Of a stretch of DNA of 64,000 nucleotides, positions 1 through 64,000 are shown one piece after another (positions within the stretch are counted from its first letter, which is position 1; each line of letters starts with the position of its first letter). Source of the stretch: Candidatus Gorgyraea atricola (GTDB taxonomy: Bacteria; Omnitrophota; Gorgyraeia; Gorgyraeales; Gorgyraeaceae); the NCBI GenBank assembly GCA_030765235.1, contig JAVCCW010000029.1, positions 311,666-375,665 on the forward strand, read 5' to 3'. The translations under genes were made by a program, and so were the position numbers. Below the pieces are notes generated by a model. That model had not been told where the DNA came from. It searched no databases and saw only the letters and a list, made by a program, of their open reading frames with translations.

Positions 1-264
1 GAAAAGGACGCGTCCAAGGAAGAGATTAACAGGGTACTTAAGGAAGCAGCTGAAGGAAAACTTAGCAGGGTTTTGGAATATTGTGACAAGCCGCTCGTAA
101 GCAAAGATTTCAATGGCAATCCAAAATCTTCCATAGTCGACGCAGCGCTTACCATTGTAATCGACAAGCGACTAGTAAAGGTCCTGAGCTGGTATGACAA
201 TGAATGGGGCTATTCCTCAAGAGTAGTCGACCTTATCGAGTTCATCGCTAATAAGGGATTGTAG
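1..264 (+). CDS. gap: glyceraldehyde-3-phosphate dehydrogenase, C-terminal fragment (5' end outside window)
   Basis: Frame-1 translation ends ...SWYDNEWGYSSRVVDLIEFIANKGL, a canonical GAPDH C-terminus; followed by pgk-tpiA-secG further downstream. Confidence 0.85.
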   Translation, partial: EKDASKEEINRVLKEAAEGKLSRVLEYCDKPLVSKDFNGNPKSSIVDAALTIVIDKRLVKVLSWYDNEWGYSSRVVDLIEFIANKGL

Positions 265-267
265 TAA

Positions 268-405
268 ATGTTTGTTGTGAGTTGTGAGGGTTGGTTGTGT
301 GTTGTGTGTCGGGTTGTGGGGATGGGTAGTGAGTTCTAACCCCACCCACATAACTCATAACTCGACTCACAACCCACAACTCACCCCAACCCTCACAACA
401 TTAAT
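268..405. repeat. long GT-rich/AC-rich inverted repeat (imperfect hairpin, ~60-nt arms) between gap and glgA
   Basis: gttgtgagttgtgagggttggttgtgtgttgtgtgtcgggttgtgggg...ccccacccacataactcataactcgactcacaacccacaactcaccccaaccctcacaac; arms built of GTTGTGA-like 7-mers. Confidence 0.6.
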
Positions 406-408
406 ATC

Positions 409-1815
409 ATGAATATCCTTTTCGTATCATCAGAAGTATTTCCATTTGCAAAAACAGGAGGGCTTGCCGATGTAGCGGCAGCCCTCCCTGTTGCGCTTTT
501 CAAAAAAGGCCACACCTGCAGCATCATACTCCCGTTTTATAAATGCGTAAAAGAAAGTGGATTTACGCCCGAGCTTTTTAAAAAAGAAAAAGGGTTTGAG
601 CTTTATTTCTTGAATCACGAGGGCGTTAACGTATATTTTATAAAAAAGGACGAGTATTTTGACAGGGATCAGTTATACGGCACGCCGCAGGGCGATTATC
701 CTGACAATGCGCTGCGCTTTGGATTTTTTGCAAAGTCTGTTATTGCGTCCATTCCTCATATTGGAAAAATCGATATACTTCATTGCAATGACTGGCAATC
801 AGCGCTTATCCCGCTTTACATCAGGCTCTTTCACAAAGAGCTCATCGTAAAAATCCTTTTTACAATACACAATATGGCTTATCAGGGCCTTTTTAATCGA
901 GAAGTCATGCGGGTCTTAGGCCTTCCTAAGAATTTATTCACGATGAATAGGCTGGAGTTCTGGGGCAGGCTTAATTTTATGAAGGCAGGCATTATATATT
1001 CTGATGTTCTTAGCACAGTGAGTAAAGGTTATAGCCGTGAGATCCTGACTCAGGAATTTGGATGTGGCCTGGACGGGCTTTTGCAGACGAGGAAAAAAGA
1101 CCTTTACGGTATAGTAAATGGTGCAGATTATTCCATATGGAATCCAGAGACAGATGATCTTATTATTAAAAAATATAGTAAGGATGATTTAAGTGGCAAA
1201 GTAGAATGCAAAAAAGATCTCTTAAAGCAATTTGACATAGAGTATAGCGCTGAGAGACCTGTTATTGGAATGATTACGCGTCTTGCTGAGCAAAAGGGCA
1301 TTGATTTAGTGGCAGACAGCATGGAGGAGATGCTGAATCTAGGTGTAGATTTTGTGCTCCTGGGATTTGGTGACCAGAAATACAATAATATCTTTAAGGA
1401 TCTTGCAAAACGCTACAAGGGCCGCGTTGGCGCAAAAATAGATTTTGACAATGCTCTCGCGCACAAAATAGAAGCAGGAAGCGACATGTTCCTCATGCCA
1501 TCGAGATACGAGCCCTGCGGCCTGAACCAACTCTACAGCATGAAATACGCCACAGTCCCAGTTGTCCGAGCAGTCGGTGGCCTGGACGACACTGTAGAAA
1601 ACTTTAACCCTGCCACAAAAAAAGGCAACGGCTTCAAATTCAAACACGCCACCAAGGATGCGGTGTTATCCGCCATCAAAAAAGCCACATCCCTATACAA
1701 AGACAAACCCTCATGGAGCGCTTTACTCCAAAACTCTCTCTCCTGCGACTTCTCCTGGTCCTCATCCGCTGAGAAGTATGAAGAGCTATACGCTAAACTC
1801 TTAAACTCAAAATAA
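409..1815 (+). CDS. glgA: glycogen synthase (GT5, ADP-glucose type)
   Basis: N-terminus MNILFVSSEVFPFAKTGGLADVAAALP is the hallmark of bacterial glycogen/starch synthase; 468 aa. Confidence 0.85.
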   Translation: MNILFVSSEVFPFAKTGGLADVAAALPVALFKKGHTCSIILPFYKCVKESGFTPELFKKEKGFELYFLNHEGVNVYFIKKDEYFDRDQLYGTPQGDYPDNALRFGFFAKSVIASIPHIGKIDILHCNDWQSALIPLYIRLFHKELIVKILFTIHNMAYQGLFNREVMRVLGLPKNLFTMNRLEFWGRLNFMKAGIIYSDVLSTVSKGYSREILTQEFGCGLDGLLQTRKKDLYGIVNGADYSIWNPETDDLIIKKYSKDDLSGKVECKKDLLKQFDIEYSAERPVIGMITRLAEQKGIDLVADSMEEMLNLGVDFVLLGFGDQKYNNIFKDLAKRYKGRVGAKIDFDNALAHKIEAGSDMFLMPSRYEPCGLNQLYSMKYATVPVVRAVGGLDDTVENFNPATKKGNGFKFKHATKDAVLSAIKKATSLYKDKPSWSALLQNSLSCDFSWSSSAEKYEELYAKLLNSK

Positions 1816-1820
1816 CCCTT

Positions 1821-1852
1821 GACTATGATAGTATCATATGATACTATATATA
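1821..1852 (+). promoter_or_regulatory. putative sigma70 promoter (TTGACT-17-TACTAT) overlapping a perfect 20-bp palindrome ATAGTATCATATGATACTAT (possible autoregulatory operator of fic)
   Basis: cttgactatgatagtatcatatgatactatatatagtATG read directly from the sequence. Confidence 0.4.
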
Positions 1853-1854
1853 GT

Positions 1855-2814
1855 ATGAGACCGGTATTTGAAGTTACTTTAAAGATCCTTAACCTATGCA
1901 CGCGTATTACCCGTCTTTTAGGGCAATATGAGGGTCTAAAGCAGCCAAGGCCACAACCCATTCTTCGTAGGCACAGCCGTATTAAAAGCATCCAATCTTC
2001 TTTAGCCATCGAAGGCAATAGCCTTACAGAAGACCAGATCACAGACCTTTTAAATAATAAAAGGGTTATCGGGCCTGCAAAAGATATCCTTGAGGCAAAA
2101 AATGCCATTAAGGCTTATGATGTATTGCGAAGCTATCGTATCTATAACATCAAGTCTTTTCTATCCGCGCATAAAACCATGACGCGTGGTTTAGTAAAAG
2201 ATGCAGGAGAGTTAAGAAACAGTAATGTCGGTATATTCAAGGGTGAAAAAGTAGCGCATGTTGCTCCTAAGTTTCAGCTTGTGCCTAAGCTCATGGATGA
2301 ACTTTTTCAATTTCTAAAAGAAGAATCCGATATTCACCCTTTAGTAAAGTCCAGTGTCTTTCATTATGAGATTGAGTTTATCCATCCATTTACTGATGGC
2401 AATGGACGCATGGGCCGGCTATGGCAATCAGCTATTCTTTTAGACTATCATCCTATGTTCGAATATATCCCTATTGAGTCAATAATCAAGAAGAAGCAGA
2501 AAGGGTATTATCAAGTTTTATCAGAAGCTGATAAGACGGGCACTTGTACCAAGTTTATCGAGTTTATACTAGCGGCCATTCACCAGTCAGCCAAGGAATT
2601 TTTTGCAGAACTTAGGCCCGAGGCAGAGACCATAGAGACGAGAATTGCTTTAGCCAAAAGCCATTTTCATAAACGTCGTTTCTCAAGAAAAGAGTACCTG
2701 ATTTTCCATAAGAATATTTCAACAGCTACAGCCAGTCGCGACCTCTTATTCGGAGTCAAACATAAAATCCTTAAAAAATCAGGAAAAAGAGCCCTGACCC
2801 GCTATAAATTTTGA
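1855..2814 (+). CDS. Fic family protein (class II, intrinsic inhibitory helix)
   Basis: Fic motif HPFTDGNGRMGRL; upstream SLAIEGN matches the [S/T]xxxE[G/N] inhibitory motif. ORF track starts at 1819 but the promoter lies inside that extension, so ATG 1855 (MRPVFEV) is the likely start. Confidence 0.75.
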   Translation: MRPVFEVTLKILNLCTRITRLLGQYEGLKQPRPQPILRRHSRIKSIQSSLAIEGNSLTEDQITDLLNNKRVIGPAKDILEAKNAIKAYDVLRSYRIYNIKSFLSAHKTMTRGLVKDAGELRNSNVGIFKGEKVAHVAPKFQLVPKLMDELFQFLKEESDIHPLVKSSVFHYEIEFIHPFTDGNGRMGRLWQSAILLDYHPMFEYIPIESIIKKKQKGYYQVLSEADKTGTCTKFIEFILAAIHQSAKEFFAELRPEAETIETRIALAKSHFHKRRFSRKEYLIFHKNISTATASRDLLFGVKHKILKKSGKRALTRYKF

Positions 2815-2861
2815 GGTTCATTTCTCGACACATTTGTCCATCTATGTTATAATAAACCATC

Positions 2862-4835
2862 ATGAATAAAGTTTATTTTGCTTTAGGTCTGCATTTTCAC
2901 CAGCCTGTTGGGAATTTTAGTGAGATCTTGGAGCGGGCGTATGAGAAGTGTTATAAGCCATTTCTGGAGGTCTATTCTAAGTATCCTAATATAAAGATGT
3001 CCCTGCATCTCTCTGGTAATCTCCTGGATTATTTTGAGAAAGCGCATCCTGAGTTTTTGGATAAGGTCAAAGCTCTTATTGATCGCGGTCAGGTGGAGAT
3101 CATGGGAGGAGGATATTACGAGCCTATACTACAGGCAATACCGCAGAAGGATAGGGTTGGCCAGATAGAGATGCTTTCAAGGTATTTTGAGAATAGATTT
3201 GGAAAAAGGCCAACTGGCTTGTGGGTGCCGGAAAGGGTATGGTCTCCTGAGATAATACCAGATCTAGCTAAGTGCAACATGAAGTATGCTGTTTTAGATG
3301 ACGCGCATCTAATAAAAGCAGGCGTTAGCGAGGATGATTTATACGGGTATTTCATGACTCAGGACAAGGATACAAAGATCGCTATATTTCCTTCAGACAA
3401 GGCTCTTCGTTACATAATACCTTTCAGGCCGCCCCGCGATACAATAGATTACTTCAGGGACATTGCAAGGAAAAAGACTGCACCGCTATTCATCTATGGG
3501 GATGATGCTGAGAAATTCGGGGAATGGCCTTATACGCATGACTGGGTGTATAAAAAAGGCTGGCTGGATAGTTTTTTTAAAAGCCTTACCAGGAATCAAC
3601 AGTGGATAGAGACGATCAGGTTTTCTGATTACTTGTCGCTATTCCAGCCCCTAAAAGAGCTCCATGTCCCAGAGGCATCTTATGAGGAGATGATGGAGTG
3701 GGCAAATGGATCGTGGATGAATTATTTAGAGCGCTATCCTGAGTCAAATCAGATGCACAAGCGAATGACGCTTATAAGCGAGAGGGTCACAGGCCTGGTT
3801 AATAGCCCGCACTTTGAAGCTAACAGGAATAAGGTTATAGAGGCGAGAAGGGAATTATATAAAGGCCAGACTAATTGCCCGTACTGGCACGGTGTATTTG
3901 GTGGGATCTACATGCATCATTTAAGGGGCGCAGTGTACGAGCATCTTATAAATGCGGACAGGATCTGCGACGAAGTAGAGGAAACATATCAAAATGGCTC
4001 TGTCAATACAAGGGATATTGATTTTTACAATGATGGCAATAGCACTGTGATCTGCGAGAACAAGGATTTTTTTCTATGCATAGATCCTGCGAGCGGAGGC
4101 GTTATAAGGGAACTGGACTATAAGCCAAGGTCAGTTAATTTTGTAAATACGCTTGCAAGACGTAAAGAATCTTATCATACGAAGATTTTGGAAAGGATCA
4201 ATAATAAGGTCACTGAGCCGCTCGCGATCCAAGAGGCTATTAAGAAGGTGGATCCCAGGATCAAGAAGGGGATTTTTTATGATAAGTTCAAGAGGGCGTG
4301 CCTGGTGGATCATTTTATAGATAAGGATCTGGAGAAGAATGATTTTGCGGATTGTAATTATGCTGATGATGGAGATTTTGCAGAGGGCCGCTATAATGTT
4401 GCGGAAGAAGAAGGCAGAGTTCTTTTGTCGCGCACAGGAAAACTCGGAGATAAATCAATAGAGGTTATGAAGGCGGTTTCTCTTTCGTCTGCTAAAGAAG
4501 TGGGGATTGTTTACACTTTGAAGAATAAGAGTAGCTCTAGAATCAATACATGTTTTGGCACAGAGCTAAACATAGCTATGCCCGGCGGCGAGACTGATAA
4601 GTTCGTAAGATCCGGCAATGCGTTTTCTGTAAAGGATGCGCAAGGCGCGCTGGAGCTTGATTTTATATTTTCCAAAAAGCCAGACAAGTTCTGGCACTTT
4701 CCAGTCCACACAGTCTCCCAATCAGAACGCGCGTACAGCCTGAGCTACCAGTCCCTGTGCATTTTCCCGATCTGGAACATAAAACTAGGCGCAGGAGAAG
4801 AATTCGAATTTTCCATAAGACTGATCGTGGTATGA
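2862..4835 (+). CDS. glycoside hydrolase family 57 (alpha-glucan-acting: amylase / branching enzyme / glucanotransferase type)
   Basis: N-terminal MNKVYFALGLHFHQPVGNF (the HQP motif of GH57); 657 aa; sits next to glgA. Confidence 0.8.
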   Translation: MNKVYFALGLHFHQPVGNFSEILERAYEKCYKPFLEVYSKYPNIKMSLHLSGNLLDYFEKAHPEFLDKVKALIDRGQVEIMGGGYYEPILQAIPQKDRVGQIEMLSRYFENRFGKRPTGLWVPERVWSPEIIPDLAKCNMKYAVLDDAHLIKAGVSEDDLYGYFMTQDKDTKIAIFPSDKALRYIIPFRPPRDTIDYFRDIARKKTAPLFIYGDDAEKFGEWPYTHDWVYKKGWLDSFFKSLTRNQQWIETIRFSDYLSLFQPLKELHVPEASYEEMMEWANGSWMNYLERYPESNQMHKRMTLISERVTGLVNSPHFEANRNKVIEARRELYKGQTNCPYWHGVFGGIYMHHLRGAVYEHLINADRICDEVEETYQNGSVNTRDIDFYNDGNSTVICENKDFFLCIDPASGGVIRELDYKPRSVNFVNTLARRKESYHTKILERINNKVTEPLAIQEAIKKVDPRIKKGIFYDKFKRACLVDHFIDKDLEKNDFADCNYADDGDFAEGRYNVAEEEGRVLLSRTGKLGDKSIEVMKAVSLSSAKEVGIVYTLKNKSSSRINTCFGTELNIAMPGGETDKFVRSGNAFSVKDAQGALELDFIFSKKPDKFWHFPVHTVSQSERAYSLSYQSLCIFPIWNIKLGAGEEFEFSIRLIVV

Positions 4836-4841
4836 TTAGCT

Positions 4842-4880
4842 AAAGTAGACAAAACAGACAATGACTGTTTTGTCTACTTT
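4842..4880. terminator. hairpin aaagtagacaaaacag-N8-ctgttttgtctacttt after the GH57 gene; repeated element (second copy 48853-48891)
   Basis: perfect 16-bp stem, T-rich 3' side; identical stem found again at 48.85 kb. Confidence 0.6.
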
Positions 4881-4939
4881 TCAGTTGCATCCCACACATA
4901 TTTATGCTATAAATAATAGCTTATTAAGGGTGGAGGAGT

Positions 4940-6133
4940 TTGTCCATGAATAAGAAGACTATAAAGGATATTGAGATTAAGGGTAAGCGGGTTTTGATGC
5001 GGGTGGATTTTAATGTGCCGTTGGATAAGGATTTGAGGATATCTGACGATACTCGTATACGCGCAGCGCTGCCTACTATAAAATATGCTGTGGAGCAGGG
5101 CGCAAAGGTGGTTTTGATGAGCCATCTTGGTCGGCCTAAGGGGCAGGTAGTTGATTCTATGAGACTGACACCTATTGCTGAGCGGCTTTCTGAGCTTTTA
5201 GGTAAGCCTGTTAAGAAACTGGATGAGTGTGTTGGCGCTGATGTAAAAAAGGTTGTATCTGGCATGAAGGTCGGAGATGTGGTTTTGCTTGAGAATCTCA
5301 GGTTTCATGCTGAGGAGACAAAGAATAATCCTGATTTTGCAAAGAAACTTGCTGCGCTGGGCGATGTTTATGTAAATGACGCGTTTGGTACTGCTCATCG
5401 GGCTCATGCTTCTACAGAAGGCGTTACAAAATTTATAAAGATCTCTGCTGCAGGATTTTTACTTGGCAAGGAGATTGAGTATTTTGATAAAGCCCTTTCT
5501 GATCCGCCAAAGCCATTTGTGGCAATACTGGGCGGCGCAAAGGTATCAGATAAGATCATGGTGATCGAGAATCTTTTGGAAAAGGTGCATGCGATTCTTA
5601 TTGGTGGCGGCATGGCCTATACATTTATTAAGGCAGAGGGTAAAGAGATAGGAAATTCCAAGCTAGAGGCAGATAAGATAGATGTTGCAAAGTCACTGAT
5701 AGAAAAGGCAAAGGCAAAGGGTGTAAAGATATTATTGCCTGTGGATCATTTGATCGCTGACAAGATCGATGCATATAGTAACACCAAGGTCGTAGATGAG
5801 ACCATACCAGTTAACTGGATGGGTGTTGATATCGGACCCAAGACAGTGGATGAATTTAAGAAAGAATTGCGCAATGCCAAGATGATCATATGGAACGGGC
5901 CTTTAGGAATATTTGAAATATCGAAATTCGCAAGAGGCACAGAGGATGTGGCAAGATTTGTTGCAGGACTTGATAAGGCAATCACGATCATAGGCGGAGG
6001 CGACACAGCAAGCGCAATATCAAAGTTTGGATTAGAGAATGCAATGACGCACATCTCCACAGGAGGCGGAGCGTCATTAGAATACATGGAAGGCAAGGTG
6101 CTGCCAGGTATCGCAGCACTCAACGACAAATAG
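4940..6133 (+). CDS. pgk: phosphoglycerate kinase
   Basis: RVDFNVPLD..., [17 protein letters not shown] motifs; 397 aa. Confidence 0.9.
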
Positions 6134-6142
6134 GAGATATAG

Positions 6143-6901
6143 ATGAGACGACCGATTATTGCTGGAAACTGGAAGATGAATAAGACTGTACAAGAGGCCA
6201 TGGATGTGGCTGTAGGGTTAAAGAGAAAATTCTATACTTTTTCAGAGGCAGATGTTGTGATATGTCCTCCATTTACAGCGCTCAGTAAAATACATGATGA
6301 GATAATAGACTCGAGCATAATGCTGGGGGCGCAGGATATGTATTGGGAGGCAGAGGGTGCTTTTACAGGAGAGATCTCGCCCAATATGCTAAGGGATGCT
6401 GGATGCAGATATGTGATCATAGGCCATTCTGAGAGAAGGCATATATTTGGAGAGACAGATGAAGATGTAAATAAAAAGCTCAAGATCGTGCTAAAACATG
6501 GCATGGTTCCTATAATGTGTGTTGGCGAAAAGCTTGAGGAACGGGACAATGGCATGACATTTGAAGTATTGGAAAAGCAGCTATCAAGGGGCTTAAAGGA
6601 TTTTCAGAAGGATGAGGTAATGCGTATTGTCATAGCTTATGAGCCAGTGTGGGCAATTGGCACAGGAAGGACTGCCACGCCGCAGCAGGCGCAGGAGGCG
6701 CATAAGTTTATCCGGGATTTTATAGAGCGCACTTATACTAAAGAGGCAGCTGTGAAAGTCAGGATACAGTATGGTGGAAGCGTAAAACCTGATAACATTT
6801 CAAATCTTATGTCGCAGGAAGATGTAGATGGCGCGCTGGTGGGCGGCGCAAGCCTTGATGTAAATTCATTCACGGAAATAGTTAAAAACGCTGTTTTATA
6901 A
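6143..6901 (+). CDS. tpiA: triosephosphate isomerase
   Basis: RRPIIAGNWKMN start, IGHSERR, AYEPVWAIGTG motifs. Confidence 0.9.
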   Translation: MRRPIIAGNWKMNKTVQEAMDVAVGLKRKFYTFSEADVVICPPFTALSKIHDEIIDSSIMLGAQDMYWEAEGAFTGEISPNMLRDAGCRYVIIGHSERRHIFGETDEDVNKKLKIVLKHGMVPIMCVGEKLEERDNGMTFEVLEKQLSRGLKDFQKDEVMRIVIAYEPVWAIGTGRTATPQQAQEAHKFIRDFIERTYTKEAAVKVRIQYGGSVKPDNISNLMSQEDVDGALVGGASLDVNSFTEIVKNAVL

Positions 6902-6910
6902 GGAGGCAAA

Positions 6911-7282
6911 ATGTACGGAGTGATCATTACTATACATGTAATCGCGAGTATCTTTTTGATACTGGTAATACTCTTGCAGGCGGGAAGAGGCGGAGGTCTG
7001 GCTGATTCATTCGGTGGTTCGCAGATGCAGAGCATGTTTGGCACAAAGAGCGCAAATGTACTTTCAAAGCTTACTGCTATATGCGCAGTCGCATTTATAG
7101 TAACGTGTCTGACTCTTGCGATTATTTCGAGCCGCAGGTCTAAATCTGTCGTAGATAAGGTTAATATACCTGCGCCTGTGTCAGTACCCCAGCAAACAAC
7201 AACAGTTGATGTTAGTGTTGCAGAGCCAGAAGCAGAGGCAACTACTATAACTCCAGACCAGACGCAAGAGGAAGCTGAATAA
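6911..7282 (+). CDS. secG: preprotein translocase subunit SecG
   Basis: ILVILLQAGRGGGLADSFGG motif; conserved gap-pgk-tpi-secG synteny. Confidence 0.8.
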   Translation: MYGVIITIHVIASIFLILVILLQAGRGGGLADSFGGSQMQSMFGTKSANVLSKLTAICAVAFIVTCLTLAIISSRRSKSVVDKVNIPAPVSVPQQTTTVDVSVAEPEAEATTITPDQTQEEAE

Positions 7283-7296
7283 GGTCTAATTTAATT

Positions 7297-8904
7297 ATGC
7301 ATGAGGACATGCTTAAAATTATAAGGGCCGTCTTTAAAAAGGCGGCCCTTTTGTTTTTATTGTTAGGTCTTTTAGGATTCAGGCCTGATTATGGGGATGC
7401 GATCGTGGCTGGCTCCATTGGCGAGCCGCGCACACTCATTCCTATATTAGCGTCTGATTCTGCGTCAGGCGCGATCTGTGGACTTGTATTCAATGGCCTT
7501 GTGAAATACGATAAGGATCTGAATTTAGTCGGAGACCTGGCTGAGACATGGGATGTCTCAGAAGACGGGCTTGAGATCACATTTTATTTAAGAAAAGGTG
7601 TAAGGTGGCACGACGGCGCGCCTTTTACAGCAAGGGATGTGGAATTTACTTATAAAAGCCTGATCGATCCGAATGTAAGGACAGCGTATAGCGGTGATTT
7701 TCAGATGGTTGAGAAATTCGATGTCTTGGATGACTATAGATTAAAGGTCACGTATAAAGAGCCGTTCTCGCCAGGCCTTTCGAGCTGGGGCATGAATATT
7801 ATGCCGCGACATTTGCTTGAGAAAGAGGATCTAAATAAAACAGAATTTTCAAGATCGCCCATTGGCACAGGGCGATATAAATTTAGTCTCTGGAAAACAG
7901 GAGAGAGACTTGAGCTCGTCTCGAATCATGATTATTTTGAAGGGCGGCCGCATATTGATAGATATATTTACAGGATCATACCTGACCAGGCAACCATGTT
8001 TCTGGAGCTGCGCTCAGAGGGCGTAGATTATATTGGGCTTACGCCTTTACAATTCAGCCGCCAGACACAGACAAAATTTTTCAAAGAAGATTTTCAAAAG
8101 TTTCGCTTTCCGAGTTTTGGTTATACATATCTGGGATACAGTTTAAAGGATCCGAGGTTTCAGGATCTAAAGGTCAGGCAGGCAATAAATTATGCAATAG
8201 ATAAGGAAGAGATTATTCGCGGCGTACTTCTGGGTCTTGGTAGGGTTGCAACAGGACCTTTTTTGCCAGAGTCATGGGCATACAATAAGGATGTTAAGGC
8301 CATAGGTTATAATCCTGATAAGGCGAGGCTGCTTTTGAAGGAAGCTGGGTGGCAGGATAGAGATGGTGACGGGATTTTAGAAAAAGATGGCGGGAAATTT
8401 TCATTTACTGTTGTTACAAATCAGGGAAATGAGCAGCGCAGGATGACAGCTGAGATTATTCAGCGCAGGCTCAAAGAAGTAGGCATTGAGCTTAAGATAA
8501 AGATAATCGAATGGAGTTCTTTTGTGAGTGAATTTATTGACAAGCGCAGGTTTGAAGCTGTGCTTTTAGGCTGGGGCCTTGGCCAGGACCCTGATATGTA
8601 TGATATCTGGCATTCGTCAAAGACAAAAGAGGGCGAATTTAATTTTGTTGGGTATGGAAATAAAGAGGTGGATGGGTTGCTTTTAGAAGGCCGCCGCACT
8701 TTTGATCAAAACGAACGCGCAAGGATCTATCACAGGATCCATGAGATCCTTTACGAGGAGCAGCCGTATCTATTTTTATACGTTCCAGACAGTCTGCCTA
8801 TTATTCATGGCAGGTTTAAAGGCATTGAGGTCGGCGCAGCAGGCATTGGCCATAATTTCATAGAGTGGTACGTGTCGAAAAGCGAACAGAAATACATAAG
8901 ATAG
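7297..8904 (+). CDS. ABC transporter substrate-binding protein, family 5 (oligopeptide/dipeptide/nickel)
   Basis: 535-aa SBP_bac_5-like protein with N-terminal signal/anchor, followed by OppBCDF-type genes. Confidence 0.8.
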
Positions 8905-8914
8905 CGCGTTAAAA

Positions 8915-8933
8915 GCCGAGGTCCAGCCTCGGC
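8915..8933. repeat. palindrome GCCGAGGTCCAGCCTCGGC between SBP and permease genes; same palindrome reused as a terminator at 18163-18181
   Basis: exact 19-nt palindrome at both sites. Confidence 0.5.
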
Positions 8934-8938
8934 AGGAT

Positions 8939-9910
8939 ATGATTAAATATATTTTTCGTAGAATAATAGGGCTAATTCCACTTCTCCTGGGTATAACCAT
9001 AATTACCTTTGCAGTGATACATCTTGCGCCAGGTAAGCCCACTGACATGGAGACGCAATTTAATCCAAAGGTCTCGCTCGAGGCCAGGCAGAGGATGATG
9101 ACTTTGTATGGGCTGGATAAGCCTATTCATGTGCAGTATACAGATTGGCTCAAAAGGCTTTTGCGATTTGATTTCGGTGTTTCTTTTGTTGATTCAAGGC
9201 CAGTCATTAAAAAGATAGGTGAGCGCATACCAGTTACGCTTGGCATAAATCTTGCATCAATGATCTTGATCTTATTGATCGCTATTCCTATAGGCGTGAG
9301 CTCTGCAGTAAAAGAGAAAAGTTTCTATGATAGATCAATGACAGTGTTCGTGTTCATTGGTTTTGCCATACCTACTTTCTGGCTGAGCTTGATGCTTATG
9401 GATCTTGTAGGTGTGCGGTGGGGGCTTTTGCCTGTCTCAGGCATAAAGTCGTTGGAGTTCGATAAGTTTAATTTTGTTGAGAAGGTGATTGATATTGCGC
9501 GGCATTTAATCCTGCCTGTTATTGTTTCAGCATTCGGAGGCCTTGCTGGGATCTCACGATATATGCGCAGTAACATGGTGCATGTCTTGAAACAGGATTA
9601 TATCAGGACTGCAAGGGCAAAGGGTCTGAAGGAAAAAGATGTGATTTATAAGCACGCTCTAAAGAATGCGCTTTTGCCAGTCGTGACTATTTTAGGATTA
9701 TCAGTGCCAGGCCTTATAGGCGGCAGTGTTATATTTGAATCGATTTTCAGCATCCCTGGTATGGGCAGACTTTTTTACGAATCAGTAATGGCTCGGGATT
9801 ATCCTGTGATTATGGGAGTCTTAGTGATTGGCGCAGCACTGACCTTATTAGGAAATCTCCTGGCAGATGTCTCTTACGCAGCAGTTGATCCAAGGATAAA
9901 GTATGAATAA
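8939..9910 (+). CDS. ABC transporter permease (OppB/DppB type)
   Basis: [33 protein letters not shown]-terminus typical of DppB/OppB; multiple TM segments. Confidence 0.85.
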
Positions 9911-10697
9911 ATTAATGATTTTTGGAATCGTAATTGTGGCCTTTTTTGCAATAATAGCAATCCTTGCGCCATTTATTGCACCTTATGATCCTGGCAAGAT
10001 TGATATTGAAAATATTCTTATAGGGCCGTCAAAGGCGCATCTTTTTGGTACTGATAGTCTGGGCAGGGATTTATTTAGCCGCATGGTTTATGGCACGCGC
10101 ATATCTTTATTGGTCGGCCTGATAGCAGTGGGTATTTCTGCGCTTATTGGAATTTTACTGGGGTCAATCGCAGGCTATTACGGCAGGTGGGTGGATCTCT
10201 TGATCATGAGATTTGTAGATATCATGCTTTGTTTCCCAACATTTTTTCTAATATTAGCTGTGATCGCGCTTTTAGAGCCAAGTATAGTGAACATTATGCT
10301 TATAATCGGCATTACGAGCTGGATGGGTGTTGCGCGACTCATCAGGGCAGAGATATTGAGTTTAAAGGAAAGGGATTTTATATACGCTGAGAGGGCGATC
10401 GGCGCAAGTGACTTCAGGATCATCGTAAAGCACCTGATCCCCAATGCCATGGCGCCTGTACTCGTGAGCATCACCCTTGGCATCGCAGCTGCGATTTTAG
10501 TGGAGTCGAGTCTGAGCTTCCTGGGCATAGGCGTGCAGCCACCCACGCCAAGCTGGGGCAACATCTTGAGTGAGGGCAAATCCGTAATGGGCGCAGCCTG
10601 GTGGATGATGCTATTCCCAGGCCTGGCGATTTTCATAACAGTGTTAGGCTATAACCTTCTCGGCGAAGGCCTTCGCGAGAAACTTTTAAAGACTTAA
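9903..10697 (+). CDS. ABC transporter permease (OppC/DppC type)
   Basis: BPD_transp_1-like membrane protein overlapping upstream permease by 8 nt. Confidence 0.85.
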
Positions 10698-10715
10698 GTT
10701 GACAGTTTAGCCAGG

Positions 10716-10761
10716 CTCCTCCTCTGTAGGCCAGGTTTAAACCTGGCCTACAGAGGAGGAG
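10716..10761. repeat. perfect palindrome CTCCTCCTCTGTAGGCCAGGTTTAAACCTGGCCTACAGAGGAGGAG (REP-like; related copy at 18955-19012)
   Basis: seen directly; centred on GTTTAAAC. Confidence 0.6.
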
Positions 10762-10782
10762 TAAAGTTGAGGAAAAATAGGC

Positions 10783-11718
10783 ATGTTTTTACGGATAGAG
10801 GGTTTGAGGGTTGAATATAGTGGGGTAGAGGTTGTGCGAGGACTTGACTTGGATATCCCGAAGGGGGAGTGCGTGGGTCTTGTGGGCGAGTCAGGGTGCG
10901 GCAAGACTACTGTTGGACTTGCTATAACTCGGCTGATACCTATTCAGAAAGGCAGGATCTTATTGGAAGACAGAGATGTCATGACTCTAAATCCTGAGGA
11001 ATTGAGAAAGATCAGAGGCAAGAAGATCTCATATGTATTTCAGGATCCGTTTAGTTCACTCAATCCTGTTTTTACTGTTTATGATCAATTAAAGGAATGC
11101 CTGTCTGATGCAGGAAGGATTCCCGAGATTTTAGAAAGTGTCGGACTTGGTAAAATAATCGGCAAAAAGATCTATCCTCATGAACTCTCAGGCGGCATGC
11201 AGCAGCGTGTAATGATAGCCATGGCCATTGCGTCAAAGCCGGACCTACTCATCCTGGATGAACCTACAACAGCCCTGGATGTAACTATCCAAAATCAGAT
11301 ACTAGATCTTATAATGGGGCTGAAGAAAAGGATGGGACTTTCTATTTTATTTATTTCGCATGATTTAAAGACAGTCTTCAGGCTTGCTGATAGAGTAGCT
11401 GTAATGTATGCAGGTAGAGTTGCGGAACAAGGGCCGAGGGATAAAATAGTTTCATCGCCCAGTCACCCATATACAATGGGTTTAATAGATTCGATCCCGT
11501 CTCTTGAGCACAGAAAGAAGAAATTTAATGTGATCGAGGGTAGGACACCTTTATTTTCTGATTTACCACAGGGGTGCAAGTTTTATCCTCGGTGTAAATT
11601 TAAAGTAGACAAGTGCGCAAGAGAAGAGCCGCAGCTGGAAAGTATTTCTGAGCAGCATTTCTCGCGCTGTATCAGATCAAAGGAGCTTTTACTGGATGGA
11701 GCTAATAAAGGTAAGTAA
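10783..11718 (+). CDS. ABC transporter ATP-binding protein (OppD/DppD type)
   Basis: Walker [18 protein letters not shown] signature, C-terminal oligopeptide-ABC extension. Confidence 0.85.
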
Positions 11719-12457
11719 TCTAAAAAAAGTCTTTCCAAAACACAAGGTCGCTGCTGTTGATGGCGTGGATTTTTCTGTGTTTAAAGGTGAGATACTGGGC
11801 TTGGTGGGTGAGTCAGGTTGTGGCAAGAGCACACTCGGCCGGTCGATCCTGCGGCTTACAGATGCACAGGAAGGAAGAGTTCTCTATGAAAATGAGGACT
11901 TATTAAAGGTATCTAAGTCGCAAATGAGAGGGATGCGAAAGAATCTGCAGATGATATTCCAGGATCCATACACGTCTTTAGATCCACGCATGAGGACAGG
12001 AGAGACTCTGGAAGAGGTTCTTATGATTCACGAGAATTTTTCCAGAAAAAAGAGAAAGGCTCGTGTGATAGAGATTTTGGAAATGGTAGGACTTGGCGAA
12101 ACCTATCTAAAGCGCCTCCCGTCTGAACTTTCTGGCGGAGAGCGCCAGAGGGTCGGCATTGGTAGGGCCCTGGCAACTGACCCTGAGTTCATCATATGCG
12201 ATGAACCTGTGTCGAGCCTTGATATCTCTATCCAGGCGCAAATCTTGAATCTTTTAATGGATCTTCAAAAGACAAAAAATCTTACATATCTATTTATAAG
12301 TCACGATTTAGGAGTAATAGCGTCTATCTGTGACAGGGTTATGGTGATGCAATCAGGAAGATTTGTGGAAACAGGTCTATGCGAGGAGATTTTTAGGGAT
12401 CCAAAGCACGAATATACCAAGAAATTATTGCATTCTAGTAGTTTGCATTTTGAATAG
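11696..12457 (+). CDS. ABC transporter ATP-binding protein (OppF/DppF type)
   Basis: Walker [18 protein letters not shown] signature. Confidence 0.85.
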
Positions 12458-12496
12458 ATTTGTTATATAATATTGCTTCTATAATAGGAGGTTGAT

Positions 12497-13711
12497 TTGG
12501 AAAAGGTTCTTACATTTATAATGGCTGGTGGAAAAGGCGAGAGGCTTTCTCCTCTTACAGAAGAGAGGACCAAGCCAGCAGTGCCTTTCGGAGGGGTATA
12601 TAGGATCATAGATTTTACGCTTTCTAACTGCGTAAACTCTGGATTGCGTAGGATCCATGTGCTTACACAATACAAGTCCTATTCGCTTACAAGACATATC
12701 TCTGGAGGATGGAATGTCTTGAATGGCGAGCTGGGAGAATATATAGATATCATACCTGCTCAGCAGCGCCTTGATGAGAGCTGGTATCAGGGTACAGCTG
12801 ATTCTCTTTACCAAAACATCTATGCCATCGAGGATGAGAAGCCGGATCGCGTTTTAATACTCGCTGGAGACCATGTCTATAAGATGGATTATAAAGACAT
12901 GCTGGATTTTCATGCGGCCAAAGGCGCGGATGTTACTTTGGGTGTTGTGCAGGTGCCTGCTGAGACGGCGGCCAAGCTTGGTGTGTGCGAGATCAATAGC
13001 GAATCGAGGCTGGTAAAATTGACAGAAAAACCCGGCCCTGAGGCAGCTAAATTTAAGGGTTCAAAGGATCTATTTGTGTCAATGGGCATATATGTCTTTA
13101 ACAGGCTGGTCCTGGAGAATGTTTTATGCGAGGACGCAAAGAATAAAAAATCCTCGCATGATTTTGCCAAAGACATTATACCTATTATGCTCAAGAAATA
13201 TAAGATCTACACTTATAATTTCGCGCATAAAGAAGAAAATGAACCAAAATACTGGCGCGATGTCGGAGACATAGATGCATATTACGAGGCCAATATGGAG
13301 CTCGTGAAGATCCTGCCGCGTTTTAATCTTTATGACAAGGATTGGCCGTTCAGGACTTACCAGAAACAGTTCGGCCCGTCCAAAACTGTGTTTGCGCAAG
13401 GTAATGAAAAAAGGATAGGCATGGCATTGAATTCACTAGTCTGCAATGGTTGCGTAATAAGCGGCGGTAAGGTCAATTCGAGTATTCTTTCACCTAATGT
13501 CAGGATAAACAGTTTTTCAGAAGTGGTGGATTCTATTCTTATGGAAGGTGTGGAGATAGGTAGGCATGCTAAAGTCAAGCGGACGATCATTGATAAATAT
13601 GTTAAGATCCCGCAGAAGATGGAAATAGGTTTTGACCTGGAAAAAGATAAGAAGAGATTTACTGTTACGGATTCAGGCATAGTCGTCATACCAAAAGGTA
13701 CGGTATTGTGA
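12497..13711 (+). CDS. glgC: glucose-1-phosphate adenylyltransferase
   Basis: MAGGKGERLSPLT...PAVPFGGVYRIIDFTLSNCVNSG; TTG start 5 nt after AGGAGG. Confidence 0.85.
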   Translation: MEKVLTFIMAGGKGERLSPLTEERTKPAVPFGGVYRIIDFTLSNCVNSGLRRIHVLTQYKSYSLTRHISGGWNVLNGELGEYIDIIPAQQRLDESWYQGTADSLYQNIYAIEDEKPDRVLILAGDHVYKMDYKDMLDFHAAKGADVTLGVVQVPAETAAKLGVCEINSESRLVKLTEKPGPEAAKFKGSKDLFVSMGIYVFNRLVLENVLCEDAKNKKSSHDFAKDIIPIMLKKYKIYTYNFAHKEENEPKYWRDVGDIDAYYEANMELVKILPRFNLYDKDWPFRTYQKQFGPSKTVFAQGNEKRIGMALNSLVCNGCVISGGKVNSSILSPNVRINSFSEVVDSILMEGVEIGRHAKVKRTIIDKYVKIPQKMEIGFDLEKDKKRFTVTDSGIVVIPKGTVL

Positions 13712-13712
13712 G

Positions 13713-14162
13713 ATGATAAGAAAAGCTGTCATAAATGACGTAAAAGAGATACAGGAGCTTATAAACTTCTACGCAAAAAAGGACAAGATGCTCCCGCGTT
13801 CTGTAAATGAGCTCTATGAGAATCTCAGGGATTTTTTTGTATACGAGAAGAATGGAAAGGTCGCAGGCTGCGTGGCGCTTCATATCAGCTGGGAAGACCT
13901 TGCTGAAATAAAATCCCTTGCTGTAGTAGAGTCAAAGCAGAAACAGAAAATAGGCACAGCCCTGGTTGATGCGGGCCTTGAAGATGCTAAAAAATTAAAG
14001 GTAAAGCGCGTATTCGCACTTACGTATGTACCTAAATTTTTTGAGAAACTTGGGTTTAAGAAGGTAGAGCATTCAGAATTGCCACATAAGATCTGGTCAG
14101 AGTGCATCAGGTGCGTGAAATTTCCAGATTGCGAAGAGACGGCGTTGGTAAAAGATATTTAA
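13713..14162 (+). CDS. GNAT family N-acetyltransferase (possibly short-form N-acetylglutamate synthase)
   Basis: 149 aa; acetyl-CoA binding-like QKIGTALVDAG; arg operon encodes ArgJ but no long ArgA. Confidence 0.55.
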   Translation: MIRKAVINDVKEIQELINFYAKKDKMLPRSVNELYENLRDFFVYEKNGKVAGCVALHISWEDLAEIKSLAVVESKQKQKIGTALVDAGLEDAKKLKVKRVFALTYVPKFFEKLGFKKVEHSELPHKIWSECIRCVKFPDCEETALVKDI

Positions 14163-14263
14163 AGGCAAAGGCCTTTGCGACAAATATGTAGGTCACACAA
14201 TAGCAGCTTATAGCAGCTGTAGGGCACACTTCAGTGTGCCAAAGATATTTAAAATTTCATATT

Positions 14264-15562
14264 ATGTCATATACAATTACTGAAAAAATATTACTGAAGC
14301 ATACTGACAAGAAATCTATCGTGCCTGGGGATTTTATCTACGCAGAGATTGATATGGCGCTTGGGAATGATATTACCGCGCCTATTGCCATAAAGGAATT
14401 CGAGTCTGCCGGAGCCAGGAAAGTTTTTAACAGAAAAAAGATCGCGCTTGTACCTGATCACTTTACGCCTGCCAAGGATAAGAAGAGCGCGGACCAGGCA
14501 AAGATCCTTAAGGAATTTGCCAGAAAGCATAATATAGAGAACTATTTTGAAATAGGCCGCATGGGTGTGGAGCACGTGCTTTTGCCAGAGCAGGGACTTG
14601 TCGGGCCGGGCCAACTCATTATAGGTGCTGATTCTCATACCTGTACGTATGGAGCACTTGGCGCATTCTCAACAGGTGTTGGCTCTACGGATCTTGCAGC
14701 AGGTTTCATAACAGGACGCGTATGGTTAAAGGTGCCTGAGAGCATGAAATTTATTTATTATGGCAAGCCTGGAAAATGGACAGGCGGCAAGGATTTTATT
14801 TTACACACTATTGGAGATATTGGCGTAGATGGCGCATTGTACAGGGCCATGGAATTTACAGGCGAGGCCATACGAAGGCTACCAATGGATGATAGATTTG
14901 CGATGTGTAACATGGCGATCGAGGCTGGTGGGAAGTCTGGGATTATTGAGGCGGATGATGCGACTATTAAATATTGCCTAGCGTCAGGGACAAGGGACCC
15001 CATACGAAAATCAAAGATTTCGTACGGGGCAGGCATGGGACAAGGGACAAGGAGTGATAAAGACGCCAGGTATTGTGAGACGCGGGAATATGATGTTAGT
15101 AAGATCGAGCCGCAGGTTTCTGCGCCGCATTTGCCTAGCAATGCCGGGGCTGTGAGCAAGTTTAAGAAAATAAATATAGATCAGTCAGTGATCGGCTCAT
15201 GCACAAATGGCAGGATAAGTGATCTGAGGATAGCTGCAAAGATCTTGAAAGGCAAAAAGGTTGATTCAGGAGTCAGGCTGATAATCATACCGGCTACACA
15301 AAAGATATATGTACAGGCAATGGAAGAAGGCCTTGCAGATATCTTTATTGATTCAGGCGGTGTTTTTTCAACGCCCAGCTGTGGGCCATGTCTTGGCGGA
15401 CACTTGGGTATTTTAGCAAAAGGCGAACGCGCAATCGCCACCACGAACAGAAACTTCCGCGGCAGAATGGGGCATCCTGAGAGCGAAGTCTATCTCTCGA
15501 ACCCAGCTGTAGCTGCGGCCAGCGCAATAAAAGGAAGGATAGCTCATCCTGATGAAATTTAA
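14264..15562 (+). CDS. leuC: 3-isopropylmalate dehydratase large subunit (aconitase family; homoaconitase-type not excluded)
   Basis: aconitase-family catalytic domain; SCTNGR, CGPCLG motifs; followed by leuD, leuB. Confidence 0.8.
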   Translation: MSYTITEKILLKHTDKKSIVPGDFIYAEIDMALGNDITAPIAIKEFESAGARKVFNRKKIALVPDHFTPAKDKKSADQAKILKEFARKHNIENYFEIGRMGVEHVLLPEQGLVGPGQLIIGADSHTCTYGALGAFSTGVGSTDLAAGFITGRVWLKVPESMKFIYYGKPGKWTGGKDFILHTIGDIGVDGALYRAMEFTGEAIRRLPMDDRFAMCNMAIEAGGKSGIIEADDATIKYCLASGTRDPIRKSKISYGAGMGQGTRSDKDARYCETREYDVSKIEPQVSAPHLPSNAGAVSKFKKINIDQSVIGSCTNGRISDLRIAAKILKGKKVDSGVRLIIIPATQKIYVQAMEEGLADIFIDSGGVFSTPSCGPCLGGHLGILAKGERAIATTNRNFRGRMGHPESEVYLSNPAVAAASAIKGRIAHPDEI

Positions 15563-16082
15563 AGGTAAGGTCTGGAAATTCGACAACGATGTAAATACAG
15601 ATGAGATCATACCCGCTCGTTTTCTCAACACGCAGGACCCTAAAGAGCTTGGAGAACATTGTATGGAAGACATTGATGCGGGTTTTTCCAAAAAGGTCTC
15701 TAAGGGCGATATAATCGTAGCAGGCAAAAACTTTGGTTGTGGTTCTTCAAGAGAGCACGCGCAGATCTCTATAAAAGGCGCAGGCGTATCATGTGTGATA
15801 GCAGAGAGTTTTGCCAGGATCTTTTACAGAAACGCGATCAATGTGGGACTTCCGATAATTGAAATAAAAGATACAGCAGATATAAAAGAAGGAGACTACC
15901 TGGAGGTAGACTTAGATAAAGGCACAGTTTTAAATCTAACAGAAGACAAGCAATATGAAACTCAACCGCTTTCCGGATTTATACAGGAAATAATTTCATC
16001 AGGCGGGCTTCTAAAATGGATCCGCCTTCGCCAAGGCTTCGGCGGACAGGTAAAAAGGAGGGGTTCCAAGTGCATAAAATAG
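15552..16082 (+). CDS. leuD: 3-isopropylmalate dehydratase small subunit
   Basis: MKFKGKVWKFDNDVNTDEIIPARFL, aconitase swivel domain. Confidence 0.85.
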   Translation: MKFKGKVWKFDNDVNTDEIIPARFLNTQDPKELGEHCMEDIDAGFSKKVSKGDIIVAGKNFGCGSSREHAQISIKGAGVSCVIAESFARIFYRNAINVGLPIIEIKDTADIKEGDYLEVDLDKGTVLNLTEDKQYETQPLSGFIQEIISSGGLLKWIRLRQGFGGQVKRRGSKCIK

Positions 16083-17119
16083 CAGTTCTCCCAGGAGATG
16101 GAACAGGGCCAGAGGTTATCAGAGAAGGATTAAAGGTTTTGAAGGCAGTAGCTGAGAAAACAGGTTTTAAATACGAGACCGTAGAATATGATCTGGGCGG
16201 AGACAGGTACTTAAAGACCAAAGAGCTCGTGCCTGATTCTGTTTTAAAGGAGCTTTCTAAGGTAGACGGCATATATCTCGGCGCAATAGGCCATCCTGGG
16301 GTAAAGCCAGGTATCCTGGAACAGGGAATTCTTTTAAAACTCAGGTTTCATTTTGACCAATATATAAACTTAAGGCCAGTAAAACTCTATCCAGGTGTGT
16401 GGACGCCTGTGAAAGACAAAGGCCCTGAGGATATAGACTTTGTAGTGGTAAGAGAAAATACAGAAGGGCTATATAAGGGGCTCGGCGAATTCAAGAATAA
16501 AGGCACAAAGGATGAAGTCGCGCTCCAGATATCTCATAATACAAGAAAAGGTGTTGAGCGCTGTCTCAGATTTGCGTTTGAATATGCGAAAAAGAGAAAT
16601 AAGAGGAAGCAGCTTACACTTTGCGGTAAGACAAATGTTTTAACATATGCATGGGATCTGTGGCAGAGGACGTTTGATGACGTAGCAAAGGAATATAAGG
16701 ATGTAAAGACAGACTATACGCATGTAGACGCAACATGCATGTGGATGATAAAAAACCCCGAGTGGTTTGATGTTATTGTGACAGATAATATGTTCGGCGA
16801 CATTATTACTGACTTGGGCGCAATGATCCAGGGCGGCATGGGTATTGCTGCAGGTGGGAATATAAATCCGGAGGGCATCTCCATGTTCGAACCAATAGGC
16901 GGCTCAGCGCCAAAATACACTGGCAAGAACGTGATCAATCCGCTCGCAGCTATCTGCGCAGGTGGCATGATGCTCGAGTATCTGGGCGAAGAAAAAGCAG
17001 CAGCCATGATCGAGAAATCAGTAATGAAAGTAACAGGAGAAAAGCTAAAAAGCCTTTCAGCGGGAAAGATGGGATACTCGACTAGCGAAGTAGGCGACCT
17101 AGTCGTTCAAAACCTATAG
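16070..17119 (+). CDS. leuB: 3-isopropylmalate dehydrogenase
   Basis: KIAVLPGDGTGPEV; GTG start at 16070, 8 nt after AAAAAGGAGGGG, preferred over the upstream in-frame ATG 16016. Confidence 0.85.
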   Translation: MHKIAVLPGDGTGPEVIREGLKVLKAVAEKTGFKYETVEYDLGGDRYLKTKELVPDSVLKELSKVDGIYLGAIGHPGVKPGILEQGILLKLRFHFDQYINLRPVKLYPGVWTPVKDKGPEDIDFVVVRENTEGLYKGLGEFKNKGTKDEVALQISHNTRKGVERCLRFAFEYAKKRNKRKQLTLCGKTNVLTYAWDLWQRTFDDVAKEYKDVKTDYTHVDATCMWMIKNPEWFDVIVTDNMFGDIITDLGAMIQGGMGIAAGGNINPEGISMFEPIGGSAPKYTGKNVINPLAAICAGGMMLEYLGEEKAAAMIEKSVMKVTGEKLKSLSAGKMGYSTSEVGDLVVQNL

Positions 17120-17127
17120 AGGTAATT

Positions 17128-18156
17128 ATGTCTAAAAAATATAATGTTGCAATAGTCGGAGCTACTGGGGTAGTGGGTAGCGAGTTTATAAAGGTATTGG
17201 AAGAGAGACGGTTTCCTGTTAAGGAGATTCGTTTGCTGGCATCTGGCCGCTCAAAAGGCAAGATGCTAAAGTTTTATGGAAAGGATTATGAGGTACAGGA
17301 GCTTACCAGGGATTCCTTTAAAGGCATTGAGGTCGCACTGTTTTCAGCAGGAGGAGGCATAAGTAAGGAATTTGCGCCTATTGCTGCAAAAGCAGGAGCG
17401 ATTGTAGTAGATAATTCCAGTGCATGGAGAATGGATCCGGAGGTGCCACTAGTAGTTCCTGAGGTAAATCCTGGCGCAATAAAGAGACACAAGGGTATTA
17501 TTGCAAATCCAAATTGCTCGACTATACAGATGGTAGTTGTCTTAAAGCCGATTCACGACGCTGCAAAGATAAAACGCGTAGTTGTATCCAGCTACCAGTC
17601 TGTATCTGGATGGGGCAAAGAGGCGGTAGATCAGCTTGATGCGGAGATAGAATCATACGTTAGCAACAAGCAACAAGCAACAAGCAACAGGGGGAGTAAA
17701 ATAAAGCGAGTGTTGCCGGCGCAGATCGCGTTTAATGTGATTCCGCATATAGATGTATTCTTGCCAAATAGATACACCAAAGAAGAGATGAAGATGGTAA
17801 ATGAGACTCAGAAGATCATGGAAGATACCAGCATCAAAGTCACTGCGACCTGCGTACGAGTGCCAGTAGTGATCTCACATGCAGAGGCAGTCAATGTTGA
17901 GACTGAGAAAAAATTAAGCGCGGACGAGGCTACCGAGATCCTGAAAAAGGCACCTGGCGTTGAGGTAATAGACGATATATCAAAAGAAAAATACCCCCTT
18001 CCTATAGATGCCGCAGGAAAAGATCCAAGTTATGTTGGCAGGATTCGCGAAGATGAATCCATAAAGAACGGTCTTAATCTCTGGATTGTCAGCGACAATC
18101 TGCGCAAGGGCGCAGCGCTAAACGCAGTCCAAATCGCCGAGCTCTTGATAGCTTGA
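17128..18156 (+). CDS. asd: aspartate-semialdehyde dehydrogenase
   Basis: VAIVGATGVVG Rossmann start; ANPNCSTIQMVV active-site Cys; carries an in-frame heptamer-repeat insert. Confidence 0.9.
   Translation: MSKKYNVAIVGATGVVGSEFIKVLEERRFPVKEIRLLASGRSKGKMLKFYGKDYEVQELTRDSFKGIEVALFSAGGGISKEFAPIAAKAGAIVVDNSSAWRMDPEVPLVVPEVNPGAIKRHKGIIANPNCSTIQMVVVLKPIHDAAKIKRVVVSSYQSVSGWGKEAVDQLDAEIESYVSNKQQATSNRGSKIKRVLPAQIAFNVIPHIDVFLPNRYTKEEMKMVNETQKIMEDTSIKVTATCVRVPVVISHAEAVNVETEKKLSADEATEILKKAPGVEVIDDISKEKYPLPIDAAGKDPSYVGRIREDESIKNGLNLWIVSDNLRKGAALNAVQIAELLIA
17662..17694 (+). repeat. tandem heptamer repeat (AGCAACA)x4 + GGGGG inside asd, in frame (encodes SNKQQATSNRG)
   Basis: agcaacaagcaacaagcaacaagcaacaggggg. 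Confidence 0.65.
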
Positions 18157-18162
18157 GAAAAA

Positions 18163-18187
18163 GCCGAGGCTGGACCTCGGCTTTTTT
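18163..18187 (+). terminator. rho-independent terminator after asd (GCCGAGGCTGGACCTCGGC + TTTTTT)
   Basis: palindrome followed by T-run; same palindrome as 8915-8933. Confidence 0.7.
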
Positions 18188-18196
18188 GATAATCTA

Positions 18197-18940
18197 ATGG
18201 TACGCAATATCCGACTCATAATCGAATACGACGGCACAAGGTTTTGTGGCTGGCAGGCGCAGCGCAAGCGCAAGAGAAAGACAGTGCAGGAAGAGATCGA
18301 AAAGGCAGGGAAAAGACTTTTCGGAAAAAAGATTAGTTTAATAGGCTCTGGACGTACAGATTCTGGCGTGCATGCACAAGCCCAGATAGCAAATTTCAGG
18401 ATAGATTCAAACCTACCTCTGCGTAATATCAAAAAAGGTCTAAATAGCCATCTCCCTAAAGACATCGCGATCCTTTTAGCTGAAGAAGTAAAGCCAAATT
18501 TCCACGCTAGGTTCAATGCAAAAGAAAAACTTTACAAATATACAATCATAAATAGAAAAGTCCGCTCGCCTTTATTGAATAGACATGCAGCATTAGTTTT
18601 TTATAATCTGGATCTAAAAGCAATGCGAAAGGGCGCTGGCTATTTAATCGGCAAGAAAAACTTTAAATCATTCCAGACATCTGACAAAAAAGAAAAAGAT
18701 CCTGTAAGAAAAATTACAAGACTCAGCATCACAGGCAAGCTGCCTTTAATAGAGATATATATCCAGGCAAACGGGTTTCTCTATAATATGGTCCGTAATA
18801 TTGTGGGCACATTGATAGATGTGGGTAGAGGCAGGACAAAACCAGAGGCAGTTAAGGAGATTTTGAAAAAGCGGCATCGCGTATCAGCTGGCCAAACTGC
18901 CCCTGCAAAGGGGCTGTGTTTAGTTGAGGTGTTTTACTAA
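18197..18940 (+). CDS. truA: tRNA pseudouridine(38-40) synthase
   Basis: RLIIEYDGTRFCGWQAQ; GSGRTDSGVHA catalytic Asp motif. Confidence 0.85.
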   Translation: MVRNIRLIIEYDGTRFCGWQAQRKRKRKTVQEEIEKAGKRLFGKKISLIGSGRTDSGVHAQAQIANFRIDSNLPLRNIKKGLNSHLPKDIAILLAEEVKPNFHARFNAKEKLYKYTIINRKVRSPLLNRHAALVFYNLDLKAMRKGAGYLIGKKNFKSFQTSDKKEKDPVRKITRLSITGKLPLIEIYIQANGFLYNMVRNIVGTLIDVGRGRTKPEAVKEILKKRHRVSAGQTAPAKGLCLVEVFY

Positions 18941-18954
18941 AGCCCCTTACCCAA

Positions 18955-19012
18955 CCCTCTCCTCTGTAGGCCGGGTTTAAACCCGGCCTACAGAGGTGGT
19001 GTAGGGAGAGGG
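18955..19012. repeat. palindrome CCCTCTCCTCTGTAGGCCGGGTTTAAACCCGGCCTACAGAGG...GGGAGAGGG (REP-like, family of 10716-10761)
   Basis: shares CTCTGTAGGCCnGGTTTAAACCnGGCCTACAGAG core with the opp intergenic copy. Confidence 0.6.
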
Positions 19013-19019
19013 AGAAAGG

Positions 19020-19523
19020 GTGAGGAGAGTATATGACATGGGCTACAAAGTCGCTTTAGAAAAATCATGGGAAGTGCTTCAGGAATCTGGGAAGAAAAGT
19101 GTAAGATTCCTAAACGACGAGTACGAAGTGGACTTTTCTAAAAAATCAGTCCTTTCATTGTCCTCTCATGTTGAGGCAAAGGAATATTATAAGATTTTAA
19201 TCCTTCATTACCTTGCAAATGAACACAAGGTTTCAAATATTGAGAATGATAAGTGGATTTCTTTCAAAGAATTAGAAGGCGGCAAGGAGTATTTTTCAGC
19301 ATTTCGTAACAGGGCGATAGAACCTATCCTGAGAAAATATGGAGATAGTTCTAAAGATGTATCTATCCAGATTTTTCCTAAGATAAATGTCCAGGTTAAG
19401 GTCTGGGCAAAGGACGAGGAGTTTGACGCAGATTGTAATATGCTATTTAACGAGAGCATTAAAGAGATCCTTCCAACAGAAGACGTAGCTGTTCTTGGCG
19501 GTATAGTAGCTTCGCAAATATGA
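19020..19523 (+). CDS. hypothetical protein
   Basis: 167-aa ORF with no motif I can assign. Confidence 0.45.
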   Translation: MRRVYDMGYKVALEKSWEVLQESGKKSVRFLNDEYEVDFSKKSVLSLSSHVEAKEYYKILILHYLANEHKVSNIENDKWISFKELEGGKEYFSAFRNRAIEPILRKYGDSSKDVSIQIFPKINVQVKVWAKDEEFDADCNMLFNESIKEILPTEDVAVLGGIVASQI

Positions 19524-20317
19524 TGAAAAACATTATCTATATAATAATCGCTGTAGTCTTTATATTTGGATATATACGCTATTTTGAATATAAGTCGCTT
19601 TATTTTCCAATGAAGGAGATAGAGATCACGCCAAGCGCTGTGGGGCTTAGCTATGAGGATGTGTATTTCCAGGCTGAGGATGGTGTTAAGATTAATGCAT
19701 GGTTTATACCAGCAAAGGATTCGAGGTTTACTCTGCTATTTTCGCATGGCAATGGCGGCAATATAAGCCACAGGGTAGAGAAGATTTTATTTTTAAATGG
19801 GTTGGGCCTGGATGTCTTTATCTTTGACTATCGTGGATATGGGAAAAGTTCTGGCAGGCCATCTGAAAAGGGATTTTATAAGGATATGGATGCAGCGTAT
19901 GATTGTCTGGTGACTAAGAGAAAAATTTCACCGGAACGTATCATACCTTATGGTGAGTCTTTAGGCGGCCCAGTAGCGCTTGAACTTGCTCGAAAGAAAG
20001 AGGTAAGGGCCGTGATTACAGAATCCACGTTTAGCTCTACTATGGATATGGCAAAGGCGCTTTATCCAATATTCCCAAGTTTTCTCATGGCAGAAAGATT
20101 CGATTCGCTAGCTAAGATCAAAGACGTAAAAGTACCCAAACTCATTATCCACAGCAAAAACGACGACATCGTACCATTTAGCCTCTCTCTAAAACTCTTT
20201 AACTCCGCCCCAGACCCCAAAACCCACCTAATCCTAATAGGCAGCCATAACAGCGCTTACGTGGATTCAAAAGACGTATACCTATCAGGAATTAGTGAAT
20301 TTTTGAGAGGCTTATGA
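19520..20317 (+). CDS. alpha/beta hydrolase with N-terminal membrane anchor
   Basis: N-terminal TM helix; HGNGGN oxyanion-hole region and GESLGG nucleophile elbow. Confidence 0.65.
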   Translation: MMKNIIYIIIAVVFIFGYIRYFEYKSLYFPMKEIEITPSAVGLSYEDVYFQAEDGVKINAWFIPAKDSRFTLLFSHGNGGNISHRVEKILFLNGLGLDVFIFDYRGYGKSSGRPSEKGFYKDMDAAYDCLVTKRKISPERIIPYGESLGGPVALELARKKEVRAVITESTFSSTMDMAKALYPIFPSFLMAERFDSLAKIKDVKVPKLIIHSKNDDIVPFSLSLKLFNSAPDPKTHLILIGSHNSAYVDSKDVYLSGISEFLRGL

Positions 20318-21192
20318 AAACCAAAGTTTACTACGAGGTGGATCCGCATAATAGGCTTGTTATTAAGAGCCCGTCGAAGAAGTCTAATGTAAAGAAGTTT
20401 CGCAGGGTTGTTGAAGGCCGGTTTAGGGCAGATGGGAAAAATCGGCTGTATTACGAGGTTTTTAAATCTTCCAAGAGTGACACTCCTCAAAAGATAAAAT
20501 TTTCTGGCAAATATTCTCTGGATAAAAAGCATAATCTTATTTATACGTTAGATAAGTGGAGTAATCAGTGTGAGGGCAATCGACTTAGGTTAAAGACGAA
20601 ACTTCTGGATGCTGGAAAGAATGAGATCATGTTTTTAGTTCAGTCTCGAGATCCTTCTAAGGGTAAGAGGCGTATTTATACAATGAAGCTGCATGGCAAA
20701 TGGCAGGCAGATAAGAATAATAGGCTTTGTTTTGGGATAGAAAAGACCAGGAATAAATTAACCTTATCAAATGCATGGCAGATAAACAAGAACAATGAGA
20801 TAGTCTATAAATATGGCAGACAGCCAGAGGCTATTGTGTTAAAAGGTAAATGGCAGATAAGGAAAAAACATAGATTGGGATATGTCTTGGAGAAAAGACT
20901 CGATTCTGGATTTAACTTCAGGACATCGCTTGGCCAGATAGTGCCAAAGAAAAAAAAGACATACCTAAAGTTCGATGTTATTATAGATATAACAAAGAGG
21001 AAGAGGATAAAAAGAAAAATTACTTTTTGCGGTACGTGCAAGCTTACTAAAGATGGAAGGATTTTATTAGAAATGTCTCCTGGTAAAGAAAAGAAACTTA
21101 GCCTGAAATTAACAAAGCGCATGGCCTATATTGAGTCTTTTATTAAAGGCAGGGAAAGATATTTAGGCGGAGGTATTGCTTTTAGATGGTAG
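20314..21192 (+). CDS. hypothetical lysine-rich protein with internal repeats
   Basis: recurring GKWQxxKxxRL / NRLYYEV-like segments; no known domain recognised. Confidence 0.45.
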   Translation: MKTKVYYEVDPHNRLVIKSPSKKSNVKKFRRVVEGRFRADGKNRLYYEVFKSSKSDTPQKIKFSGKYSLDKKHNLIYTLDKWSNQCEGNRLRLKTKLLDAGKNEIMFLVQSRDPSKGKRRIYTMKLHGKWQADKNNRLCFGIEKTRNKLTLSNAWQINKNNEIVYKYGRQPEAIVLKGKWQIRKKHRLGYVLEKRLDSGFNFRTSLGQIVPKKKKTYLKFDVIIDITKRKRIKRKITFCGTCKLTKDGRILLEMSPGKEKKLSLKLTKRMAYIESFIKGRERYLGGGIAFRW

Positions 21193-23750
21193 AGTATAGT
21201 TTAATCAAAAATTTTGATAACTCAGTAGAGCAGTTTAAGGATAAGGTTGCTATTTTATCTGGTTCAACGTCACTGACTTATGCAGAGCTTGGCGAGAAGA
21301 TAAAAAATACCGCATGTTACATATCTTCATTAGGCATTGAAAAAGGTGACAGGGTTGCGATCATTCTTGATAATGGGCCAGAGTTTGCGAGCGTATTTTT
21401 TGCATTGGCTTATATAGGCGCGGTCGCGGTTCCTCTTGATCCAAGGATGACAGAGAAGGATGTAGCAAACATCATGTCTGACTCTGGCGCAAAGATCCTT
21501 CTTACAATTGATAAAATAAAAGAACTAGACCCACCGCAAGTTTTTGAGAAAGCCATAGTAGAACCAGACGACCTTATAGTGCTGCTTTACACCTCTGGCA
21601 CCACAGACCTTCCAAAAGGTGTAATGCTCACGCATAAGAATCTGTGCTCGAATTTTAATTCTTTGAGGAAGATGAAGATCTTTACGCCAAAGGATACGAT
21701 ATTATCAATTCTCCCGCTTTACCATTCCTATTCACTCATGACTACGCTTATCGCGCCTCTTTTTTCAGGTTCAAAGATCGTGTATGTCTCTAGTGACTGG
21801 CCAGAGAAATTAGCTGACTATATAAAGGAAGCTGGAACAACCGTATTTATAGGTGTACCGCAGATTTATCACATGATGCATTCGCGCATGATTAAAAAGC
21901 TTAGCAGTATAGAAGGCCTTAAGGGGCTATTTGTAAAATCAGTAATAGCTCTTGGCCTTACAAAGGTACTTTTGCCCAAGGTCAAAAACGCCTTTGGAAA
22001 AAGGCTTCGCTTTTTTATAAGCGGCGGCGCAAAGCTGGATGCTACAGTGGCAAGGGATTTTTTCAAGCTTGGCTTTAAGATATTGGAAGGCTATGGCCTG
22101 ACTGAAACTTCTCCTGTTGCAAGTATAAATCCAGTGAAAAGGCCAAAGATAGGGTCGATTGGCACGCCTGTTCCTGATGTAAGGATGAGGATCTTGAATC
22201 CAGATTCCAGCGGCGTAGGCGAGATCGTGATCCAGGGCCCAAATGTCATGAAAGGCTACTATAAGAATGAGGAAAAGACAAAAGAGGTGCTTAAGAATAA
22301 CTGGTTTTATTCAGGCGACCTGGGATACAAGAATAGAGATGGATATTTTTATATTACAGGCAGGTCTAAAGAGGTGATAGTACTTAGCTCAGGCAAGAAT
22401 ATCTATCCTGAGGAGATTGAAAAGCATTATTCGAATACGTCCTACATAAAAGAAATGTGTGTTATAGGCGTATTAAAGGGAAAAGGCAATAGTAAGCTTG
22501 AATATCTGCATGCGATTGTTGTACCAGACCTTGAGTTTTTTAAAGAGCGCGGCGAAATGAATGTGAATCAAGTGTTAAAGGCCACATTTGATAATCTCTC
22601 TAAAGACATACCTGGCTATAGGCATATCATGGGATTTACTGTGACAAAAGAGGCTCTGTCGCGTACTGTGCTGGGCAAGCTCAAGCGATATGAGATCGAG
22701 AAAAAATTCCTTCCTGTTATTTTAGAAGAGACAGAGGAAGAAAAAGCTGTGAGTCCAGAAGATCAGGCTTTGCTTCAATCTGATACAGCGAAAAGGCTAA
22801 TAGCGTGCATAAAGGATGCGCTTGAGATAAAAGGGGATGCGCATCTTAATGACAGTATTGAGCTTGATCTGGGAGTGGATTCACTTACCAGGGTAGAGCT
22901 TGTTCTGGCTGTTGAGAAGTGTTTTAACATAGAGATATCGGATGAGATGATCGCGGCGGGGATATTTACGGTTAAGGATATTCTTACGAAAGTTGAAGAA
23001 CTCTTGGCAAGTGACAAGCGACAAGTGACAAGCGACAAGGGCGTGGAAAGAGCTATTCACTGGGCTGGGATTTTGAAGCAGGAATTGGCAAAGGATTTTC
23101 AGGACAAGATATCGTTGGAGTTGAGCTGGATAGATTATGTGTTTACTTTTATAATTAAAGGGTGCGTTGGTTTATTTTTCAGGATTTTTTATAGGCTCAA
23201 GGTAGAAGGCGCGGAAAAGATACCTAAGAAAGGGCCTTATGTTTTATGTGTGAATCATACTAGTTTCCTGGACGGGTTTATTGTACTATCTGGTGTGCCG
23301 CTTAGGACAGAACTTGAGTTATTCTTTATTGGATTCAGGAGATATTTTATAGTGCCTATCATAAGGAATCTTGTAAGGCGCTCAAGGATCATTCCTGTAG
23401 ATGCCACGCAGATCATAGAGGCAATGCAAGGCTCTGCGTATATCCTGAAGCACAATAAGGCCCTCTGTATATTCCCTGAGGGAGAGCGTTCTATTGACGG
23501 CGAGGTAAAGGAATTCAAGAAAGGTATTGGCATAATTGCAAAAGAACTAAATGCGCCACTTGTACCGGTTTATATCAATGGCGCTTTCAAAGCCTGGCCC
23601 AGGACACAGAAATTTCCAAAACTACACCCTATTAGCATAAAATTTGGCAGTCCTGTTGCACCTGATGTGTTAGCCAAGAAAGGCGACGCAAAAGACGAAC
23701 ACGAAGCAATTGCTGCAGGTATAAGAGGAGAGGTAATTAACCTTGGGTAA
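21186..23750 (+). CDS. tri-domain fusion: acyl-CoA/acyl-ACP synthetase (AMP-binding) + acyl carrier (PP-binding) domain + 1-acyl-sn-glycerol-3-phosphate acyltransferase (Aas-like)
   Basis: LLYTSGTTDLPKGV AMP motif; DSLTRVEL phosphopantetheine site; NHTSFLD (HX4D) and FPEGERS acyltransferase motifs; 854 aa. Confidence 0.75.
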   Translation: MVEYSLIKNFDNSVEQFKDKVAILSGSTSLTYAELGEKIKNTACYISSLGIEKGDRVAIILDNGPEFASVFFALAYIGAVAVPLDPRMTEKDVANIMSDSGAKILLTIDKIKELDPPQVFEKAIVEPDDLIVLLYTSGTTDLPKGVMLTHKNLCSNFNSLRKMKIFTPKDTILSILPLYHSYSLMTTLIAPLFSGSKIVYVSSDWPEKLADYIKEAGTTVFIGVPQIYHMMHSRMIKKLSSIEGLKGLFVKSVIALGLTKVLLPKVKNAFGKRLRFFISGGAKLDATVARDFFKLGFKILEGYGLTETSPVASINPVKRPKIGSIGTPVPDVRMRILNPDSSGVGEIVIQGPNVMKGYYKNEEKTKEVLKNNWFYSGDLGYKNRDGYFYITGRSKEVIVLSSGKNIYPEEIEKHYSNTSYIKEMCVIGVLKGKGNSKLEYLHAIVVPDLEFFKERGEMNVNQVLKATFDNLSKDIPGYRHIMGFTVTKEALSRTVLGKLKRYEIEKKFLPVILEETEEEKAVSPEDQALLQSDTAKRLIACIKDALEIKGDAHLNDSIELDLGVDSLTRVELVLAVEKCFNIEISDEMIAAGIFTVKDILTKVEELLASDKRQVTSDKGVERAIHWAGILKQELAKDFQDKISLELSWIDYVFTFIIKGCVGLFFRIFYRLKVEGAEKIPKKGPYVLCVNHTSFLDGFIVLSGVPLRTELELFFIGFRRYFIVPIIRNLVRRSRIIPVDATQIIEAMQGSAYILKHNKALCIFPEGERSIDGEVKEFKKGIGIIAKELNAPLVPVYINGAFKAWPRTQKFPKLHPISIKFGSPVAPDVLAKKGDAKDEHEAIAAGIRGEVINLG
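23010..23043 (+). repeat. tandem heptamer repeat (GTGACAA/GCGACAA)x4 + GGG in frame inside the Aas-like gene (encodes SDKRQVTSDKG)
   Basis: agtgacaagcgacaagtgacaagcgacaagggc. Confidence 0.65.
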
Positions 23751-23792
23751 CTTCGTAAGTTGTCCATTTGGACAACTTACGAAGTTACCCAA
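23743..23792. terminator. near-perfect 23-bp hairpin TTGGGTAACTTCGTAAGTTGTCC-loop-GGACAACTTACGAAGTTACCCAA overlapping the stop of the Aas-like gene
   Basis: seen directly; no T-run, so terminator versus structural element is unresolved. Confidence 0.5.
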
Positions 23793-23811
23793 GGTAGAAC
23801 AGGGGGATTGT

Positions 23812-24084
23812 ATGAGCAAAGTAACAGTTAAAAAGCCCACCAAGGAAGAGCTGCAGAAGTTAGGCGTGGACAAATGGCCTACATGGACGAGTGAGGTAAA
23901 GAAATTTGACTGGGAATATAGCGACAACGAGACATTTTATGTGCACGAAGGCAAGGTAAAGGTAATCATAACTGACGGCCAGGAAGTCGAATTCGGCAAA
24001 GGCGACCTCGTAACATTCCCCAAAGGCGTAAAATGCACATGGGACGTAAAAGAATCTATCCGTAAGGTCTATAATTTCGGATAA
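23812..24084 (+). CDS. cupin-domain small protein (DUF861-like)
   Basis: ~90 aa with FPKGVKCTWDVKESIRKVYNFG C-terminus typical of small cupins; start moved to ATG 23812 with GGGGGA Shine-Dalgarno; the upstream extension is the hairpin. Confidence 0.55.
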   Translation: MSKVTVKKPTKEELQKLGVDKWPTWTSEVKKFDWEYSDNETFYVHEGKVKVIITDGQEVEFGKGDLVTFPKGVKCTWDVKESIRKVYNFG

Positions 24085-24087
24085 GTT

Positions 24088-24191
24088 AACCCCATTCCAA
24101 ATTCTGAGTGACGCGTAATTTATTTTTTGGAACTACTTGCGTGCAATTCTTAAAGATTATTTGATGATCTTTAAGAATTTGGAACGGGGTT
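24088..24191. mobile_element. MITE-like element, ~104 bp, terminal inverted repeats AACCCCATTCCAAATTC / GAATTTGGAACGGGGTT
   Basis: TIRs seen directly; internal palindrome aattcttaaagat...atctttaagaatt; related TIRs at 47.5 and 47.85 kb. Confidence 0.5.
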
Positions 24192-24247
24192 CAATTCGTA
24201 CAGTGAGTTACGAAAATCAGAGATTTCCGTAACTCAGGTGCTCATTG

Positions 24248-24301
24248 AAATGCACCTGGGATGTAAAGCAACCCATCCGCAAAGTCTATAACTTTGGATA
24301 A
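24248..24301 (+). pseudogene. duplicated, diverged fragment of the 3' end of the cupin gene (KCTWDVKQPIRKVYNFG*)
   Basis: ~80% nt identity to 24031-24084 including the stop codon; lies just beyond the MITE-like element. Confidence 0.45.
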
Positions 24302-24346
24302 CTTTACATTTTAGGTCTTGCTTTAAATGTAAAGTTATGTTATAAT
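24296..24346 (+). promoter_or_regulatory. inverted repeat AACTTTACATTT-N13-AAATGTAAAGTT containing the 25-mer AGGTCTTGCTTTAAATGTAAAGTTA, followed by an extended -10 TGTTATAAT
   Basis: 25-mer repeated exactly at 44679-44703 (uvrA 5' UTR); half-site shared with the inverted repeat at 27220-27262. Confidence 0.4.
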
Positions 24347-24354
24347 CTTTTTGA

Positions 24355-25605
24355 GTGCAAGGAGATATGGCCATGGAAGCATGGTCATATTGTGTCTGGG
24401 TTATGATGGGAATTAGAAAAGTTTATTATATAGCAGTAATATTGATGCTAATACTAATGTTAACATCAGGTGATGCGGTCTGTCTAGGCTCCCTCAGGCC
24501 ATACATGCAGCTTGAAAAAGGTAAGAACAAAGAAATTAATCTAGATAAAGTTTCTTTGAGCGAGACAGAAGAGGTCGTTGAGGAATTTGACAATTTAGTT
24601 AGACTTAATATGAACTTTGAACCGGATAATGAAAAGCAGGATTATGGCAGCAAACCTCGATCAATGTTAATTCAACTTGTCAATGATTGGAGGAATTGGG
24701 AGTCAAATGAGAGACGTATTTTGGATTTATCATGTCATTTGTTGGGGATAGAAAATATTTTAGAATTCAAAACTATCAGACCCATTAAACCCATTATCCT
24801 TGCCGGTGGAAGAGGGTCAAGAGCAAATAATAAAGCCAAAGTTTTAGAGAGAGTCGACGGAAAGTCGACCATAATGCATATTTTAAATAATATTTTAATC
24901 CTAAAAAAGAGCAACCTGGGATTTCAGATCGAAATAGAGAAACCTCTAATTGTGGTTAACTATGAAAATGCAGAGTTAATAGCAAATGCTTTAAAGGGTT
25001 ATGAAGTTGAATATTTTATAGAAGAGAAGCCACTTGGCACAGGTAAAGGCGTATTAGAGACAGAAGAGCTTACGAGAGATTTTAAAGGCGATGTCTTAGT
25101 TTATTTAGGTGCCAGACCATGTGTATATACACCTAGTATTTTAAAGAGCATTCTTATACATCAGGCTATAGAATTTTCTTCCATGACGCTTATCACAACT
25201 GTAGTAAAAAAACCTTATGCACCGCTTGTAAGGGATCCAGAAAATAGTTTTGTGATTGATAGTGTAGAGACACACTTGGAAAAAGCGAAAGCACCTCCTA
25301 TAGGCGAGAGCAATATAGGTGTTTATCTTGTAAGGAAGCAGGATCTATATTGGCCGTTACATGAAGCACATAATGAATTATATAATGCTGCTGATAATAC
25401 TTACAAGTGGCCGGGAGAGCTAGGATTTGTCAATCAGATGGTACGCAGGTTAGCTGCAGAAGATAGACTAGTAATCAGTTTACCCTTGGCTAATACTGAA
25501 GAGGGGTCCGGTATTAGATTCGCAGGTGATAGTCATGCAATGCACATATCAAGAGAACATTTATTAACATCCATTAAAAGCATTGCTCCGCGGTATGGAT
25601 TATAG
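24355..25605 (+). CDS. exported/membrane-anchored protein with conserved N-terminal leader + sugar-nucleotidyltransferase-like domain
   Basis: leader MMGIRKVYYIAVILMLILMLTSGDAVC...LRPYMQLE; ILAGGRGSRANNKAKVL and KPLGTGKGV resemble G-x-G-T-R / LGTGHA motifs of GlmU/RmlA-type NTP transferases; true start may be ATG 24409. Confidence 0.5.
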   Translation: MQGDMAMEAWSYCVWVMMGIRKVYYIAVILMLILMLTSGDAVCLGSLRPYMQLEKGKNKEINLDKVSLSETEEVVEEFDNLVRLNMNFEPDNEKQDYGSKPRSMLIQLVNDWRNWESNERRILDLSCHLLGIENILEFKTIRPIKPIILAGGRGSRANNKAKVLERVDGKSTIMHILNNILILKKSNLGFQIEIEKPLIVVNYENAELIANALKGYEVEYFIEEKPLGTGKGVLETEELTRDFKGDVLVYLGARPCVYTPSILKSILIHQAIEFSSMTLITTVVKKPYAPLVRDPENSFVIDSVETHLEKAKAPPIGESNIGVYLVRKQDLYWPLHEAHNELYNAADNTYKWPGELGFVNQMVRRLAAEDRLVISLPLANTEEGSGIRFAGDSHAMHISREHLLTSIKSIAPRYGL

Positions 25606-25625
25606 AAAAACCTGGGAGCCATTTT

Positions 25626-27185
25626 ATGATAACTATTAGAAAAGTTTATTATATAGGACTAATATTTACGCTAATAGCAATGTTAGCGGCAGGTGATGTG
25701 GTCTGCGCCCAAGACCTGCTCAGGCCGTATATGCAGCTTGAAGCAAAAACAAAGAAGCCCAACAGGCGGCAGAGGATTTTGGGGGAGAATGAGAAAGAGG
25801 TTGAGTATTTAGGGAAGATAGCAACTGCAGCTAGTAGGGGTGAAAATGCGCTGGAGGGAAAAGCAAGGATGTTGTTTGAGAGATTGACTGAAGATCCTGA
25901 GTCTGATTTGCTGGATACAGTAGAATTCGATAAAAGATTTATTACTTGGTTTTATGCTGTATTTAATCCTTATGAGCCAACAAAAGTGGCAAAGGAATAT
26001 TTAGAAAAATATCCCGGCATATTTAATCAGAGTTACGATAATGATGTCGCCAAGATAAAAAGTTTATTTAAAAGAATATTTCATGCTGCAGCATTAAAGG
26101 AATTAGACTTGTCAAAGAAAAATATCAAAGAATTAGAGCAATATATGATTCTACATAGTGATTCTCTGTCAATGAGAGGTGAAAAAATAGAGAAAATGTC
26201 CAAGTTGCTTAAAACAGGCAAGCCTAAATCCCATAAAGAGATTTTTTATAAATATTGTAGTATCATTTATCGTTTTTATGAAGAGACCTGTACATGGAAT
26301 AAGGAGATTTCAGGGCCAGCTGATTTTGATCGATATGGTGATGAATATGGATTAAATGGAGGATTGCCGTACCTTGCTTTTATGGAAAGATATAGAAAAG
26401 AGCATAATTTAATGGAGATTCATCGCTGGCTAGAAATTGGCAAAGCAAGATATTGTATACTTAATAATAATATTCCCATGGTAATTGAAATATTTGAAAG
26501 ACTATCTGAGGCTTGTGAGTACGATGTCAATTCCCCTATCCGCCAGACGCTTTTGTGGACGTATAAAAACGGCCTGCCTGGCCTTGGCCAGATAGTGGAA
26601 GAGCTGGGTATGGATGGGATTTGTGTTGAGGAAATAGGTATGCTTATGGAGCAGCTTTCGGATTTTTTAGATAATAAGGAAGAACTGGTTGATATGCCAG
26701 AACCCATATATGATGTATTAATAAAGGGACACTTAGGCAGACTAATAGAAGTAGAGAGTTTGAATGTCGTAGGTATTACAGCATTAAAGCAGACAAAAAA
26801 TCACCTTAAAAGTGTTATTATGGATGAATACTTGACTGAAAAGGAAAAGCTTTCTATTATTAATGACTGGATTTCTGGCCTAAAGATAGCTTTTAGAGAC
26901 TATAGAAATATAGTAAAAGTATTTTTAAACACGAATGTGCTTTTAAAATGGGCAAAGTTATTGGCAGAAAGCAAAAACGAAGATAAAAATAAAACCGCTC
27001 AAATGCTTAAAGATGAAGATTTCAGGAATAGGTTTATGCGGATTATGAGTGAATATCTACAACTGGTTAATCACGTACAGCAAAGTTTTAATGAAATCAT
27101 CCCCTATTTCCAAATGCGCTTGGAGATGGAGCAAGGGGTGGGGGAGGTTTTGGAGTCTAATGGGGCTGTGGAGGTGGCGATTTAA
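25626..27185 (+). CDS. hypothetical 519-aa protein sharing the N-terminal leader of the preceding gene; remainder alpha-rich, no recognised domain
   Basis: MITIRKVYYIGLIFTLIAMLAAGDVVCAQDLLRPYMQLE aligns with residues ~19-57 of the upstream protein; the rest is unrelated. Confidence 0.5.
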   Translation: MITIRKVYYIGLIFTLIAMLAAGDVVCAQDLLRPYMQLEAKTKKPNRRQRILGENEKEVEYLGKIATAASRGENALEGKARMLFERLTEDPESDLLDTVEFDKRFITWFYAVFNPYEPTKVAKEYLEKYPGIFNQSYDNDVAKIKSLFKRIFHAAALKELDLSKKNIKELEQYMILHSDSLSMRGEKIEKMSKLLKTGKPKSHKEIFYKYCSIIYRFYEETCTWNKEISGPADFDRYGDEYGLNGGLPYLAFMERYRKEHNLMEIHRWLEIGKARYCILNNNIPMVIEIFERLSEACEYDVNSPIRQTLLWTYKNGLPGLGQIVEELGMDGICVEEIGMLMEQLSDFLDNKEELVDMPEPIYDVLIKGHLGRLIEVESLNVVGITALKQTKNHLKSVIMDEYLTEKEKLSIINDWISGLKIAFRDYRNIVKVFLNTNVLLKWAKLLAESKNEDKNKTAQMLKDEDFRNRFMRIMSEYLQLVNHVQQSFNEIIPYFQMRLEMEQGVGEVLESNGAVEVAI

Positions 27186-27219
27186 GATAGGTCCCCGCTT
27201 TCGCGGGGATGACAACTGG

Positions 27220-27262
27220 TTAACTTTACACTTTTGTGACACACAGAAAAGTGTCAAGTTAA
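27220..27262. promoter_or_regulatory. imperfect palindrome TTAACTTTACACTTTTGTG-N5-CACAGAAAAGTGTCAAGTTAA upstream of rplM promoter (operator-like)
   Basis: seen directly; outer half-sites AACTTTACA / TGTCAAGTT resemble those at 24296-24337. Confidence 0.4.
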
Positions 27263-27276
27263 GTCGAATATTTCGC

Positions 27277-27304
27277 TTGACAGAGGTGGGTTTTATGGTA
27301 TAAT
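27277..27304 (+). promoter_or_regulatory. sigma70-type promoter TTGACA-16-TATAAT for rplM-rpsI
   Basis: consensus hexamers read directly from the sequence. Confidence 0.5.
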
Positions 27305-27329
27305 TCAAGTTTCTAAATAAAGGTGGATT

Positions 27330-27764
27330 ATGGATACGGTTATGTTAAATAAGAAGGATGTTGTGAGAAAGTGGTATGTTATCGACGCTAATGGTAAGAT
27401 TCTGGGTAGATTAGCTGTTGAGATAGCGCTTATTTTGAGCGGCAAGCGCAAGAATAACTATACACCGCATGTGGATAATGGTGACTTTGTGGTTGTGCTG
27501 AACGCGGGCAAGGTAGCTGTTACAGGCGCTAAGCTTGAGAACAAGACATATAAGCGTTACTCAGGATATCCGAGCGGTCTAAAGATAAAGAACTTAGAGA
27601 CAGTTTTAAGGACAAAGCCTACTGAGGCATTGCATCATGCAGTAAAGGGTATGTTACCTAAGAATAAGCTGGGCTCAAGGATGATCACAAGGCTCAAGCT
27701 TTACGCAGGTTCAGAGCACGAACATCAGGCTCAGAATCCTGAGAAGTTAGAGATAAAAGGATAA
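27330..27764 (+). CDS. rplM: 50S ribosomal protein L13
   Basis: [15 protein letters not shown]..., [12 protein letters not shown]. Confidence 0.9.
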
Positions 27765-27767
27765 ATC

Positions 27768-28163
27768 ATGGTAGAGCAGAACATAATCTGGGCAACTGGG
27801 AGGCGGAAGTCATCTGTGGCTCGCGTGCGGCTTATGCCGGGAAATGGCGAGGTACAGGTCAATAAAAAGCCTCTCGATAAATATTTTGAAAGACCTACAT
27901 CTATACTGGTTGTAATGCAGCCGCTAAAGTCCACTAACCTGTTTGATAAGTTCAATGTGATCGCAAGTGTTAAGGGTGGTGGAAAGTCAGGTCAGGCAGG
28001 AGCTTTAAGGCATGGCATAGCAAGGGCCTTGGCTAAAACAGGTGATGATACAAAGGTCTTATTAAGGAGAAAGGGTTATTTGACCAGGGATCCTCGGGCA
28101 AAGGAACGCAAGAAGTACGGACAAAAAGGCGCCCGAAAGAGATTCCAGTGGACAAAGCGATAA
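27768..28163 (+). CDS. rpsI: 30S ribosomal protein S9
   Basis: GGGKSGQAGALRHGIARAL and C-terminal KKYGQKGARKRFQWTKR. Confidence 0.9.
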   Translation: MVEQNIIWATGRRKSSVARVRLMPGNGEVQVNKKPLDKYFERPTSILVVMQPLKSTNLFDKFNVIASVKGGGKSGQAGALRHGIARALAKTGDDTKVLLRRKGYLTRDPRAKERKKYGQKGARKRFQWTKR

Positions 28164-28189
28164 AGATATAAAACTATAATTTTCCATAA

Positions 28190-28253
28190 AAGCCTATCTT
28201 GCTTTTTCCGACGAGGAAATCAATTGACAAGATAGGCTTTTTTATTTTATAAT
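28190..28253 (+). terminator. rho-independent terminator after rpsI (stem AGCCTATCTTG/CAAGATAGGCT + T-run) overlapping a TTGACA-18-TATAAT promoter for argC
   Basis: stem-loop followed by TTTTTTATTTT; -35/-10 hexamers at 28224-28229 / 28248-28253. Confidence 0.55.
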
Positions 28254-28279
28254 CGTCTATAACACAGACGGAGGACAAT

Positions 28280-29293
28280 ATGTTAAAAATAGGAATAATG
28301 GGAGCGAGCGGTTATGCTGGTGAAGAACTTTTAAGGATTTTATTAAATCATCCTGAAGCCCGGATCACAGCAGTTGCTGCTAAGATAGATACTGTACCAA
28401 TATATAAGCTATATCCATGGCTAAAGGGTGTGCTTGACCTGGAGTGCGGAGACATGAGCGCAGACGAAGTCGCTAAGAAATGCGATGTAGTTTTCTTAGC
28501 GCTTCCGCACAAGGTCTCTATGCAGTTCGCGCCGATATTTTTGAAAAAAGGCAAGAAGGTCATAGACCTGAGCGCTGATTTTAGGTTAAGGGATGTAGGC
28601 GTATACGAGAAGTGGTATGTTAAGCACGAATGCCCTGACTATGTTAAGAAGGCAGTTTATGGGCTTTGCGAATTTTATAGAGATGAGATCAAGAAGGCAG
28701 AGCTGATCGCAAATCCAGGGTGCTATCCAACGAGCATTATCTTTGGCTGCGCTCCACTTTTAAAGAAAAAAATAGTGGATATAGATTCCATTGTATGCAA
28801 TTCAGTTTCAGGTGTGAGTGGCGCAGGCAGGGTCCCAAGTCAGGCGCTTATGTTTACAGAGCTACAAAATAGTTTTAGGGCATATAAGCCAAATAGCCAC
28901 AGACACATGCCTGAGATAGATCAGGAGCTGAGCGAGATCAGTGGCGCTAAGATAGCAGTGAATTTTGTGCCGCATCTTGTGCCAATGGAAAGAGGCATAC
29001 TCTCTACGATCTACCTGAGGCTAAAAAAGAACATAACTACAAAAGAGACTGTGAAGCTGTATAAGGATTTCTATAAAGGTGAGTATTTTATAAGGGTTAT
29101 GGACGAGGGAGTATTGCCTGATACAAAGAATGTAGCGAGATTAAATTTCTGCGACATAGGTGTGCAGGCGTTTCCTGAGAAAAAGACAATAGTAGTTACA
29201 ACTGCTATTGACAATCTTGTAAAGGGCGCAAGCGGCCAGGCAGTACAGAACATGAATATCATGTATGGGTTCGAGGAGAAGATGGGATTATGA
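28280..29293 (+). CDS. argC: N-acetyl-gamma-glutamyl-phosphate reductase
   Basis: MLKIGIMGASGYAGEELLRIL; active-site NPGCYPT. Confidence 0.9.
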   Translation: MLKIGIMGASGYAGEELLRILLNHPEARITAVAAKIDTVPIYKLYPWLKGVLDLECGDMSADEVAKKCDVVFLALPHKVSMQFAPIFLKKGKKVIDLSADFRLRDVGVYEKWYVKHECPDYVKKAVYGLCEFYRDEIKKAELIANPGCYPTSIIFGCAPLLKKKIVDIDSIVCNSVSGVSGAGRVPSQALMFTELQNSFRAYKPNSHRHMPEIDQELSEISGAKIAVNFVPHLVPMERGILSTIYLRLKKNITTKETVKLYKDFYKGEYFIRVMDEGVLPDTKNVARLNFCDIGVQAFPEKKTIVVTTAIDNLVKGASGQAVQNMNIMYGFEEKMGL

Positions 29294-30468
29294 AATCTAT
29301 AACAGCACCGCAAGGATTTTTGGCAAGCGCAATAAGCTGCGGGATAAAGAGAAGCAAGAGAGATGATCTGGCTTTGCTTTATTCTGAAGTGCCATGTCTA
29401 TGCGCAGGCACTTTTACTACCAATAAGATGAAGTCTGGCTCTGTTATCCTTGCCGAAGACAGGGTAAAAAATGGCATTGCACAGGCAGTTATAGTAAATA
29501 GCGGCAATGCAAACTGCTGTGTTGGAAAAAAAGAATTAATGGATGCTAAAGACATGACTGGTGTGGCTGCAAAAAGTCTGGACTTAGACCCAGAGCATGT
29601 TTTAATCGCGTCAACTGGTATTATAGGCAGACCTTTGCCTATAAAAAAGATCAAGCCCAAGATAGGCGCTTTAGTAAAAGGGCTAAAGAGTTCAGGCGGT
29701 TCAAAGTTTGCTAAGGCGATCATGACTACAGATACTGTGCCAAAAGAGATCGTAACCCAGATAAAGATAGGCCCAGTAAAAGTAAGAATAGCTGGCGCGG
29801 CAAAAGGCGCTGGCATGATCTGTCCTAACATGGCAACCATGCTCGCGTTTTTTACTACAGACGCGGCAATTGAGAAGAGCGCGTTGAATCTGGCATTTAA
29901 GGAAGCTGTTGCTGATTCATTTAATAGGATCACTATTGATGGCGATATGTCTACGAATGACAGTGCTATAATATTTGCAAATGGGCTTGCAGGAAATAAG
30001 ACTATAAAGAAAGGCAGCGCCAGCTACTCTAAATTCCTTAATGCGTTAAAGAATGTCGCAACAGAACTTGCGAGAAAGATGATCCTTGATGGCGAGGGCG
30101 CTACGAAATTTGTAGAAATAATCATTAAAGGCGCGAAGACACAGAAAGACGCGGATACTATCGCAAGGCATGTCGCTGATTCGAGCCTCATAAAGACAAT
30201 GATCGCAGGCGGTGATCCAAATTGGGGAAGAATAGCCGCGAGCGCAGGCTCGGCAGGCATAAAGCTTAATAAAGATAGAGTTGATATATATATTGGAAAA
30301 AAATTAGCAATGAAAAATGGCGCAGCTACGAATGCATCGTTAAGCGCGCTTAAAGGCAAAGAGGTAAAGATAGTAATCGATCTAAAGTCTGGAAGGGCGT
30401 TTAGCAAGATCTGGACGTGTGACCTGACAGAGGAATACGTGAGGATCAACGCGGAGTATGAGACATGA
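29290..30468 (+). CDS. argJ: bifunctional glutamate N-acetyltransferase / amino-acid acetyltransferase
   Basis: ATMLAFFTTDA self-cleavage region; 392 aa. Confidence 0.9.
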   Translation: MKSITAPQGFLASAISCGIKRSKRDDLALLYSEVPCLCAGTFTTNKMKSGSVILAEDRVKNGIAQAVIVNSGNANCCVGKKELMDAKDMTGVAAKSLDLDPEHVLIASTGIIGRPLPIKKIKPKIGALVKGLKSSGGSKFAKAIMTTDTVPKEIVTQIKIGPVKVRIAGAAKGAGMICPNMATMLAFFTTDAAIEKSALNLAFKEAVADSFNRITIDGDMSTNDSAIIFANGLAGNKTIKKGSASYSKFLNALKNVATELARKMILDGEGATKFVEIIIKGAKTQKDADTIARHVADSSLIKTMIAGGDPNWGRIAASAGSAGIKLNKDRVDIYIGKKLAMKNGAATNASLSALKGKEVKIVIDLKSGRAFSKIWTCDLTEEYVRINAEYET

Positions 30469-31310
30469 TGGAAGAAGCGATTAGAAAATCAGCAGTTTTA
30501 ATAGAGGCGTTACCTTATATGAAGGCGTACGCTAGTAAGATATTTGTTATAAAGTACGGCGGCAGTGCGCTCATAGATCCTGAGATAAAAAGGCGCGTGC
30601 TTCAGGATATTGTGTTTATGAGCTATGTTGGGATCAGGCCTATTCTTGTACATGGCGGCGGACCTTTTATAAATGAGGAACTAAAAAAAACAGGAGGGAA
30701 GATAGAATTTAAAGACGGCCTCAGGGTCACGTCAAAAGAGACCATGGAAGTGGTCGATAGAGTCTTAACCGGGGTCAATCAAAGTATCGCGGACGATATT
30801 AAAAAGATAGGCGGCAGGGCTGTGAGTTTAAATAAAGTTGTAAGGGCCAAGCCGCATAAAGAGGCTAAGAAATTAGGTTTCGCGGGAGAGGTTGACACTA
30901 TAAAATCTGACGTGATCAGAAAAGCAGTAAGGCCAAGATCAGTGCCTATAATATCGTCAGTGGGTTTTGGCGCAGATAATAAATCGTATAATATAAATGC
31001 GGATGATGTGAGCTCAGAGGTAGCTGTTGCTGTTAAGGCAGTGAAGCTGGTATTATTGACAGATGTCAAAGGTATTATGAAGAAAAAGGAAGACGAGAAG
31101 ACACTGATCTCTGCTCTGACTATGGAAGAGACAGAAAGGCTCATAGATGAAAATGTTATCCAGGGCGGCATGATACCAAAGGTCAAGGCATGTACAAACG
31201 CTCTGGCAGGAGGCGTGTCAAAGACTCACATAATCGATGGCAGGCTCCCGCACAGTTTGCTGCTGGAGATTTTTACAGACAAAGGAATCGGAACGGAGAT
31301 AGTAAGATGA
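30465..31310 (+). CDS. argB: acetylglutamate kinase
   Basis: VIKYGGSAL, VHGGGP motifs. Confidence 0.9.
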   Translation: MMEEAIRKSAVLIEALPYMKAYASKIFVIKYGGSALIDPEIKRRVLQDIVFMSYVGIRPILVHGGGPFINEELKKTGGKIEFKDGLRVTSKETMEVVDRVLTGVNQSIADDIKKIGGRAVSLNKVVRAKPHKEAKKLGFAGEVDTIKSDVIRKAVRPRSVPIISSVGFGADNKSYNINADDVSSEVAVAVKAVKLVLLTDVKGIMKKKEDEKTLISALTMEETERLIDENVIQGGMIPKVKACTNALAGGVSKTHIIDGRLPHSLLLEIFTDKGIGTEIVR

Positions 31311-32482
31311 ATACACACGAGCTGATCGCGCAGTACGAGAAGTATGTAATGAAGACTTATACGAGGATCCCCTCTGTTATAGTTAAAGGTAAGGGGCTGA
31401 AGGTGTGGGATCTGGATGGTAATGAGTATCTGGATTTTTTTCCTGGCTGGGCTGTGAGCGGGTTAGGCCACTGTCATCCAGAGGTCGTGAATGCTATAAG
31501 GAATTATGTAAAAAAGATCATACATGTATCCAATAATTATTACAACATGCTCCAGGGAAAGCTGGCGCAGGAGATAATCGAGAATTCCTTTAAAGGTAAA
31601 GTATTTTTCTGCAATAGCGGCGCAGAGGCAAATGAGGGCGCGATAAAGCTGGTCAGGGCCTATGGTGTAGCAAATGGAAAATACGAGATCATCACGATGC
31701 AGAATTCTTTTCATGGGAGGACACTCGCGACCATAACAGCTACTGGACAGCCAAAATACAGCAAGGATTTCGTGCCATTACCAGTTGGTTTTAAGTCAGT
31801 GCCTTTTAATGATATAAAAGCGCTGGAGGCTGGCATAACAGATAAGACTATAGCTATAATGTTAGAGCCAATACAGGGTGAGGGCGGAATAAATGTTGCG
31901 CATGATGACTATATAAAGGAAGTAAGAGAACTTTGCGATAAAAAAGGTTTGATCCTGATATTTGATGAAGTGCAGACAGGCATGGGTAGGACCGGTAAGA
32001 TGTTTTGTTTTCAACATTATGGTGTAGAGCCTGATGTTATGACACTTGCCAAGTCTTTGGCTGGCGGGATCCCGATAGGCGCGCTTGTCGCGTCGAAAAA
32101 ATACGCGGATGTTTTAAAGCCTGGCATGCACGCGTCTACTTTTGGAGGAAGCCCTATTGCATGCAGCGCAGCGCTGGGTGTATTCGAGGCTATAAAAAGA
32201 GAAAAGCTTCTTAAGAATACACAGGAGATGGGAAAATATCTGGTTGAAAAATTGAATGAGCTCAAAAAGAAAAAATCTATTATAAAGGAGATCAGAGGTA
32301 AAGGCCTTATGATAGGCATGGAGCTTAAGATTGAAGGCGCGGCTATAGTGGAGGCGTGTTTTAAAGAGAAGCTGTTGATCAATTGCGCGCATGGCAATGT
32401 ATTAAGACTTATGCCTGGTATAATAGTAACCAAAAAGCAAATAGACAAGGCGATTGAAATTTTGGATAAGGTGATGATTTGA
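31307..32482 (+). CDS. argD: acetylornithine aminotransferase
   Basis: class-III aminotransferase (DEVQTGMGRTGK); start ATG 31307 overlaps argB stop as ATGA; upstream in-frame extension in ORF track rejected. Confidence 0.85.
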   Translation: MNTHELIAQYEKYVMKTYTRIPSVIVKGKGLKVWDLDGNEYLDFFPGWAVSGLGHCHPEVVNAIRNYVKKIIHVSNNYYNMLQGKLAQEIIENSFKGKVFFCNSGAEANEGAIKLVRAYGVANGKYEIITMQNSFHGRTLATITATGQPKYSKDFVPLPVGFKSVPFNDIKALEAGITDKTIAIMLEPIQGEGGINVAHDDYIKEVRELCDKKGLILIFDEVQTGMGRTGKMFCFQHYGVEPDVMTLAKSLAGGIPIGALVASKKYADVLKPGMHASTFGGSPIACSAALGVFEAIKREKLLKNTQEMGKYLVEKLNELKKKKSIIKEIRGKGLMIGMELKIEGAAIVEACFKEKLLINCAHGNVLRLMPGIIVTKKQIDKAIEILDKVMI

Positions 32483-32501
32483 ATAAAAAATGGAGTTATT
32501 T

Positions 32502-33380
32502 ATGAAAAAGGATCTTATAACAATTAAAGATTTATCAGCGCAGGAGATAGGCGAGCTCTTTGAACTCGCAGCTAAGTTCAAGGCCAAGAGAAAGACGCAT
32601 GAGACGCCGCTAAAGAATAAAACTCTGGGTCTAGTTTTTGAAAAGCCGTCGAATAGGACAAGGGTGTCTTTTGAGGTCGGCATGTTTGAGCTGGGCGGGA
32701 ATGCTATTTACTTAGGGGAGAGCGAGGTCAAGCTAGGCAAGAGGGAGTCTGCGAAGGACGCGGCAATGGTGCTCTCAAGATACCTTGACGCAATGGTCAT
32801 AAGGACGTTTTCTCATGATAGATTGCTTGAGATGGCAAAGAATTCTACGATACCTGTAATAAATGGACTGACAGACCTGCTTCACCCATGTCAGGCATTG
32901 AGTGATCTGTTTACAATAAAGGAAAAAAAGGGACTAAAGAATATTACTGTAGCTTTTGTTGGGGATGGCAACAATGTAGTGAATTCGCTCTTGAATGGGT
33001 GTGATAAGCTGGGTATTAAGATAAAAGTCGCGTGTCCAAAAGGCTATGAGCCAAAGGTCGATGCAGGCCAGCTTTTTAATTCGCCTCAAGAAGCAGTTAA
33101 GGATGCGGACATTATTTATACGGACGTGTGGACGAGCATGGGTAAGGAAAAAGAGCAAAAAGAAAGAGCAGAGATATTTAAGAAGTTTCAGATCAATTCT
33201 AAGCTGATGAAATCAGCAAAGAAAGACGCAATGGTAATGCATTGCCTGCCAGCGCACAGGGGCGAAGAGATCACAGACGAGGTAATAGACAGCCCACAAT
33301 CTATTGTAATTGACCAGGCAGAGAATAGGCTCCACGTGCAGAAGGCAATACTTGTGAAATTATTAGGAGATAAATCATGA
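32502..33380 (+). CDS. argF: ornithine carbamoyltransferase
   Basis: STRTRVSFE carbamoyl-phosphate motif, HCLP; ATG 32502 preferred (GGAG 8 nt upstream). Confidence 0.85.
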   Translation: MKKDLITIKDLSAQEIGELFELAAKFKAKRKTHETPLKNKTLGLVFEKPSNRTRVSFEVGMFELGGNAIYLGESEVKLGKRESAKDAAMVLSRYLDAMVIRTFSHDRLLEMAKNSTIPVINGLTDLLHPCQALSDLFTIKEKKGLKNITVAFVGDGNNVVNSLLNGCDKLGIKIKVACPKGYEPKVDAGQLFNSPQEAVKDADIIYTDVWTSMGKEKEQKERAEIFKKFQINSKLMKSAKKDAMVMHCLPAHRGEEITDEVIDSPQSIVIDQAENRLHVQKAILVKLLGDKS

Positions 33381-34555
33381 AGAATAAAAAGGTGGTTTTA
33401 GCGTATTCAGGCGGGTTAGATACTTCGGTGGCTGTGAGATGGCTTACAGATAAGGGCTATGATGTTGTTGCCTACATGGCTGATGTGGGCCAGGGCGGGA
33501 ATTTTCAGAAGCTCAAGAAAAGGGCCTTGTCTACAGGTGCCTCAAAGGTCGTGATCGAGGATCTCAAAGACGAATTTGCAAAAGACTTTGCCTTTCAGTC
33601 GTTAAAGGCAGGCGCAGTCTATGAATCAAAGTATCTATTGGCAACCGCGCTTTCAAGGCCGATCATCGCAAAGGGCCTGGTGCAGACCGCGAAAAAGGAA
33701 AAGGCTAGTTTTATCGCGCATGGCTGTACAGGAAAAGGCAATGACCAGGTAAGGTTCGAGGTCACTGCAATGGCGCTTGCGCCTGAGCTCGGCATACTGG
33801 CGCCGCTCAGGGAATGGAATATGTATTCCAGAGACGAAGAAATAGAGTATGCAAAGGAAAAAGGCATAGACATAGATGTTACGAAAAAAAGCCCTTATAG
33901 TTTAGATCAGAATATTTGGGGAATAAGCATTGAGTGTGGCGTGCTAGAAGATCCATGGAATGAGCCGCCAGAAGACGCGTATAAAATGAGTATTGATCCA
34001 AAAATGGCGCCAAATAAATCAACATATGTAGAGATCGAGTTTAAAAATGGCATACCAGTAAAGATCAATGGAAAAAAATACGCGGCAGTGGATCTGGTAA
34101 TGAAGCTCAATAAGATCGGCGGCAAAAATGGCATAGGCAGGACTGATCTTGTTGAGAATAGACTCGTTGGCATTAAATCAAGGGAGATATATGAGGCGCC
34201 AGGGGCGTGGATCTTACATAAGGCGCATAAGGATTTAGAGGCGCTTGTGCTCGACAGGGAGCTGTTGCATTTTAAGGAAGTTATTTCCTTAAAATACGCG
34301 GAGCTTATATATTACGGCTTATGGTTTACACCTTTAAAAAAGGCGCTGGACGGATTTATAAACCAGACGCAGAAGAATGTAACAGGCAGTGTGAAGATGA
34401 AGCTGTTAAAGGGTCTTGCGAGTGTAGTAGGGAGAAAATCAGCGCACTCACTTTATAAAAAAGAAATGGCAACATATGACCCAGGCGATAAGTTCGACAG
34501 GACCATTGCGGAAGGATTTATTAAAGTGTGGGGAATGCCGTATAAAAAGGTGTAA
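33377..34555 (+). CDS. argG: argininosuccinate synthase
   Basis: VVLAYSGGLDTSV PP-loop. Confidence 0.9.
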   Translation: MKNKKVVLAYSGGLDTSVAVRWLTDKGYDVVAYMADVGQGGNFQKLKKRALSTGASKVVIEDLKDEFAKDFAFQSLKAGAVYESKYLLATALSRPIIAKGLVQTAKKEKASFIAHGCTGKGNDQVRFEVTAMALAPELGILAPLREWNMYSRDEEIEYAKEKGIDIDVTKKSPYSLDQNIWGISIECGVLEDPWNEPPEDAYKMSIDPKMAPNKSTYVEIEFKNGIPVKINGKKYAAVDLVMKLNKIGGKNGIGRTDLVENRLVGIKSREIYEAPGAWILHKAHKDLEALVLDRELLHFKEVISLKYAELIYYGLWFTPLKKALDGFINQTQKNVTGSVKMKLLKGLASVVGRKSAHSLYKKEMATYDPGDKFDRTIAEGFIKVWGMPYKKV

Positions 34556-34617
34556 GGTGTCAAGTGTCAGGTGTCAGGGAAGGTGCCTTGACACCTGACA
34601 CCTTTAACCTGACACTA
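34548..34617. repeat. heptamer-repeat hairpin (GGTGTCA-type units x4 + GGG, then reverse-complement arm) between argG and argH
   Basis: aaggtgtaaggtgtcaagtgtcaggtgtcagggaaggtgccttgacacctgacacctttaacctgacact. Confidence 0.6.
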
Positions 34618-34632
34618 ACAAGGAGTCCAAAT

Positions 34633-35940
34633 ATGTCAAAGATGTGGGGTGGGAGATTTAACAAGAAAACAGATCCTTTGGTCGAGGAATTTACAAAGTC
34701 GATTCAGTTTGATAAAAAATTGGCTGAATATGATTGTGTGGGATCCCTTGCGCATATTGGAGTGCTTAAAAATGCGAAGCTCTTGACTGGTAAGGAGCAT
34801 AAAGAATTGCAGACGGGCCTGAATGCTATTTTGTCATCGATCAAAAAAGGCACCCTTAAGGTAGATGAGTCTTTCGAAGACATTCATAGCTATATGCAGC
34901 ATCTTCTGGAGAAAAAACTCGGCAAGGTAGCTTTGAAGCTGCATACCTGTAGATCCAGAAATGACCAGGTAGCGCTAGACACAAAACTTTATTGTTTAAA
35001 AAATATTTCGATTGCACTGGAGCTTGTTTCGCAGACAATAAAGAAATTGGCAAAGCTATCCAAGGACAATGCAAAGCAGATCATACCTGCTTATACGCAC
35101 CTGCAGCATGCTATGCCAGTGAGCTTATCTCATTATCTTGATGCATATATTCAGATGTTTTCAAGGGACGCCAAGAGATTAGGCGCTATCTTTGATGATA
35201 TGGAGCCGACCATGGGCGCTGGTGCTGTTGCTGGAACATGTATTGATTCATCAAAGTATAAGATTGATTCAAAACCTTGCAGTCCTGTTAATTCCATAGA
35301 CAGCGTGAGTGACAGGGATTTTGTTGTAGAGATATTGAGTGCCCTGGCAATATCAGGGATGCATCTATCAAGACTGGCAGAGGATCTGATCCTGTGGTCG
35401 ACAAAGGAGTTTGATTTTATTGACATAGATGACGCGTTTTGCACTGGAAGTTCTCTTATGCCGCAGAAGAAAAATCCTGATGTACTGGAGCTCATAAGAG
35501 GCAATGCAGGAAAATTGTATGGCAATTTGATGAGCGTATTAGTAATGATGAAGGGACTACCTTTATCATACAATAGAGACATGCAGCTTGATAAAGAGCC
35601 GCTTTTTAGTTCATTTGAGATCATTCAGGATGAGTTTAGTATTTTGGCAAAACTTTTGCCAAAAATAAAATTCAAGAAAGAAAATATCGCAGAGCAGCTC
35701 AAGGATGAAAGCCTGTACGCTACTGACATGGCTGATTATCTGGTGCAAAAAGGAGTTGCTTTTAAGGACGCGCATACTGTCATCGGCAAACTTGTTAAAA
35801 ATGGCAAAGAGATAAAAGAGATGAAAAACGAGGAACTTCAGAAATTTCATCCTTTGCTGACTCATAAGGCAGTAAAAAAGATCATAGATCCAAAGAGATC
35901 AGTAGCATCTAAAAAATCTATCAGAAGAAAGAAAAGGTAA
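34633..35940 (+). CDS. argH: argininosuccinate lyase
   Basis: MSKMWGGRFNKKTDPLVEEF start; fumarate-lyase signature GSSLMPQKKNPD; ORF-track start 34564 lies inside the repeat hairpin. Confidence 0.9.
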   Translation: MSKMWGGRFNKKTDPLVEEFTKSIQFDKKLAEYDCVGSLAHIGVLKNAKLLTGKEHKELQTGLNAILSSIKKGTLKVDESFEDIHSYMQHLLEKKLGKVALKLHTCRSRNDQVALDTKLYCLKNISIALELVSQTIKKLAKLSKDNAKQIIPAYTHLQHAMPVSLSHYLDAYIQMFSRDAKRLGAIFDDMEPTMGAGAVAGTCIDSSKYKIDSKPCSPVNSIDSVSDRDFVVEILSALAISGMHLSRLAEDLILWSTKEFDFIDIDDAFCTGSSLMPQKKNPDVLELIRGNAGKLYGNLMSVLVMMKGLPLSYNRDMQLDKEPLFSSFEIIQDEFSILAKLLPKIKFKKENIAEQLKDESLYATDMADYLVQKGVAFKDAHTVIGKLVKNGKEIKEMKNEELQKFHPLLTHKAVKKIIDPKRSVASKKSIRRKKR

Positions 35941-35943
35941 GCT

Positions 35944-37176
35944 ATGCATGACTTCAAATACAAACGTAATGAACTTTATTGTGAATCTGTGAGCATAGAA
36001 AAGCTTGCCAGAAGGTATGGCACGCCTCTATATGTTTACAGCAAAAAGACATTTCTGGATCATTACAGAAAATTACGGGATGCGTTTAGGAGAGTAAAAC
36101 CACTTATCTGTTATTCAGTAAAGGCGAATTCGAATCATTCAATATTAAAGACGCTTATTGCTTCAGGCGCGGGCCTGGATATAGTATCTGGCGGCGAGCT
36201 TTACAGGGCGCTTAAGGCAGGGGCTTCGCCAAGGAAGATCGTGTATGCAGGTGTTGGCAAAACAGAAAAAGAGATAGAGTTTGCCATCAAGAGCAATATC
36301 CTGCTTTTTAATGTTGAGTCTTTGCCTGAACTCGAGATGATCAATAAAGTTGCTGGTAGGTTGCGCAAGAAGCAAGCTGTTGCGATCCGCGTAAATCCGG
36401 ATGTAAAGGCGCGTACGCATAAATATATCACCACAGGACACAAACAGAATAAATTTGGCATTGATATTGAGGCTGCGAGAGGTATTTTCCTGTGTCATCG
36501 AGAATTTAGAAATCTGGATATTACGGGCGTGCATCTACATATTGGTTCGCAGATAGTTGACGCAAGGCCGTTTGTGAAAGCCATTGAGAAACTGGTAAGT
36601 TTTGTCCGGAACCTTGAAAAAGCTGGTATAAGGATAAAATGGTTTAATGTCGGCGGGGGCCTTGGAATAATCTATTCCGGCGAGAGGCCGCAGACTGCCC
36701 AGGAATACGCAAAGGCAGTTTTGCCGCTGCTCAAAAAGCTAAATGCCAGGATAATACTTGAGCCAGGCAGGTTTATCGCAGGGAACGCAGGCATACTCGC
36801 TGCAAAGACCATATATATAAAGGAGACACCCAGCAAAAATTTTGCCATAGTGGACAGCGCCATGAATGATCTGGTGAGGCCGAGCCTTTACCATGCCTAT
36901 CATGAGATATTGCCTGTTAGATCCAAATCCTACAAAGGTGATATACGCAGATACGATGTTGTAGGCCCTATTTGTGAAAGCGGAGACTTTCTGGGCAAAG
37001 ACAGGAAATTTATTGACTTAAAACAAGGGGATTTGCTGGCTATCATGAGCGCAGGCGCATATGGCTACAGCATGGCCAGCACCTATAATTCCAGGCCAAG
37101 GCCAGCAGAGGTCCTGGTAGACAGAACTCGCGCCAAACTAGTAACACAGCGCGAAACCTACAAAGATTTAAGATGA
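35944..37176 (+). CDS. lysA: diaminopimelate decarboxylase
   Basis: YSVKANSN PLP-lysine motif; Orn/DAP/Arg decarboxylase family 2. Confidence 0.9.
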   Translation: MHDFKYKRNELYCESVSIEKLARRYGTPLYVYSKKTFLDHYRKLRDAFRRVKPLICYSVKANSNHSILKTLIASGAGLDIVSGGELYRALKAGASPRKIVYAGVGKTEKEIEFAIKSNILLFNVESLPELEMINKVAGRLRKKQAVAIRVNPDVKARTHKYITTGHKQNKFGIDIEAARGIFLCHREFRNLDITGVHLHIGSQIVDARPFVKAIEKLVSFVRNLEKAGIRIKWFNVGGGLGIIYSGERPQTAQEYAKAVLPLLKKLNARIILEPGRFIAGNAGILAAKTIYIKETPSKNFAIVDSAMNDLVRPSLYHAYHEILPVRSKSYKGDIRRYDVVGPICESGDFLGKDRKFIDLKQGDLLAIMSAGAYGYSMASTYNSRPRPAEVLVDRTRAKLVTQRETYKDLR

Positions 37177-37964
37177 ATAAGCTAAAATTTACGAAAATGG
37201 TTGGGGCTGGGAATGATTTTGTCTTGATTGATATTAGGGACAAGAGACAAGGAACAAGGGACAAGGGCTGGTCTAGGGTTGCGCAGGATTTATGTCAGAG
37301 GAAGACTGGGGTTGGTGCGGATGGGTTGCTTGTACTGGAGAAGTCTAAAAGAGCAGATTTTAGGATGCGCATATTCAATGCTGATGGCAGTGAAGCAGAG
37401 ATGTGTGGCAATGGCCTAAGGTGCGCTGCACTATACGTAGGCAAAAAAGGCAAGGCAAAGGTTGAGACAAAAGCAGGTCTTTATGAAGCGACCATTACAG
37501 GTAAAAATAGAGTTAAGATAAAGATGGAAGAACCCAAGGATTTGAAATCAGGTTTTCCGATCAGAGTAAATGATAGGCGCATAAGAGTGAGTTATGTTGA
37601 TACTGGTGTGCCGCATACAGTGGTTTTTGTGCAGGGCATTGAAAAGATAGACGTTGATTCTATTGGCAGAAGTATAAGATATCATAAAGAATTCAAGCCG
37701 CGTGGCACAAATGTTGATTTTGTCGAAATTATAGACGATAAAAATATAAAGATGCGGACGTATGAGCGCGGAGTAGAAGGGGAGACGCTTGCCTGTGGCA
37801 CGGGAGCAGTGGCGGCGGCGATTATAAGTAGTGTCAGGTGTCAGGTGTCAGGTGTCAATGTGCACACAAAAGGTGGGATTTTAAAGGTTTATATTGGTCA
37901 TAAAGGAGTATATTTAGAAGGAGAAGCGCGAAAGGTTTACCAGGGAGAGGTGAATTATGTTTGA
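37173..37964 (+). CDS. dapF: diaminopimelate epimerase
   Basis: FTKMVGAGNDFVLID, two catalytic Cys (MCGNGLRC, LACGTGAVAAA); carries two in-frame heptamer-repeat inserts. Confidence 0.85.
   Translation: MNKLKFTKMVGAGNDFVLIDIRDKRQGTRDKGWSRVAQDLCQRKTGVGADGLLVLEKSKRADFRMRIFNADGSEAEMCGNGLRCAALYVGKKGKAKVETKAGLYEATITGKNRVKIKMEEPKDLKSGFPIRVNDRRIRVSYVDTGVPHTVVFVQGIEKIDVDSIGRSIRYHKEFKPRGTNVDFVEIIDDKNIKMRTYERGVEGETLACGTGAVAAAIISSVRCQVSGVNVHTKGGILKVYIGHKGVYLEGEARKVYQGEVNYV
37247..37278 (+). repeat. in-frame heptamer repeat (GGGACAA/GAGACAA/GGAACAA)x4 + GGGC inside dapF (encodes RDKRQGTRDKG)
   Basis: gggacaagagacaaggaacaagggacaagggc. Confidence 0.65.
37830..37858 (+). repeat. in-frame heptamer repeat (GGTGTCA)x4 inside dapF (encodes VRCQVSGVN)
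   Basis: agtgtcaggtgtcaggtgtcaggtgtcaa. Confidence 0.65.
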
Positions 37965-38832
37965 AGGTTCAATGACGGCATTGATAACACCGTTTAAAAA
38001 AGGTAAAGTGGATGAAAAAAAGCTCGCGGAGCTTGTGGAATTCCAGATAAAGAATGGCACGAGCGCTATAGTACCGTGCGGTACAACAGGCGAATCAACA
38101 ACGCTTTCTTATGAAGAGCACGAGCATGTTATAGAAGTCGTGGTAGAGGCCGCGAATAAAAAAGTACCTGTTATTGCTGGTACTGGCGCTAACAATACTA
38201 GCGAGGCCCTTGTGCTGACCAAATACGCGAAAGAGGTCGGTGCTGAGGCGTCGCTGCAGATCACGCCTTATTACAACAAGCCCACGCAGGAAGGCATCTA
38301 CCGGCATTTCAAGAAAATCGCTGAAGAGTGCAAGATACCTCTTATTGTCTATAACATCATGTCTCGTACGGGCGTGAATATAACTCCAGAGACAATGCAG
38401 CGCTTGAGCAAAGTAAAGAATATAGTGGGCGTAAAAGAGGCAAGCGGGAACCTGGAGCAGATGGCGCAGATACATGCTTTATGCGGAGATGAGTTTGATC
38501 TGATTTCAGGAGATGATGTCCTGACTCTGCCTCTTTTAGCAATAGGCGGCACAGGTGTTATTTCAGTGGTAAGCAATATTGCGCCAAAAGATGTATCAGA
38601 TATGGTCTCTAAGTTTAGAAAAGGAGACATTGCTGGAGCAAGAAAGCTGCACTACAAGCTTTTACCTTTAGTAAAGGCAATGTTTATAGAGACAAATCCG
38701 ATCCCAGTAAAAACTGCTATGGCCCTTATGGGCATGATAGATGAGCCAGGTTTGCGTCTTCCGATGTGTGACATCTCTGAAGAGAATCTGGTAAAACTTA
38801 AAAAGGCATTAAAGGATTACGGGCTTTTGTAA
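37957..38832 (+). CDS. dapA: 4-hydroxy-tetrahydrodipicolinate synthase
   Basis: ALITPF, VPCGTTGE; Schiff-base lysine region GVKEASG. Confidence 0.9.
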   Translation: MFEGSMTALITPFKKGKVDEKKLAELVEFQIKNGTSAIVPCGTTGESTTLSYEEHEHVIEVVVEAANKKVPVIAGTGANNTSEALVLTKYAKEVGAEASLQITPYYNKPTQEGIYRHFKKIAEECKIPLIVYNIMSRTGVNITPETMQRLSKVKNIVGVKEASGNLEQMAQIHALCGDEFDLISGDDVLTLPLLAIGGTGVISVVSNIAPKDVSDMVSKFRKGDIAGARKLHYKLLPLVKAMFIETNPIPVKTAMALMGMIDEPGLRLPMCDISEENLVKLKKALKDYGLL

Positions 38833-38840
38833 GGAGTAAC

Positions 38841-39545
38841 ATGGTAAAACTTGTTATAAGCGGAATTGCAGGAAGAATGGGAAAGCGTATTGCTTTCTTG
38901 GCTTCAAAGGATAAGGAAATTGAAATTACAGGCGGCATAGAATCAGCTGATAATCCTGCTGTTGGACAGGGCGGAGTCGCGTCTGACTTTGCAAAGATAG
39001 CCAGCGCGTGCAGCGTATTGATTGAATTTACTTTTCCAGACGTGACAATGAAACATCTGGAGATCGCTCGCAAGAATAAAGTCGGGATGGTAATAGGTAC
39101 AACAGCTTTATCTAAGGAGCAGATAAGCCAGATAAAAAAGGCGTCCAAGGAAATCCCGATTGTATTTTCTCCTAATATGAGCGTTGGCGCAAATCTATTG
39201 TTCAAGCTTACAGAGATCGCATCAAAGGCGCTTGATGCGAGTTATAAAATTGAAATAGTAGAGGCGCACCATGCCAAGAAAAAGGACGCGCCAAGCGGTA
39301 CTGCCGCTAATATTTCTCTGGTAGTCTCAAAGGTTCGTGGCGAAACACCGCCCATAGAGTCTATAAGAGAAGGCGACATAGTAGGCGATCATAGCGTTAT
39401 GTTCACAGGACAAAACGAAAAAATAGAACTTAAACACAGCGCTTTTTCCAGAGACGTATTTGCTCAGGGCGCGCTTGACGCAGCAAAGTTTATCGCAGCT
39501 AAAAAATCAGGACTTTACACCATGCAGGATGTAATCACGACTTAG
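38841..39545 (+). CDS. dapB: 4-hydroxy-tetrahydrodipicolinate reductase
   Basis: ISGIAGRMGKRI N-terminal NAD(P) site; EIVEAHHAKKKDAPSGTA motif. Confidence 0.8.
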   Translation: MVKLVISGIAGRMGKRIAFLASKDKEIEITGGIESADNPAVGQGGVASDFAKIASACSVLIEFTFPDVTMKHLEIARKNKVGMVIGTTALSKEQISQIKKASKEIPIVFSPNMSVGANLLFKLTEIASKALDASYKIEIVEAHHAKKKDAPSGTAANISLVVSKVRGETPPIESIREGDIVGDHSVMFTGQNEKIELKHSAFSRDVFAQGALDAAKFIAAKKSGLYTMQDVITT

Positions 39546-39557
39546 AAAGGGTAGGAT

Positions 39558-40709
39558 ATGGGATTTGAATTAAGTGAGAGAGTAAAAAGGCTTCCGCCTT
39601 ATTTGTTTGTGGAGATCGATAAGGCGAAACGAAAAGCCAGGGCTGAAGGAAGAGACATAATAGATCTTGGGATCGGGGATCCTGATGAGGCCTCGCCAAA
39701 AGAGGTGGTGGATGTTTTCTGTAAAGCAGCAGGAGATCCAAAAAATCAACGCTATCCTTTGGATGAAGGGATACCAGCCCTAAGGAATAAAATAGCAGAG
39801 TGGTACAAGACCAGATTCAGCGTTACGCTGGATCCTGATAAAGAGGTGCTTGTTCTTATAGGCTCAAAAGAGGGAATAGCACATATGCCTTTGGCATTTA
39901 TTAATCCAGGAGATGTCTCGCTTGTGCCTGATCCTTGCTACCCTCCGTATAAAAGCGGGACTATTCTTGCCGGAGGAAAAGTGCATACAATGCCTCTTTT
40001 AGAGGAGAATAATTTTTTACCGGATTTAAAGCCTGTAAAAAAAGCAAAACTGCTCTATATAAATTATCCGAATAATCCTACGAGTGCTGTGTGTGACAAA
40101 AGATTTTTTGAAGACGCAGTGCTTTTCGCAAGAAAAAACAATGTTATTGTTGCGCATGACGCGGCATATTCTGAAATAGCATTTGATGGATATAGACCTG
40201 AGAGCTTCTTAAAAGTAGCTGGCGCAAAAGAACTGGGCGTTGAATTTCATTCTCTGTCCAAGACCTGTAATATGACTGGATGGCGCATTGGCTTTGTGTG
40301 CGGTAATGAGAAAATTATATCAGCCATAGCCAAAGTAAAATCCAACATCGACTCGGGCGCGTTCAATGCTATTCAAGTCGCTGGTATAACTGCTCTGGAT
40401 ATAGCAGAGAAACATACGCAGAGGATGAATAAGATCTATCAAGAGCGGCGTGACGTGCTTGTAGACGGCCTGAATAAAATTGGCTGGGCAACAAGAAAGC
40501 CAAAAGCAACTTTTTATGTCTGGACTCGGATCCCAAAGCAGTATAAATCATCTATTGAATTTGCCGAAATGGTACTTGAAAAAGCAAATATAGTTATTAC
40601 TCCAGGCATAGGCATGGGAGAAAGCGGCGAAGGATACGTGCGTATGGCGCTCACTGTTTCAAAGGAGCGGATGTTGGAGGCGGTGGAGAGGCTGAGGAAG
40701 ATACTTTAA
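39558..40709 (+). CDS. dapL: class-I PLP aminotransferase, probably LL-diaminopimelate aminotransferase
   Basis: RLPPYLFVEIDKAK N-terminus typical of DapL-family enzymes; follows lysA-dapF-dapA-dapB with no dapD/dapE in the window. Confidence 0.55.
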   Translation: MGFELSERVKRLPPYLFVEIDKAKRKARAEGRDIIDLGIGDPDEASPKEVVDVFCKAAGDPKNQRYPLDEGIPALRNKIAEWYKTRFSVTLDPDKEVLVLIGSKEGIAHMPLAFINPGDVSLVPDPCYPPYKSGTILAGGKVHTMPLLEENNFLPDLKPVKKAKLLYINYPNNPTSAVCDKRFFEDAVLFARKNNVIVAHDAAYSEIAFDGYRPESFLKVAGAKELGVEFHSLSKTCNMTGWRIGFVCGNEKIISAIAKVKSNIDSGAFNAIQVAGITALDIAEKHTQRMNKIYQERRDVLVDGLNKIGWATRKPKATFYVWTRIPKQYKSSIEFAEMVLEKANIVITPGIGMGESGEGYVRMALTVSKERMLEAVERLRKIL

Positions 40710-40710
40710 A

Positions 40711-40782
40711 GTGACAAGGGACAAGAGACAAGAGACAAGGGAGTTAGATACTCCTTGTCCCATGTCCCTTGTTGCTTGTCCC
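40711..40782. repeat. heptamer-repeat hairpin element (GTGACAA GGGACAA GAGACAA GAGACAA GGGA - loop - reverse-complement arm), upstream of folK
   Basis: gtgacaagggacaagagacaagagacaagggagttagatactccttgtcccatgtcccttgttgcttgtcc. Confidence 0.65.
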
Positions 40783-40789
40783 TGATATT

Positions 40790-41233
40790 ATGCATTGCTA
40801 CATAGGCATTGGCTCAAATCTAGGCAATAGACGCAAGAACATTGATGCTGCGATAGAGAGATTGCAGCAGGCAAAAGAGATCGAGGTCAAAAAAATCTCG
40901 AGTGTATACGAGACAGAGCCAGTGGGCGGGCCAAAACAGTCTGATTATCTGAACGCTGCCATAGAAATCAACACAACATTTGGACCAAGAGAGCTTCTTG
41001 CAGCTTTACGCGAGATAGAAGATCATCTTGACAGAGAAAGATCAGTCAAGGATGGACCGCGTACCATTGATCTAGACATATTGACTTACGGTGATGAAAA
41101 AATAGATGAACCAGATCTAAAGATCCCACATCCAAGAATGAATGAACGAGAGTTTGTGCAGAAGCCTTTGAGGGATATCCAGGGAGGGACAAGAAGTGAC
41201 AAGGGACAAGAGACAAGGGACAAGGGGGTTTAG
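40790..41233 (+). CDS. folK: 2-amino-4-hydroxy-6-hydroxymethyldihydropteridine pyrophosphokinase (HPPK)
   Basis: YIGIGSNLGNRRKNI and TIDLDIL motifs; C-terminal 16 residues (GGTRSDKGQETRDKGV) are encoded by the downstream repeat element. Confidence 0.8.
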   Translation: MHCYIGIGSNLGNRRKNIDAAIERLQQAKEIEVKKISSVYETEPVGGPKQSDYLNAAIEINTTFGPRELLAALREIEDHLDRERSVKDGPRTIDLDILTYGDEKIDEPDLKIPHPRMNEREFVQKPLRDIQGGTRSDKGQETRDKGV

Positions 41234-41261
41234 ATGCTCCTTGTCCCATGTCCCTTGTTGC
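41183..41261. repeat. second copy of the GACAA-type heptamer hairpin, same orientation, downstream of and overlapping the 3' end of folK
   Basis: gggacaagaagtgacaagggacaagagacaagggacaagggggtttagatgctccttgtcccatgtcccttgttgc; loop TTAGAT as in the first copy. Confidence 0.65.
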
Positions 41262-41267
41262 TAAAGT

Positions 41268-42098
41268 ATGAAAATATACAGAAGCATCAAGCCATTGATT
41301 AATCTGAAAGGGAAAAAGGGAACCATTGGCCTTGTTCCTACCATGGGTTTTCTGCACGGGGGCCATTTGAGCCTGATAAGAAGGGCGAGAAAAGATACAG
41401 ATCGTGTTGTCGTGAGTATTTTTGTAAATCCTACTCAATTCGGTCCAAAAGAGGACCTTAAGAAGTACCCAAGAGACTTGAATCGTGATCTAAGACTTTG
41501 CAGAAAAGAAGGCGTTGACATTGTATTTATCCCTACAGCCAGGACCATTTATGCAAATGGATTTTCAACATATGTAAATGTCGGAAATATTGCAGGAACT
41601 CTTTGTGGCGCCTCAAGACCAGGCCATTTTAAGGGCGTTGCAACAGTTGTGGCTAAACTTTTTAATATTGTACAGCCAGACATAGCATACTTTGGCCAAA
41701 AAGACGCGCAGCAGGCCATTGTGATAAAGAAAATGGTAGAAGATCTAAATATACCGATAAAGATAAAGGTCATGCCTATAGTGCGAGAGAAAGACGGCCT
41801 TGCAATGAGCTCGCGAAATCTCTATTTATCTCCCCAGGAACGCCGAGAAGCCCTCTCATTATATAAATCCTTAAAATTAGCAAAGACTCTTTACAGAAAA
41901 GGCGAAAGGGATTCGAGAAACATAATCAAAATGATACAGAAGGAAATCCTTAAAGAGTCTAATGCGAAGATAGACTATGTCTCTATAGTAGATACAAAGA
42001 ATCTTAAACCATTGGATAGAATTTCTAATAAGGCCTTAGTTGCTGTTGCAGCTAAAATTGGCAAGACAAGACTGATCGACAATGCCATTTTAAATTAA
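41268..42098 (+). CDS. panC: pantoate--beta-alanine ligase
   Basis: GLVPTMGFLHGGHLSLI HIGH-type motif. Confidence 0.9.
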   Translation: MKIYRSIKPLINLKGKKGTIGLVPTMGFLHGGHLSLIRRARKDTDRVVVSIFVNPTQFGPKEDLKKYPRDLNRDLRLCRKEGVDIVFIPTARTIYANGFSTYVNVGNIAGTLCGASRPGHFKGVATVVAKLFNIVQPDIAYFGQKDAQQAIVIKKMVEDLNIPIKIKVMPIVREKDGLAMSSRNLYLSPQERREALSLYKSLKLAKTLYRKGERDSRNIIKMIQKEILKESNAKIDYVSIVDTKNLKPLDRISNKALVAVAAKIGKTRLIDNAILN

Positions 42099-42112
42099 AG
42101 GGGGCAGGGATA

Positions 42113-42469
42113 ATGTTTCGTACAATATTAAAATCAAAGATACATGGCGCAAGGGTCACAGAGGCAAATGTTGACTATGCGGGCAGCATTACGATAGACA
42201 CAGGGCTTTTAGAGGCCGTTGATGTTATAGCCAATGAAAAGGTACAGATCGTCAATCTAAACAACGGCATGAGAATGGAGACCTATGTCATACCAGGAGA
42301 AAAAGGTTCGGGTATAATCGGGATGAATGGCGGAGTTGCCATGCACGCCAAAATAGGAGACAAGCTTCTTATAATGTCATATATACAGATCGAGACAAAG
42401 GACGCGATTTCCTATAGACCAAAGATCATTTTCACCGATGATAAAAACAAAATAACAGGTAAAAAATGA
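42113..42469 (+). CDS. panD: aspartate 1-decarboxylase
   Basis: MFRTILKSKIHGARVTEANVDYAGSITID with the G-S self-cleavage site. Confidence 0.9.
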   Translation: MFRTILKSKIHGARVTEANVDYAGSITIDTGLLEAVDVIANEKVQIVNLNNGMRMETYVIPGEKGSGIIGMNGGVAMHAKIGDKLLIMSYIQIETKDAISYRPKIIFTDDKNKITGKK

Positions 42470-43428
42470 TGGACGAGATCAAATACAAGGAAAATCTAAA
42501 GAAAAAGATACGTAAGCTTAAGAAAGAGAAGCATGCTGTAATAATCGTGCATAATTACCAGCGGGACGAGATCCAGGATATCGCAGACATAAGCGGTGAT
42601 TCGCTTGGCTTGAGCCAGGCAGCAGTACGGGCAGATGCCAAGGTGATCGTATTTTGCGGCGTGGATTTTATGGCAGAAAGCGCATCAATACTGAATCCTG
42701 ACAAGATCGTACTTTTGCCAGTAAAAGAGGCAGGCTGTCCAATGGCAGATATGGTCACTGTAGAGAGGCTCAGGGAAAAGAAAAAGGAATATCCTAACGC
42801 TGCTACTGTATGCTATGTAAATACCTCTGCGGAAATCAAGGCAGAGAGTGATATATGCTGTACATCCTCAAATGCCATTCAAGTCGTAAATTCCCTTAAA
42901 GATCATAAAGAGATCATATTTATCCCTGATAAGAATTTAGGCAGATATGTTCAGGCCAATGTGCCTGATAAAAAGATCATTCTGTGGGAGGGTTTTTGCC
43001 CTACTCATATACGCGTTTCAAAGGAAGAGGTCTTAAGGTCAAAGAAAGAGCATCCAGAGGCAGTGGTGCTGGCCCATCCAGAATGCAATCCAGATGTACT
43101 TTCTGTCAGCGACCATATCTGCTCGACAGGCGGTATGTTTAAATTTGTGGAAAAGTCCAAGGATAAATCTTTTATTATAGTTACAGAGACAGGTATGCTC
43201 TATGGACTAAATAAGAAAAACCCTGACAAGAATTTTTACGTGCCTACAGAGAGGCTCGTATGCCCGACAATGAAACTTACGACATTGGGATGGGTTGCGC
43301 ATTCTCTCGAGACAATGGAACACCAGATCAAGATCACAGGAGAGATAAGAGAAAAGTCATACAAATCTTTGATGCGCATGCTTAAAGTCTCTGGCGAGAA
43401 ATCAGGGGCAGCAATATCAGGTGTCTAG
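42466..43428 (+). CDS. nadA: quinolinate synthase A
   Basis: HNYQ motif and three Cys for the 4Fe-4S cluster; 320 aa. Confidence 0.85.
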   Translation: MMDEIKYKENLKKKIRKLKKEKHAVIIVHNYQRDEIQDIADISGDSLGLSQAAVRADAKVIVFCGVDFMAESASILNPDKIVLLPVKEAGCPMADMVTVERLREKKKEYPNAATVCYVNTSAEIKAESDICCTSSNAIQVVNSLKDHKEIIFIPDKNLGRYVQANVPDKKIILWEGFCPTHIRVSKEEVLRSKKEHPEAVVLAHPECNPDVLSVSDHICSTGGMFKFVEKSKDKSFIIVTETGMLYGLNKKNPDKNFYVPTERLVCPTMKLTTLGWVAHSLETMEHQIKITGEIREKSYKSLMRMLKVSGEKSGAAISGV

Positions 43429-44194
43429 TATGAAAAAAATAGGAATAATCGGCTGTGGCGCAATAGGAACAGGCATTGCAGAGTTTATCCAGCAAAACCT
43501 TAGAAAAAAGGCAAAGATCGTGGCGCTTTGCGATCTAGACATCAAGAAAGCGCGATCCCTCTCCAAAAAGATAAAACCTTGTCCACAAGTCATCAATATC
43601 GATCGTCTAATAAAAAAATGTGATCTGATAATAGAAGCAGCCAGCCCCAAGATATCAGGAAAGATAGCGCAAAAGGCAGTCTTACACAAAAAAGAGGTCC
43701 TTATAATGAGTACAGGGGGGCTTTTGAAATTCAAAGACATAAAGTCAGTGCATATCCCCAGTGGCGCTGTTTGTGGCATAGATGGAATCCGGGCTGCAGC
43801 TATTGGAAAGATCAAAAGAGTAACATTGACCACTAGAAAACCTCCAAGAGGACTAAGAGGCGCGCCGTATTTGGAAAAAAGAAAGATAGATATAGATAAG
43901 ATCAAGAAAGAGACTGTAATATATGATGGGACTGCAACAGATGCTGTAAAACATTTCCCAAAGAACATCAATGTGGCAGCGACGCTGAGCCTTTCAGGAA
44001 TAGGGCCTGATCGCACAAAGGTACGAATAGTTACATCCCCAAAATATAAGACAAATTCGCACGAGGTCGAAGTCGAGGGTGAGTTTGGGAGACTTTTTAC
44101 AAAGACCGAGAATGTGCCCTCTAAACAAAACCCAAAAACGAGTCAACTTGCCATATTTTCAGCGCTTGCGAAGTTAAAAGAGGTAATATCATGA
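43421..44194 (+). CDS. nadX: L-aspartate dehydrogenase
   Basis: [19 protein letters not shown] Rossmann start; ~257 aa, Thermotoga NadX-like; adjacent to nadA. Confidence 0.7.
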
Positions 44195-44334
44195 AGGATA
44201 AGTGCAAGAATTTCGATAAAAACATGAAGGATTGTCCGTGTACGTATGAGCCGTGCTCGAGAAAAGGTTTTTGCTGCGAATGCCTGCAGTATCATCTGAA
44301 GAACGGCGGGCTACCGGCATGCATTAATAAATAA
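44191..44334 (+). CDS. small cysteine-rich protein (47 aa, 8 Cys)
   Basis: [47 protein letters not shown]; start overlaps nadX stop (ATGA); below the ORF-track length cutoff. Confidence 0.4.
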
Positions 44335-44365
44335 CAAAAATAAAATAGAGGGGAGGTGAGACAGA

Positions 44366-44494
44366 ATGGCAGAAAAAGTCCTGAAATGCGGCGTAAAGAA
44401 GGCAAAGGGATATCTTTATTTCATCGATAAGAAGGGAGATATTTCCAGAGCAAAGATGGCACGCGGTGGAAAGAAAAAGAAGAAGAGAAGATAA
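44366..44494 (+). CDS. small basic protein (42 aa), hypothetical
   Basis: GGGAGGTGA Shine-Dalgarno then MAEKVLKCGVKKAKGYLYFIDKKGDISRAKMARGGKKKKKRR. Confidence 0.35.
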   Translation: MAEKVLKCGVKKAKGYLYFIDKKGDISRAKMARGGKKKKKRR

Positions 44495-44506
44495 GAAAGC
44501 AACAAT

Positions 44507-44578
44507 CCCCTCGGGGGAGGGGACAGCGACCATTTTTTCTAGATAAAAAATGGTCGCTGTCCCCCTTTCCCCGAGGGG
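44507..44578. terminator. long imperfect palindrome CCCCTCGGGGGAGGGGACAGCGACCATTTTTT-ctaga-TAAAAAATGGTCGCTGTCCCCCTTTCCCCGAGGGG
   Basis: ~33-bp arms; likely bidirectional terminator between the small-protein genes and uvrA. Confidence 0.55.
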
Positions 44579-44678
44579 CATCTTTAATATGCGAGCAATA
44601 GTAATAATCCTGGCATTTGTACTCCTTTTTATATTCCAGATAAATACTGTAGTAAGCGTAGATTTATGGCGGATCCTA

Positions 44679-44703
44679 AGGTCTTGCTTTAAATGTAAAG
44701 TTA
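44679..44703 (+). promoter_or_regulatory. 25-mer AGGTCTTGCTTTAAATGTAAAGTTA, 7 nt upstream of uvrA start; identical copy at 24313-24337
   Basis: exact repeat; contains the near-palindrome CTTTAAATGTAAAG. Confidence 0.4.
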
Positions 44704-44709
44704 AGGGTT

Positions 44710-47496
44710 ATGGGCGAGAAGTGTATTCGGATAGTTGGGGCAAAGGAACATAATCTTAAGAATATTAGTCTGGATATTCCGCGGAACAGGCTTACTGTGA
44801 TTACTGGCTTGAGCGGTTCAGGTAAGTCCTCGCTTGCATTTGATACGATATATGCAGAAGGTCAGCGCAGGTATGTGGAGAGTCTTTCTGCTTACGCGCG
44901 TCAGTTTTTAGAGCAGCTCGAGAAGCCTGATGTAGAGCATATCGAGGGCATGTCTCCTGCGATCTCGATCGAGCAGCGCAGCGCTGGCAGCAATCCCCGC
45001 TCTACAGTAGGCACCACGACTGAGCTTTATGATTATCTGCGCCTGCTTTTCAGCCGCATTGGCACGCCTTACTGTTATAAATGTGGTAAAAAAATAATCC
45101 AGCAGAGTCAGGACGAGATAATAGACAGGATATTGAAATATCCTAAAGGTACGGCGCTTTTGATATTGGCGCCTGTAATAAGAGGCAGAAAAGGTGAATA
45201 TTATAATCTCTTTAAGGAATTAAAAAAGCAGGGGTTTGTCAGAGTGAGGGTAGATGGAGATATAAAATCCCTGGATGATAAAATAAAATTAGATAAGAAG
45301 AAAAAACATAATATAGAGGTCGTGATCGATAGGCTCGTGATGGATAAGGATATCAGAAACAGACTTTCTGATTCTGTAGAGATCGCATTAAAGGCTGGTA
45401 AGGGGCTTTTATTGGTCTCAAAGGTCGAGACTAAAGAAGAAATTTTATTCAGCGCGCTGTACTCCTGTCCTAATTGTGGTATAAGCTATGAGGAGATCGA
45501 ACCAAGGATATTTTCTTTTAATAGTCCTTATGGCGCGTGCAAGGCATGCGCTGGGCTTGGCACAAAGATGGAGATAGACGCGGATTTAGTAATACCTGAT
45601 AAGTCAAAGTCATTAAGAGAGGCAATAAAACCATGGCGCGTGGGCGGTAAAAGAATAGTCCTTCACTATAGAAGGTTATTAAGAAGAATGGGCGCTGAGT
45701 ATGGTTTTGATATAGACACGCCTTTTAACAAGATCCCCGGAGAAGTCAGGGATATTATCCTCCATGGTACAAAAGGAAGTAACTGGGGGAGATTCGAGGG
45801 TGTGATACCAAATCTCTTGAGGCGTCTCAAGGTGACAGACAGTGAATTCATGCGGCAGGAGATCAATAAGTATACCAATGAAAGCGAATGCCCGGACTGC
45901 AAAGGAAAACGGCTAAGACATGAGAGTCTCTCAATAAAGATAAATGAAAAATCCATAAGCGATATAACAAAACTTTCAATAAAAGACGCGAAAGAATTTT
46001 TCTTAGAATTAAGGCTTTCAACAAAACAAGAAAAGATAGCGCATCAGATCTTAAAAGAGATAAGGGAGCGCCTGGGGTTTATGGCCAATGTAGGCCTGGA
46101 GTACCTTACAGTAGACAGGCGTAGCTCTACGCTTTCAGGTGGAGAGGCGCAGAGGATAAGGCTTGCCACGCAGATAGGCGCAGGCCTTGTTGGTGTGGTC
46201 TATATCCTGGATGAACCAAGCATTGGACTACATCAGAAGGACAATTCGAAATTACTTGATACCTTAAAGGCGTTAAGGGATTTAGGAAATACTTTAATAG
46301 TTGTTGAGCATGATGAGGCTACGATAAGGAATGCCGATCATATTATTGATCTTGGGCCAGGCGCAGGAAGGCATGGGGGCCATATTGTAGCGCAGGGCAA
46401 GATCGAAGATATTTTAAACTCTAAAGAATCTCTTACAGGAAAGTATCTGCGCGGTAAATTAAAGATAAAGGCGCCAAAGAAAAGAAGAAAAGAGAATAAA
46501 GATAAGCAGCTTATCATACGAGGCGCAAGAGAGCATAATCTGAAAAACATAGATGTAAAGATTCCGCTTGGCCTTTTTGTCTGTGTCACAGGTGTTTCAG
46601 GTTCAGGTAAGAGTACGCTCGTTGACGATATACTTTACAGGGCCTTGGCAAAACATGTTTATGGATCCAGACAGAAACCTGGTTTGCATGAAAAGATAGA
46701 GGGCTTGAAGAATATAGACAAGGTCGTGGTTGTGGATCAGAGTCCTATCGGCAGAACTCCACGTTCTAATCCTGCTACGTACACAGGTGTTTTTTCTTTT
46801 ATCAGGAATCTTTATTCAAGGCTGCCAGAGTCTCGCATGAGAGGCTATGGTCCTGGTAGATTTAGTTTTAATGTAAAAGGCGGTCGCTGCGAGGCGTGCC
46901 AGGGCGATGGCATTAAGAAGATAGAGATGCATTTTTTGCCAGATGTCTATGTCAAGTGTGAGATCTGTGATGGCAGACGGTATAATCACGAGACACTGCA
47001 GGTTTTATATAAGGGAAAATCCATAGCAGATGTTTTAGAGATGACAGTAGAGGAGGCACTTGAACTTTTTAAGAATATCCCCCATGTCTACCAGAAGTTG
47101 AAAATACTCAATGAAGTCGGACTTGGCTACATTGAACTCGGCCAATTCGCAACTACGCTTTCAGGTGGCGAGGCGCAGCGCGTGAAACTCACAACAGAGC
47201 TTTCAAAGATCGGCACAGGCAAGACACTCTATATTCTTGACGAACCTACAACAGGCCTTCACTTTGCTGACATTGACAAGCTCCTAAATGTCCTCCATGC
47301 ATTAGTAGAAGCAAAGAACACCGTCCTTGTCATAGAACACAACTTAGACGTAATAAAATCCGCAGACCACATAATAGATCTAGGCCCAGGCGGCGGCGAC
47401 TCCGGCGGCCAAATAGTAGCCACTGGCCCCCCAGAAAAAATAGCCAAAACCCCATCCTCATACACAGGCGAATACTTAAAAACCCGTCTCTCGTAA
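44710..47496 (+). CDS. uvrA: excinuclease ABC subunit A
   Basis: two ABC ATPase modules ([23 protein letters not shown]), zinc-finger Cys motifs; 928 aa. Confidence 0.95.
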
Positions 47497-47500
47497 AAAT

Positions 47501-47863
47501 GTAACCCAAAAGCAGGCCTGCCTGCCCCGTACCAAATCGACCTGCCCCGTATCTTGCCGAAGGCAATGGTATGGGGAGATTTTGGTATGGGGGTCGCTCA
47601 GGGGAAAATTTCCCCATCCAGTATTGTGTGGCACGGGGTGTCCTGTGAGTGGGCCCCTCCGCCCGGTGTGGATCCTCCCACTCACAGGACACCCCGCGCC
47701 ACACTTATCCCATAAAAGGCTAAATTTTCAATTCGCCTGCCCCGTTCCAAATTCTTAAATATCAGCAAACAATCTATTAGAATTGTACGCGATTAGTTAC
47801 AAATAATAAATAGCTTATCTATCAGAATTTGGAACGGGGCTCCCAGGCCTCCTTTTGGGTTAC
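47501..47863. mobile_element. ~360-bp non-coding element with ~38-bp terminal inverted repeats (GTAACCCAAAAGCAGGCCTGCCTGCCCCGTACCAAAT ... GAATTTGGAACGGGGCTCCCAGGCCTCCTTTTGGGTTAC) and a GC-rich structured core
   Basis: TIRs seen directly; inner TIR portion (CCCCGTTCCAAATTC) matches the 24088-24191 element; core has a long hairpin gtggcacggggtgtcctgtgagtggg...cccactcacaggacaccccgcgccac. Confidence 0.5.
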
Positions 47864-47900
47864 ACTGTCATAGAAATATCTTCAAATATCAGCTCTTTTA

Positions 47901-47980
47901 TGGTATAATAAAAACAAATTGAGGAGAGGTTGTTTCTGCGAAGCCAAGCATGAAAATAGCTTGGCGAAGCAGAATTTTTT
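47901..47980 (+). promoter_or_regulatory. extended -10 promoter TGGTATAAT followed by a leader stem-loop + U-run (CTGCGAAGCCAAGC-atgaaaata-GCTTGGCGAAGCAG-AATTTTTT) ahead of the 47990 gene
   Basis: intrinsic-terminator-like structure in the 5' UTR; loop carries an ATG opening a 21-codon uORF with three Trp codons. Confidence 0.35.
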
Positions 47981-47989
47981 GGGTGGATT

Positions 47990-48757
47990 ATGAGGAAGAT
48001 TGGAAAAGGGTATAAACTCATTCTAATATCTATACTAATGGGGGGGGCGTTTTTATCGTCGACTCTTGCCTACCCAGTGTATGGCTTTAACCTAAGACCA
48101 GCACTTAAGTTTCAAGGTCAAAACTCTCTTGGTGAAAATTTACAAAAACTTCGTGATACAGCGGGAAAAATTGACGATGAAATTAGTAAAATTTTTATCT
48201 GCGCAGAAACGCTTTCCGAGGGCATTTCTGCGCCAAATTACTTTCATGATAAATGCATTAAAAACGAGATGTTAATCCTTGAGAAAGGTAAAAAACGTAT
48301 TTATTTAACGCGACAATTAGCTCATCTACTAGGACATTTGTTAAATGAAGTTTCTTTGTTAATTAATCATACAGTGACCAAAGATATAGCAATGCGTTAT
48401 ACAATCAGTATATGCAGAAAATTAGATGTTCTTGCAAGACTAAAAGAAAAAGATTTAATGTTAAGGTTGTTGCAAGGTAACGAAGTATTCAATATATTAG
48501 GTTATCCACCAAATAAAGGACGTATACCAAAAATAGAAAATCGTGATGCCGTTATTTCAAAAGCTCGTGAGTTAATAACTGTGTTTAAAAATGAAGTCAT
48601 AAAGGACGAGCTGTTTGAGCTAGTAAGACTCTGTGACAGAGATCCAAATTTAGTTTTGAAGAAATGGTACGGAAACGAAAATGAGGTAGCTTCAAATTCC
48701 AATATTTCTTATAAGGTAAACTTTGGTTCGGATGAAATTCATAGAACAGGATTGTGA
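47990..48757 (+). CDS. hypothetical secreted protein
   Basis: signal peptide MRKIGKGYKLILISILMGGAFLSSTLA; LRP tripeptide just after the predicted cleavage site, as in the 24355/25626 leaders; AT-rich gene. Confidence 0.5.
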   Translation: MRKIGKGYKLILISILMGGAFLSSTLAYPVYGFNLRPALKFQGQNSLGENLQKLRDTAGKIDDEISKIFICAETLSEGISAPNYFHDKCIKNEMLILEKGKKRIYLTRQLAHLLGHLLNEVSLLINHTVTKDIAMRYTISICRKLDVLARLKEKDLMLRLLQGNEVFNILGYPPNKGRIPKIENRDAVISKARELITVFKNEVIKDELFELVRLCDRDPNLVLKKWYGNENEVASNSNISYKVNFGSDEIHRTGL

Positions 48758-48795
48758 TTGGTAAGTTAGTATGGTGGAATCGAATGCCTGTCTTC

Positions 48796-48973
48796 TGCAC
48801 CACTCAGACCAAGGGGGCATGGGGCTTCTTTTACGCGAGCGGGCACGGTGCTAAAGTAGACAAAACAGTCACTGACTGTTTTGTCTACTTTAGTGAGCGA
48901 GCGTAAAAAAAGAGCAAAATTTTCACGCTGGGAAAATTTTGCGTCCCCAGGACCCCTTGGTCTGGGTGGTGCA
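48796..48973. ncRNA. ~180-nt nested palindromic element / candidate structured RNA (21-bp outer stem enclosing three hairpins, one identical to the 4842-4880 hairpin)
   Basis: outer TGCACCACTCAGACCAAGGGG / CCCCTTGGTCTGGGTGGTGCA; inner cttttacgc/gcgtaaaag, aaagtagacaaaacag/ctgttttgtctacttt, gcaaaattttc/gaaaattttgc. Confidence 0.4.
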
Positions 48974-49062
48974 AGAGGTGTTATGCGATATTTAGAGTAT
49001 TGCATGTCTACAGCTTTTTTCTCTTGCCTTAATTTCTGCTCAGTGGTATATTCATAGACAAG

Positions 49063-51531
49063 ATGAAGACTATAGCTGCTATATATATTATTATAGGTGC
49101 TATACTTGTTGCGCCTTTGACACCTTTATTGGCGCAGGCAGTTGATAGCAATGACTTTATCCTTGCCAAGAAATCCTTCCAGGATGGGTTCTATGAGATC
49201 GCTGCGCGGTCGTTCGAGAAATTCATATCAAATAATCCAAGCAATGAAGGTATCATAGAGGCGCGGCTTCTCTTGGGCGAGTCGCTTGTGCACCTTGAAC
49301 GATTTAATGACGCGATAAAAGAACTCGAAGTGGTTTTGGATTCCGGGGTATCGGGTCTCATCAAGGCCGAGGCGATTTACTGGAAGGCTGAGATATATTT
49401 CAGGACCCGGGACTTTGAAAAGGCAAGAGAGCTTTACGCTAAGCTACTAAATGATCACCCTTCATCCAAATACACGCCTCACGCAGAATATTCCACAGCC
49501 TGGTCCTTATATGAAGAGAAAAAATATGACCAGGCCCTTGATAAATTTTCCGCATTTCTGTCAAACTATCCTTCAGACAAACTAAAGGACGAGGTAGAGC
49601 TGAAGATAGCAGAGACACTTCACAAGCTCAAAGAGTATAAAAAGTCCAAAGAAAAACTTACAGCCTTTATTTCAAGGCAGGATGATCCTGAAAAATTATC
49701 AAGGGCGTATTTCTTGATGGCAGAAAACTCCTACTATTTAGGCCATTACAAAGACGCGCTCCAGTCTTACGAAAAATCCTTAAGCTCAAGCTCTGATCTG
49801 GACAGAGACGTACATGCGATATATGGAAGGGCGTGGAGCTACATCAAGATGCGCAAATACGAAGACGGTCTAATGGAATTTGAAAGATTGCGGGCCTTAA
49901 ATAGAGAAGTCCCTATCATGGATTCTGTCTTGTTTGGGGAAGCAGAATCATTCATAAAGATGCAGAGATTTGAAGAAGCCATAAAGGGCTTTAATGGTAT
50001 TATAGAGAATTTTCCCAGAAGCAGGTGGGCGGCTAATGCCTATCTTGGCAAGGGCGAGGCATTGCACAGGTTAGGACTGTACGAAGATGCCGTCAAGGTC
50101 TTGCAGCAGGGGCTAAAGCTCTTCCCTTCGAGTGAATATTCAGATGATATGCGACATAATCTGGCATGGACATATTTTAAAATGGATAGGTTTGATGATG
50201 TAGTTAGAGAGTTTACCAGGGTAATAAAGGAGTCGGACAGTGATTTCTACCGCATATCCGCGTATTGCAGATTGGGTGATGTCTACGTCCAGAGAGACGA
50301 ACCCAAAAAGGCCTTAGATGTGTATGACATGGTCATTAAAGAGGCCAATGTCAATCCTGACGCAGTATTTGGTTATGTGGATTACGCGCAGTATCAAATA
50401 GGACGCATCCTTTTTAAATTAGAAAGATTTGAAGGCGCTATCCTGACATTTCAGAGCCTATTAAAGAATTATCCTGATTCAAGCAACACAGAAGATGCTA
50501 TGTTTGGTCTGGCTGTAGCGCATTTTAAAAAAGGGGCTTTTGAATCTTCGATCCGCGAGATAGAAAATTTATTGGACAAGTTTAAAAGCAGTAAATACGA
50601 ACGAGAGGCCAATTTTTATCTGGCAAAAGCGCATTATAATATTGCGAACTACAGAGAGGCGTTACGTATATTTAAGGCTATATCATCGACAGGGACTGCT
50701 TCAGAATCTTCGACCAGGGCATTTTATGAGATGGGGTGGTGCTATTATAAGACAGGGGATACCCATAAGGCCTTGGCGCACTTTGAGAATTTTATTAATA
50801 TCTACCCTGAAGATGCCTTGTCTGAGGACGCGCGTTTCTGGCTCGCAGAGCAATATGCAAATAAAAAGGCAATTGAGAAGGCTGAAAAATACTTCCGTGA
50901 TGTGATCAAGAACTATCCTGGAGGGGTATTGGCTGACGATGCAGAATACAGGCTTGCTATCATGGCTTATGAGAATGGAGACAAAAATAAAAGCATCAGG
51001 ATGTTAAATCGATTAAAGGAAAATTATCCGGAAAGCGAACTCCTTCCTGTGGCTGAGCTTAAGGTAATCGAGATATCGATCAAGAAAAAGAATTTTGTAA
51101 GGGCAAAGGAGCTCCTGGAGAAATTCATGAAGGATTATAAAGAGACATCATATATAAAGGTTGCCTCCAGGTATTTCGCAGACATATTAAGGACAGAGGG
51201 AGATATGGAAAAGGCTATAGATTATTACAAGAAGGCCCTGGATAATAGACGCGGAGATTTTAACGCGAATATACAATATCTGGTAGCAGAGCTTTACGAG
51301 GGCTTAGGCGGTCTTGATGATGCAGTCGCAGAATATATGAAGGTCGGGTATATATATCCTGATTCTACACAGACCGTTGTTAAATCTCAGCTGGCCTGCG
51401 CTAAGATATTCGAGAAACAAAAAAAATGGCAAGACGCAGAGAAGCTTTATAAAAAGGTCTCTGTGATGGAGGTCAATGAGTCGATGTATGCGAGAGAGAG
51501 ATTGGAGTGGATAAGGAGAAATAAACGCTAA
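49063..51531 (+). CDS. tetratricopeptide-repeat protein with signal peptide (822 aa)
   Basis: more than a dozen TPR-like units; precedes exbB-exbD-tonB. Confidence 0.8.
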   Translation: MKTIAAIYIIIGAILVAPLTPLLAQAVDSNDFILAKKSFQDGFYEIAARSFEKFISNNPSNEGIIEARLLLGESLVHLERFNDAIKELEVVLDSGVSGLIKAEAIYWKAEIYFRTRDFEKARELYAKLLNDHPSSKYTPHAEYSTAWSLYEEKKYDQALDKFSAFLSNYPSDKLKDEVELKIAETLHKLKEYKKSKEKLTAFISRQDDPEKLSRAYFLMAENSYYLGHYKDALQSYEKSLSSSSDLDRDVHAIYGRAWSYIKMRKYEDGLMEFERLRALNREVPIMDSVLFGEAESFIKMQRFEEAIKGFNGIIENFPRSRWAANAYLGKGEALHRLGLYEDAVKVLQQGLKLFPSSEYSDDMRHNLAWTYFKMDRFDDVVREFTRVIKESDSDFYRISAYCRLGDVYVQRDEPKKALDVYDMVIKEANVNPDAVFGYVDYAQYQIGRILFKLERFEGAILTFQSLLKNYPDSSNTEDAMFGLAVAHFKKGAFESSIREIENLLDKFKSSKYEREANFYLAKAHYNIANYREALRIFKAISSTGTASESSTRAFYEMGWCYYKTGDTHKALAHFENFINIYPEDALSEDARFWLAEQYANKKAIEKAEKYFRDVIKNYPGGVLADDAEYRLAIMAYENGDKNKSIRMLNRLKENYPESELLPVAELKVIEISIKKKNFVRAKELLEKFMKDYKETSYIKVASRYFADILRTEGDMEKAIDYYKKALDNRRGDFNANIQYLVAELYEGLGGLDDAVAEYMKVGYIYPDSTQTVVKSQLACAKIFEKQKKWQDAEKLYKKVSVMEVNESMYARERLEWIRRNKR

Positions 51532-51547
51532 GAAGGAGGGAAGGAAT

Positions 51548-52165
51548 ATGTTCGAACTAATCCAAAAAGGTGGACCAGTGATGTACCCTATTGCATTGTG
51601 TTCAGTATTGGCTTTTGCCATAGTGATAGAGAGATTTTATTATCTTTACAAGGCAAAGATAGATACAAGAGATTTCATGAGCAACATAGAGATCACCATA
51701 AAGCGCAATAGGATAGCAGAGGCGATAAAGATCTGTGAAAAGACATCAGGCCCTATCGCCCATATAATCAAGGCAGGGATCTTAAAGCATGATAGGTCCA
51801 GGCAGGAGATAAGAGAATCTATTGAAGATGCTGGACATCAGGAAGTCCCGAGACTTGAAAGACACATAAGCCTTCTAGCAACAATAGCGCATATTGCGCC
51901 GCTTTTGGGACTATTGGGTACTGTTACAGGGATGGTCAGGGCATTTCAGATAATCCAGGAGAAATCTGTTTCATTTAATCCTGTGAGCCCTGGAGATTTA
52001 GCAGGCGGCATATGGGAGGCGCTTTTGACTACAGTAGCTGGTCTTATCGTTGCTATTCCTACAGTCGTGGCGTACAACTACATGGTTAGCAGAATCGAGG
52101 AGTTTGTACTTGAGATGGAACGCAGCGCAACAGAAGTGACAGATATGCTGTCACAGAGAGCGTAA
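51548..52165 (+). CDS. exbB: MotA/TolQ/ExbB proton-channel family protein
   Basis: MFELIQKGGPVMYPIALCSVLAFAIVIERF start and three TM helices. Confidence 0.85.
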   Translation: MFELIQKGGPVMYPIALCSVLAFAIVIERFYYLYKAKIDTRDFMSNIEITIKRNRIAEAIKICEKTSGPIAHIIKAGILKHDRSRQEIRESIEDAGHQEVPRLERHISLLATIAHIAPLLGLLGTVTGMVRAFQIIQEKSVSFNPVSPGDLAGGIWEALLTTVAGLIVAIPTVVAYNYMVSRIEEFVLEMERSATEVTDMLSQRA

Positions 52166-52180
52166 ACAAGGAGTTCTACT

Positions 52181-52582
52181 ATGAGATTTAAACGTCATGT
52201 CCAATTCAAAAAAGGTCATCTAGATATTGCGCCGCTTATTGATTGTATCTTTCTGCTTCTGATATTCTTTCTTCTGACATCAAATTTTATATTTCAGCCA
52301 GGAATAAAGATAGATCTTCCAAAGGCAGTAACAAGCGAAGTCGTGCAGGAGAATACACTGGTGATCACAGTAACATCGGATAACAGGTTTTATCTGAACG
52401 AGGCGCCCATAACCTTTGCTGAGTTAAAGAGTAAATTAAAGCGTATAGCTGGCAAGGACAAACCTATTTTAATAAAATCAGATAGGGATGTCGCATTAGG
52501 CAAGGTAGTGGGTATCTGGGATTTTTGCAGGGATATAGGTGTTACGCAGGTAAATATAGCAACGAACCAGGAAGTTAGATAG
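52181..52582 (+). CDS. exbD: ExbD/TolR biopolymer transport protein
   Basis: DIAPLIDCIFLLLIFFLLTS TM region; 133 aa. Confidence 0.85.
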   Translation: MRFKRHVQFKKGHLDIAPLIDCIFLLLIFFLLTSNFIFQPGIKIDLPKAVTSEVVQENTLVITVTSDNRFYLNEAPITFAELKSKLKRIAGKDKPILIKSDRDVALGKVVGIWDFCRDIGVTQVNIATNQEVR

Positions 52583-52589
52583 AGATGCA

Positions 52590-52716
52590 TAAATCCCAAA
52601 TCCCAATAATACCAATACTACCAAATAAATCCCAATCTCCAAATCCCAAACATGGTTTTGGATTTGGGATTTTGGATTTATTTGGGATTTGGTAGTATTG
52701 GGATTTGGGATTTTTT
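52590..52716. repeat. ~125-nt imperfect palindrome built of AATCCCA heptamer repeats (arms ~60 nt) ending in a T-run, between exbD and tonB
   Basis: aatcccaaatcccaataataccaatactaccaaataaatcccaatctccaaatcccaaa-catgg-ttttggatttgggattttggatttatttgggatttggtagtattgggatttgggatttttt. Confidence 0.65.
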
Positions 52717-52720
52717 AAAT

Positions 52721-53377
52721 ATGTTACTAAAAGACCGAAATCTAAACATTGCGATAATAGTATCCGCATCGTGGCATCTTGTCTGCATGTTCTCAGTAAG
52801 CCCTGTGCTTATATCGCCAGACATAAGAAAGGACTATGCAGCTGTTTCGTTCCTGGGCTCTATTTTAGAGAAGGTCAAACCTCTCCCGGAAAAATCAATA
52901 GATCTCGATAAGAGTTCTTTTGTAGAAAAACTAGAAGAGAGAAAGACAGTTCACTTAGATGATTTTGAGCTTGGTTTACCAGAGGTATTTTCAAGGTCTG
53001 CGCAGGCCAAGTCAGATAAAGAAGAAATTGATCTTTCAGTAAAGAAAGATGTTGGCTTTATTTCGGAACTGTATTCTAGTGATAGAGGAAAGAGGAGGCT
53101 TCGTTTTAAGGATGCCTTGGTTGGCGGCGATGCTAAAAATAGAACCCTGTTATATAAACCGGATTTACCAAAGTTACCATATTTACTCTCTGGTTTTTAT
53201 GAGGCGACTATCAGGTTTATAGTGTCAAAAGATGGCATCCTCAGAGATCCAGAGTGTATTGTCTCCAGTGGTTCTTCTGAGATAGATCAGCTTGCTATAA
53301 GATACATAAGAAGGTGGCAATTCGCGCCGCATGATGAGGATCAAGAGGGCATTGTGAGGATTAAATTTGGTGACTAG
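52721..53377 (+). CDS. tonB: energy transducer TonB-like protein
   Basis: N-terminal TM anchor IAIIVSASWHLVCMF; C-terminal RFIVSKDG...IRYIRRWQFAP resembles the TonB C-terminal domain; start moved to ATG 52721 because 52652 lies inside the palindrome. Confidence 0.65.
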   Translation: MLLKDRNLNIAIIVSASWHLVCMFSVSPVLISPDIRKDYAAVSFLGSILEKVKPLPEKSIDLDKSSFVEKLEERKTVHLDDFELGLPEVFSRSAQAKSDKEEIDLSVKKDVGFISELYSSDRGKRRLRFKDALVGGDAKNRTLLYKPDLPKLPYLLSGFYEATIRFIVSKDGILRDPECIVSSGSSEIDQLAIRYIRRWQFAPHDEDQEGIVRIKFGD

Positions 53378-53383
53378 TGACCT

Positions 53384-53617
53384 ATGGTAAGAATAGAATT
53401 CTCATTAGCTATTTCGCTATATCTTATTATAACAATATGCGTGATCTTGGCGGCGTGGATAATATGCGAAAAGAAAAAGACACTAGAATTATTTTCTTCC
53501 GAAAAGAATTTTTTCTGGCAATGCGATATATGCACTTATGTATATGTTGACAGTAGGCATGCTGCTATTTCAACATGTCCCAGGTGCGGGAGTTATAACA
53601 AGAAAGCTGACAGCTGA
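53384..53617 (+). CDS. small membrane-anchored zinc-ribbon protein
   Basis: one TM helix then CDIC...CPRCG; stop codon embedded in an AGCTGA heptamer repeat. Confidence 0.45.
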   Translation: MVRIEFSLAISLYLIITICVILAAWIICEKKKTLELFSSEKNFFWQCDICTYVYVDSRHAAISTCPRCGSYNKKADS

Positions 53618-53639
53618 TAGCTGAAAGCTGATAGCTAGC
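53604..53639 (+). repeat. tandem heptamer repeat (AGCTGAN)x5 overlapping the stop codon of the zinc-ribbon gene
   Basis: aagctgacagctgatagctgaaagctgatagctagc. Confidence 0.6.
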
Positions 53640-53651
53640 AAGGAGGTATAT

Positions 53652-53918
53652 ATGGCAGAAGCAAAAGCAAGGGCAGAAGAGAAGCTGCCTATTGGTCCAC
53701 CTTTAAAGGTGCTGGACTACAGGACCATAAGCAAGGGTTTTGGCTGGTGGTCAGCAGTGGTTCTGATCGAGTCATGGGGCAATAAGAGATTATGTCTTTA
53801 CCTATGGCAAAAATCAGACACTGGCTGGAAAAGAAAACAGAAGTATACCATACACAGTCAGGAACGCTGGCGCTTGATCCTAGGGTCGATAGAAGAATTG
53901 ATAGGCGATTTACAATAA
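53652..53918 (+). CDS. hypothetical small protein (88 aa)
   Basis: AGGAGG Shine-Dalgarno 6 nt upstream; no recognised domain. Confidence 0.4.
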   Translation: MAEAKARAEEKLPIGPPLKVLDYRTISKGFGWWSAVVLIESWGNKRLCLYLWQKSDTGWKRKQKYTIHSQERWRLILGSIEELIGDLQ

Positions 53919-53945
53919 TCGCGGAATCTACGCGCAAGGTATTAT

Positions 53946-54353
53946 ATGTTGAATATAAATAACAATAAGGGTGTAGCCTTGTTTATAAGCTTAGCTTTAC
54001 TGTTGCTGCTGTCTACAGGCGCAATAGTATTTCTTTTGACAGCATATAACTCTGTAAATATCAATGAGGCTATTGCAAGAAAAAAGCGAGCTATCATTGT
54101 AGCAGAAGCAGGCATTAACTATGCCTATTGGAAGATCCGGATTAACGAAGATGATGCTGGAGACCCCATGAGCGACTATTTCCCTTCCCCTGGCACTTGT
54201 ACATTCACAACAGAAGATACCCCTCCAGATATTCCTATTTCCCTGTTGCCAGGTTGGACTTTACAGGTCGATGTAGTTGATTTAGTAGGCACTGGCCGCA
54301 AGACAATAAACTCAACTGTTACCTATCCCAAGTCATCCGTTTTTAGCCCATAA
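53946..54353 (+). CDS. PilX-like type IV pilus minor pilin/assembly protein
   Basis: N-terminus NNKGVALFISLALLLLLSTGAIVFLL resembles the PilX_N hydrophobic segment. Confidence 0.5.
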   Translation: MLNINNNKGVALFISLALLLLLSTGAIVFLLTAYNSVNINEAIARKKRAIIVAEAGINYAYWKIRINEDDAGDPMSDYFPSPGTCTFTTEDTPPDIPISLLPGWTLQVDVVDLVGTGRKTINSTVTYPKSSVFSP

Positions 54354-54487
54354 AAATCTAATTACATAACTCATTTATTTATATATAGTTATGTATCCTT
54401 TCCAGCTCCCTACCTTGACAAAGTAAGTTCCTTATGGTATATTTTATTTCACCTAACTCTAGGTAAGTGCATTAGGGGGTGTTATAG

Positions 54488-54676
54488 ATGACTAGACTCA
54501 TGGATACTGATGAATTGGCCAGATATCTTAAGTTGGAAAAGCAGACTATTTATAATTGGCTTCATCAAAAGAAGATTTCAGGCATAAAGGTTGGACATGT
54601 CTGGAGATTTGATAAGCGGTCAATTGATAAATGGTTGTCTTCCAATCTGATCGAGGCCAAAGCAAAGGTAAAATAA
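54488..54676 (+). CDS. excisionase-family helix-turn-helix DNA-binding protein
   Basis: TDELARYLKLEKQTIYNWLHQKKISGIKVGHVWRF matches the HTH_17 (MerR/excisionase-type) pattern. Confidence 0.65.
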   Translation: MTRLMDTDELARYLKLEKQTIYNWLHQKKISGIKVGHVWRFDKRSIDKWLSSNLIEAKAKVK

Positions 54677-54689
54677 ACAGGGATCTGCT

Positions 54690-56303
54690 ATGAATAAGAA
54701 TCTCCTGGCTATTACAAAACAGGTAGTAGGTCTATATGTAAGTAATGATACTGTAGATCTCGTTGTGCTTAAGGGGACCTTAAAAGGTCCAAAACTTGTT
54801 AAGTTTGGCCAGACAGCTATATATCCAAAGAAACAAGAAGCTCAGGCAGCAGTGGTCGAGTCTCAGGATGATGCTGCGCCTTTGGCAAGCAAGCTCTCCC
54901 AGCAAAAGACGGAAGAAAAAACCAGGGATGACTATGTAGTCGAGGCTATACAAAGAGTTTTCAGGGACAACAATGTCAAGCCAGGTAATGTAGTCACTGC
55001 TATTTCGAGCGAAGAAACAATGGTGCGCTATTTTCAAATGCCGAAGATACCAAAACAGGAATGGTCATCAGCAATAAATTTTGAGGCAAAGCGCTATATC
55101 CCTTTCCGCATGGAGGATGTGGCTTCAGATTTTCAGGTGATAAAAGGGTCGTCTTCCGATAGCAGTATGGATGTTGTATTTGCCGCAGTGAAGCAAAAGG
55201 CAATAGCAGACTTTGTAAGCCTGATCGAACGCGCAGGCGTGAAACCTGTTATTGTAGAACCATCGCCTTTTAGTCTTATAAGGGCCTTTAATGCAGCTGA
55301 ACAGATAAGCAATAAGGTAAATACCGCAATCGTCAATATAACTACGAATTCAGCAAATATAACCATACTTAGAAACGGAGTCCCATATATAATTAGAGAT
55401 ATTCCTCTTGACGAGAGCGCCCCGGGCGATGGCTCGCTTGATCCTGTATTTGAAAAGCTCCTTTCTGAGATAAGGTTGTCATTTGATTTTTATGAGAAGC
55501 AATTTCCATCAGAGGTGATCGACAAGATAATCATCTATAGCCAATTACCCATTGAGAACTGGCATGAATTAGTAGGCAAGGAACTGCAGATACCTGTAGA
55601 GGTTGGTGATCCGCTGAGGGGGGTAAGGGTTAAAAAAGATATAGTGCCTCCTAAACTCGCTATTGCCTTTGGCCTTGCGCTCAGAGGTCTTTCAGAAACT
55701 TTTATAGGAGTGAATCTATGTAAAGAAAGGCTGCTTGTTTATAAGCATAAAGAGATATTCTTAAGGACCGCATTTCTCGAGGCGTCTGCTGCAATATTGT
55801 TGCTGATAATATTAAGGGTGATATGCATGAAGATGATAGCCCCGCTTCCAAAGGAGCTCGATCGTACTTTATCTGAAAGGCCAAAGGTCGAGGTCAATAT
55901 AAAGGATAGTTCTATAGATACTTTAGAGAGAATGAAGAATGAGATGGAGGCAAAGAGGCATTTGATGGAGAATATCATCTTGAGCAGGACATATTTTACG
56001 GATAGATTAGTAGAATTAGCAGAGTTGATACCCAAGGACGTATGGCTTACTGAGATAGATTTTGAAGAGAAGATAGATAAAAAGAATGTGTCTAAGATTT
56101 CCAGAAGGCTCAGTCTCAGAGGCTACTGCATAATCGGCGAGAATAAAAATGAGGCAGATACTGTCAATAATTTTTTGATAGATTTAAAACAGAGTACTGC
56201 CATACAGAATGGTATGACGAGGGCGGATATCGTGTCTGTTGAGAAGACAGAGATACGAGGAGAAGGGGCAGCGAGTTTCGAGATATTATTCATTGGCCCG
56301 TGA
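54690..56303 (+). CDS. pilMN: type IV pilus assembly PilM-PilN fusion protein
   Basis: actin-like PilM N-terminus (FEAKRYIPFRMEDVASDFQV); C-terminal IGVNLCKERLL + TM helix + coiled-coil region typical of PilN; 537 aa. Confidence 0.7.
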   Translation: MNKNLLAITKQVVGLYVSNDTVDLVVLKGTLKGPKLVKFGQTAIYPKKQEAQAAVVESQDDAAPLASKLSQQKTEEKTRDDYVVEAIQRVFRDNNVKPGNVVTAISSEETMVRYFQMPKIPKQEWSSAINFEAKRYIPFRMEDVASDFQVIKGSSSDSSMDVVFAAVKQKAIADFVSLIERAGVKPVIVEPSPFSLIRAFNAAEQISNKVNTAIVNITTNSANITILRNGVPYIIRDIPLDESAPGDGSLDPVFEKLLSEIRLSFDFYEKQFPSEVIDKIIIYSQLPIENWHELVGKELQIPVEVGDPLRGVRVKKDIVPPKLAIAFGLALRGLSETFIGVNLCKERLLVYKHKEIFLRTAFLEASAAILLLIILRVICMKMIAPLPKELDRTLSERPKVEVNIKDSSIDTLERMKNEMEAKRHLMENIILSRTYFTDRLVELAELIPKDVWLTEIDFEEKIDKKNVSKISRRLSLRGYCIIGENKNEADTVNNFLIDLKQSTAIQNGMTRADIVSVEKTEIRGEGAASFEILFIGP

Positions 56304-56307
56304 TATT

Positions 56308-56856
56308 ATGAAAAAACCTGCGACCAAAAAAATAAGCAAGACCCTTATACTGACTGCAGTAGTAGTTGTCGTCACGCTGTTTATCGGTATAGTATTTATT
56401 TTTATACCGTTTTTAAGTAAAAGCAGGTCCTTTAGGGCTGATATATTGCAGGAAAGGGACAGAAATATTCTTATTGGCACAGTGAGGGCGCTTGACAAGC
56501 ACCTGAAGGTTTACGAAAAAAGGCTGCCAGAAGGAAGGGGTGTTTCATGGCTTTTGAGCCAGATCTCTGATATGGCGGCAGAAGAAGGCATAGATATGGC
56601 TTCTATAAAACCAGGTACGCCAGAGAAAAGAGGCCTATACACTAAATTATATGTAGAAATGGATATTACCTCTACGTATCATCAGCTTGGCAGGTTTATA
56701 TCTAAGGTTGAATCGTCAGAGAAATTCTTAAGAGTCGAACGTATCAATACAAAGAGGCTTGACGAGAATGCGGATTTTGAGGCAGGCGATTCAAAGGTCA
56801 AGGCCTTTGACACGAAGTCACACATTGTGATCAGCATGGTAGTTTTAAAGGAATAA
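56308..56856 (+). CDS. pilO: type IV pilus assembly protein PilO
   Basis: N-terminal TM helix and periplasmic domain; position after pilMN; start ATG 56308. Confidence 0.55.
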   Translation: MKKPATKKISKTLILTAVVVVVTLFIGIVFIFIPFLSKSRSFRADILQERDRNILIGTVRALDKHLKVYEKRLPEGRGVSWLLSQISDMAAEEGIDMASIKPGTPEKRGLYTKLYVEMDITSTYHQLGRFISKVESSEKFLRVERINTKRLDENADFEAGDSKVKAFDTKSHIVISMVVLKE

Positions 56857-56857
56857 A

Positions 56858-57343
56858 ATGGCTGAGATGAATCTGAAAAAACAACAGATAGAATATATAG
56901 GCGTAGGCGCTCTTGTGCTTGTGGCGCTTTTAATCGGCCTTACAAGGTTTAAGAAGGGCGACAACAATGACGAGGTTTTTTCCAGAAAGGAATTTAATGA
57001 GAAGTGGGCCGAGGTAGAGGTATTAGAGGCAAAGGTTCCGGAAGAGGAAAGCGGCGTGGCTTATTTAGCTGGAACAGGAAGGGTGCCGTTCAAGAGTCCA
57101 TTGGAGGAAGAGGCAGTAAGCGTGGAAGATGAAAGCGCGATTCTTCCTGAGATGAAGTTTCAGGGCATGGTGTGGAGCAGCATAAGGCCGCAGGCTATAA
57201 TAGATGATAAACTTTATGATGTGGATGATGTAATAGAGGTAGGTCTGGGAGAGACCAAATCTCAAGTTAAAATTAAAGATATTACCAGGACTGGAATACG
57301 TTTAAGGTTTAAGGGTAAAGATTTTATTGTTAGGCCCAAATAA
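56858..57343 (+). CDS. type IV pilus assembly protein PilP-like
   Basis: small protein with N-terminal anchor immediately upstream of the secretin; assignment mainly by position. Confidence 0.4.
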   Translation: MAEMNLKKQQIEYIGVGALVLVALLIGLTRFKKGDNNDEVFSRKEFNEKWAEVEVLEAKVPEEESGVAYLAGTGRVPFKSPLEEEAVSVEDESAILPEMKFQGMVWSSIRPQAIIDDKLYDVDDVIEVGLGETKSQVKIKDITRTGIRLRFKGKDFIVRPK

Positions 57344-57357
57344 CAAAGGAGGTCATT

Positions 57358-58746
57358 ATGAAGATAGTAAGACTTATCATCGCCATTATATTTAGTATTT
57401 TTATGTCATCATCTTCGATTGCTGCGAAAGTAGGGGCAAGTCCTGGAAACCTGATTTCCATGGATTTTCAGGATGCAAATCTAAAGACTGTCCTTAAGTT
57501 ATTTTCACAACAATCAGGACTTAATTTTGTCGCAGGCCAGAATATAAAGGCCAGGACAGTCACGATTTATTTTGATGGTGTCACAGTGGAAGATGCCTTG
57601 AATCATATTATGAGCGCAAATAACCTTGTCTATGAACAAGAGCCTGGCAGTAATATATTTATAGTCAAGGAATCCGTGAAACCAAAGGTCGAGACATTGA
57701 CTAAGATATACGAGTTAAAGTATGCGCAGTTAGCACCTCCTCCGACAGAAGCAGGGGAATCAAAACAGGACGCGGAGATAGTTAAAGTTATAGAGGACAT
57801 TCTGAGTAAAGATGGCAAGGTTATAGCTGATAAAAGATCCAACAGCCTTATTATAAAGGAGATGCCGAGCCAGTTTGCTATTATTGAGGATGTGCTGGCA
57901 AGGCTTGATGTAAGGACATCTCAGGTCATGATAGAGGTGGAGATAATAGAGACTACAACAACTGTTGCTGATAGATTGGGCATACAATGGTCAGGTACGT
58001 TTGGTGCATACGCAGGTCCTGCGTTGACTACCAGGTGGCCTTTAAAGGGAGCGCTTGTAGATAAGGATCTTATCACAGGAACTGGCGGCACCATGACTTT
58101 CGCTAGTACTACTGCTACGATGAGGGCTATATTGAGCGATACAGATTCCAGAGTTTTGGCAAGACCCAAAATACTTACATTGAATAATGAAACAGCATTG
58201 ATAGAACTTACTGCTCAGACAGCTGTTGCCAGTATGACGAGTACTACAGATACTGGCTCTACGTCAACCACATCCACTCAGGCAGAGAGGATAGATACAG
58301 GCATAACATTAGAGGTCACACCACAGATAAATAAAGGTGGTTATATCACTATGCATATAGAGCCCACTGTTATAGTGCCAGTATTGTCAACGTATTTCAC
58401 GACAGAAGGCAGCAAATTTGTAGATCCACAGAAAAGAAGCGCGAAGACTACGGTTATGGTCAGGGATGGCGAGACCATTATTATAGGAGGCTTGATATCC
58501 AGGGAAGATAGCTATGGAAAGACCAAGATCCCGTTTCTTGGGGATCTACCTTTAATAGGAGCTGCATTTCGTTATAAATCCAAGGATGAATTAGATAAAG
58601 AACTCTTGATATTTATCACACCTCATGTAGCGGATGACAGCGCATATAAGCTGGCAAATATCTCTGAGCGCGAACAGGAAAAACCAAAGGCTGTGAGAGA
58701 AAAAGAGATAAAGACGATATTAGATCTATTAGGGGAAGAAAAATAG
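57358..58746 (+). CDS. pilQ: type IV pilus secretin PilQ
   Basis: secretin C-terminal signature GDLPLIGAAFRYKSKDELDKELLIFITPHV; signal peptide. Confidence 0.8.
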   Translation: MKIVRLIIAIIFSIFMSSSSIAAKVGASPGNLISMDFQDANLKTVLKLFSQQSGLNFVAGQNIKARTVTIYFDGVTVEDALNHIMSANNLVYEQEPGSNIFIVKESVKPKVETLTKIYELKYAQLAPPPTEAGESKQDAEIVKVIEDILSKDGKVIADKRSNSLIIKEMPSQFAIIEDVLARLDVRTSQVMIEVEIIETTTTVADRLGIQWSGTFGAYAGPALTTRWPLKGALVDKDLITGTGGTMTFASTTATMRAILSDTDSRVLARPKILTLNNETALIELTAQTAVASMTSTTDTGSTSTTSTQAERIDTGITLEVTPQINKGGYITMHIEPTVIVPVLSTYFTTEGSKFVDPQKRSAKTTVMVRDGETIIIGGLISREDSYGKTKIPFLGDLPLIGAAFRYKSKDELDKELLIFITPHVADDSAYKLANISEREQEKPKAVREKEIKTILDLLGEEK

Positions 58747-58747
58747 A

Positions 58748-60463
58748 ATGAGAAAGTCCAAGGATAAGTTGGGGCAAATATTACTTAACGAGAAGATCGT
58801 AACCGAGGAGCAGCTTAGAAAGGCCGTCGAGGTACAAAGGAAGGAAGGCGCAAAACTCGGTGACGTTCTGGTAAATCTTGGGCTTGTATCTGAAAAAGAT
58901 ATTGTGGTTGCGCTGGCAAAACAGTTAGCTATACCTTACGCGTCTTACTCTAAGGGACTCCTCAAGCCTACGGAAGGCCAGGATCTTGAAAAAGTAATAC
59001 CTGAAGAATATGCCCGCAGGCACATGCTTCTGCCTATTTCAAAACACCTGGATTCTCTTACCATTGCTTTTGTTGATCCTTTGGATTTAATTGCAATAGA
59101 CAATCTCAGACACATGACAGGATGCGAAATAAATCCTATTATAGCGACAAAATCCGATCTTCAGAGGGCCATCGACGAATTTTACGGAAGAGAGGACTTG
59201 CTTAAGGACGCAATAAGCGGTTCGTATGACCTCGAGGAATTTAAGACAGAAAAAATAAAAGAAGAAGATAATCTCAGCCTTGATGATTTGATCGCGCGCG
59301 CAGAAGAGGCGCCAGTGGTCAAGCTGGTCGATCTATTGCTTATGCAGGCCATAAAAGACAGGGTGAGTGATATACATATAGAGCCGTTTATGAACAAGAT
59401 AAATATAAGATACAGGATCGACGGCGTGCTTTATGAAATACCGCCTCCGGCAAAACATCTTATTTCTGCCATTGTTTCAAGGGTAAAGATACTGGCTAAT
59501 CTTGATATAGCAGAGAGGCGGCTTCCTCAGGACGGGGCGTTTTTAGTAAAGGTAGAGAACAAGGGCATTGATATACGTGTTTCAACAGTACCTGCTATCT
59601 ACGGCGAAAAGGTCGTTATGAGGATACTGGATAAGTCAGCGACTCCTTTGGATTTAAATCGCCTTGGCTTTGAGCCAAAGGCGCTTGAGAATTTTAAAAA
59701 GGCTATAAAGAGTCCGCATGGTTTGATCCTGGTGACAGGTCCGACAGGAAGCGGAAAGACCACCACACTTTATGCTGCCTTAAATGAGATCAAGAGTCCG
59801 CGTCAGAATATTTCTACGGTCGAGGATCCTGTGGAATATAAGATCGAGGGTATAAATCAGGTCCAGATAAAACCTTCTATAGGTCTGACATTCGCTGCTG
59901 CGCTCAGGGCATTTTTAAGGCAGGACCCTGATGTTATAATGGTAGGAGAGGTGAGAGATCTTGAGACTGCTCAGATATGCATACGGGCATCACTTACAGG
60001 ACATCTTGTTTTAAGCACGCTCCATACCAATGATGCGCCTAGCGCTATATCAAGGCTAATAGATATAGGTATCGAACCTTACTTGATAAGCTCTTCTTTG
60101 CTTGTTGTAGGCGCGCAAAGACTAGTGAGAAAATTGTGCCCTGAATGCAAGGAGGCGTATGAAACTCCGCCCAATCTAATAAGAGACTTTAAGCTAAAAC
60201 AGGAACTTTTATATAAGCCAAAGGGTTGTGCTGCGTGTAGTCACACAGGTTACAGGGGAAGGATAGCTATTTATGAGGTAATATTACTCAATGATAGACT
60301 AAAGGAATTAGTTTCAAAGGGCGCAGGCCTGGGCGAACTTAAGAAGGTAGTCAGGGAGATGGGCATAAGATCTCTTGTAGATAGCGGTATTGAAAAAGTA
60401 GAAGCCGGAGTTACCAGTATAGAGGAAGTATTGAGTATAGCAATGGTGGCAGGGGGAGAATAA
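58748..60463 (+). CDS. pilB: type IV pilus assembly ATPase PilB (GspE family)
   Basis: Walker A GPTGSGKTTTLYA, Asp box, tetra-Cys motif CPEC...CAAC. Confidence 0.9.
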   Translation: MRKSKDKLGQILLNEKIVTEEQLRKAVEVQRKEGAKLGDVLVNLGLVSEKDIVVALAKQLAIPYASYSKGLLKPTEGQDLEKVIPEEYARRHMLLPISKHLDSLTIAFVDPLDLIAIDNLRHMTGCEINPIIATKSDLQRAIDEFYGREDLLKDAISGSYDLEEFKTEKIKEEDNLSLDDLIARAEEAPVVKLVDLLLMQAIKDRVSDIHIEPFMNKINIRYRIDGVLYEIPPPAKHLISAIVSRVKILANLDIAERRLPQDGAFLVKVENKGIDIRVSTVPAIYGEKVVMRILDKSATPLDLNRLGFEPKALENFKKAIKSPHGLILVTGPTGSGKTTTLYAALNEIKSPRQNISTVEDPVEYKIEGINQVQIKPSIGLTFAAALRAFLRQDPDVIMVGEVRDLETAQICIRASLTGHLVLSTLHTNDAPSAISRLIDIGIEPYLISSSLLVVGAQRLVRKLCPECKEAYETPPNLIRDFKLKQELLYKPKGCAACSHTGYRGRIAIYEVILLNDRLKELVSKGAGLGELKKVVREMGIRSLVDSGIEKVEAGVTSIEEVLSIAMVAGGE

Positions 60464-60475
60464 GGAGCGCAAGAT

Positions 60476-61699
60476 ATGCCGTTTTTCAAGTATGTAGCGC
60501 GGGATAAAACTGGGAAGTTGACAGAGGAGACTATAGAGGCTGCTTCTGAAGCAGCACTCTTGAATTCATTACAGGCAAGAGGGCTTTTTGTTGTTTCTAT
60601 TGGCTCAGCTGCACAAGTAAAGCATGTAAAAAAGATGAAAAGGCGTTATCATCGCGGGGTCAAGACAGCTGATCTCATAATGTTCTCTAAGGAGCTGGCC
60701 ACGCTTTTAAGTGCAGGAGTGACTCTTATAAAGAGCCTGGATATATTATGCAAGCAGATAGAGTCGCAGCTTTTGCTGAGGGCCGTGGAAACTATAAAAA
60801 AGGATGTTGAAGGAGGTTATACATTTCAGAATGCATTAAGGAAGCACAACAAGATCTTTTCTGAGTTTTGGATCCATCTTGTTGAGACAGGAGAGGCCAG
60901 CGGTCATTTGCCTGTCAGCCTTGAACAGCTCGCAGGATACCTGGAAGAGAGCGCGTCGCTAAAAAGAAAGATCACATCGGCCATGATCTATCCAATAATA
61001 CTTATTTGTGTTGCAGTTGGCGCTATAGCGATATTTTTACTCAAGATCATCCCTATATTTTCTGAGATATTCAAGGGGTTTAACGTTGAGTTACCTTTAC
61101 TTACTCAAATGGTGATCATGGCGAGCAATATTGCGAGAAAGTATTTTTTAATCGTCGCTGGGATGGTGGTGGCACTATTTTTTATTCTCAAGAAATATGT
61201 ATCTACAAAAGCAGGGAGATGGCAGTTTGACAGTATTAAGCTAAAATTGCCTTTGATAGGACCGTTAATACAAGAGATAGCAACGGAGAGATTTGCAAGC
61301 GGCCTGGCAACTCTTCTTAAGAGCGGGGTTCCTATATTGCATGCCCTTGAGATCGCTGAAAAGACAGCAGGTAATAAATTAATGGAACAAGCGCTTAGAG
61401 ACGTAAAGACATCTGTAAGGGATGGTAAGGGCATGGCGCAGACCATGCAGGAGAGTGCCTTATTTTCTCCGCTTGTGGTTCAGATGATAGGTGTGGGGGA
61501 GGAGATAGGGGAGCTAGGCAAGATGCTGGACAGGATATCCGCATTCTATAAAGAACGGGTCAATACCTTTATTACGAGACTTACAACGATGTTTGAACCA
61601 CTGGTCCTGGTTTTTATGGGTATAGTGGTAGGTGTTCTTGTCGTGGCAATGTTTCTGCCCATATTCGGCATATCCAGCGCTATAAAAAGCTCTGGTTGA
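60476..61699 (+). CDS. pilC: type IV pilus inner-membrane platform protein PilC (GspF family)
   Basis: two T2SSF repeats; 407 aa. Confidence 0.9.
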   Translation: MPFFKYVARDKTGKLTEETIEAASEAALLNSLQARGLFVVSIGSAAQVKHVKKMKRRYHRGVKTADLIMFSKELATLLSAGVTLIKSLDILCKQIESQLLLRAVETIKKDVEGGYTFQNALRKHNKIFSEFWIHLVETGEASGHLPVSLEQLAGYLEESASLKRKITSAMIYPIILICVAVGAIAIFLLKIIPIFSEIFKGFNVELPLLTQMVIMASNIARKYFLIVAGMVVALFFILKKYVSTKAGRWQFDSIKLKLPLIGPLIQEIATERFASGLATLLKSGVPILHALEIAEKTAGNKLMEQALRDVKTSVRDGKGMAQTMQESALFSPLVVQMIGVGEEIGELGKMLDRISAFYKERVNTFITRLTTMFEPLVLVFMGIVVGVLVVAMFLPIFGISSAIKSSG

Positions 61700-61716
61700 C
61701 ATAAAAAGAAAAAAGA

Positions 61717-61744
61717 TTTGACTTAATACTGTTTTAATGTATAC
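61717..61744 (+). promoter_or_regulatory. sigma70-type promoter TTGACT-16-TATACT upstream of the first pilin gene
   Basis: hexamers read directly; AGGGGGAG Shine-Dalgarno follows. Confidence 0.45.
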
Positions 61745-61774
61745 TTTATTTATAAAAACGAAAGGGGGAGTAAC

Positions 61775-62197
61775 ATGAGAAGTAAAGGTTTTACGCTGGT
61801 AGAAGTATTGATAGTCGTTATCATCATAGGTATCCTCGCTGCCATAGGCATACCGCAGTTTTCAGCTGCTATGGAAAAAGCAAAAGGCGGTGAGGCAAGG
61901 GCAGGCCTGGGGCATATACAGACCGCAGAAAAGATTTATTTTGCAGAAAACGACGCATATATTGGTGAACTTGGGGATACTAGTCTAGATTCATTACCGA
62001 TCAGTGCCTTAGATTTGACTTTGACTCAGAAATACTGGACCTTTACAATTGACGTACCAGGCGAGAATGAAGATGGCGGTGCAACTGGCTACACGGCAAC
62101 TGCGACAAGGAAAGGTGGATCCACAGCCTATCAAAATGACACTATTATGATGGACAACACCGGAGAGATAGGCGGAACTTGGGATTTTATTAATTAG
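61775..62197 (+). CDS. type IV pilin (prepilin-type N-terminal cleavage/methylation domain)
   Basis: MRSKGFTLVEVLIVVIIIGILAAIGIPQF class III signal. Confidence 0.8.
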   Translation: MRSKGFTLVEVLIVVIIIGILAAIGIPQFSAAMEKAKGGEARAGLGHIQTAEKIYFAENDAYIGELGDTSLDSLPISALDLTLTQKYWTFTIDVPGENEDGGATGYTATATRKGGSTAYQNDTIMMDNTGEIGGTWDFIN

Positions 62198-62261
62198 GGT
62201 ATGTTAAATAGGGCATGATCCGTTCTCAAACAACGGGGCATGTTATGCAAGGAGAAAGATT

Positions 62262-62675
62262 ATGACAAAAAGAGGTTTTACCCTTTTAGAGGTTCTTATT
62301 GTCGTTATCATCATAGGTATACTTGCTGCGATTGCCTTGCCACAGTATACAAGCACCCTTGAGAAGGCAAAATCAGCCGAAGCCTTAACTGGATTAGGGT
62401 CTCTTAGGAGCTCTATGGATCGATATTGGTATGATCAGATGGCTACATCTGCATATACGCAGTTAAGCGGCGCTGCCGGGGTAGATAGTTTAGATGTGGA
62501 GGTTGATGTTACAACGTGGACTTATACTATAGATGATGCCGGCGATACAGACGGCAGAGATTATGTTATACAGGCAACTAAAGGTGATTTTTGGATAGAT
62601 ATAGATGAAGACGGGAATACTGCCAAGTCTACGAATTTGGGAGGGGATGGTACTGGGTTAAGTACAGGCAGCTAA
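62262..62675 (+). CDS. type IV pilin paralog
   Basis: MTKRGFTLLEVLIVVIIIGILAAIALPQY. Confidence 0.8.
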   Translation: MTKRGFTLLEVLIVVIIIGILAAIALPQYTSTLEKAKSAEALTGLGSLRSSMDRYWYDQMATSAYTQLSGAAGVDSLDVEVDVTTWTYTIDDAGDTDGRDYVIQATKGDFWIDIDEDGNTAKSTNLGGDGTGLSTGS

Positions 62676-62693
62676 AAAAGAGCCAATTGATAT

Positions 62694-63101
62694 ATGAAGA
62701 TTAAGTGGCGCAGGATAGGTTTTACGCTTACGGAATTATTGATCGTAGTGATAATAATCGGAGTGCTGGCGACCCTGGCACTTCCGATGCTTGTCAAGAC
62801 ACTTGAAAAGGCAAAGGTCGGAGAGGCGATAAGCAATTTAAATCTCATAAGGACAGGACAAAAAGTCTATTATCTGGAATATGGGCAATTTTCCGATACT
62901 GTAGGCCGTTTGAATATAGAAAATCCAAATAGTGCAGCAACTAGCTATTTTGATTATACCGTTGAAGACTCGGATAGTTCTGATTTTACTGCAAGGGCTC
63001 AAAGAAAGAGTGACGCCCCATCTCCCTACAGCACGTATTATTATGAAATAGGTAAGAACGGTACAGTTAGTTCCGAACCAACCCCTGGCAACCCCTTTTA
63101 A
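62694..63101 (+). CDS. type IV pilin paralog
   Basis: GFTLTELLIVVIIIGVLATLALPMLV. Confidence 0.75.
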   Translation: MKIKWRRIGFTLTELLIVVIIIGVLATLALPMLVKTLEKAKVGEAISNLNLIRTGQKVYYLEYGQFSDTVGRLNIENPNSAATSYFDYTVEDSDSSDFTARAQRKSDAPSPYSTYYYEIGKNGTVSSEPTPGNPF

Positions 63102-63111
63102 GTAATCAATA

Positions 63112-63480
63112 ATGAACAATAAAGGTTTTACCCTTACAGAGATCATAGTAGCGGTGCTCATTATAGTCATCGCGTCAACTGGTCTATTGGGAGCGTTTTT
63201 TGGAGGGCAACAGATAATGGAGCGTTCATGGCACAGGATGCAGGCGTTGAATTTTGCAATAGAGGCACATGAGAAGTTAAGGGCCGGTTATAATTACAAT
63301 GATTCTGAAATGTCTGTGGGTGCCCATACAGAGGCAGACATAGGGACTGTTCTAAAAGGAGATCTCGCGGACTCAGATCTGAGCGCAGTTCTTACCTATG
63401 ATGTAATAGCAGAACCAGAACCAGCAAGCTATAAGGAAGTGGCTATAAATGTCAGCTGGGACGAGAGGAGTTTTGAATAA
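63112..63480 (+). CDS. prepilin-type minor pilin (PilV/GspI-like)
   Basis: MNNKGFTLTEIIVAVLIIVIASTGLLGAF. Confidence 0.65.
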   Translation: MNNKGFTLTEIIVAVLIIVIASTGLLGAFFGGQQIMERSWHRMQALNFAIEAHEKLRAGYNYNDSEMSVGAHTEADIGTVLKGDLADSDLSAVLTYDVIAEPEPASYKEVAINVSWDERSFE

Positions 63481-64000
63481 AAAGGGGCTTACCTTAATAG
63501 AAGTCATACTGTCAATGGCCCTTTTGAGTATTATATTTCTGGCAGTGTCTTCTTTGTATGTTGCCAATCACAGGTTCTACCTTACTGCAAATGATAAGGT
63601 AAACATAAACTATGAATTGCAATACGCCTTTCAGCATATTTATGAGAATGTGATCACTGGGATAGGAGATAAGAATAACCTTGCCGTAGACATACAGGCA
63701 GGAAACCTCGAATTTAGTGTTCGGCAGATAGATGATATCGACCCGGACGCGCCGCCCACGTATAACGACTATGATGATGATTTAGATGTAGGCTATAAGA
63801 TCGACAGCGCTGCCAAGACTCTTTTATTTGACAGTGATGACGATGGCGTTTATGAAGAGTCTCTTGTTCCTACCATTGATATCCTTGGTACTGGCGGGCT
63901 GTCCAGTTTTACCTTAGAGGATAATGTGCTCATAATCAAGCTGACAGGCGAATCCAAGACATCAGTGGGAGACACAAAACAGCGCCTGACCATGTACTCT
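63473..64000 (+). CDS. prepilin-type minor pilin (PilW-like), 3' end outside window
   Basis: TTG start overlapping upstream stop; LNKKGLTLIEVILSMALLSIIFLAVS class III signal; open to window end. Confidence 0.55.
   Translation, partial: MNKKGLTLIEVILSMALLSIIFLAVSSLYVANHRFYLTANDKVNINYELQYAFQHIYENVITGIGDKNNLAVDIQAGNLEFSVRQIDDIDPDAPPTYNDYDDDLDVGYKIDSAAKTLLFDSDDDGVYEESLVPTIDILGTGGLSSFTLEDNVLIIKLTGESKTSVGDTKQRLTMYS

Follow-up and report, generated by a model that had tools for sequence, protein, structure and literature searches.

The 64-kb stretch of Candidatus Gorgyraea atricola DNA analysed here, referred to as the window, carries short head-to-tail arrays of 7-nt units both within genes for conserved enzymes and at the junctions between genes. 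The sample consisted of this window and of fragments of relatives. Pfam matches uphold the gene identities given in the preliminary description: Asd, DapF, and an Aas-like protein with AMP-binding, PP-binding and acyltransferase domains. The four coding arrays listed there are all real, but a fifth, in a leuC-like gene, and overlaps with the ends of the argG and folK frames had been missed. The features are the following.

268–405, + strand: long, imperfect hairpin upstream of glgA (409–1815), with a G/T-rich, TGTGAGT-like 5′ arm and an ACTCACA-like 3′ arm
14987–15054, + strand: GGGACAA array, in frame with the leuC-like gene (aconitase family) and interrupted by a nested in-frame 36-nt palindrome
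17662–17694, + strand: asd array, in-frame (AGCAACA)4 followed by GGGGG, translated as SNKQQATSNRG, within a disordered loop that follows helix 162–179
23008–23041, + strand: Aas-like array, in-frame (GTGACAA GCGACAA)2 followed by GGG, encoding SDKRQVTSDKG in the ACP-acyltransferase linker
34546–34617, + strand: argG/argH hairpin, GGTGTCA/TGACACC, whose 5′ arm holds the argG stop codon in its first units
37236–37268, + strand: dapF site 1, in-frame array of degenerate GGGACAA units, translated as RDKRQGTRDKG; coil at residues 21–32
37829–37858, + strand: dapF site 2, in-frame (GGTGTCA)4 encoding VRCQVSGV(N), end of the catalytic-Cys helix and short loop
40709–40786, + strand: aat/folK hairpin, a GGGACAA/TTGTCCC element with loop GTTAGATAC
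41192–41262, + strand: folK/panC hairpin, a second copy of the aat/folK element; the folK frame crosses the 5′ arm and stops at a TAG within the loop
52590–52716, + strand: long hairpin of AAATCCC/GGGATTT heptamers between exbD and a TonB-like gene
53602–53637, + strand: single-arm intergenic array, AGCTGAY/AGCTGAA ×5, directly upstream of a ribosome-binding site (AAGGAGG) and a small ORF (53652–53918)

An autocorrelation scan with an 18-of-21 criterion detected eight period-7 arrays in the window; 30 dinucleotide-preserving shuffles gave 0.00, which confirms that such runs are real and exceed those of shuffled sequence. By the same criterion no other period was enriched: periods 3–6 and 8–13 gave no arrays in the window, and the three arrays of period 14 were all period-7 arrays seen again. 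Across 1.93 Mb of other loci, 54 arrays had period 7, against at most 7 for any other period. Tandem Repeats Finder delimited the arrays of asd (17662–17689, AGCAACA ×4.0, 100%), the Aas-like gene (23008–23039, ×4.6; 100% at a 14-nt period), dapF site 1 (37236–37267, ×4.6, 84%; first placed at 37247–37278) and dapF site 2 (37831–37857, GTGTCAG ×3.9, 100%), both arms of the argG/argH (34548–34578 and 34589–34615) and aat/folK (40709–40739 and 40753–40783) hairpins, and further intergenic arrays at 269–309, 41194–41226, 52591–52713 and 53605–53636. The in-frame translations first reported, with dapF site 2 read as VRCQVSGVN, are all correct. Among 26 arrays of the window and close relatives, copy number ranges from 3.0 to 6.4 with a mode of 4–5, a preference for about four units. 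Five arrays are internal to CDSs and in frame and two overlap C-termini (argG, folK), among about 12–17 arrays. The arrays share with heptanucleotide SSRs or STRRs the head-to-tail 7-nt units, a period-7-specific excess, dispersal over many loci and the small number of unit families per genome.

In-frame arrays at fixed positions of housekeeping proteins

The surface-loop location originally proposed holds for Asd, where predicted structure gives coil with pLDDT <50 for residues 182–189, for DapF site 1, a low-confidence coil (pLDDT about 66), and for the Aas-like array, which occupies an interdomain linker; it holds only in part for DapF site 2, confidently modelled as the end of the catalytic helix with a short loop. 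Most coding arrays have a purine-rich sense strand and encode peptides rich in R, D, K, G, Q, T, S and N. A G-run, said to end every coding run, closes three of the four and is lacking at dapF site 2. Coding arrays are single-arm, 21–35 nt long, and no inverted partner was found within 70 nt. The palindrome nested in the leuC-like array spans 14998–15033 (core 14998–15029); the same site holds an intact (GGGACAA)4 in the relative L169 and (GAAGGGY)3 in L167. In dapF of L087, too, a very small palindromic element is nested in a heptamer array.

The coding segments had been regarded as lineage-specific insertions. They are indeed absent from solved orthologues outside the Omnitrophota, but most Omnitrophota orthologues carry arrays at the same positions: at the asd loop and both dapF sites, 7-aa-periodic peptides are found whose units differ and whose lengths change in increments of about 7 aa, equal to three units or 21 nt. 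Lag-7 residue identity at these sites is 0.15–0.22, versus 0.04–0.10 at other lags, and controls are flat. Across the phylum, DapF site 1 measures 8 or 14–15 aa and DapF site 2 measures 6, 12–13 or 20–21 aa, and there are also orthologues without arrays. Compared with orthologues from outside the phylum, the net length added is slight or zero (none at DapF site 2 and in the Aas-like linker).

Relatives at 86–90% nucleotide identity have unrelated units between conserved flanks in dapF, asd and the Aas-like and leuC-like genes. Their asd alleles differ in length by exactly 21 nt, the short allele being itself a 3-unit array, and in one comparison a perfectly homogeneous 5-unit asd array stands in place of another of unrelated sequence. 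All coding alleles from independent assemblies are in frame, and their lengths differ by multiples of 21 nt; because changes come as three units (21 nt, 7 aa), the reading frame is kept. Across Omnitrophota the arrays use the same fixed 'landing pads', which in housekeeping proteins are structurally permissive loops, linkers or C-termini and otherwise lie at junctions between cistrons.

At these sites a few unit families, among them GGGACAA, GGGTGWA and GGTGTCA, recur in changing combinations. Members of an ACAAG+NN family (GGGACAA, GTGACAA, GCGACAA, GAGACAA, GCAACAA) occur in leuC, asd, Aas, dapF site 1 and both folK-flanking hairpins, and GGTGTCA in dapF site 2 and the argG/argH hairpin. Coding arrays and hairpin arms therefore do draw on the same unit families, as suggested at the outset; the single superfamily then proposed is too strong, the AAATCCC, TGTGAGT and AGCTGAT units having only period and architecture in common. 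Irregular strings are shared as well, GGGTGTAGGGTGAA between asd and Aas of L169 and AGTGTCAGGTGTCAGG between the window's dapF site 2 and the argG/argH hairpin arm. Peptides at sites 1 and 2 of the same DapF share 3-mers at four times the level of permuted pairs (0.66 versus 0.17; 0 of 2000 permutations reach 0.66). A donor array for AGCAACA, GCTCGAT, GGTTCTC or CACGGGC was not found in roughly 100 kb of relevant genomes.

Intergenic hairpins at operon junctions

The hairpin forms consist of an array and an inverted copy of it, and in co-directional operons they are located precisely where one gene meets the next. Five of the intergenic hairpins claimed earlier do fold, with z from −5.4 to −9.6: 268–405 (dG −67.3, z −6.4), argG/argH (dG −41.9, z −5.8), aat/folK (dG −37.8, z −6.7), folK/panC (dG −39.6, z −5.4) and exbD/TonB-like (dG −67.1, z −9.6). 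The other, given as 53604–53639, is the single-arm array at 53602–53637, which has no significant fold (z = −0.7). Searching the window with Rfam 15 at the gathering threshold returned no matches, and no heptamer hairpin was called as an intrinsic terminator on the + strand, the T tail being absent.

The aat/folK hairpin is identical at 75 of 77 positions (97.4%) between the window and L083, compared with 77% at adjacent third codon positions. Its folK/panC copy is present only in the window and is missing from L083 and from L081, the closest relative, in which both folK junctions are empty and stop and start overlap. In L083 the aat/folK and argG/argH hairpins have the same loop; this pair, like the folK-flanking pair of the window, provides the multiple near-identical copies at unrelated sites that characterize MITEs. 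At argG/argH, comparison of relatives shows that the unit has changed in both arms together, with pairing kept. Presence/absence polymorphism and duplication agree with the invasion of intergenic DNA put forward for the hairpins, but the coding arrays, with a short asd allele that is already an array, are not one-off insertions. Other perfect-palindrome families also show lineage-specific insertion in the Ca. Gorgyraea atricola genome.

Origin and significance of the arrays

We regard the arrays, with a probability of about 60%, as a dispersed, fast-turning-over family of heptanucleotide tandem arrays, like the STRRs of cyanobacteria and the heptamer SSRs known from Xanthomonas, Nostoc and Beggiatoaceae, whose hairpin forms behave as REP/MITE-type elements do in the case of the arrays described here. 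Heptanucleotides are described as the most abundant class of long SSRs, and an origin by polymerase-footprint slippage has been proposed (as outlined in PMC4679880). Heptamer SSRs of Xanthomonas (GGGAATC) and Nostoc (GGGGAYT) prefer about four units, are G-rich on the sense strand and often lie between co-directional ORFs, ≤50 bp from a stop codon (Rehm et al., 2015; PMC4692102). The window arrays resemble them as dispersed tandem 7-nt units in about four copies, and the GGGATTT arm at 52656–52713 has an almost identical unit. In contrast to these G4-forming SSRs, which are under-represented in CDSs, about half of the arrays here are in frame inside CDSs, G4 formation is impossible for many units, and hairpins arise where an array pairs with its inverted copy.

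Heptanucleotide STRRs are also known from Calothrix and Nostoc (Mazel et al., 1990, as cited in PMC4692102). They belong to another phylum and have other units, but likewise comprise several dispersed, lineage-specific heptamer families per genome and are targeted by nested tiny palindromic elements, here at 14998–15033 and in L087 dapF. Elhai and colleagues are said to have found in 2008 that small dispersed repeats insert into the heptamer arrays of cyanobacteria; we know of no description, in cyanobacteria, of positionally conserved in-frame arrays with unit turnover in housekeeping enzymes. The TAACTGA direct repeats of marine Beggiatoaceae, 2–6 copies per set in start-codon-adjacent intergenic DNA and of scattered phylogenetic distribution (MacGregor, 2015; PMC4679880), have a counterpart in the array at 53602–53637, just upstream of a ribosome-binding site. 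They use one favoured, stop-containing unit, are essentially kept out of CDSs and are inverted in only 1 of 170 sets (PMC4679880), whereas many stop-free units occur here, in CDSs and as hairpins. Rickettsia palindromic elements similarly lie in frame at fold-compatible positions of unrelated metabolic and housekeeping genes, and also between genes (Ogata et al., 2000, 2002; as summarized in PMC10969869); in that account they are whole palindromes of ~100–150 bp in defined families, unlike the single-arm coding copies of 21–35 nt described here, whose positions are phylum-shared and whose sequence changes.

The enzymology and any function of the arrays are inferred. The process would work at the DNA level, mostly indifferent to the peptide encoded. 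Slipped-strand or out-of-register repair synthesis favouring a 7-nt register could create and homogenize arrays, ectopic template switching or gene conversion between arrays could overwrite them, and fold-back template switching could turn a single arm into a hairpin. Selection would then spare, at tolerant positions, only arrays that preserve the frame, lack stops and are mostly hydrophilic (with a purine-rich sense strand). If the hairpins between cistrons act at all, they are probably REP-like stabilizing or processing structures on polycistronic mRNA. Several observations weigh against such turnover by slippage. Simple slippage cannot add or remove a single 7-nt unit in essential genes without frameshifting them, and it does not explain how a homogeneous 5-unit asd array supplants one of unrelated sequence; the narrow copy number (3–6.4) of frame-free intergenic arms is not predicted by unconstrained slippage. 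The strong conservation of the aat/folK hairpin could, moreover, reflect purifying selection, i.e. function, instead of recent copying.

It is unlikely that we are dealing with a REP/MITE-like mobile superfamily served by a dedicated transposase (e.g. of RAYT or IS200/IS605 type, acting on hairpin DNA), with full hairpins in intergenic DNA and half elements in protein loops. In favour of such a superfamily, a hairpin with a defined irregular sequence and loop has spread by copying to another junction in the window; the aat/folK hairpin is missing from L081 and 97% conserved against 77% at synonymous sites; three or four arrays begin AAGTGACAAG and finish ACAAGGG, as does the hairpin 5′ arm; and other perfect-palindrome families have inserted lineage-specifically in the same genome. 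Like the REP/BIME/REPIN elements of Proteobacteria, as those are outlined in PMC3116915 and PMC3733652, they are imperfect, multi-copy intergenic hairpins at gene 3′ ends in operons, with presence/absence polymorphism. However, REPs in these sources are 20–40 bp long, tagged GTAG/CGTC and RAYT-linked, whereas the hairpins here measure 70–130 nt and consist of tandem heptamers, and their ends (AAGTGACAAG..., AAGGTGT...) lack, by inspection, the tag of the two large REP superfamilies (as given in PMC3733652). Alignments of filled and empty sites, with diverged flanks, reveal no clear target-site duplication, and neither a transposase-like gene nor a RAYT was seen among the 19 window ORFs scanned; no evidence of REP-type transposition thus emerged from the window. 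Coding arrays, furthermore, keep the same positions phylum-wide with many unrelated units, some without a hairpin counterpart, and vary in 21-nt quanta, which in-place turnover fits better than repeated independent transposition.

Also improbable is that the arrays are selected nucleic-acid elements (sense-strand G-quadruplexes, junction hairpins or periodic sites for a protein binding ~7 nt per subunit, such as a cold-shock-domain protein) that tune mRNA stability, processing or translation in long operons. Copy number does cluster at 4–5, as in the G4-forming Xanthomonas/Nostoc heptamers, CspB is reported to bind one molecule per heptamer (as mentioned in PMC4679880), and no array is C-rich on the sense strand except hairpin 3′ arms. 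The hairpins at co-directional junctions are very stable, one is conserved above neutral sites, and the argG/argH arms switched unit jointly. Of the 26 arrays of the window and close relatives, 9 have four or more G3 tracts separated by 4-nt spacers, but four such tracts are found in 0 of the 12 window arrays and two or fewer in half of all arrays; AGCAACA, GCTCGAT, GGTTCTC and AGCTGAT units are incapable of forming G4. The hairpins match no Rfam family and are dispensable, both folK junctions being empty in L081, and because the unit sequence varies at any one site, nothing sequence-specific is kept there.

G4 or hairpin structures serve as recombination hot spots in Neisseria pilin variation. 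A comparable array-writing or cassette-exchange process, active in Omnitrophota and, at lower density, in other uncultured phyla, is a speculative and rather doubtful option: existing arrays would be recombination or priming hot spots, possibly through G4/hairpin structures or a reiterative polymerase, and a single step would replace them with about 4–5 heptamer copies from another site. If so, specific protein loops and intercistronic RNA hairpins would be subject to phylum-wide, site-directed, continual rewriting.

Selection at the protein level for hypervariable hydrophilic surface loops (host, predator or phage recognition, or solubility in ultra-small cells) would suit the composition of most of the peptides, their placement in surface loops or linkers and their phylum-wide persistence at the same positions. 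It is very unlikely nonetheless, for the proteins concerned are biosynthetic enzymes of the cytoplasm, the peptides lack sequence conservation and are in some cases hydrophobic (RFSVLGS, RISYIVY, VLSVKCK), identical units occur in non-coding hairpins, and array-less orthologues exist. Least credible of all are contingency loci, in which single-unit slips, frameshifting because a heptamer is not a multiple of three, would switch genes by phase variation, perhaps tolerably in a host-dependent nanobacterium (host dependence has been proposed for Omnitrophota; PMC10066038), since every allele from independent assemblies is in frame with differences in multiples of 21 nt, arrays are short (4–5 units), and the sole frameshifted dapF, that of L120, is broken outside the arrays.

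Heptamer arrays of this kind had not been described for Omnitrophota in the literature searched. Coding regions are thought to exclude repeat units that are not multiples of three; Asd, DapF and the LeuC-like protein are essential enzymes that tolerate in-frame 7-nt arrays at phylum-conserved positions. Three-unit length quanta and whole-array replacement in close relatives constitute a natural experiment on slippage, ectopic conversion and transposition, and on why the period is seven. The arrays inflate apparent protein divergence, their low-complexity loops confuse alignment and structure prediction, and as strain markers they could lend fine resolution to Omnitrophota metagenomics. If their turnover is enzyme-driven, it would represent a new mode of targeted sequence diversification.

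Period-7 arrays in the window

Tandem arrays of 7-nt units are a specific feature of this DNA. With an autocorrelation scan requiring at least 18 of 21 matches, eight arrays of period 7 were found in the 64-kb window and none of periods 3-6 or 8-13; 30 dinucleotide-preserving shuffles yielded zero arrays of any period, so the excess over shuffled sequence that the preliminary description had set as a test is real. Tandem Repeats Finder calls period-7 arrays at essentially all of the positions listed there, Pfam agrees with the host genes named (Asd, DapF and an Aas-like AMP-binding/ACP/acyltransferase fusion), and translation exactly reproduces the in-frame peptides. Two details need correction: DapF site 1 lies at 37236-37268, not 37247-37278, and DapF site 2 breaks the rule that a G-run closes every coding array. 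One more in-frame array, the fifth, had been overlooked in a leuC-like gene. Copy number is narrow (3-6.4), even without reading-frame constraint. Every long ORF of the window reads in the + direction, and the GC skew has a strongly positive value. The DapF encoded here matches a protein from a MAG of Candidatus Gorgyraea atricola (phylum Omnitrophota) at 100% identity.

Six intergenic sites had been described as palindromic hairpins. Five of them fold far more stably than shuffled sequence (z -5.4 to -9.6); the sixth, at 53602-53637, is a single-arm array whose fold is not significant against shuffled sequence. The ArgG and FolK reading frames both stop within hairpin arms.

Coding hot spots and array turnover

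The coding arrays had been interpreted as lineage-specific insertions into surface loops. Indeed, the array peptides of Asd and DapF are absent from solved orthologues of other phyla, but alignments of 32, later 120, DapF and 120 Asd proteins from Omnitrophota revealed hypervariable peptides with a 7-residue period at identical positions in most orthologues (e.g. RFSVFGSRFS, RISYIVYRIS, RVKGEGWRVE, SNKRQVTSDK and KLDARCSMLDAR). The net effect on length is modest as well: compared with 2qz9, Asd is longer by 7-8 residues, in a region that is more extended still in 2gyy, and DapF gains about 4 residues at site 1 and none at site 2 relative to solved orthologues. In the Aas-like protein the array falls in the segment that joins the ACP domain to the acyltransferase domain. 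This linker is about as long in distant homologues, comparison with them shows no insertion, and this site is informative only through close relatives.

The loop location stands for most sites. In AlphaFold models built on Omnitrophota alignments, the Asd array forms a coil after helix 162-179 (pLDDT <50 at residues 182-189) and DapF site 1 a coil at residues 21-32 (pLDDT about 66), whereas DapF site 2, modelled with confidence, covers the last part of the helix that bears the catalytic cysteine, together with a short loop.

These positions are fixed, permissive landing pads. Residue identity at lag 7 reaches 0.15 in Asd, 0.19 at DapF site 1 and 0.22 at DapF site 2, against about 0.04-0.10 at the remaining lags, and the lag-7 peak is absent from control segments. 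Lengths in DapF are quantised in steps of about 7 residues, i.e. 21 nt or three heptamers: site 1 is 'empty' (8 aa) in 29 proteins and 14-15 aa long in 59, and site 2 measures 6, 12-13 or 20-21 aa. The dapF genes of more distant Omnitrophota carry arrays at both sites and at a third, with units AAGGTCA, CGATTAC, ACTACAA and GGAGTTA/AACTCCA. Zero arrays were found in the non-Omnitrophota dapF genes among 167 collected loci. DapF scans of genome and metagenome contigs gave mostly distant relatives among the matches listed (<=66% identity), which served as controls.

One Omnitrophota dapF (locus L096, 2461-3333) has octamer arrays, CAAAGTCG and CTGGCAAA, at the same hot spots; the period is therefore not strictly seven in every lineage. 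Another dapF, on metagenome contig L120 (3847-4606), loses its frame past residue ~176 (following EFKPK), away from the array sites; the gene may be a pseudogene, or the frameshift may stem from misassembly.

Turnover became visible in syntenic contigs of close relatives, found via exact-protein look-ups and 86-90% identical in nucleotide sequence. Their flanks are conserved, and the arrays between them are unrelated.

Repeat units at fixed sites in the window and in loci from other genomes (L081, L083, L167 and L169, relatives; L085; L168)
leuC-like: window GGGACAA (split); L081/L167 GAAGGGY; L083/L169 GGGACAA
asd: window (AGCAACA)4; L081/L167 and L083/L169 (GGGTGTA)3, 21 nt shorter; L168 (GCTCGAT)5
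Aas-like: window GYGACAA; L081/L167 CACGGGC; L083/L169 GAAGGGT
dapF site 1: window GGGACAA; L081/L167 GGGACAA; L083/L169 (GGTTCTC)5; L085 no repeat
dapF site 2 (window 37829-37858): window (GGTGTCA)4; L081/L167 (GGGACAA)4; L083/L169 (GGGACAA)4; L085 short, no repeat
argG-argH junction hairpin: window GGTGTCA; L081/L167 not covered; L083/L169 GGGACAA; L085 none

Whole arrays are thus replaced, and a few unit families are re-assorted among fixed sites. Consistently, the two peptides within one DapF share 3-mers fourfold more than permuted pairs do (0.66 vs 0.17; 79 proteins with both sites filled), a value reached by 0 of 2000 permutations; the comparison is confounded by shared ancestry, and lineage-specific unit repertoires are precisely what is claimed. 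Irregular strings also recur: L169 has GGGTGTAGGGTGAA in its asd and again in its Aas array, and the window has AGTGTCAGGTGTCAGG in dapF site 2 and again in the argG-argH arm. This argues for inter-site copying and not for independent local drift.

Between the two main unit families the 4-nt core is reverse-complemented and the flanks are kept (GG-GACA-A vs GG-TGTC-A; likewise T-TGTC-CC vs T-GACA-CC in complementary arms), as in window 34546-34617 vs L083 7344-7413 and window 37829-37858 vs L081 1170-1200. The pattern may have arisen by chance or may hint at a mechanism of unit rewriting. Long-range pairing between dapF sites 1 and 2 was rejected, since the two arrays are direct repeats in L081, and in the window as well as in L083 one is unrelated to the other; complementary cores occur only in locus L091, between sites 1 and 3. 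At argJ, the otherwise near-identical contigs L084 (2300-3430) and L083 (1955-3145) differ, L084 having instead a 196-aa minus-strand gene without Pfam match and a truncated argB.

Hairpins and other palindromes

The hairpin between aat and folK has AAGTGACAAGGGACAAGAGACAAGAGACAAGGG as its 5' arm, GTTAGATAC as its loop and CCTTGTCCCATGTCCCTTGTTGCTTGTCCC as its irregular 3' arm. Between the window and L083 it is conserved at 75 of 77 positions, while third codon positions of the adjoining aat are only 77% identical. It is also polymorphic: L081, the closer relative, lacks it, and there the stop codon overlaps the next start. Finally, it is duplicated: the folK-panC junction of the window, and of the window only, holds another copy whose loop and 3' arm are almost unchanged, and the L083 argG-argH hairpin has the same loop. 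This hairpin behaves as a copied element, not as a product of local slippage. A transposase-driven REP/MITE model is one rival explanation; comparison of filled with empty sites, whose flanks have diverged, shows no clear target-site duplication, the hairpins carry no REP-type GTAG/CGTC tag, and Rfam gave no match.

A regulatory role through G4, hairpin or protein binding is another. Terminator function was rejected because T tails are lacking. CsrA-type sites (GGA) and HutP-type sites (UAG at period 7) were discarded as candidates, since these motifs are missing from most units. The G4 idea (PMC4692102) agrees with the preference for four units and with 9 of 26 arrays, but with 0 of the 12 window arrays. 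By inspection, integron attC sites were also dismissed: GTTAGAT is found in the loop and not at the outer ends, and gene order stays the same where the hairpins are absent.

In the window, the start codons of folK and panC come right after hairpins (at 40786-40800 and 41262-41270), and neither has a Shine-Dalgarno sequence that can be recognised; in L081 both genes are translationally coupled via overlapping stop and start codons. In the region 52652-52722, the longest ORF of a TonB-like gene begins in an AAATCCC/GGGATTT hairpin loop and would translate the entire 3' arm; the true start may be a later ATG at ~52722.

Other palindromes in the window are as follows:
4842-4880 and 48851-48893: one near-perfect palindrome in two intergenic copies, AAAGTAGACAAAACAG[T/A]CA plus inverse; half-sites 4 vs 0.1 expected; not related to the heptamers, and none of the 169 fetched loci contains it
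10716-10761 and 18961-18996: another perfect palindrome, CCTCTGTAGGCC[A/G]GGTTT...
14998-15033: 36-nt in-frame palindrome, CCCCATACGAAAATC AAA GATTTCGTACGGGG..., splitting the leuC-like GGGACAA array
23740-23795: perfect palindrome across the Aas-like stop codon; 27-nt arms, 2-nt spacer

The truA-DUF3786 junction, which holds the second CCTCTGTAGGCC copy, is gap-free in L167 and L169, and the palindrome there therefore looks like a lineage-specific insertion.

Heptamer arrays serve as targets of nested insertion. The leuC-like array is intact in L169, and the protein has 442 aa in the window vs 420 aa in relatives; the 36-nt palindrome is a single copy, with no other in the window or the 169 loci. 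It recalls the very small dispersed repeats of cyanobacteria, which, as Elhai and co-workers reportedly described in 2008, target heptamer arrays. Nested inserts of 23-39 nt recur in the dapF site-2 arrays of other Omnitrophota.

Carriers are L087 (about 7870-7990) and the proteins P0078, P0091, P0099, P0101, P0106, P0114 and P0119. The 23-39-nt inserts encode PFDWSRGKQ/PCDCAKGKQ or APNHLLRSGTGHG, and longer ones encode TPRRSLSRAKSRDSGQ or LSLSKG/PELVEG-type peptides, which are typical of GC-rich palindromic repeats.

Origin and distribution

We propose that slipped-strand or out-of-register repair synthesis would give birth to arrays and homogenise them, that arrays would be overwritten through gene conversion with one another or through ectopic template switching, and that a fold-back switch could turn a single arm into a hairpin. 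Selection would then retain only arrays that keep the frame, contain no stop and are mostly hydrophilic, at positions that tolerate them. Homogeneous 5-unit arrays supplant one another in essential genes. The remaining rival explanations are phase variation and selection at the protein level.

Period 7 also dominates beyond the window. Loci centred on dapF and drawn from many phyla, 1.93 Mb in total, hold 54 arrays of period 7, and no other period between 4 and 12 yields more than 7. The period-7 density there, about 2.8 per 100 kb, is below the 12.5 per 100 kb of the window. This is in line with published work, summarised in PMC4679880, in which heptanucleotides are the most abundant class of long SSR and an origin by polymerase-footprint slippage is proposed. 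Six period-7 arrays lie within 11 kb of a deltaproteobacterial MAG (L066, 61% GC), and arrays with an inverted arm occur in L066 (1368-1443, 10718-10794) and in L105 (900-930); from L066, this architecture therefore exists outside Omnitrophota.

The heptamer repeat class itself is already known. Heptamer arrays and palindromic repeats are unmentioned in an Omnitrophota survey (PMC10066038) and in a 2026 complete-genome preprint, and a full-text literature search for Omnitrophota and tandem repeats returned nothing relevant. What is new is the presence of phylum-wide in-frame hot spots in housekeeping enzymes, their three-unit quantisation, the fast, cassette-like replacement of units, and the assembly of hairpins from the same heptamer arrays.

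Follow-up and report, generated by a model that had tools for sequence, protein, structure and literature searches.

The 64,000-nt stretch of the Candidatus Gorgyraea atricola genome analyzed here (the window) carries two copies of a 100-bp element bounded by the 16-nt terminal inverted repeats (TIRs) CCCCGTTCCAAATTCT. Ca. G. atricola is known from an Omnitrophota MAG obtained from Ace Lake, Antarctica (PMC8542988). The element very probably represents a genuine family of miniature inverted-repeat transposable elements (MITEs), namely a non-autonomous cut-and-paste DNA transposon specific to Candidatus Omnitrophota. A non-autonomous transposable element had already been proposed in the initial annotation, and this proposal is borne out by the TIRs, the target-site duplications (TSDs) of 4–5 bp, the many copies, the empty sites in relatives, and the absence of coding capacity. 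In total, 50 copies were gathered from at least nine Omnitrophota species genomes and from metagenomes. The family is multi-copy and has been recently active in some genomes.

The 100-bp element and its surroundings in the window

The 15-mer CCCCGTTCCAAATTC of the TIR was found, with up to two mismatches, at four sites of the window vs 0.11 expected from shuffled sequences, and these four sites pair into two 100-bp units. When the 64-kb window was searched with a profile HMM of 50 family members, exactly two copies were recovered:

24090–24189, plus strand: MITE copy 1, 100 bp, in the family-consensus orientation (profile HMM score 80.1 bits, E 9e-24)
47740–47839, minus strand: MITE copy 2, 100 bp, with perfect 16-nt TIRs (HMM score 86.7 bits on the minus strand)

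The two copies are 82% identical across the full 100 nt and have opposite orientations, as follows from the HMM scores of the two strands (80 bits on the plus vs 48 bits on the minus strand for copy 1, and 87 bits on the minus vs 50 bits on the plus strand for copy 2). The TIRs of copy 1, CCCCATTCCAAATTCT at 24090–24105 and AGAATTTGGAACGGGG at 24174–24189, contain a single mismatch, A for G at position 5. As a single strand, this copy is predicted to fold into a long hairpin (dG -38 kcal/mol, z -6.2). Intact TSDs are missing in both cases, the flanks being TTAA and TTCA in copy 1 and GGAG and CAGG in copy 2. An element of 100–103 bp, below the limit of about 500 bp for MITEs, cannot accommodate an ORF and has no coding capacity.

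The initial annotation had placed the first copy at 24088–24191. This copy is real, and the additional AA and TT are flanking bases. The second copy had been drawn as a unit of about 360 bp at 47501–47863 with an internal occurrence of the motif at 47745; in fact, the copy comprises just the 100 bp at 47740–47839, with the motif at 47745 as its left TIR, and is embedded toward the right-hand end of a larger palindromic module. The same orientation had been ascribed to both copies, which is wrong for the elements and holds only for the genes downstream of them. The following features are found around copy 2:

47500–47864, no strand assigned: outer palindromic module, formerly taken for a copy of about 360 bp; nested hairpins and MITE copy 2
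47522–47598, no strand assigned: small hairpin with the arms CCCCGTACCAAATC... and ...GATTTTGGTATGGGG, each side with three mismatches to the TIR

The arms of the outer module (21 nt; TGTAACCCAAAAGCAGGCCTG at 47500–47520 and CAGGCCTCCTTTTGGGTTACA at 47844–47864) resemble a bidirectional terminator, and its inner ends read TTCGCTCAGG.GAAAATTT.CC and GGCTAAATTTTCAATTCGC. The module is located directly after uvrA and lacks the MITE in two relatives, L158 (UvrA 92% identical) and L165 (84%). Locus L007 of a single-cell genome (SAG) has the module too, in an unrelated genomic place, with the MITE at a different internal position than in the window and flanked by the duplication CGGG. The 360-bp unit was rejected as a long member of the family since its outer arms and inner ends are found independently of the 100-bp element (L158, L165, and L007). 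The outer module does not belong to the 100-bp family. The motif GCCCCGTACCAAAT at 47523 belongs to the small hairpin and differs from the TIR by three mismatches. This hairpin is not a family copy and may be a related mini-element. A mini-palindrome similar to it lies at about 14998–15030. The 100-bp element is frequently nested within other short palindromic repeats.

Distribution of the family and traces of transposition

Each GTDB species was represented by one genome in a pattern scan, which revealed 28 loci in nine genomes, exclusively of Candidatus Omnitrophota; the pattern consisted of both repeats 55–85 nt apart, which places full-length IS outside its reach and imposes the perfection of the TIRs among these loci. 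Sixteen of the 28 loci belong to one MAG, KR13_S3.mb.80, and the remaining ones include those of a SAG, marine biofilm MAGs, and Ca. Zapsychrus exili, a representative of a different genus from the same lake as the Gorgyraea window. Three element-bearing MAGs are labelled "Planctomycetia," one of which is syntenic with the window at 82%–90% nucleotide identity. The metagenome scan, performed with one repeat alone (at least 120 loci), yielded at least 17 further copies, including an internally deleted one of 43 bp. With the far end thus unconstrained, the second repeat had no mismatches in nine copies, one mismatch in six, and two mismatches in one. Viral contigs contained only seven lone chance matches. 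All copies from the GTDB genomes and 49 of the 50 in the full set were 100–103 bp long.

The family spans several genera sharing identical repeats. The mean column identity of the interior across genera is 83%, and a conserved interior in a purely selfish element needs ongoing activity or horizontal spread. Several loci (L009, L044/L106, and L083) represent subfamilies with the same TIRs and unrelated interiors, and internally deleted mini-elements of 43–46 bp (L074 and L028) retain little beyond the repeats. Such a combination of the same ends with replaced interiors is the usual pattern when a transposase recognizes the ends only. All 31 sites in the GTDB genomes and the window are intergenic, between long ORFs, with every gene arrangement and either orientation represented.

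Exact direct repeats of 4–5 bp flanked 17 of 33 copies and then 25 of 50 copies of the full set, comprising 22 repeats of 4 bp and three of 5 bp. Shuffling of the right flanks among copies in a common orientation (5,000 trials) averaged 3.0 such repeats and reached at most 10, vs the 25 observed. At least 11 distinct duplications were present (CGTG, CCCG, CGGG, CACG, CTTG, CAAG, CTCG, TTTA, TACA, CGAAG, and CGGAG); all of them fit YNNR, and most fit CNNG. Since these flanking repeats vary and fit YNNR, they are target duplications rather than parts of the element. The other half of the copies, both window copies among them, have no duplication. Some of the missing duplications are explained by recombination between copies, as in L022, which joins the flanks of two other types. 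In L029, the TSD seems to be missing because of an assembly fold-back; CCCG is duplicated at this site in L098. In the subfamily of copy 1, the right-flank motif TTCAATTCGCAC of about 12 nt is always present and a duplication never; T(T)CAA(A)TTCG directly follows the right end of copy 1 and of eight further copies.

Comparison of flanks, suggested in the initial annotation along with the counting of copies and the search for TSDs, showed both window sites to be free of the element in relatives. No profile match was found within about 4–5 kb of the orthologous sites in the relatives L158–L171, the amino acid identity to which at the empty sites was 84%–92% (UvrA) or 88%–90% (AMP-binding protein). 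The empty site in L158 reads ...TTCAATTCGC-GCC-CAGGCCTCC vs ...TTCAATTCGC-CTG[100 bp]CTCC-CAGGCCTCC in the window, so that the net gain at copy 2 is 104 bp (100 + 4). A difference of 100 + 4 bp also separates GCATTTTGG-TGGGGG-CGAAAAAAC in L158 from GCATTTTGG-CGGG-[100 bp]-CGGGAC-CGAAAAAAC in L007. In KR13_S3.mb.80, the cores of three copies are 100% identical although these copies lie at three loci and have different flanks; other pairs show 96%–98% identity.

A particular kind of target was found in tRNA genes. The right end of the element, CGGGG, together with the favored target CGTG makes up the first nine bases of tRNA-Pro, and insertions at exactly that position were identified in two tRNA-Pro genes, with the anticodons GGG (L010 and L020) and UGG (L108). 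The 5′ end of the gene was rebuilt each time, and one of these sites harbored a three-copy tandem array.

Insertion sites and neighboring leader-bearing genes

Both window copies adjoin regions with variable gene content. The features relevant to the comparison of these regions are as follows:

24031–24090, plus strand: present 3′ end of the cupin gene (end A), about 82% identical to the L166 3′ end, as counted on the alignment
24190–24247, plus strand: 58-bp flank of copy 1, starting with TTCAATTCGTAC and containing the hairpin GAGTTACGAAAATC...GATTTCCGTAACTC
24248–24307, plus strand: displaced pseudo-3′ end of the cupin gene (end B), contiguous with the downstream hairpin, as in the MITE-less relatives
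24403–27185, plus strand: two low-GC cargo genes, context only (24403–25605 with an NTP-transferase domain, 25626–27185 with no Pfam match)
47990–48757, plus strand: leader-bearing orphan gene of 255 aa, context, outside the element

Copy 2 is located between uvrA and a conserved 822-aa gene. This interval comprises the palindromic module with the MITE and the 255-aa orphan gene in the window, the module without the MITE and an unrelated 251-aa gene in L158, a short module and a methyltransferase gene in L165, and only 47 bp in L162–L164. The orphan gene is, accordingly, absent or replaced in L158 and L162–L165. Its product had only a self-match among 5.8 billion clusters and nine matches among 1.84 billion representatives. 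Copy 2 corresponds to a plain 104-bp insertion, placed within the palindromic module that follows uvrA.

The copy 1 site lies between the genes for a cupin and rplM. In the window this interval contains two leader-bearing genes, in L166–L170 genes for AbiEii, an HTH protein, and a leader-bearing protein of 483–493 aa, and in L171 four metabolic genes; the MITE was absent within 5 kb of this site in L166–L171. Compared with L166 and L170, the window has 217 extra bases, consisting of a second, more divergent cupin 3′ end, with which the gene currently stops, the MITE, and the 58-bp hairpin; end B, which follows them, is of the ancestral type. The cupin ends A and B form a direct repeat of about 57 nt that brackets copy 1 with its 58-bp flank, and the differences between them are mostly synonymous. 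The cupin genes of L166 and L170 have CTTTACATTTTAGG immediately after their stop codons, and the window segment 24248–24337 is 95.6% identical to positions 7775–7864 of L166. The MITE and the 58-bp flank recur as a unit, since positions 1820–1978 of L014 align with window positions 24248–24089 (78% identity, 160 nt). By these alignments, copy 1 is not a simple insertion. It was probably imported by recombination with a MITE-bearing related allele rather than transposed in place. Both window copies are old or secondarily rearranged insertions that have no intact duplications.

The genes starting at 24403, 25626, and 47990 share the conserved 5′ region TTATGA-N5-ATTRGAAAAG, which occurs three times in the window vs 0.01 expected and encodes M..IRKVYY / MRKIGKGY followed by a hydrophobic helix. 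In the initial annotation, these genes were described as AT-rich and encoding exported proteins. Their GC content of 0.34–0.39 vs about 0.43 agrees with the first part of this description, and their products have a basic and hydrophobic N-terminal leader; the "exported" label is unproven since one of the window leader genes has a nucleotidyltransferase domain and one of the L028 leader genes has a response-regulator receiver domain. In L028, the same leader is found on two genes, each flanked by a MITE. The arrangement there is leader gene, element, promoter, leader gene, element, and the ends of the contig overlap by 127 nt.

A position upstream of a secreted-protein gene, proposed for each copy, does not extend to the family. 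Of about 50 copies, four directly flank leader genes, namely the two of the window and two in L028; across 171 loci, the leader motif adjoins the element only in L028 and the window, and leader genes without the element are present in L166–L170. A general link between the element and leader genes was therefore rejected. The related idea of accessory cargo stands insofar as both copies edge hotspots of variable gene content; nothing indicates that this cargo was moved by the element. One-ended mobilization, as by ISEcp1, was rejected as well: no surrogate inverted repeat was found beyond the window cargo genes, the best repeat-like matches there having 4–6 mismatches in 15 positions, which is the chance level. 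No similarity between the repeats of the element and those of ISEcp1 was noted.

The element had also been suggested to supply regulatory sequence. No sigma-70-like promoter is present inside either window copy. The promoter-like site of gene 47990 (47881–47909, found by a scan) and the promoter-like box of gene 24403 (TGTTATAAT at 24338–24346, found by eye) both lie outside the MITE, so that promoter donation was discarded, and nothing shows control of neighboring genes by the element. Co-transcription would introduce a hairpin with a stem of about 45 bp into neighboring UTRs. The adjacency of the element and leader genes is best explained by their shared residence in two variable intergenic hotspots, rather than by regulation.

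Possible transposase, alternative explanations, and significance

Insertion duplicates 4 bp, occasionally 5 bp, of the target. An autonomous IS would provide, in trans, the DDE transposase that binds the TIRs. The autonomous partner called for in the initial annotation did not emerge, as no transposase bounded by these repeats was found in the MITE-bearing loci, the viral scan, or the metagenome scan (at least 120 loci). All-against-all comparison of the ORFs from MITE-bearing loci revealed no repeated transposase-like family, and a BLAST search of the consensus against plasmids returned only chance matches of 26 nt. A 1.5-kb repeat pair from the metagenome scan proved to be a chance match within a high-GC epimerase gene. 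The candidate partner contigs L080, L060, and L041 were unrelated; L080 encodes a high-GC epimerase-like ORF.

Ends beginning with CC and duplications of 4–5 bp are generally characteristic of the IS1380 family as classified in ISfinder, and piggyBac transposons have CCC...GGG ends and duplicate 4 bp. The element shares these properties, having the ends CCCC/GGGG, inverted repeats of about 15–16 nt, and duplications of 4 bp (22 copies) or 5 bp (three copies). The CC-beginning termini and the 4–5-bp duplication would fit transposases of the IS1380/piggyBac type best, and those of the IS1634, IS701, and IS5 types are also candidates. The IS1380 family comprises prokaryotic relatives of piggyBac (PMC5718144), and inverted repeats of 16/13 bp and a 5-bp direct repeat were reported for IS1247 (PMC3281130, Table 2). 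No IS1380-type transposase turned up in the MITE-bearing loci or in the viral and metagenome scans. In Omnitrophota, IS110, IS5, and IS1634, but not IS1380, have been described so far in the vicinity of giant genes (preprint 10.64898/2026.06.07.730766).

Among known small repeats, the element resembles the Correia elements of Neisseria, ERIC/IRU of Enterobacteria, and RUP of Streptococcus pneumoniae, all of which are non-coding units of about 100–150 bp with TIRs and short TSDs, intergenic and multi-copy, often nested, and forming long hairpins when transcribed. Unlike these families, it occurs in another host phylum and in several genera with the same repeats, and no sequence similarity to them was seen; its 4–5-bp YNNR/CNNG duplications also contrast with the TA duplicated by Correia elements. 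TIMEs (PMC4133298) are likewise non-autonomous and share only terminal repeats, with varied interiors; they duplicate 5–6 bp and can form mosaics. However, their repeats are Tn3-type, 38 bp long, and begin with GGGG, and their preferred targets are AT-rich, while the element has unrelated 16-nt repeats and GC-rich targets.

Weighing against a MITE are the partner transposase that did not turn up in the loci and scans named above, the duplications missing from half of the copies, the constant right-flank motif in the subfamily of copy 1, and the well-conserved interior. The nature of the element as a MITE was compared with four other explanations. It could be a recombination or boundary site of gene cassettes, similar to attC or att, at which leader-bearing genes are exchanged at fixed hotspots. 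Like attC sites and the Vibrio cholerae repeats, the element is an imperfect palindrome of similar length found beside accessory genes, and the alternation of genes and elements in L028, the differences in gene content among close relatives at both window sites, and the bracketing of copy 1 by the cupin 3′-end repeat, as at integration sites inside gene ends, all agree with such a role. On the other hand, the flanking repeats are short and of many sequences, as expected for transposition, about 46 of the 50 copies are not beside leader genes, and no element-like end is present on the far side of the cargo. Unlike attC, the element has no R″/R′ core sites, its end GTTCCAA does not fit the GTTRRRY part of the core RYYYAAC...GTTRRRY, the copies are dispersed in both orientations instead of forming an array with a fixed orientation in the window, and inspection of the ORF and gene lists did not reveal an integrase gene. 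We therefore consider a cassette site quite improbable. An even smaller probability is assigned to a cis-acting RNA or DNA hairpin (a terminator, a site of mRNA stabilization or processing, or a protein-binding site) kept by selection for its function. The single-strand folds are indeed very stable (dG from -36 to -42 kcal/mol, z about -6 to -7), a stop codon precedes many copies by 5–60 bp, conservation of the interior extends across genera, and such side effects of hairpins are known for the Correia and ERIC MITEs. However, the RNAalifold consensus of 33 copies retained the terminal stem only, with no covariation in the interior, and Rfam gave no match in the window at gathering thresholds, the permissive search producing only weak matches to generic hairpins (miRNA precursors) far below them; a structured RNA was rejected on these grounds. 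The occurrence of both orientations and all gene arrangements, the wholesale replacement of interiors with unchanged repeats in some subfamilies, and the insertion evident from target duplications and empty sites also contradict selection for a hairpin.

Still less probable is membership among the REP/REPIN-type repeats mobilized by RAYT transposases or among palindrome-associated IS200/IS605-type elements. Such a relationship would be in line with a genome crowded with short palindromic repeats in which the element is often nested. Neither class is known to have TIRs in the transposon sense or to duplicate its target, and their palindromes of 20–40 nt or subterminal hairpins differ from a 100-bp unit with 16-nt TIRs and variable 4–5-bp TSDs. 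Finally, conserved non-mobile intergenic DNA or chance similarity has a negligible probability. The initial annotation had named the existence of only these two copies, as conserved non-mobile DNA in relatives, as the outcome that would speak against mobility. In the 64-kb window there are indeed only two copies, neither with an intact duplication, but fifty copies in many genomes and contexts, relatives without the element at both sites, and identical copies at different loci of one genome refute this explanation.

The MITE thus identified is a new, previously undescribed family of a well-known kind of element, and the searched databases did not recognize it. A full-text literature search found no paper mentioning both Omnitrophota and miniature inverted repeats. 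It is possible, although rather doubtful, that a transposase choosing targets that mimic the element's own end allows harmless occupation of an essential gene, and that the element and its sister palindromes mark, and perhaps promote, the exchange of leader genes among co-occurring Omnitrophota at fixed hotspots.

Knowledge of the Omnitrophota, bacteria that are uncultivated and for the most part ultra-small, comes almost entirely from MAGs, and their mobile DNA has barely been described. The family leaves the general understanding of MITEs unchanged. For this phylum, it provides a marker for assembly breaks, since short contigs end near the repeats and one folds back at the element, as well as for strain-level insertion polymorphism and for variable hotspots of accessory-gene turnover. 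The 16-nt repeat is also a handle for finding the partner transposase in new complete genomes.

Hotspots of gene turnover and the leader module

Gene turnover was seen at two fixed hotspots flanked by conserved genes, one between the cupin gene and rplM and the other between uvrA and a gene for an 822-aa TPR-like protein. They were defined by comparison with loci L158–L171 of related genomes. In some of these relatives a hotspot is empty, and the cargo carried by others includes metabolic genes, a methyltransferase, and an AbiEii/HTH pair.

Window 21186–29293: hotspot, cupin-rplM
Window 43421–51531: hotspot, uvrA to the TPR-like gene

Rare low-GC genes of several Omnitrophota genera, otherwise unrelated, are headed by a common module comprising a conserved translation start and N-terminal leader (DNA GGGTGGATTATGAG..GATTGGAAAAGG). 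The leader peptide, MRKIGKGY or M.IRKVYY plus a hydrophobic helix, is followed by an LRP-like motif, and the domains C-terminal to it include an NTP-transferase and a response-regulator receiver. The module is 91% conserved at the DNA level over 35 nt, versus 33% for the proteins.

Window 24401–24421, 25624–25644, 47988–48008: leader module
Other loci, L028 1777 and 3511; L007 2319; L090 4297; L166 9256: leader module

Hairpins, palindromes, and heptamer runs

An AT-rich hairpin of about 40 bp (TAACTTTACATTTTAGGTCTTGCTTTAAATGTAAAGTTA) is a dispersed repeat in its own right. An extended -10 box comes after it, and in the relative represented by L166 two inverted copies of the hairpin flank the variable cupin-rplM cargo.

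Window 24299–24346, 44679–44703: AT-rich hairpin
Other loci, L009 300–347 and 3952–3986; L166 7835–7864 and 10754–10793; L007 7451–7493: AT-rich hairpin

A palindromic module of 110–360 bp lies directly 3' of uvrA in three related genomes and in a different place in a SAG (L007). Its outer arms (AAAAGGAGGCCTG...CAGGCCTCCTTTT) resemble a bidirectional terminator and its inner ends are conserved, while the interior varies from genome to genome via nested small hairpin repeats.

Window 47500–47864: palindromic module
L158 6809–7075; L165 4100–4215; L007 1380–1700: palindromic module

Dispersed through the window are several additional families of heptamer arrays and of short palindromes, either perfect or nearly so. 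In a leuC/aconitase-like gene, a mini-palindrome (CCCCATACGAAAATCAAAGATTTCGTACGGGG) is located in frame between GGGACAAGG heptamer repeats, and it codes for ...ASGTRDPIRKSKISYGAGMGQGTRS... Similar GACAAG-type heptamer runs were found at 23005–23045 (within an AMP-binding gene), 37235, 40709, and 41194. The palindrome type of 48851–48893 also adjoins a mini-MITE in another retrieved locus, L074.

Window ~14985–15050: in-frame mini-palindrome, within ORF 14234–15562
Window 4840–4880 and 48851–48893; 10716–10761 and 18959–18999; 52591–52713; 34550–34617 and 37829–37858: other palindrome or heptamer-array sites

A Ca. Zapsychrus exili contig and assembly effects

The Ca. Zapsychrus exili contig L028 (5162 bp) contains two MITE copies, two leader genes, three small membrane ORFs, and, at 256–301, a perfect 46-bp mini-palindrome with the same ends as the MITE. 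Its two ends overlap exactly over 127 nt, which means that the contig represents a circle of 5035 bp or else a tandem repeat. No gene for replication or for transposition was recognised on its 5162 bp. Locus L029 forms a fold-back at the MITE, which makes its two flanks perfect reverse complements of each other, and short metagenome contigs of the window organism (L001/L002) break off at the GACAAG repeat and shortly beyond the MITE region. Both the fold-back and these contig ends are assembly artefacts.

L028 1–127 and 5036–5162: terminal overlap
L029 1–277 versus 378–655; ends of L001/L002: assembly artefacts at repeats

MITE copies at the cupin and tRNA-Pro genes

The final ~57 nt of the cupin gene occur twice, with MITE copy 1 and a 58-bp hairpin between them. 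The relative-like 3' end is the downstream, non-functional copy (window 24248–24337, a stretch containing this copy, matches L166 at 95.6% identity), while the functional end is the more divergent of the two, its changes being mostly synonymous. Judging by these sequences, the duplication looks like a MITE-bearing allele imported by recombination.

Window 24031–24090 and 24248–24307: duplicated cupin 3' ends

In three loci, the 5' end of a tRNA-Pro gene shares 5 nt with the MITE. Positions 1–9 of the tRNA consist of the MITE terminal CGGGG and the duplicated CG(TG), and on the opposite side of the element the old 5' end persists as a decayed copy, xGGGGCGTG. The gene is tRNA-Pro(GGG) in two genomes, one of them with three tandem MITE copies separated by CGTG spacers, and tRNA-Pro(UGG) in the third. 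Such overlaps suggest end-mimicking target choice that recurs at tRNA-Pro genes, or else selection for insertions that do no harm.

L010 7256–7428; L020 5206–5586; L108 4071–4243: MITE/tRNA-Pro overlaps

Follow-up and report, generated by a model that had tools for sequence, protein, structure and literature searches.

Locus layout and genome setting

The window (the whole stretch of DNA that was analysed, 64,000 nt) comes from Candidatus Gorgyraea atricola, an uncultivated bacterium of the Omnitrophota. Two adjacent genes in it, ORF1 and ORF2, begin with a common N-terminal leader, and a third gene, ORF3, which lies 22 kb from them, carries a leader of the same type (Table 1). The NCBI annotation starts ORF1 at 24367, giving a protein of 412 aa; the start used here is the ATG at 24403. 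An earlier note on this DNA, made from the sequence alone, described ORF1 and ORF2 as a markedly AT-rich islet. The AT-richness is real but only moderate, with GC contents of 36.7% and 36.5%, respectively, against 42.3% for the window. GC3 was 31–35% in the two genes and 42–54% in their neighbours.

Table 1 Features of the ORF1–ORF2 locus and of ORF3 (positions are those of the window).
Feature	Position	Strand	Description
MITE-like inverted-repeat element, copy 1	24088..24192		~210 nt upstream of ORF1
Promoter-like site of the ORF1–ORF2 unit	24318..24346	+	Read from the sequence
Conserved 5'UTR of the leader cassette	24367..24402	+	Stem-loop 24367–24388, U-rich tract, UGGGUU directly before AUG
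ORF1	24403..25605	+	400 aa: leader, unassigned ~90-aa linker, GlmU-N-terminal-like nucleotidyltransferase domain
ORF1 leader	24403..24516	+	38 aa: MMGIRK basic n-region, 17-residue uncharged span, GDAVC, LRPYMQLE
Segment missing from all related contigs	24519..25623	+	From blastn against L001–L003 and multiple alignment of leader regions
ORF2	25626..27185	+	519 aa, all-alpha, rare Omnitrophota family (here "domain X")
ORF2 leader	25626..25742	+	39 aa: MITIRK, 17-residue uncharged span, GDVVC, LRPYMQLE
MITE-like element, copy 2	47739..47840		~150 nt upstream of ORF3
ORF3	47990..48757	+	255 aa: unrelated to the other two proteins apart from its leader, MRKIGKGYKLILISILMGGAFLSSTLAYPVYGFNLRPAL (nt 47990–48106), which is of the same type

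The locus is rearranged in this genome, with a duplicated 3' end of the cupin gene and an inserted MITE-like element. The latter, which the earlier note had placed upstream of the islet, was confirmed there and has a second copy upstream of ORF3; no counterpart of the first copy was found in related contigs. At the same locus, relatives have AbiE, IS66 and a broken second copy of ORF2. The 25-mer at 24313–24337, noted before as common to the islet promoter and uvrA, is indeed an exact repeat, and its second copy (44679–44703) lies 7 nt 5' of the uvrA start codon. The promoter-like site falls within this palindromic 25-mer region and consists of TTGCTT, a 17-nt spacer and TGTTATAAT (an extended -10). 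It was not listed by a consensus scan because its -35 matches only three of six positions. The same stretch is also found in relatives, 3' of the cupin gene and upstream of AbiEii. No terminator-like site was found on the + strand from ORF1 to rplM. In addition, the window encodes a complete PilMNO–secretin–T2SSE–T2SSF–pilin cluster and at least five true pilin genes.

The leader shared by ORF1 and ORF2

The claim that the two adjacent ORFs have a common N-terminal leader and then diverge completely was confirmed, as they share 38–39 residues and nothing else. Their N-termini follow the consensus MxxIRKVYYIxxIxxLIxMLxxGDxVC...LRPYMQLE, with 25 of 38 aligned residues identical (counted by hand on the alignment), and the leader DNA is 79.5% identical over 117 nt. 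This DNA similarity runs from the ATG through the QLE codon and then stops, and no similarity between the two proteins was found past about residue 60. The match between the two leaders is far beyond chance. As a DNA motif, TGGRTTATGANNNNNATTRGAAAAG was found at two places in the window, ORF1 and ORF3, against an expected number of 0.00.

Conservation of the leader extends to the nucleotide level across genomes. All differences in the LRPYMQLE stretch among ORF1, ORF2 and two related genes (L001a and L004) are synonymous, and genomes whose domain-X proteins share only ~28% identity have almost the same cassette DNA. The 35-nt 5'UTR of ORF1 is 80–86% identical to the region upstream of the ORF2-family gene in two relatives (L002 and L004); ORF2's own upstream region is unrelated to it (28%). 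The stem-loop of this 5'UTR is predicted in 11 leader genes, with compensatory changes in three of its six pairs. It should be noted that the GGTGGATTATG context is also found 5' of rplM, so this part of the 5' motif is the ribosome-binding context of the genome.

ORF2 belongs to a rare all-helical family

No match of ORF2 was found in Pfam, NCBIfam or PADLOC, and its AlphaFold2 model is wholly alpha-helical (pLDDT 78.9, pTM 0.79), which bears out its first description as an alpha-rich protein of 519 aa with no recognised motif. By mutual HMMER comparison, ORF2 matches 18 other cluster representatives (E 1e-4 to 1e-106); ORF1 matches the family via the leader alone (residues 1–63, E=1e-4). The core of domain X covers about aa 43–350 of ORF2 and shows the motifs FGxGDE[HY] (FGxGDEH), IGxARxxIL and LLWMxxNGLxGxxEI in the alignment. 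The family occupies the interval between the cupin gene and rplM in four related contigs. The suggestion that the islet is absent from relatives therefore does not apply to ORF2, which is syntenic in these contigs, and stands only for ORF1, which is unique to this genome.

In the relatives, the ORF2 homolog directly follows genes for an HTH protein and for AbiEii, a toxin with an NTase fold. If ORF1 and ORF2 replaced this pair, they could form an abortive-infection or anti-phage system, and a possible defence module had been proposed in the earlier note. The locus is variable and AT-rich, and another member of the ORF2 family (P0010) has a DUF2204 NTase and an AAA_14 ATPase as its neighbours. 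However, neither ORF1 nor ORF2 had a PADLOC match at E<=0.1 in a search in which the relatives' AbiEii gene matched 20 AbiEii models, and the fold of ORF1 is of the GlmU type, not the Pol-beta type. The export-type leader on both proteins is not expected for a cytoplasmic toxin–antitoxin pair. Furthermore, ORF2 homologs are also fused to, or found in the context of, lipase, methyltransferase, GNAT and giant proteins, with no defence genes nearby, and no AbiE remnant was found in the window. Nothing here supports a defence role, and we regard it as very improbable.

ORF1 carries an orphan nucleotidyltransferase body

The sugar-phosphate nucleotidyltransferase domain of ORF1 covers aa 129–325 (nt 24787–25377). 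The fold that had been read from its motifs is supported by Pfam NTP_transferase (23.4 bits, just above the cut-off of 21.2), by GlmU chains in the PDB (E=3e-10, S. pneumoniae GlmU) and by the N-terminal half of GlmU in NCBIfam (E=4e-18). The best NCBIfam GlmU equivalog scored 65.3 bits against a cut-off of 450, with the N-terminal half alone aligning. Since ORF1 is near the Pfam cut-off, far below the equivalog cut-off and without the acetyltransferase half, we assign it to the NTP_transferase superfamily at the domain level and not to GlmU.

ORF1 keeps the GxG[ST]R, K, LGTG and E..NxGxY motifs, and it satisfies the L(x)2GxGTxM(x)4PK signature, with ILAGGRGSRANNKAKVL aligning to IILAAGKGTRMKSDLPKVL. 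Its R140 and K146 align with R15 and K22 of GlmU, and a Glu aligns to the uracil-binding Gln72. In two independent alignments, YLGARP of ORF1 stands opposite IAGDTP and TSGDTP, which puts Ala237 at the position of an Asp that we take to be the metal (Mg)-binding residue of GlmU (D102 in S. pneumoniae, D114 in M. tuberculosis). Among 5.8 billion proteins, no homolog of ORF1 was found besides itself, and its single-sequence structure model was unusable (pLDDT 37.6).

Judged from the alignments, ORF1 is a recombinant in which the ancestral 5'UTR and leader of an ORF2-family gene are joined to an orphan NTase body, because its 5'UTR and leader are 80–86% identical to the ORF2-family gene of relatives and the homology ends after the QLE codon. 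The segment missing from related contigs runs through the linker and NTase body of ORF1 to the stop codon and the 20-nt spacer behind it, and has one leader copy on each side.

Such an origin could also mean a one-off chimera, in which a local rearrangement copied the 5' end of ORF2 and joined it to a newly arrived NTase fragment, and ORF1 is decaying or neutral with a leader that has no function on it. This would agree with the 5'UTR and leader matching the start of the relatives' ORF2-family gene in both position and sequence with the NTase body as the insert, with the missing homologs, with the Ala at the Mg-binding Asp position and with the locus being a rearrangement hotspot. However, the two leader copies are ~20% diverged in DNA, so the duplication is not recent, and an open frame of 400 codons at 37% GC would be unlikely to survive by chance. 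The leader is also found on many unrelated genes elsewhere, among them an independent pair of a leader-bearing enzyme and a leader-bearing domain-X protein with very dissimilar leaders (L007, see below). We therefore consider the one-off chimera unlikely as a full account. Taken by itself, ORF1 could be a young non-functional chimera, given that it has no homolog and no catalytic-metal Asp. A one-off origin may hold for ORF1 without contradicting a general function of the leader.

The same leader type heads unrelated proteins

A leader profile was trained solely on leaders from other genomes, with no window or Gorgyraea sequences, and 294 window ORFs were scanned with it. The three best matches were ORF3 (3.8e-11), ORF2 (4.3e-5) and ORF1 (5.9e-5), and the next match was at 0.022. 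Ordinary signal peptides in the same loci were not matched by the profile. ORF3, which was absent from every training set, was found by two leader profiles (E=5e-11 and E=3.8e-11). It matched no known family and no PDB entry, and its body showed no relation to ORF1, ORF2 or any other locus in the analysis.

The ORF2 family is the native setting of the leader. The syntenic homologs have it (L001, with two copies, L002/L003 and L004), and homologs at 25–30% identity have a signal peptide followed by LR[VPA][PY]. The earlier note had allowed that the similarity might be missing from homologs, as in a local duplication of the 5' end, which is not what we found. Of its two leader hallmarks, GD[AV]VC is confined to one sub-lineage, whereas the downstream LRxP is general.

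Beyond this family, the leader was found in L007 on a Ser/Thr-kinase-like protein, which scored 43.3 bits with Pfam Pkinase (cut-off 31.7). Immediately downstream lies a leader-bearing domain-X gene, and its start overlaps the kinase stop codon. The two leaders of this pair are very different from each other, and the arrangement of a leader-enzyme followed by a leader-domain-X protein thus recurs independently of ORF1 and ORF2. Another contig (L011) has six leader genes in one cluster, encoding a class-I SAM methyltransferase and at least five unrelated hypothetical proteins, and in a further one (L012) the leader stands on two adjacent giant genes of 3,063 and >3,280 aa. One protein (P0014) consists of the leader, 400 aa of no recognised sequence and domain X, and two others (P0011 and L011_15462) have a C-terminal module in common. 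When bodies were compared without the leader (ORF3, the L007 kinase, L011, P0014 and L012), no mutual similarity was found; the bodies of leader genes evolve fast. The examples from outside the window all come from next to or within domain-X genes, which is an ascertainment bias.

Thus, in several genomes one type of leader stands on bodies that are unrelated to each other, namely NTase, domain X, kinase, methyltransferase and other proteins, including proteins of >3,000 aa. The proposal of a dedicated sorting signal or cassette-type N-terminal module holds in that the leader is a reusable module, and the search for further leader-bearing ORFs that had been recommended yielded ORF3 in the window and others on further Omnitrophota contigs. 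From its distribution and sequence, the leader looks like a lineage-specific, so far undescribed export tag rather than a local oddity.

Signal type of the leader

As read from the aligned sequences, the general parts of the leader are a basic n-region with I-[RG]-K-[VG]-Y, a c-region of the A/G-Y-S/A/G type and a downstream LRxP. The hydrophobic core has ~12–17 residues, and LR-x-[P/Y/L] follows 4–12 residues after the c-region. Across 23 leaders, the median charge of the n-region was +2, the uncharged span had a median of 17 residues (range 9–26, c-region included), the 15-residue flank had a median net charge of 0, and LR stood at residues 27–39. A Sec-type signal peptide has a positively charged n-region, an h-region of about 7–15 (up to ~20) hydrophobic residues and a less positive flank behind it, and the leaders fit this geometry. 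Its cleavage site has small, uncharged residues at -3 and -1 and no Pro at +1. Judged by hand rules, A/G/L/V occupies -3 and S/A/G occupies -1 in most leaders (AYS, AYA, GYS, LYA, VYG). Three leaders read AYP or VYP, and Pro after AY would block cleavage at that bond. ORF1 and ORF2 have no AY[SAG] and read LTS|GD and LAA|GD at the putative site.

No NCBIfam signal model matched four isolated leaders or full-length ORF3 at E<=10, and no Pfam signal family (YSIRK PF04650 and others) matched ORF1 or ORF2 at E<=1. These scans covered the YSIRK (TIGR01168/PF04650), KxYKxGKxW (TIGR03715) and Tat (TIGR01409) models, and the twin-arginine motif is absent from the leaders. In a lipobox, the h-region closes with [LVI][ASTVI][GAS]C. 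Since D-[AV]-V stands before the Cys of GD[AV]VC and a Cys is missing from most leaders, a lipoprotein signal was rejected, in agreement with the earlier reading of GD[AV]VC as no standard lipobox.

A class III (prepilin) signal has Gly at -1, Phe/Met at +1 and Glu at +5. Several leaders read xIGKG-Y followed by a hydrophobic stretch, and prepilin peptidase could cut at I-G-K-G|Y, with the proteins displayed or secreted by the type IV pilus/T2SS-like machine of the window, where the full cluster and the true pilin genes are encoded. Genes with class III signals have been reported near Omnitrophota secretion loci (10.1101/2023.11.21.568195). However, the would-be -1 residue is Val, not Gly, in ORF1 and ORF2 (RKV|YY), in the L007 kinase and in P0014, and no leader has Glu at +5. 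The prepilin (GFxxxE) model TIGR02532 did not match the leaders scanned in NCBIfam at E<=10, whereas in the same search it found a genuine pilin of the window (MRSKGFTLVE) at 33.2 bits (cut-off 16.3). Furthermore, AY[SAG] and LRxP sit beyond the hydrophobic core, in a part of the protein that is not cleaved in pilins. The class III signal is largely refuted by this test of model membership, and we give it hardly any credence.

The leader could instead be an uncleaved signal-anchor that tethers the proteins to the inner membrane, with LRxP as a juxtamembrane motif and enzyme domains that could face the cytoplasm. Cargo domains that depend on cytoplasmic cofactors (ATP, SAM, NTPs) would suit this arrangement, as would the Pro after AY in some leaders. 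Most long Omnitrophota proteins are predicted to be membrane-anchored, with their bulk in the cytoplasm in many cases (10.64898/2026.06.07.730766, a 2026 preprint). However, a median n-region charge of +2 with a C-flank median of 0 predicts an N-in/C-out orientation, which would put the bodies outside the cytoplasm. The median uncharged span, c-region included, is short for a transmembrane helix, and most leaders have a canonical small-x-small site. We hold the membrane anchor to be rather unlikely.

Start cassette and putative export

The reading that we favour, with somewhat better than even confidence, is that ORF1, ORF2 and ORF3 belong to an Omnitrophota set with a common start cassette, whose leader would be a Sec-type export or sorting module shuffled onto diverse bodies. 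The cassette would consist of a short 5'UTR (stem-loop, U-tract and a Shine-Dalgarno-like GGRUU beside the AUG) and the N-terminal leader. The leader would export the proteins from the cytoplasm as a signal peptide of the Sec type, with signal peptidase I as the probable processing enzyme. Cleavage would leave LRxP near the new N-terminus, where it could be read as a signal in a second step of sorting, docking or processing.

New members may arise through recombination at the conserved leader DNA. For ORF1, the orphan NTase body (24519–25623) would have been fused in frame to the ancestral ORF2-family 5'UTR and leader, with the ORF2-family gene retaining a second copy. Because ORF1 appears to be built on the ORF2-family cassette, we propose that ORF1 and ORF2 are co-transcribed and sent to the same place.

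It should be noted that kinase, methyltransferase and NTase domains need ATP, SAM and NTPs, which are not expected outside the cytoplasm and speak against export.

A more specific possibility, which we put forward only tentatively and would on balance not expect to hold, is an Omnitrophota-specific two-step secretion tag. After Sec export, the LRxP N-terminus would be recognised by the T2SS/type-IV-pilus-like machine that is conserved in the phylum or by a dedicated processing enzyme, and the leader would mark an effector repertoire delivered to prey or host. If so, the tag would mark the effectors that host-dependent nanobacteria put onto or into their prey or host, including the kinase, methyltransferase, nucleotidyltransferase, lipase fusions, domain-X proteins and giants. 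A two-step tag would also explain an export signal on cofactor-dependent enzymes of the cytoplasmic type. In this view, domain X would act with the enzymes as a general co-effector or adaptor, either fused to them or encoded by a neighbouring gene.

Comparison with known systems

The body of ORF1 resembles the N-terminal domain of GlmU and other sugar-1-phosphate nucleotidyltransferases (PF00483) in its fold-level signature motifs. Unlike GlmU, it has no acetyltransferase half (the C-terminal left-handed beta-helix), it adds a putative export leader and the linker at the N-terminus, and it has no close homologs.

By the model searches above, the leader matches no known signal family. Surface proteins of Gram-positive bacteria have the YSIRK-G/S and KxYKxGKxW signal peptides, which are presumed to specify by which route or at which site a protein is secreted. 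Like them, the leader appears to be of the Sec type, has a further conserved motif within or beside the basic n-region and occurs on otherwise unrelated, putatively exported proteins of one lineage. However, it belongs to Omnitrophota, which are PVC-related diderms, its motif is I-[RG]-K-[VG]-Y / GKGYxxK with an added LRxP after the c-region, and its cargo consists of cytoplasm-type enzymes instead of wall-anchored adhesins. In lipoprotein sorting, a Lol-avoidance residue at +2, or the Bacteroidota lipoprotein export signal after the lipobox Cys, acts as a short conserved stretch just past the signal-peptidase site that sets the destination, and LRxP may have a similar role. The leader differs in having no lipobox, as [GP]D[AV]VC has Asp at -3 and Val at -1. 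Some leaders share with class III signals a short basic n-region ending in Gly and then a hydrophobic helix, with the cognate machinery encoded in the genome, but ORF1 and ORF2 lack the Gly, the Glu is missing throughout and the model does not match.

A constant 5'UTR and leader with variable mature parts is known from the Borrelia Erp/Mlp upstream homology boxes and from Mycoplasma Vlp/Vsa, and polymorphic toxin/effector systems combine constant trafficking ends with enzymatic domains that can be swapped. The leader genes likewise combine a constant start cassette with unrelated bodies. However, the leader proteins are not lipoproteins, no immunity genes were recognised beside them, and their bodies are kinase, MTase, NTase, lipase-fusion and giant proteins, not antigenic variants or classic nuclease/deaminase toxins. 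Module shuffling appears here as in such families, in the C-terminal module common to P0011 and L011_15462, in the 400-aa insert after the leader of P0014 and in the recombinant ORF1.

A common leader on unrelated proteins

ORF1 and ORF2, which like ORF3 are identical to hypothetical proteins of a Candidatus Gorgyraea atricola MAG (Omnitrophota), form an AT-rich pair (36.6% GC vs 42.3% in the window). As the earlier note had read from the sequence, the two proteins share a leader and then diverge; the 38-39 residues of the leader are all that they have in common. By a hand count on the alignment, 25/38 aligned leader residues are identical, and the leader DNA shows 79.5% identity over 117 nt, starting from the ATG and ending after the QLE codon. 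An extended -10 site lies upstream of ORF1, and the + strand from ORF1 to rplM has no terminator-like site, consistent with co-transcription of the two genes.

The descriptions of the two bodies in the earlier note also stood. Family and PDB profile searches placed a GlmU-N-terminal-like nucleotidyltransferase (NTase) domain at residues 129-325 of ORF1, which keeps the motifs GxG[ST]R, Lys, LGTG, and E..NxGxY. Catalysis is doubtful because Ala237 replaces the metal-binding Asp of GlmU, with which it aligns in two independent alignments, and the NTase may be inactive. The single-sequence AlphaFold2 model of ORF1 (pLDDT 37.6) was too poor for a fold search. ORF2 had no family match, and its confident AlphaFold2 model (pLDDT 78.9, pTM 0.79) is purely alpha-helical. 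A fold search with this model found no structural relatives beyond generic helix bundles, and a profile search of the ORF2 family against PDB gave nothing but a faint TPR-like stretch. The suggestion that the pair might be a defence module found no support, as nothing points to an anti-phage role.

A leader profile trained solely on sequences from other genomes was run on 294 ORFs of the window, and ranked ORF3 (E = 3.8e-11), ORF2 (4.3e-5), and ORF1 (5.9e-5) on top. ORF3 has no recognizable family in family and structure-database searches. The next-best match (E = 0.022), a small ORF just 5' of uvrA, could be a leader remnant or a chance hit. The profile did not match ordinary signal peptides from the same loci.

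The leader also heads unrelated proteins on other Omnitrophota contigs. On L007, the product of a gene resembling those of Ser/Thr kinases (Pfam Pkinase above cut-off) begins MRKIRKVYNV...SLRVPL. The stop codon of this gene overlaps with the beginning of one encoding domain X, our name for the all-alpha core of the ORF2 family, whose leader (MKTLHKITNI...FLRPFL) is quite unlike that of the kinase. This is the enzyme-plus-domain-X layout of ORF1-ORF2, independently reached. On L011, a contig of an NCBI Omnitrophota genome, six genes round a GDSL-lipase/domain-X fusion each begin M-x-x-I-G-K-G-Y...AYS...LR[VLP][PLA], and one of them encodes a class-I SAM methyltransferase. In P0014, a member of the domain-X family, the leader is followed by 400 residues without assignment and then by domain X, and two consecutive giant genes on L012 (3,063 aa and >3,280 aa) begin MLxFRxSYNLRV...AYG...HLR[TP]HL. 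Without their first 55 residues, the bodies show no mutual similarity except for domain X and one common C-terminal module. Such a module, of 213 residues and 40% identity, is common to the domain-X protein P0011 and a neighbouring leader protein and absent from other domain-X proteins, which is direct evidence that modules have been shuffled within the L011 cluster.

Several Omnitrophota genomes thus have a lineage-specific leader type on proteins that are otherwise unrelated, and with high confidence we regard it as a shared, functional N-terminal module. All examples outside the window were reached via domain-X homologs, so the set carries an ascertainment bias. A strict Gorgyraea-type leader scan of the genome collection found L004 only, its patterns being too narrow for the IGKGY/LRVP variants.

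A leader-bearing L011 protein of 246 aa has a sub-threshold Pfam match (E = 0.0026, 17.8 bits vs a cut-off of 27), a hint only, to NleE, a type III effector cysteine methyltransferase. The cupin C-terminus IRKVYNFG resembles the leader start IRKVYYI, and was taken as a coincidence because the codons differ.

Coordinates of features in the window and in related contigs
Feature	Location	Strand	Remarks
ORF1	window 24403-25605	+	between cupin gene and rplM
ORF2	window 25626-27185	+	between cupin gene and rplM
ORF3	window 47990-48757		255 aa, start MRKIGKGYKLILISILMGGAFLSSTLAYPVYGFNLRPAL; leader profile E = 5e-11
ORF1 segment compared with relatives	window 24519-25623		linker, NTase body, stop codon, spacer
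Small ORF 5' of uvrA	window 44592-44700	+
MITE-like element, two copies	window 24088-24192; 47739-47840		terminal inverted repeats GCCCCGTTCCAAATTC...GAATTTGGAACGGGGC
Cupin-end copies	window 24031-24084; 24247-24301		in use; displaced (region 24031-24307)
Hairpin between cupin-end copies	window 24204-24236		15-bp stem
Palindrome	window 24298-24338		TAACTTTACATTT...AAATGTAAAGTTA
25-mer in common with uvrA	window 44679-44703
Palindrome, inverted	L001 10046-10084		5' of rplM
Similar stem	L012 ~3265-3310		AACTTTACA/TGTAAAGTT, ahead of giant gene
GC-rich hairpin	window 47624-47704		downstream of uvrA
rplM start	window 27330		GGTGGATT-ATG
argJ start	window 29290		GGGATT-ATG
uvrA start	window 44710		GGGTT-ATG
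Pilus/T2SS-like cluster	window 54690-64000
P0011 and module-sharing neighbour	L011 8001-10655; 15462-17003
Leader protein with NleE hint	L011 11601-12341
AbiEii/HTH region in relatives	L001 2459-3699; L002 8041-9281; L004 4637-5927
Domain-X loci beside nucleotide-transferring enzymes	L008 7490-10969; L007 357-3160

The leader is native to the ORF2 family

The ORF2 family is very small: a word-indexed search found 3 sequences, and an exhaustive one yielded 19 cluster representatives out of 1.84 billion. Four related contigs (L001, L002, L003, and L004) keep the gene order AMP-ligase/ACP/acyltransferase, cupin, variable genes, ORF2 homolog, rplM, rpsI, and argC. The possibility raised in the earlier note that the islet is absent elsewhere was thereby contradicted for ORF2: the synteny check put an ORF2 homolog at the cupin-rplM site in all four contigs, each with the same leader at its N-terminus. 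In L001 the homolog occurs in two tandem copies, one of which is broken by an IS66 element. The earlier note had also envisaged that homologs might lack the leader; it was found down to 25-30% identity, where the basic n-region, the hydrophobic core, and the LR[VPA][PY] motif are retained. Because both syntenic and 25-30%-identical homologs carry it, the leader is native to the ORF2 family.

Within this family the leader is more conserved than the body. The non-synonymous rate of the body is ~10 times that of the flanking genes (dN 0.45-0.57 vs 0.03-0.07), and its dN/dS is 0.46 vs 0.06-0.21. Differences among four copies of LRPYMQLE are all synonymous, which implies constraint at the protein level.

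In relatives, genes for an AbiEii nucleotidyltransferase toxin and an XRE-type HTH protein lie between the cupin gene and the ORF2 homolog. The cupin-rplM site is a hotspot of variation, and in L001 it additionally holds a phosphoribosyltransferase, an IS66 transposase, and the broken second ORF2 copy. Domain-X genes tend to adjoin nucleotide-transferring enzymes: P0010 has a DUF2204 minimal NTase and an AAA_14 ATPase beside it, P0006 a protein kinase, the homologs in Gorgyraea relatives AbiEii, and ORF2 of the window the GlmU-like NTase. These cases are too few for significance. Fusions of domain X to a GDSL lipase, a SAM methyltransferase with HEAT, GNAT, and a STAND-NTPase giant were also seen.

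Origin of ORF1 and the DNA cassette

Neither the AbiEii and HTH genes nor remnants of them were found in the window. Over the 35 nt 5' of ORF1 plus the ORF1 leader, identity to the corresponding 5'UTR and leader of the L002 and L004 homologs of ORF2 is 80-86%, while the sequence upstream of ORF2 itself is unrelated to that 5'UTR (28%). The remainder of ORF1, from linker to spacer, has a counterpart in no relative compared, and no ORF1 homologs were found among 5.8 billion proteins. Since its start matches that of the ORF2 family and this segment has no counterpart, ORF1 is a recombinant, a foreign body in frame behind the ancestral ORF2-family start. The leader of ORF2 is a second copy, ~20% diverged.

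At the DNA level, ATTTTT(A)TGGGTGGATT-ATG-A..-..-ATT-[GA]GA-AAA-G is common, almost base for base, to ORF3, the L007 kinase gene, and the L011 genes, in genomes whose domain-X proteins are ~28% identical. Three L011 genes are nearly identical over ~45 nt upstream of the start, and a small stem-loop 5' of the U-tract shows compensatory changes in 3/6 pairs. Conserved cassettes of 5'UTR and leader are therefore obvious substrates for homologous recombination, which would explain ORF1, the insert in P0014, and the shuffled modules of L011. The ORF1 fusion would illustrate how new exported proteins are born by recombination at such a cassette. The cassette DNA motif had zero matches in viral contigs, and there is thus no sign of a phage-borne cassette.

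We rejected TGGGTGGATT-ATG as a leader-specific element, because GGTGGATTATG also lies 5' of rplM and similar contexts lie 5' of argJ and uvrA. The context of these three genes is Shine-Dalgarno-like with an unusually short spacer and appears to be common in this genome, and the GGTGGATT-ATG part is the ribosome-binding context of this genome. A 4-codon upstream ORF and CsrA-type GGA sites in the leader 5' region are speculation.

Repeats and hairpins in the window

The MITE-like element pointed out earlier is real, has two copies in the window, and was not found in the related contigs. Each copy lies 150-210 nt upstream of a leader gene (ORF1 and ORF3), a position that may be regulatory or due to chance. 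The 25-mer in common with uvrA is also real. It forms one arm and the loop of a palindrome, which recurs inverted in L001 and has a similar stem in L012, suggesting a REP-like dispersed hairpin instead of a dedicated promoter.

The cupin gene has its final ~54 nt in two copies, of which the displaced one is nearer to the relatives' sequence. Between the copies lie one MITE-like element and a hairpin, as if an insertion had carried in a substitute end for the gene. Nothing in the window reached the gathering score in Rfam, and near ORF3 there were hairpin look-alikes only. The long GC-rich hairpin downstream of uvrA is a generic one, since only miRNA-precursor-like models match it, below thresholds.

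A predicted Sec signal with an LRxP motif

Across 23 leaders, median values are +2 for the n-region charge and 17 residues for the uncharged span; the flank that follows is neutral, and LR lies at residues 27-39. Most leaders have a small-x-small site (AYS, AYA, GYS, LYA, or VYG), and Pro follows AY in three. Such a geometry predicts a Sec signal peptide, in which the N-terminus stays inside while the body is exported. The end of the leader had been called non-canonical, and it indeed has no lipobox. NCBIfam models for prepilin, YSIRK, KxYKxGKxW, and Tat signals gave no match to the leaders, while a true pilin of the window matched TIGR02532 in the same search. In the ORF2 model, the leader and LRPYMQLE region are of low confidence (residues 16-44 below 50), which fits a putative linear motif better than a piece of the fold.

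Sec export with cleavage of the leader is somewhat the likelier course. The leader would direct export through Sec, with probable cleavage by SPase I; LRxP would act after cleavage in sorting, docking, or processing, and the enzymes and their domain-X partners would reach a common destination. A complete type IV pilus/T2SS-like cluster in the window (PilM-PilN fusion, PilO, T2SSB-like protein, secretin, T2SSE ATPase, and T2SSF), ending with at least five genes whose products start with canonical prepilin leaders (KGFTL[VLT]E), is a possible second step by proximity only.

Export is hardest to reconcile with the dependence of kinase, methyltransferase, and NTase domains on cytoplasmic co-substrates. 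The leader enzymes might have their site of action within another cell, in keeping with the lifestyle proposed for the phylum; Omnitrophota are uncultivated nanobacteria, most of which have been proposed as predators or parasites (PMC10066038). We consider an effector role for the leader-bearing proteins rather unlikely. The leader might instead be an uncleaved anchor with an unexpected topology, or some cargos, such as ORF1, might be inactive.

Giant proteins and secretion loci of Omnitrophota are a field of active study, and to our knowledge no genetic system exists for the phylum. A leader that is recognisable from sequence and found on both small enzymes and giant proteins would give a direct computational handle on proteins that leave the cell and define a candidate effector set. 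It would also raise the testable question of LRxP as a linear motif acting after Sec export, for which we know of no counterpart in T2SS-type systems.

Comparison with known signals

A limited search of the Omnitrophota literature found no description of a common export tag, and an earlier description elsewhere is possible. The leader is not a member of the specialised signal families tested, since it fits the definition of none. Its closest functional counterparts are lineage-specific specialised signal peptides such as YSIRK and KxYKxGKxW, the post-cleavage sorting motifs of lipoproteins, and multigene families or polymorphic effector systems, in which a constant start is joined to swappable bodies.
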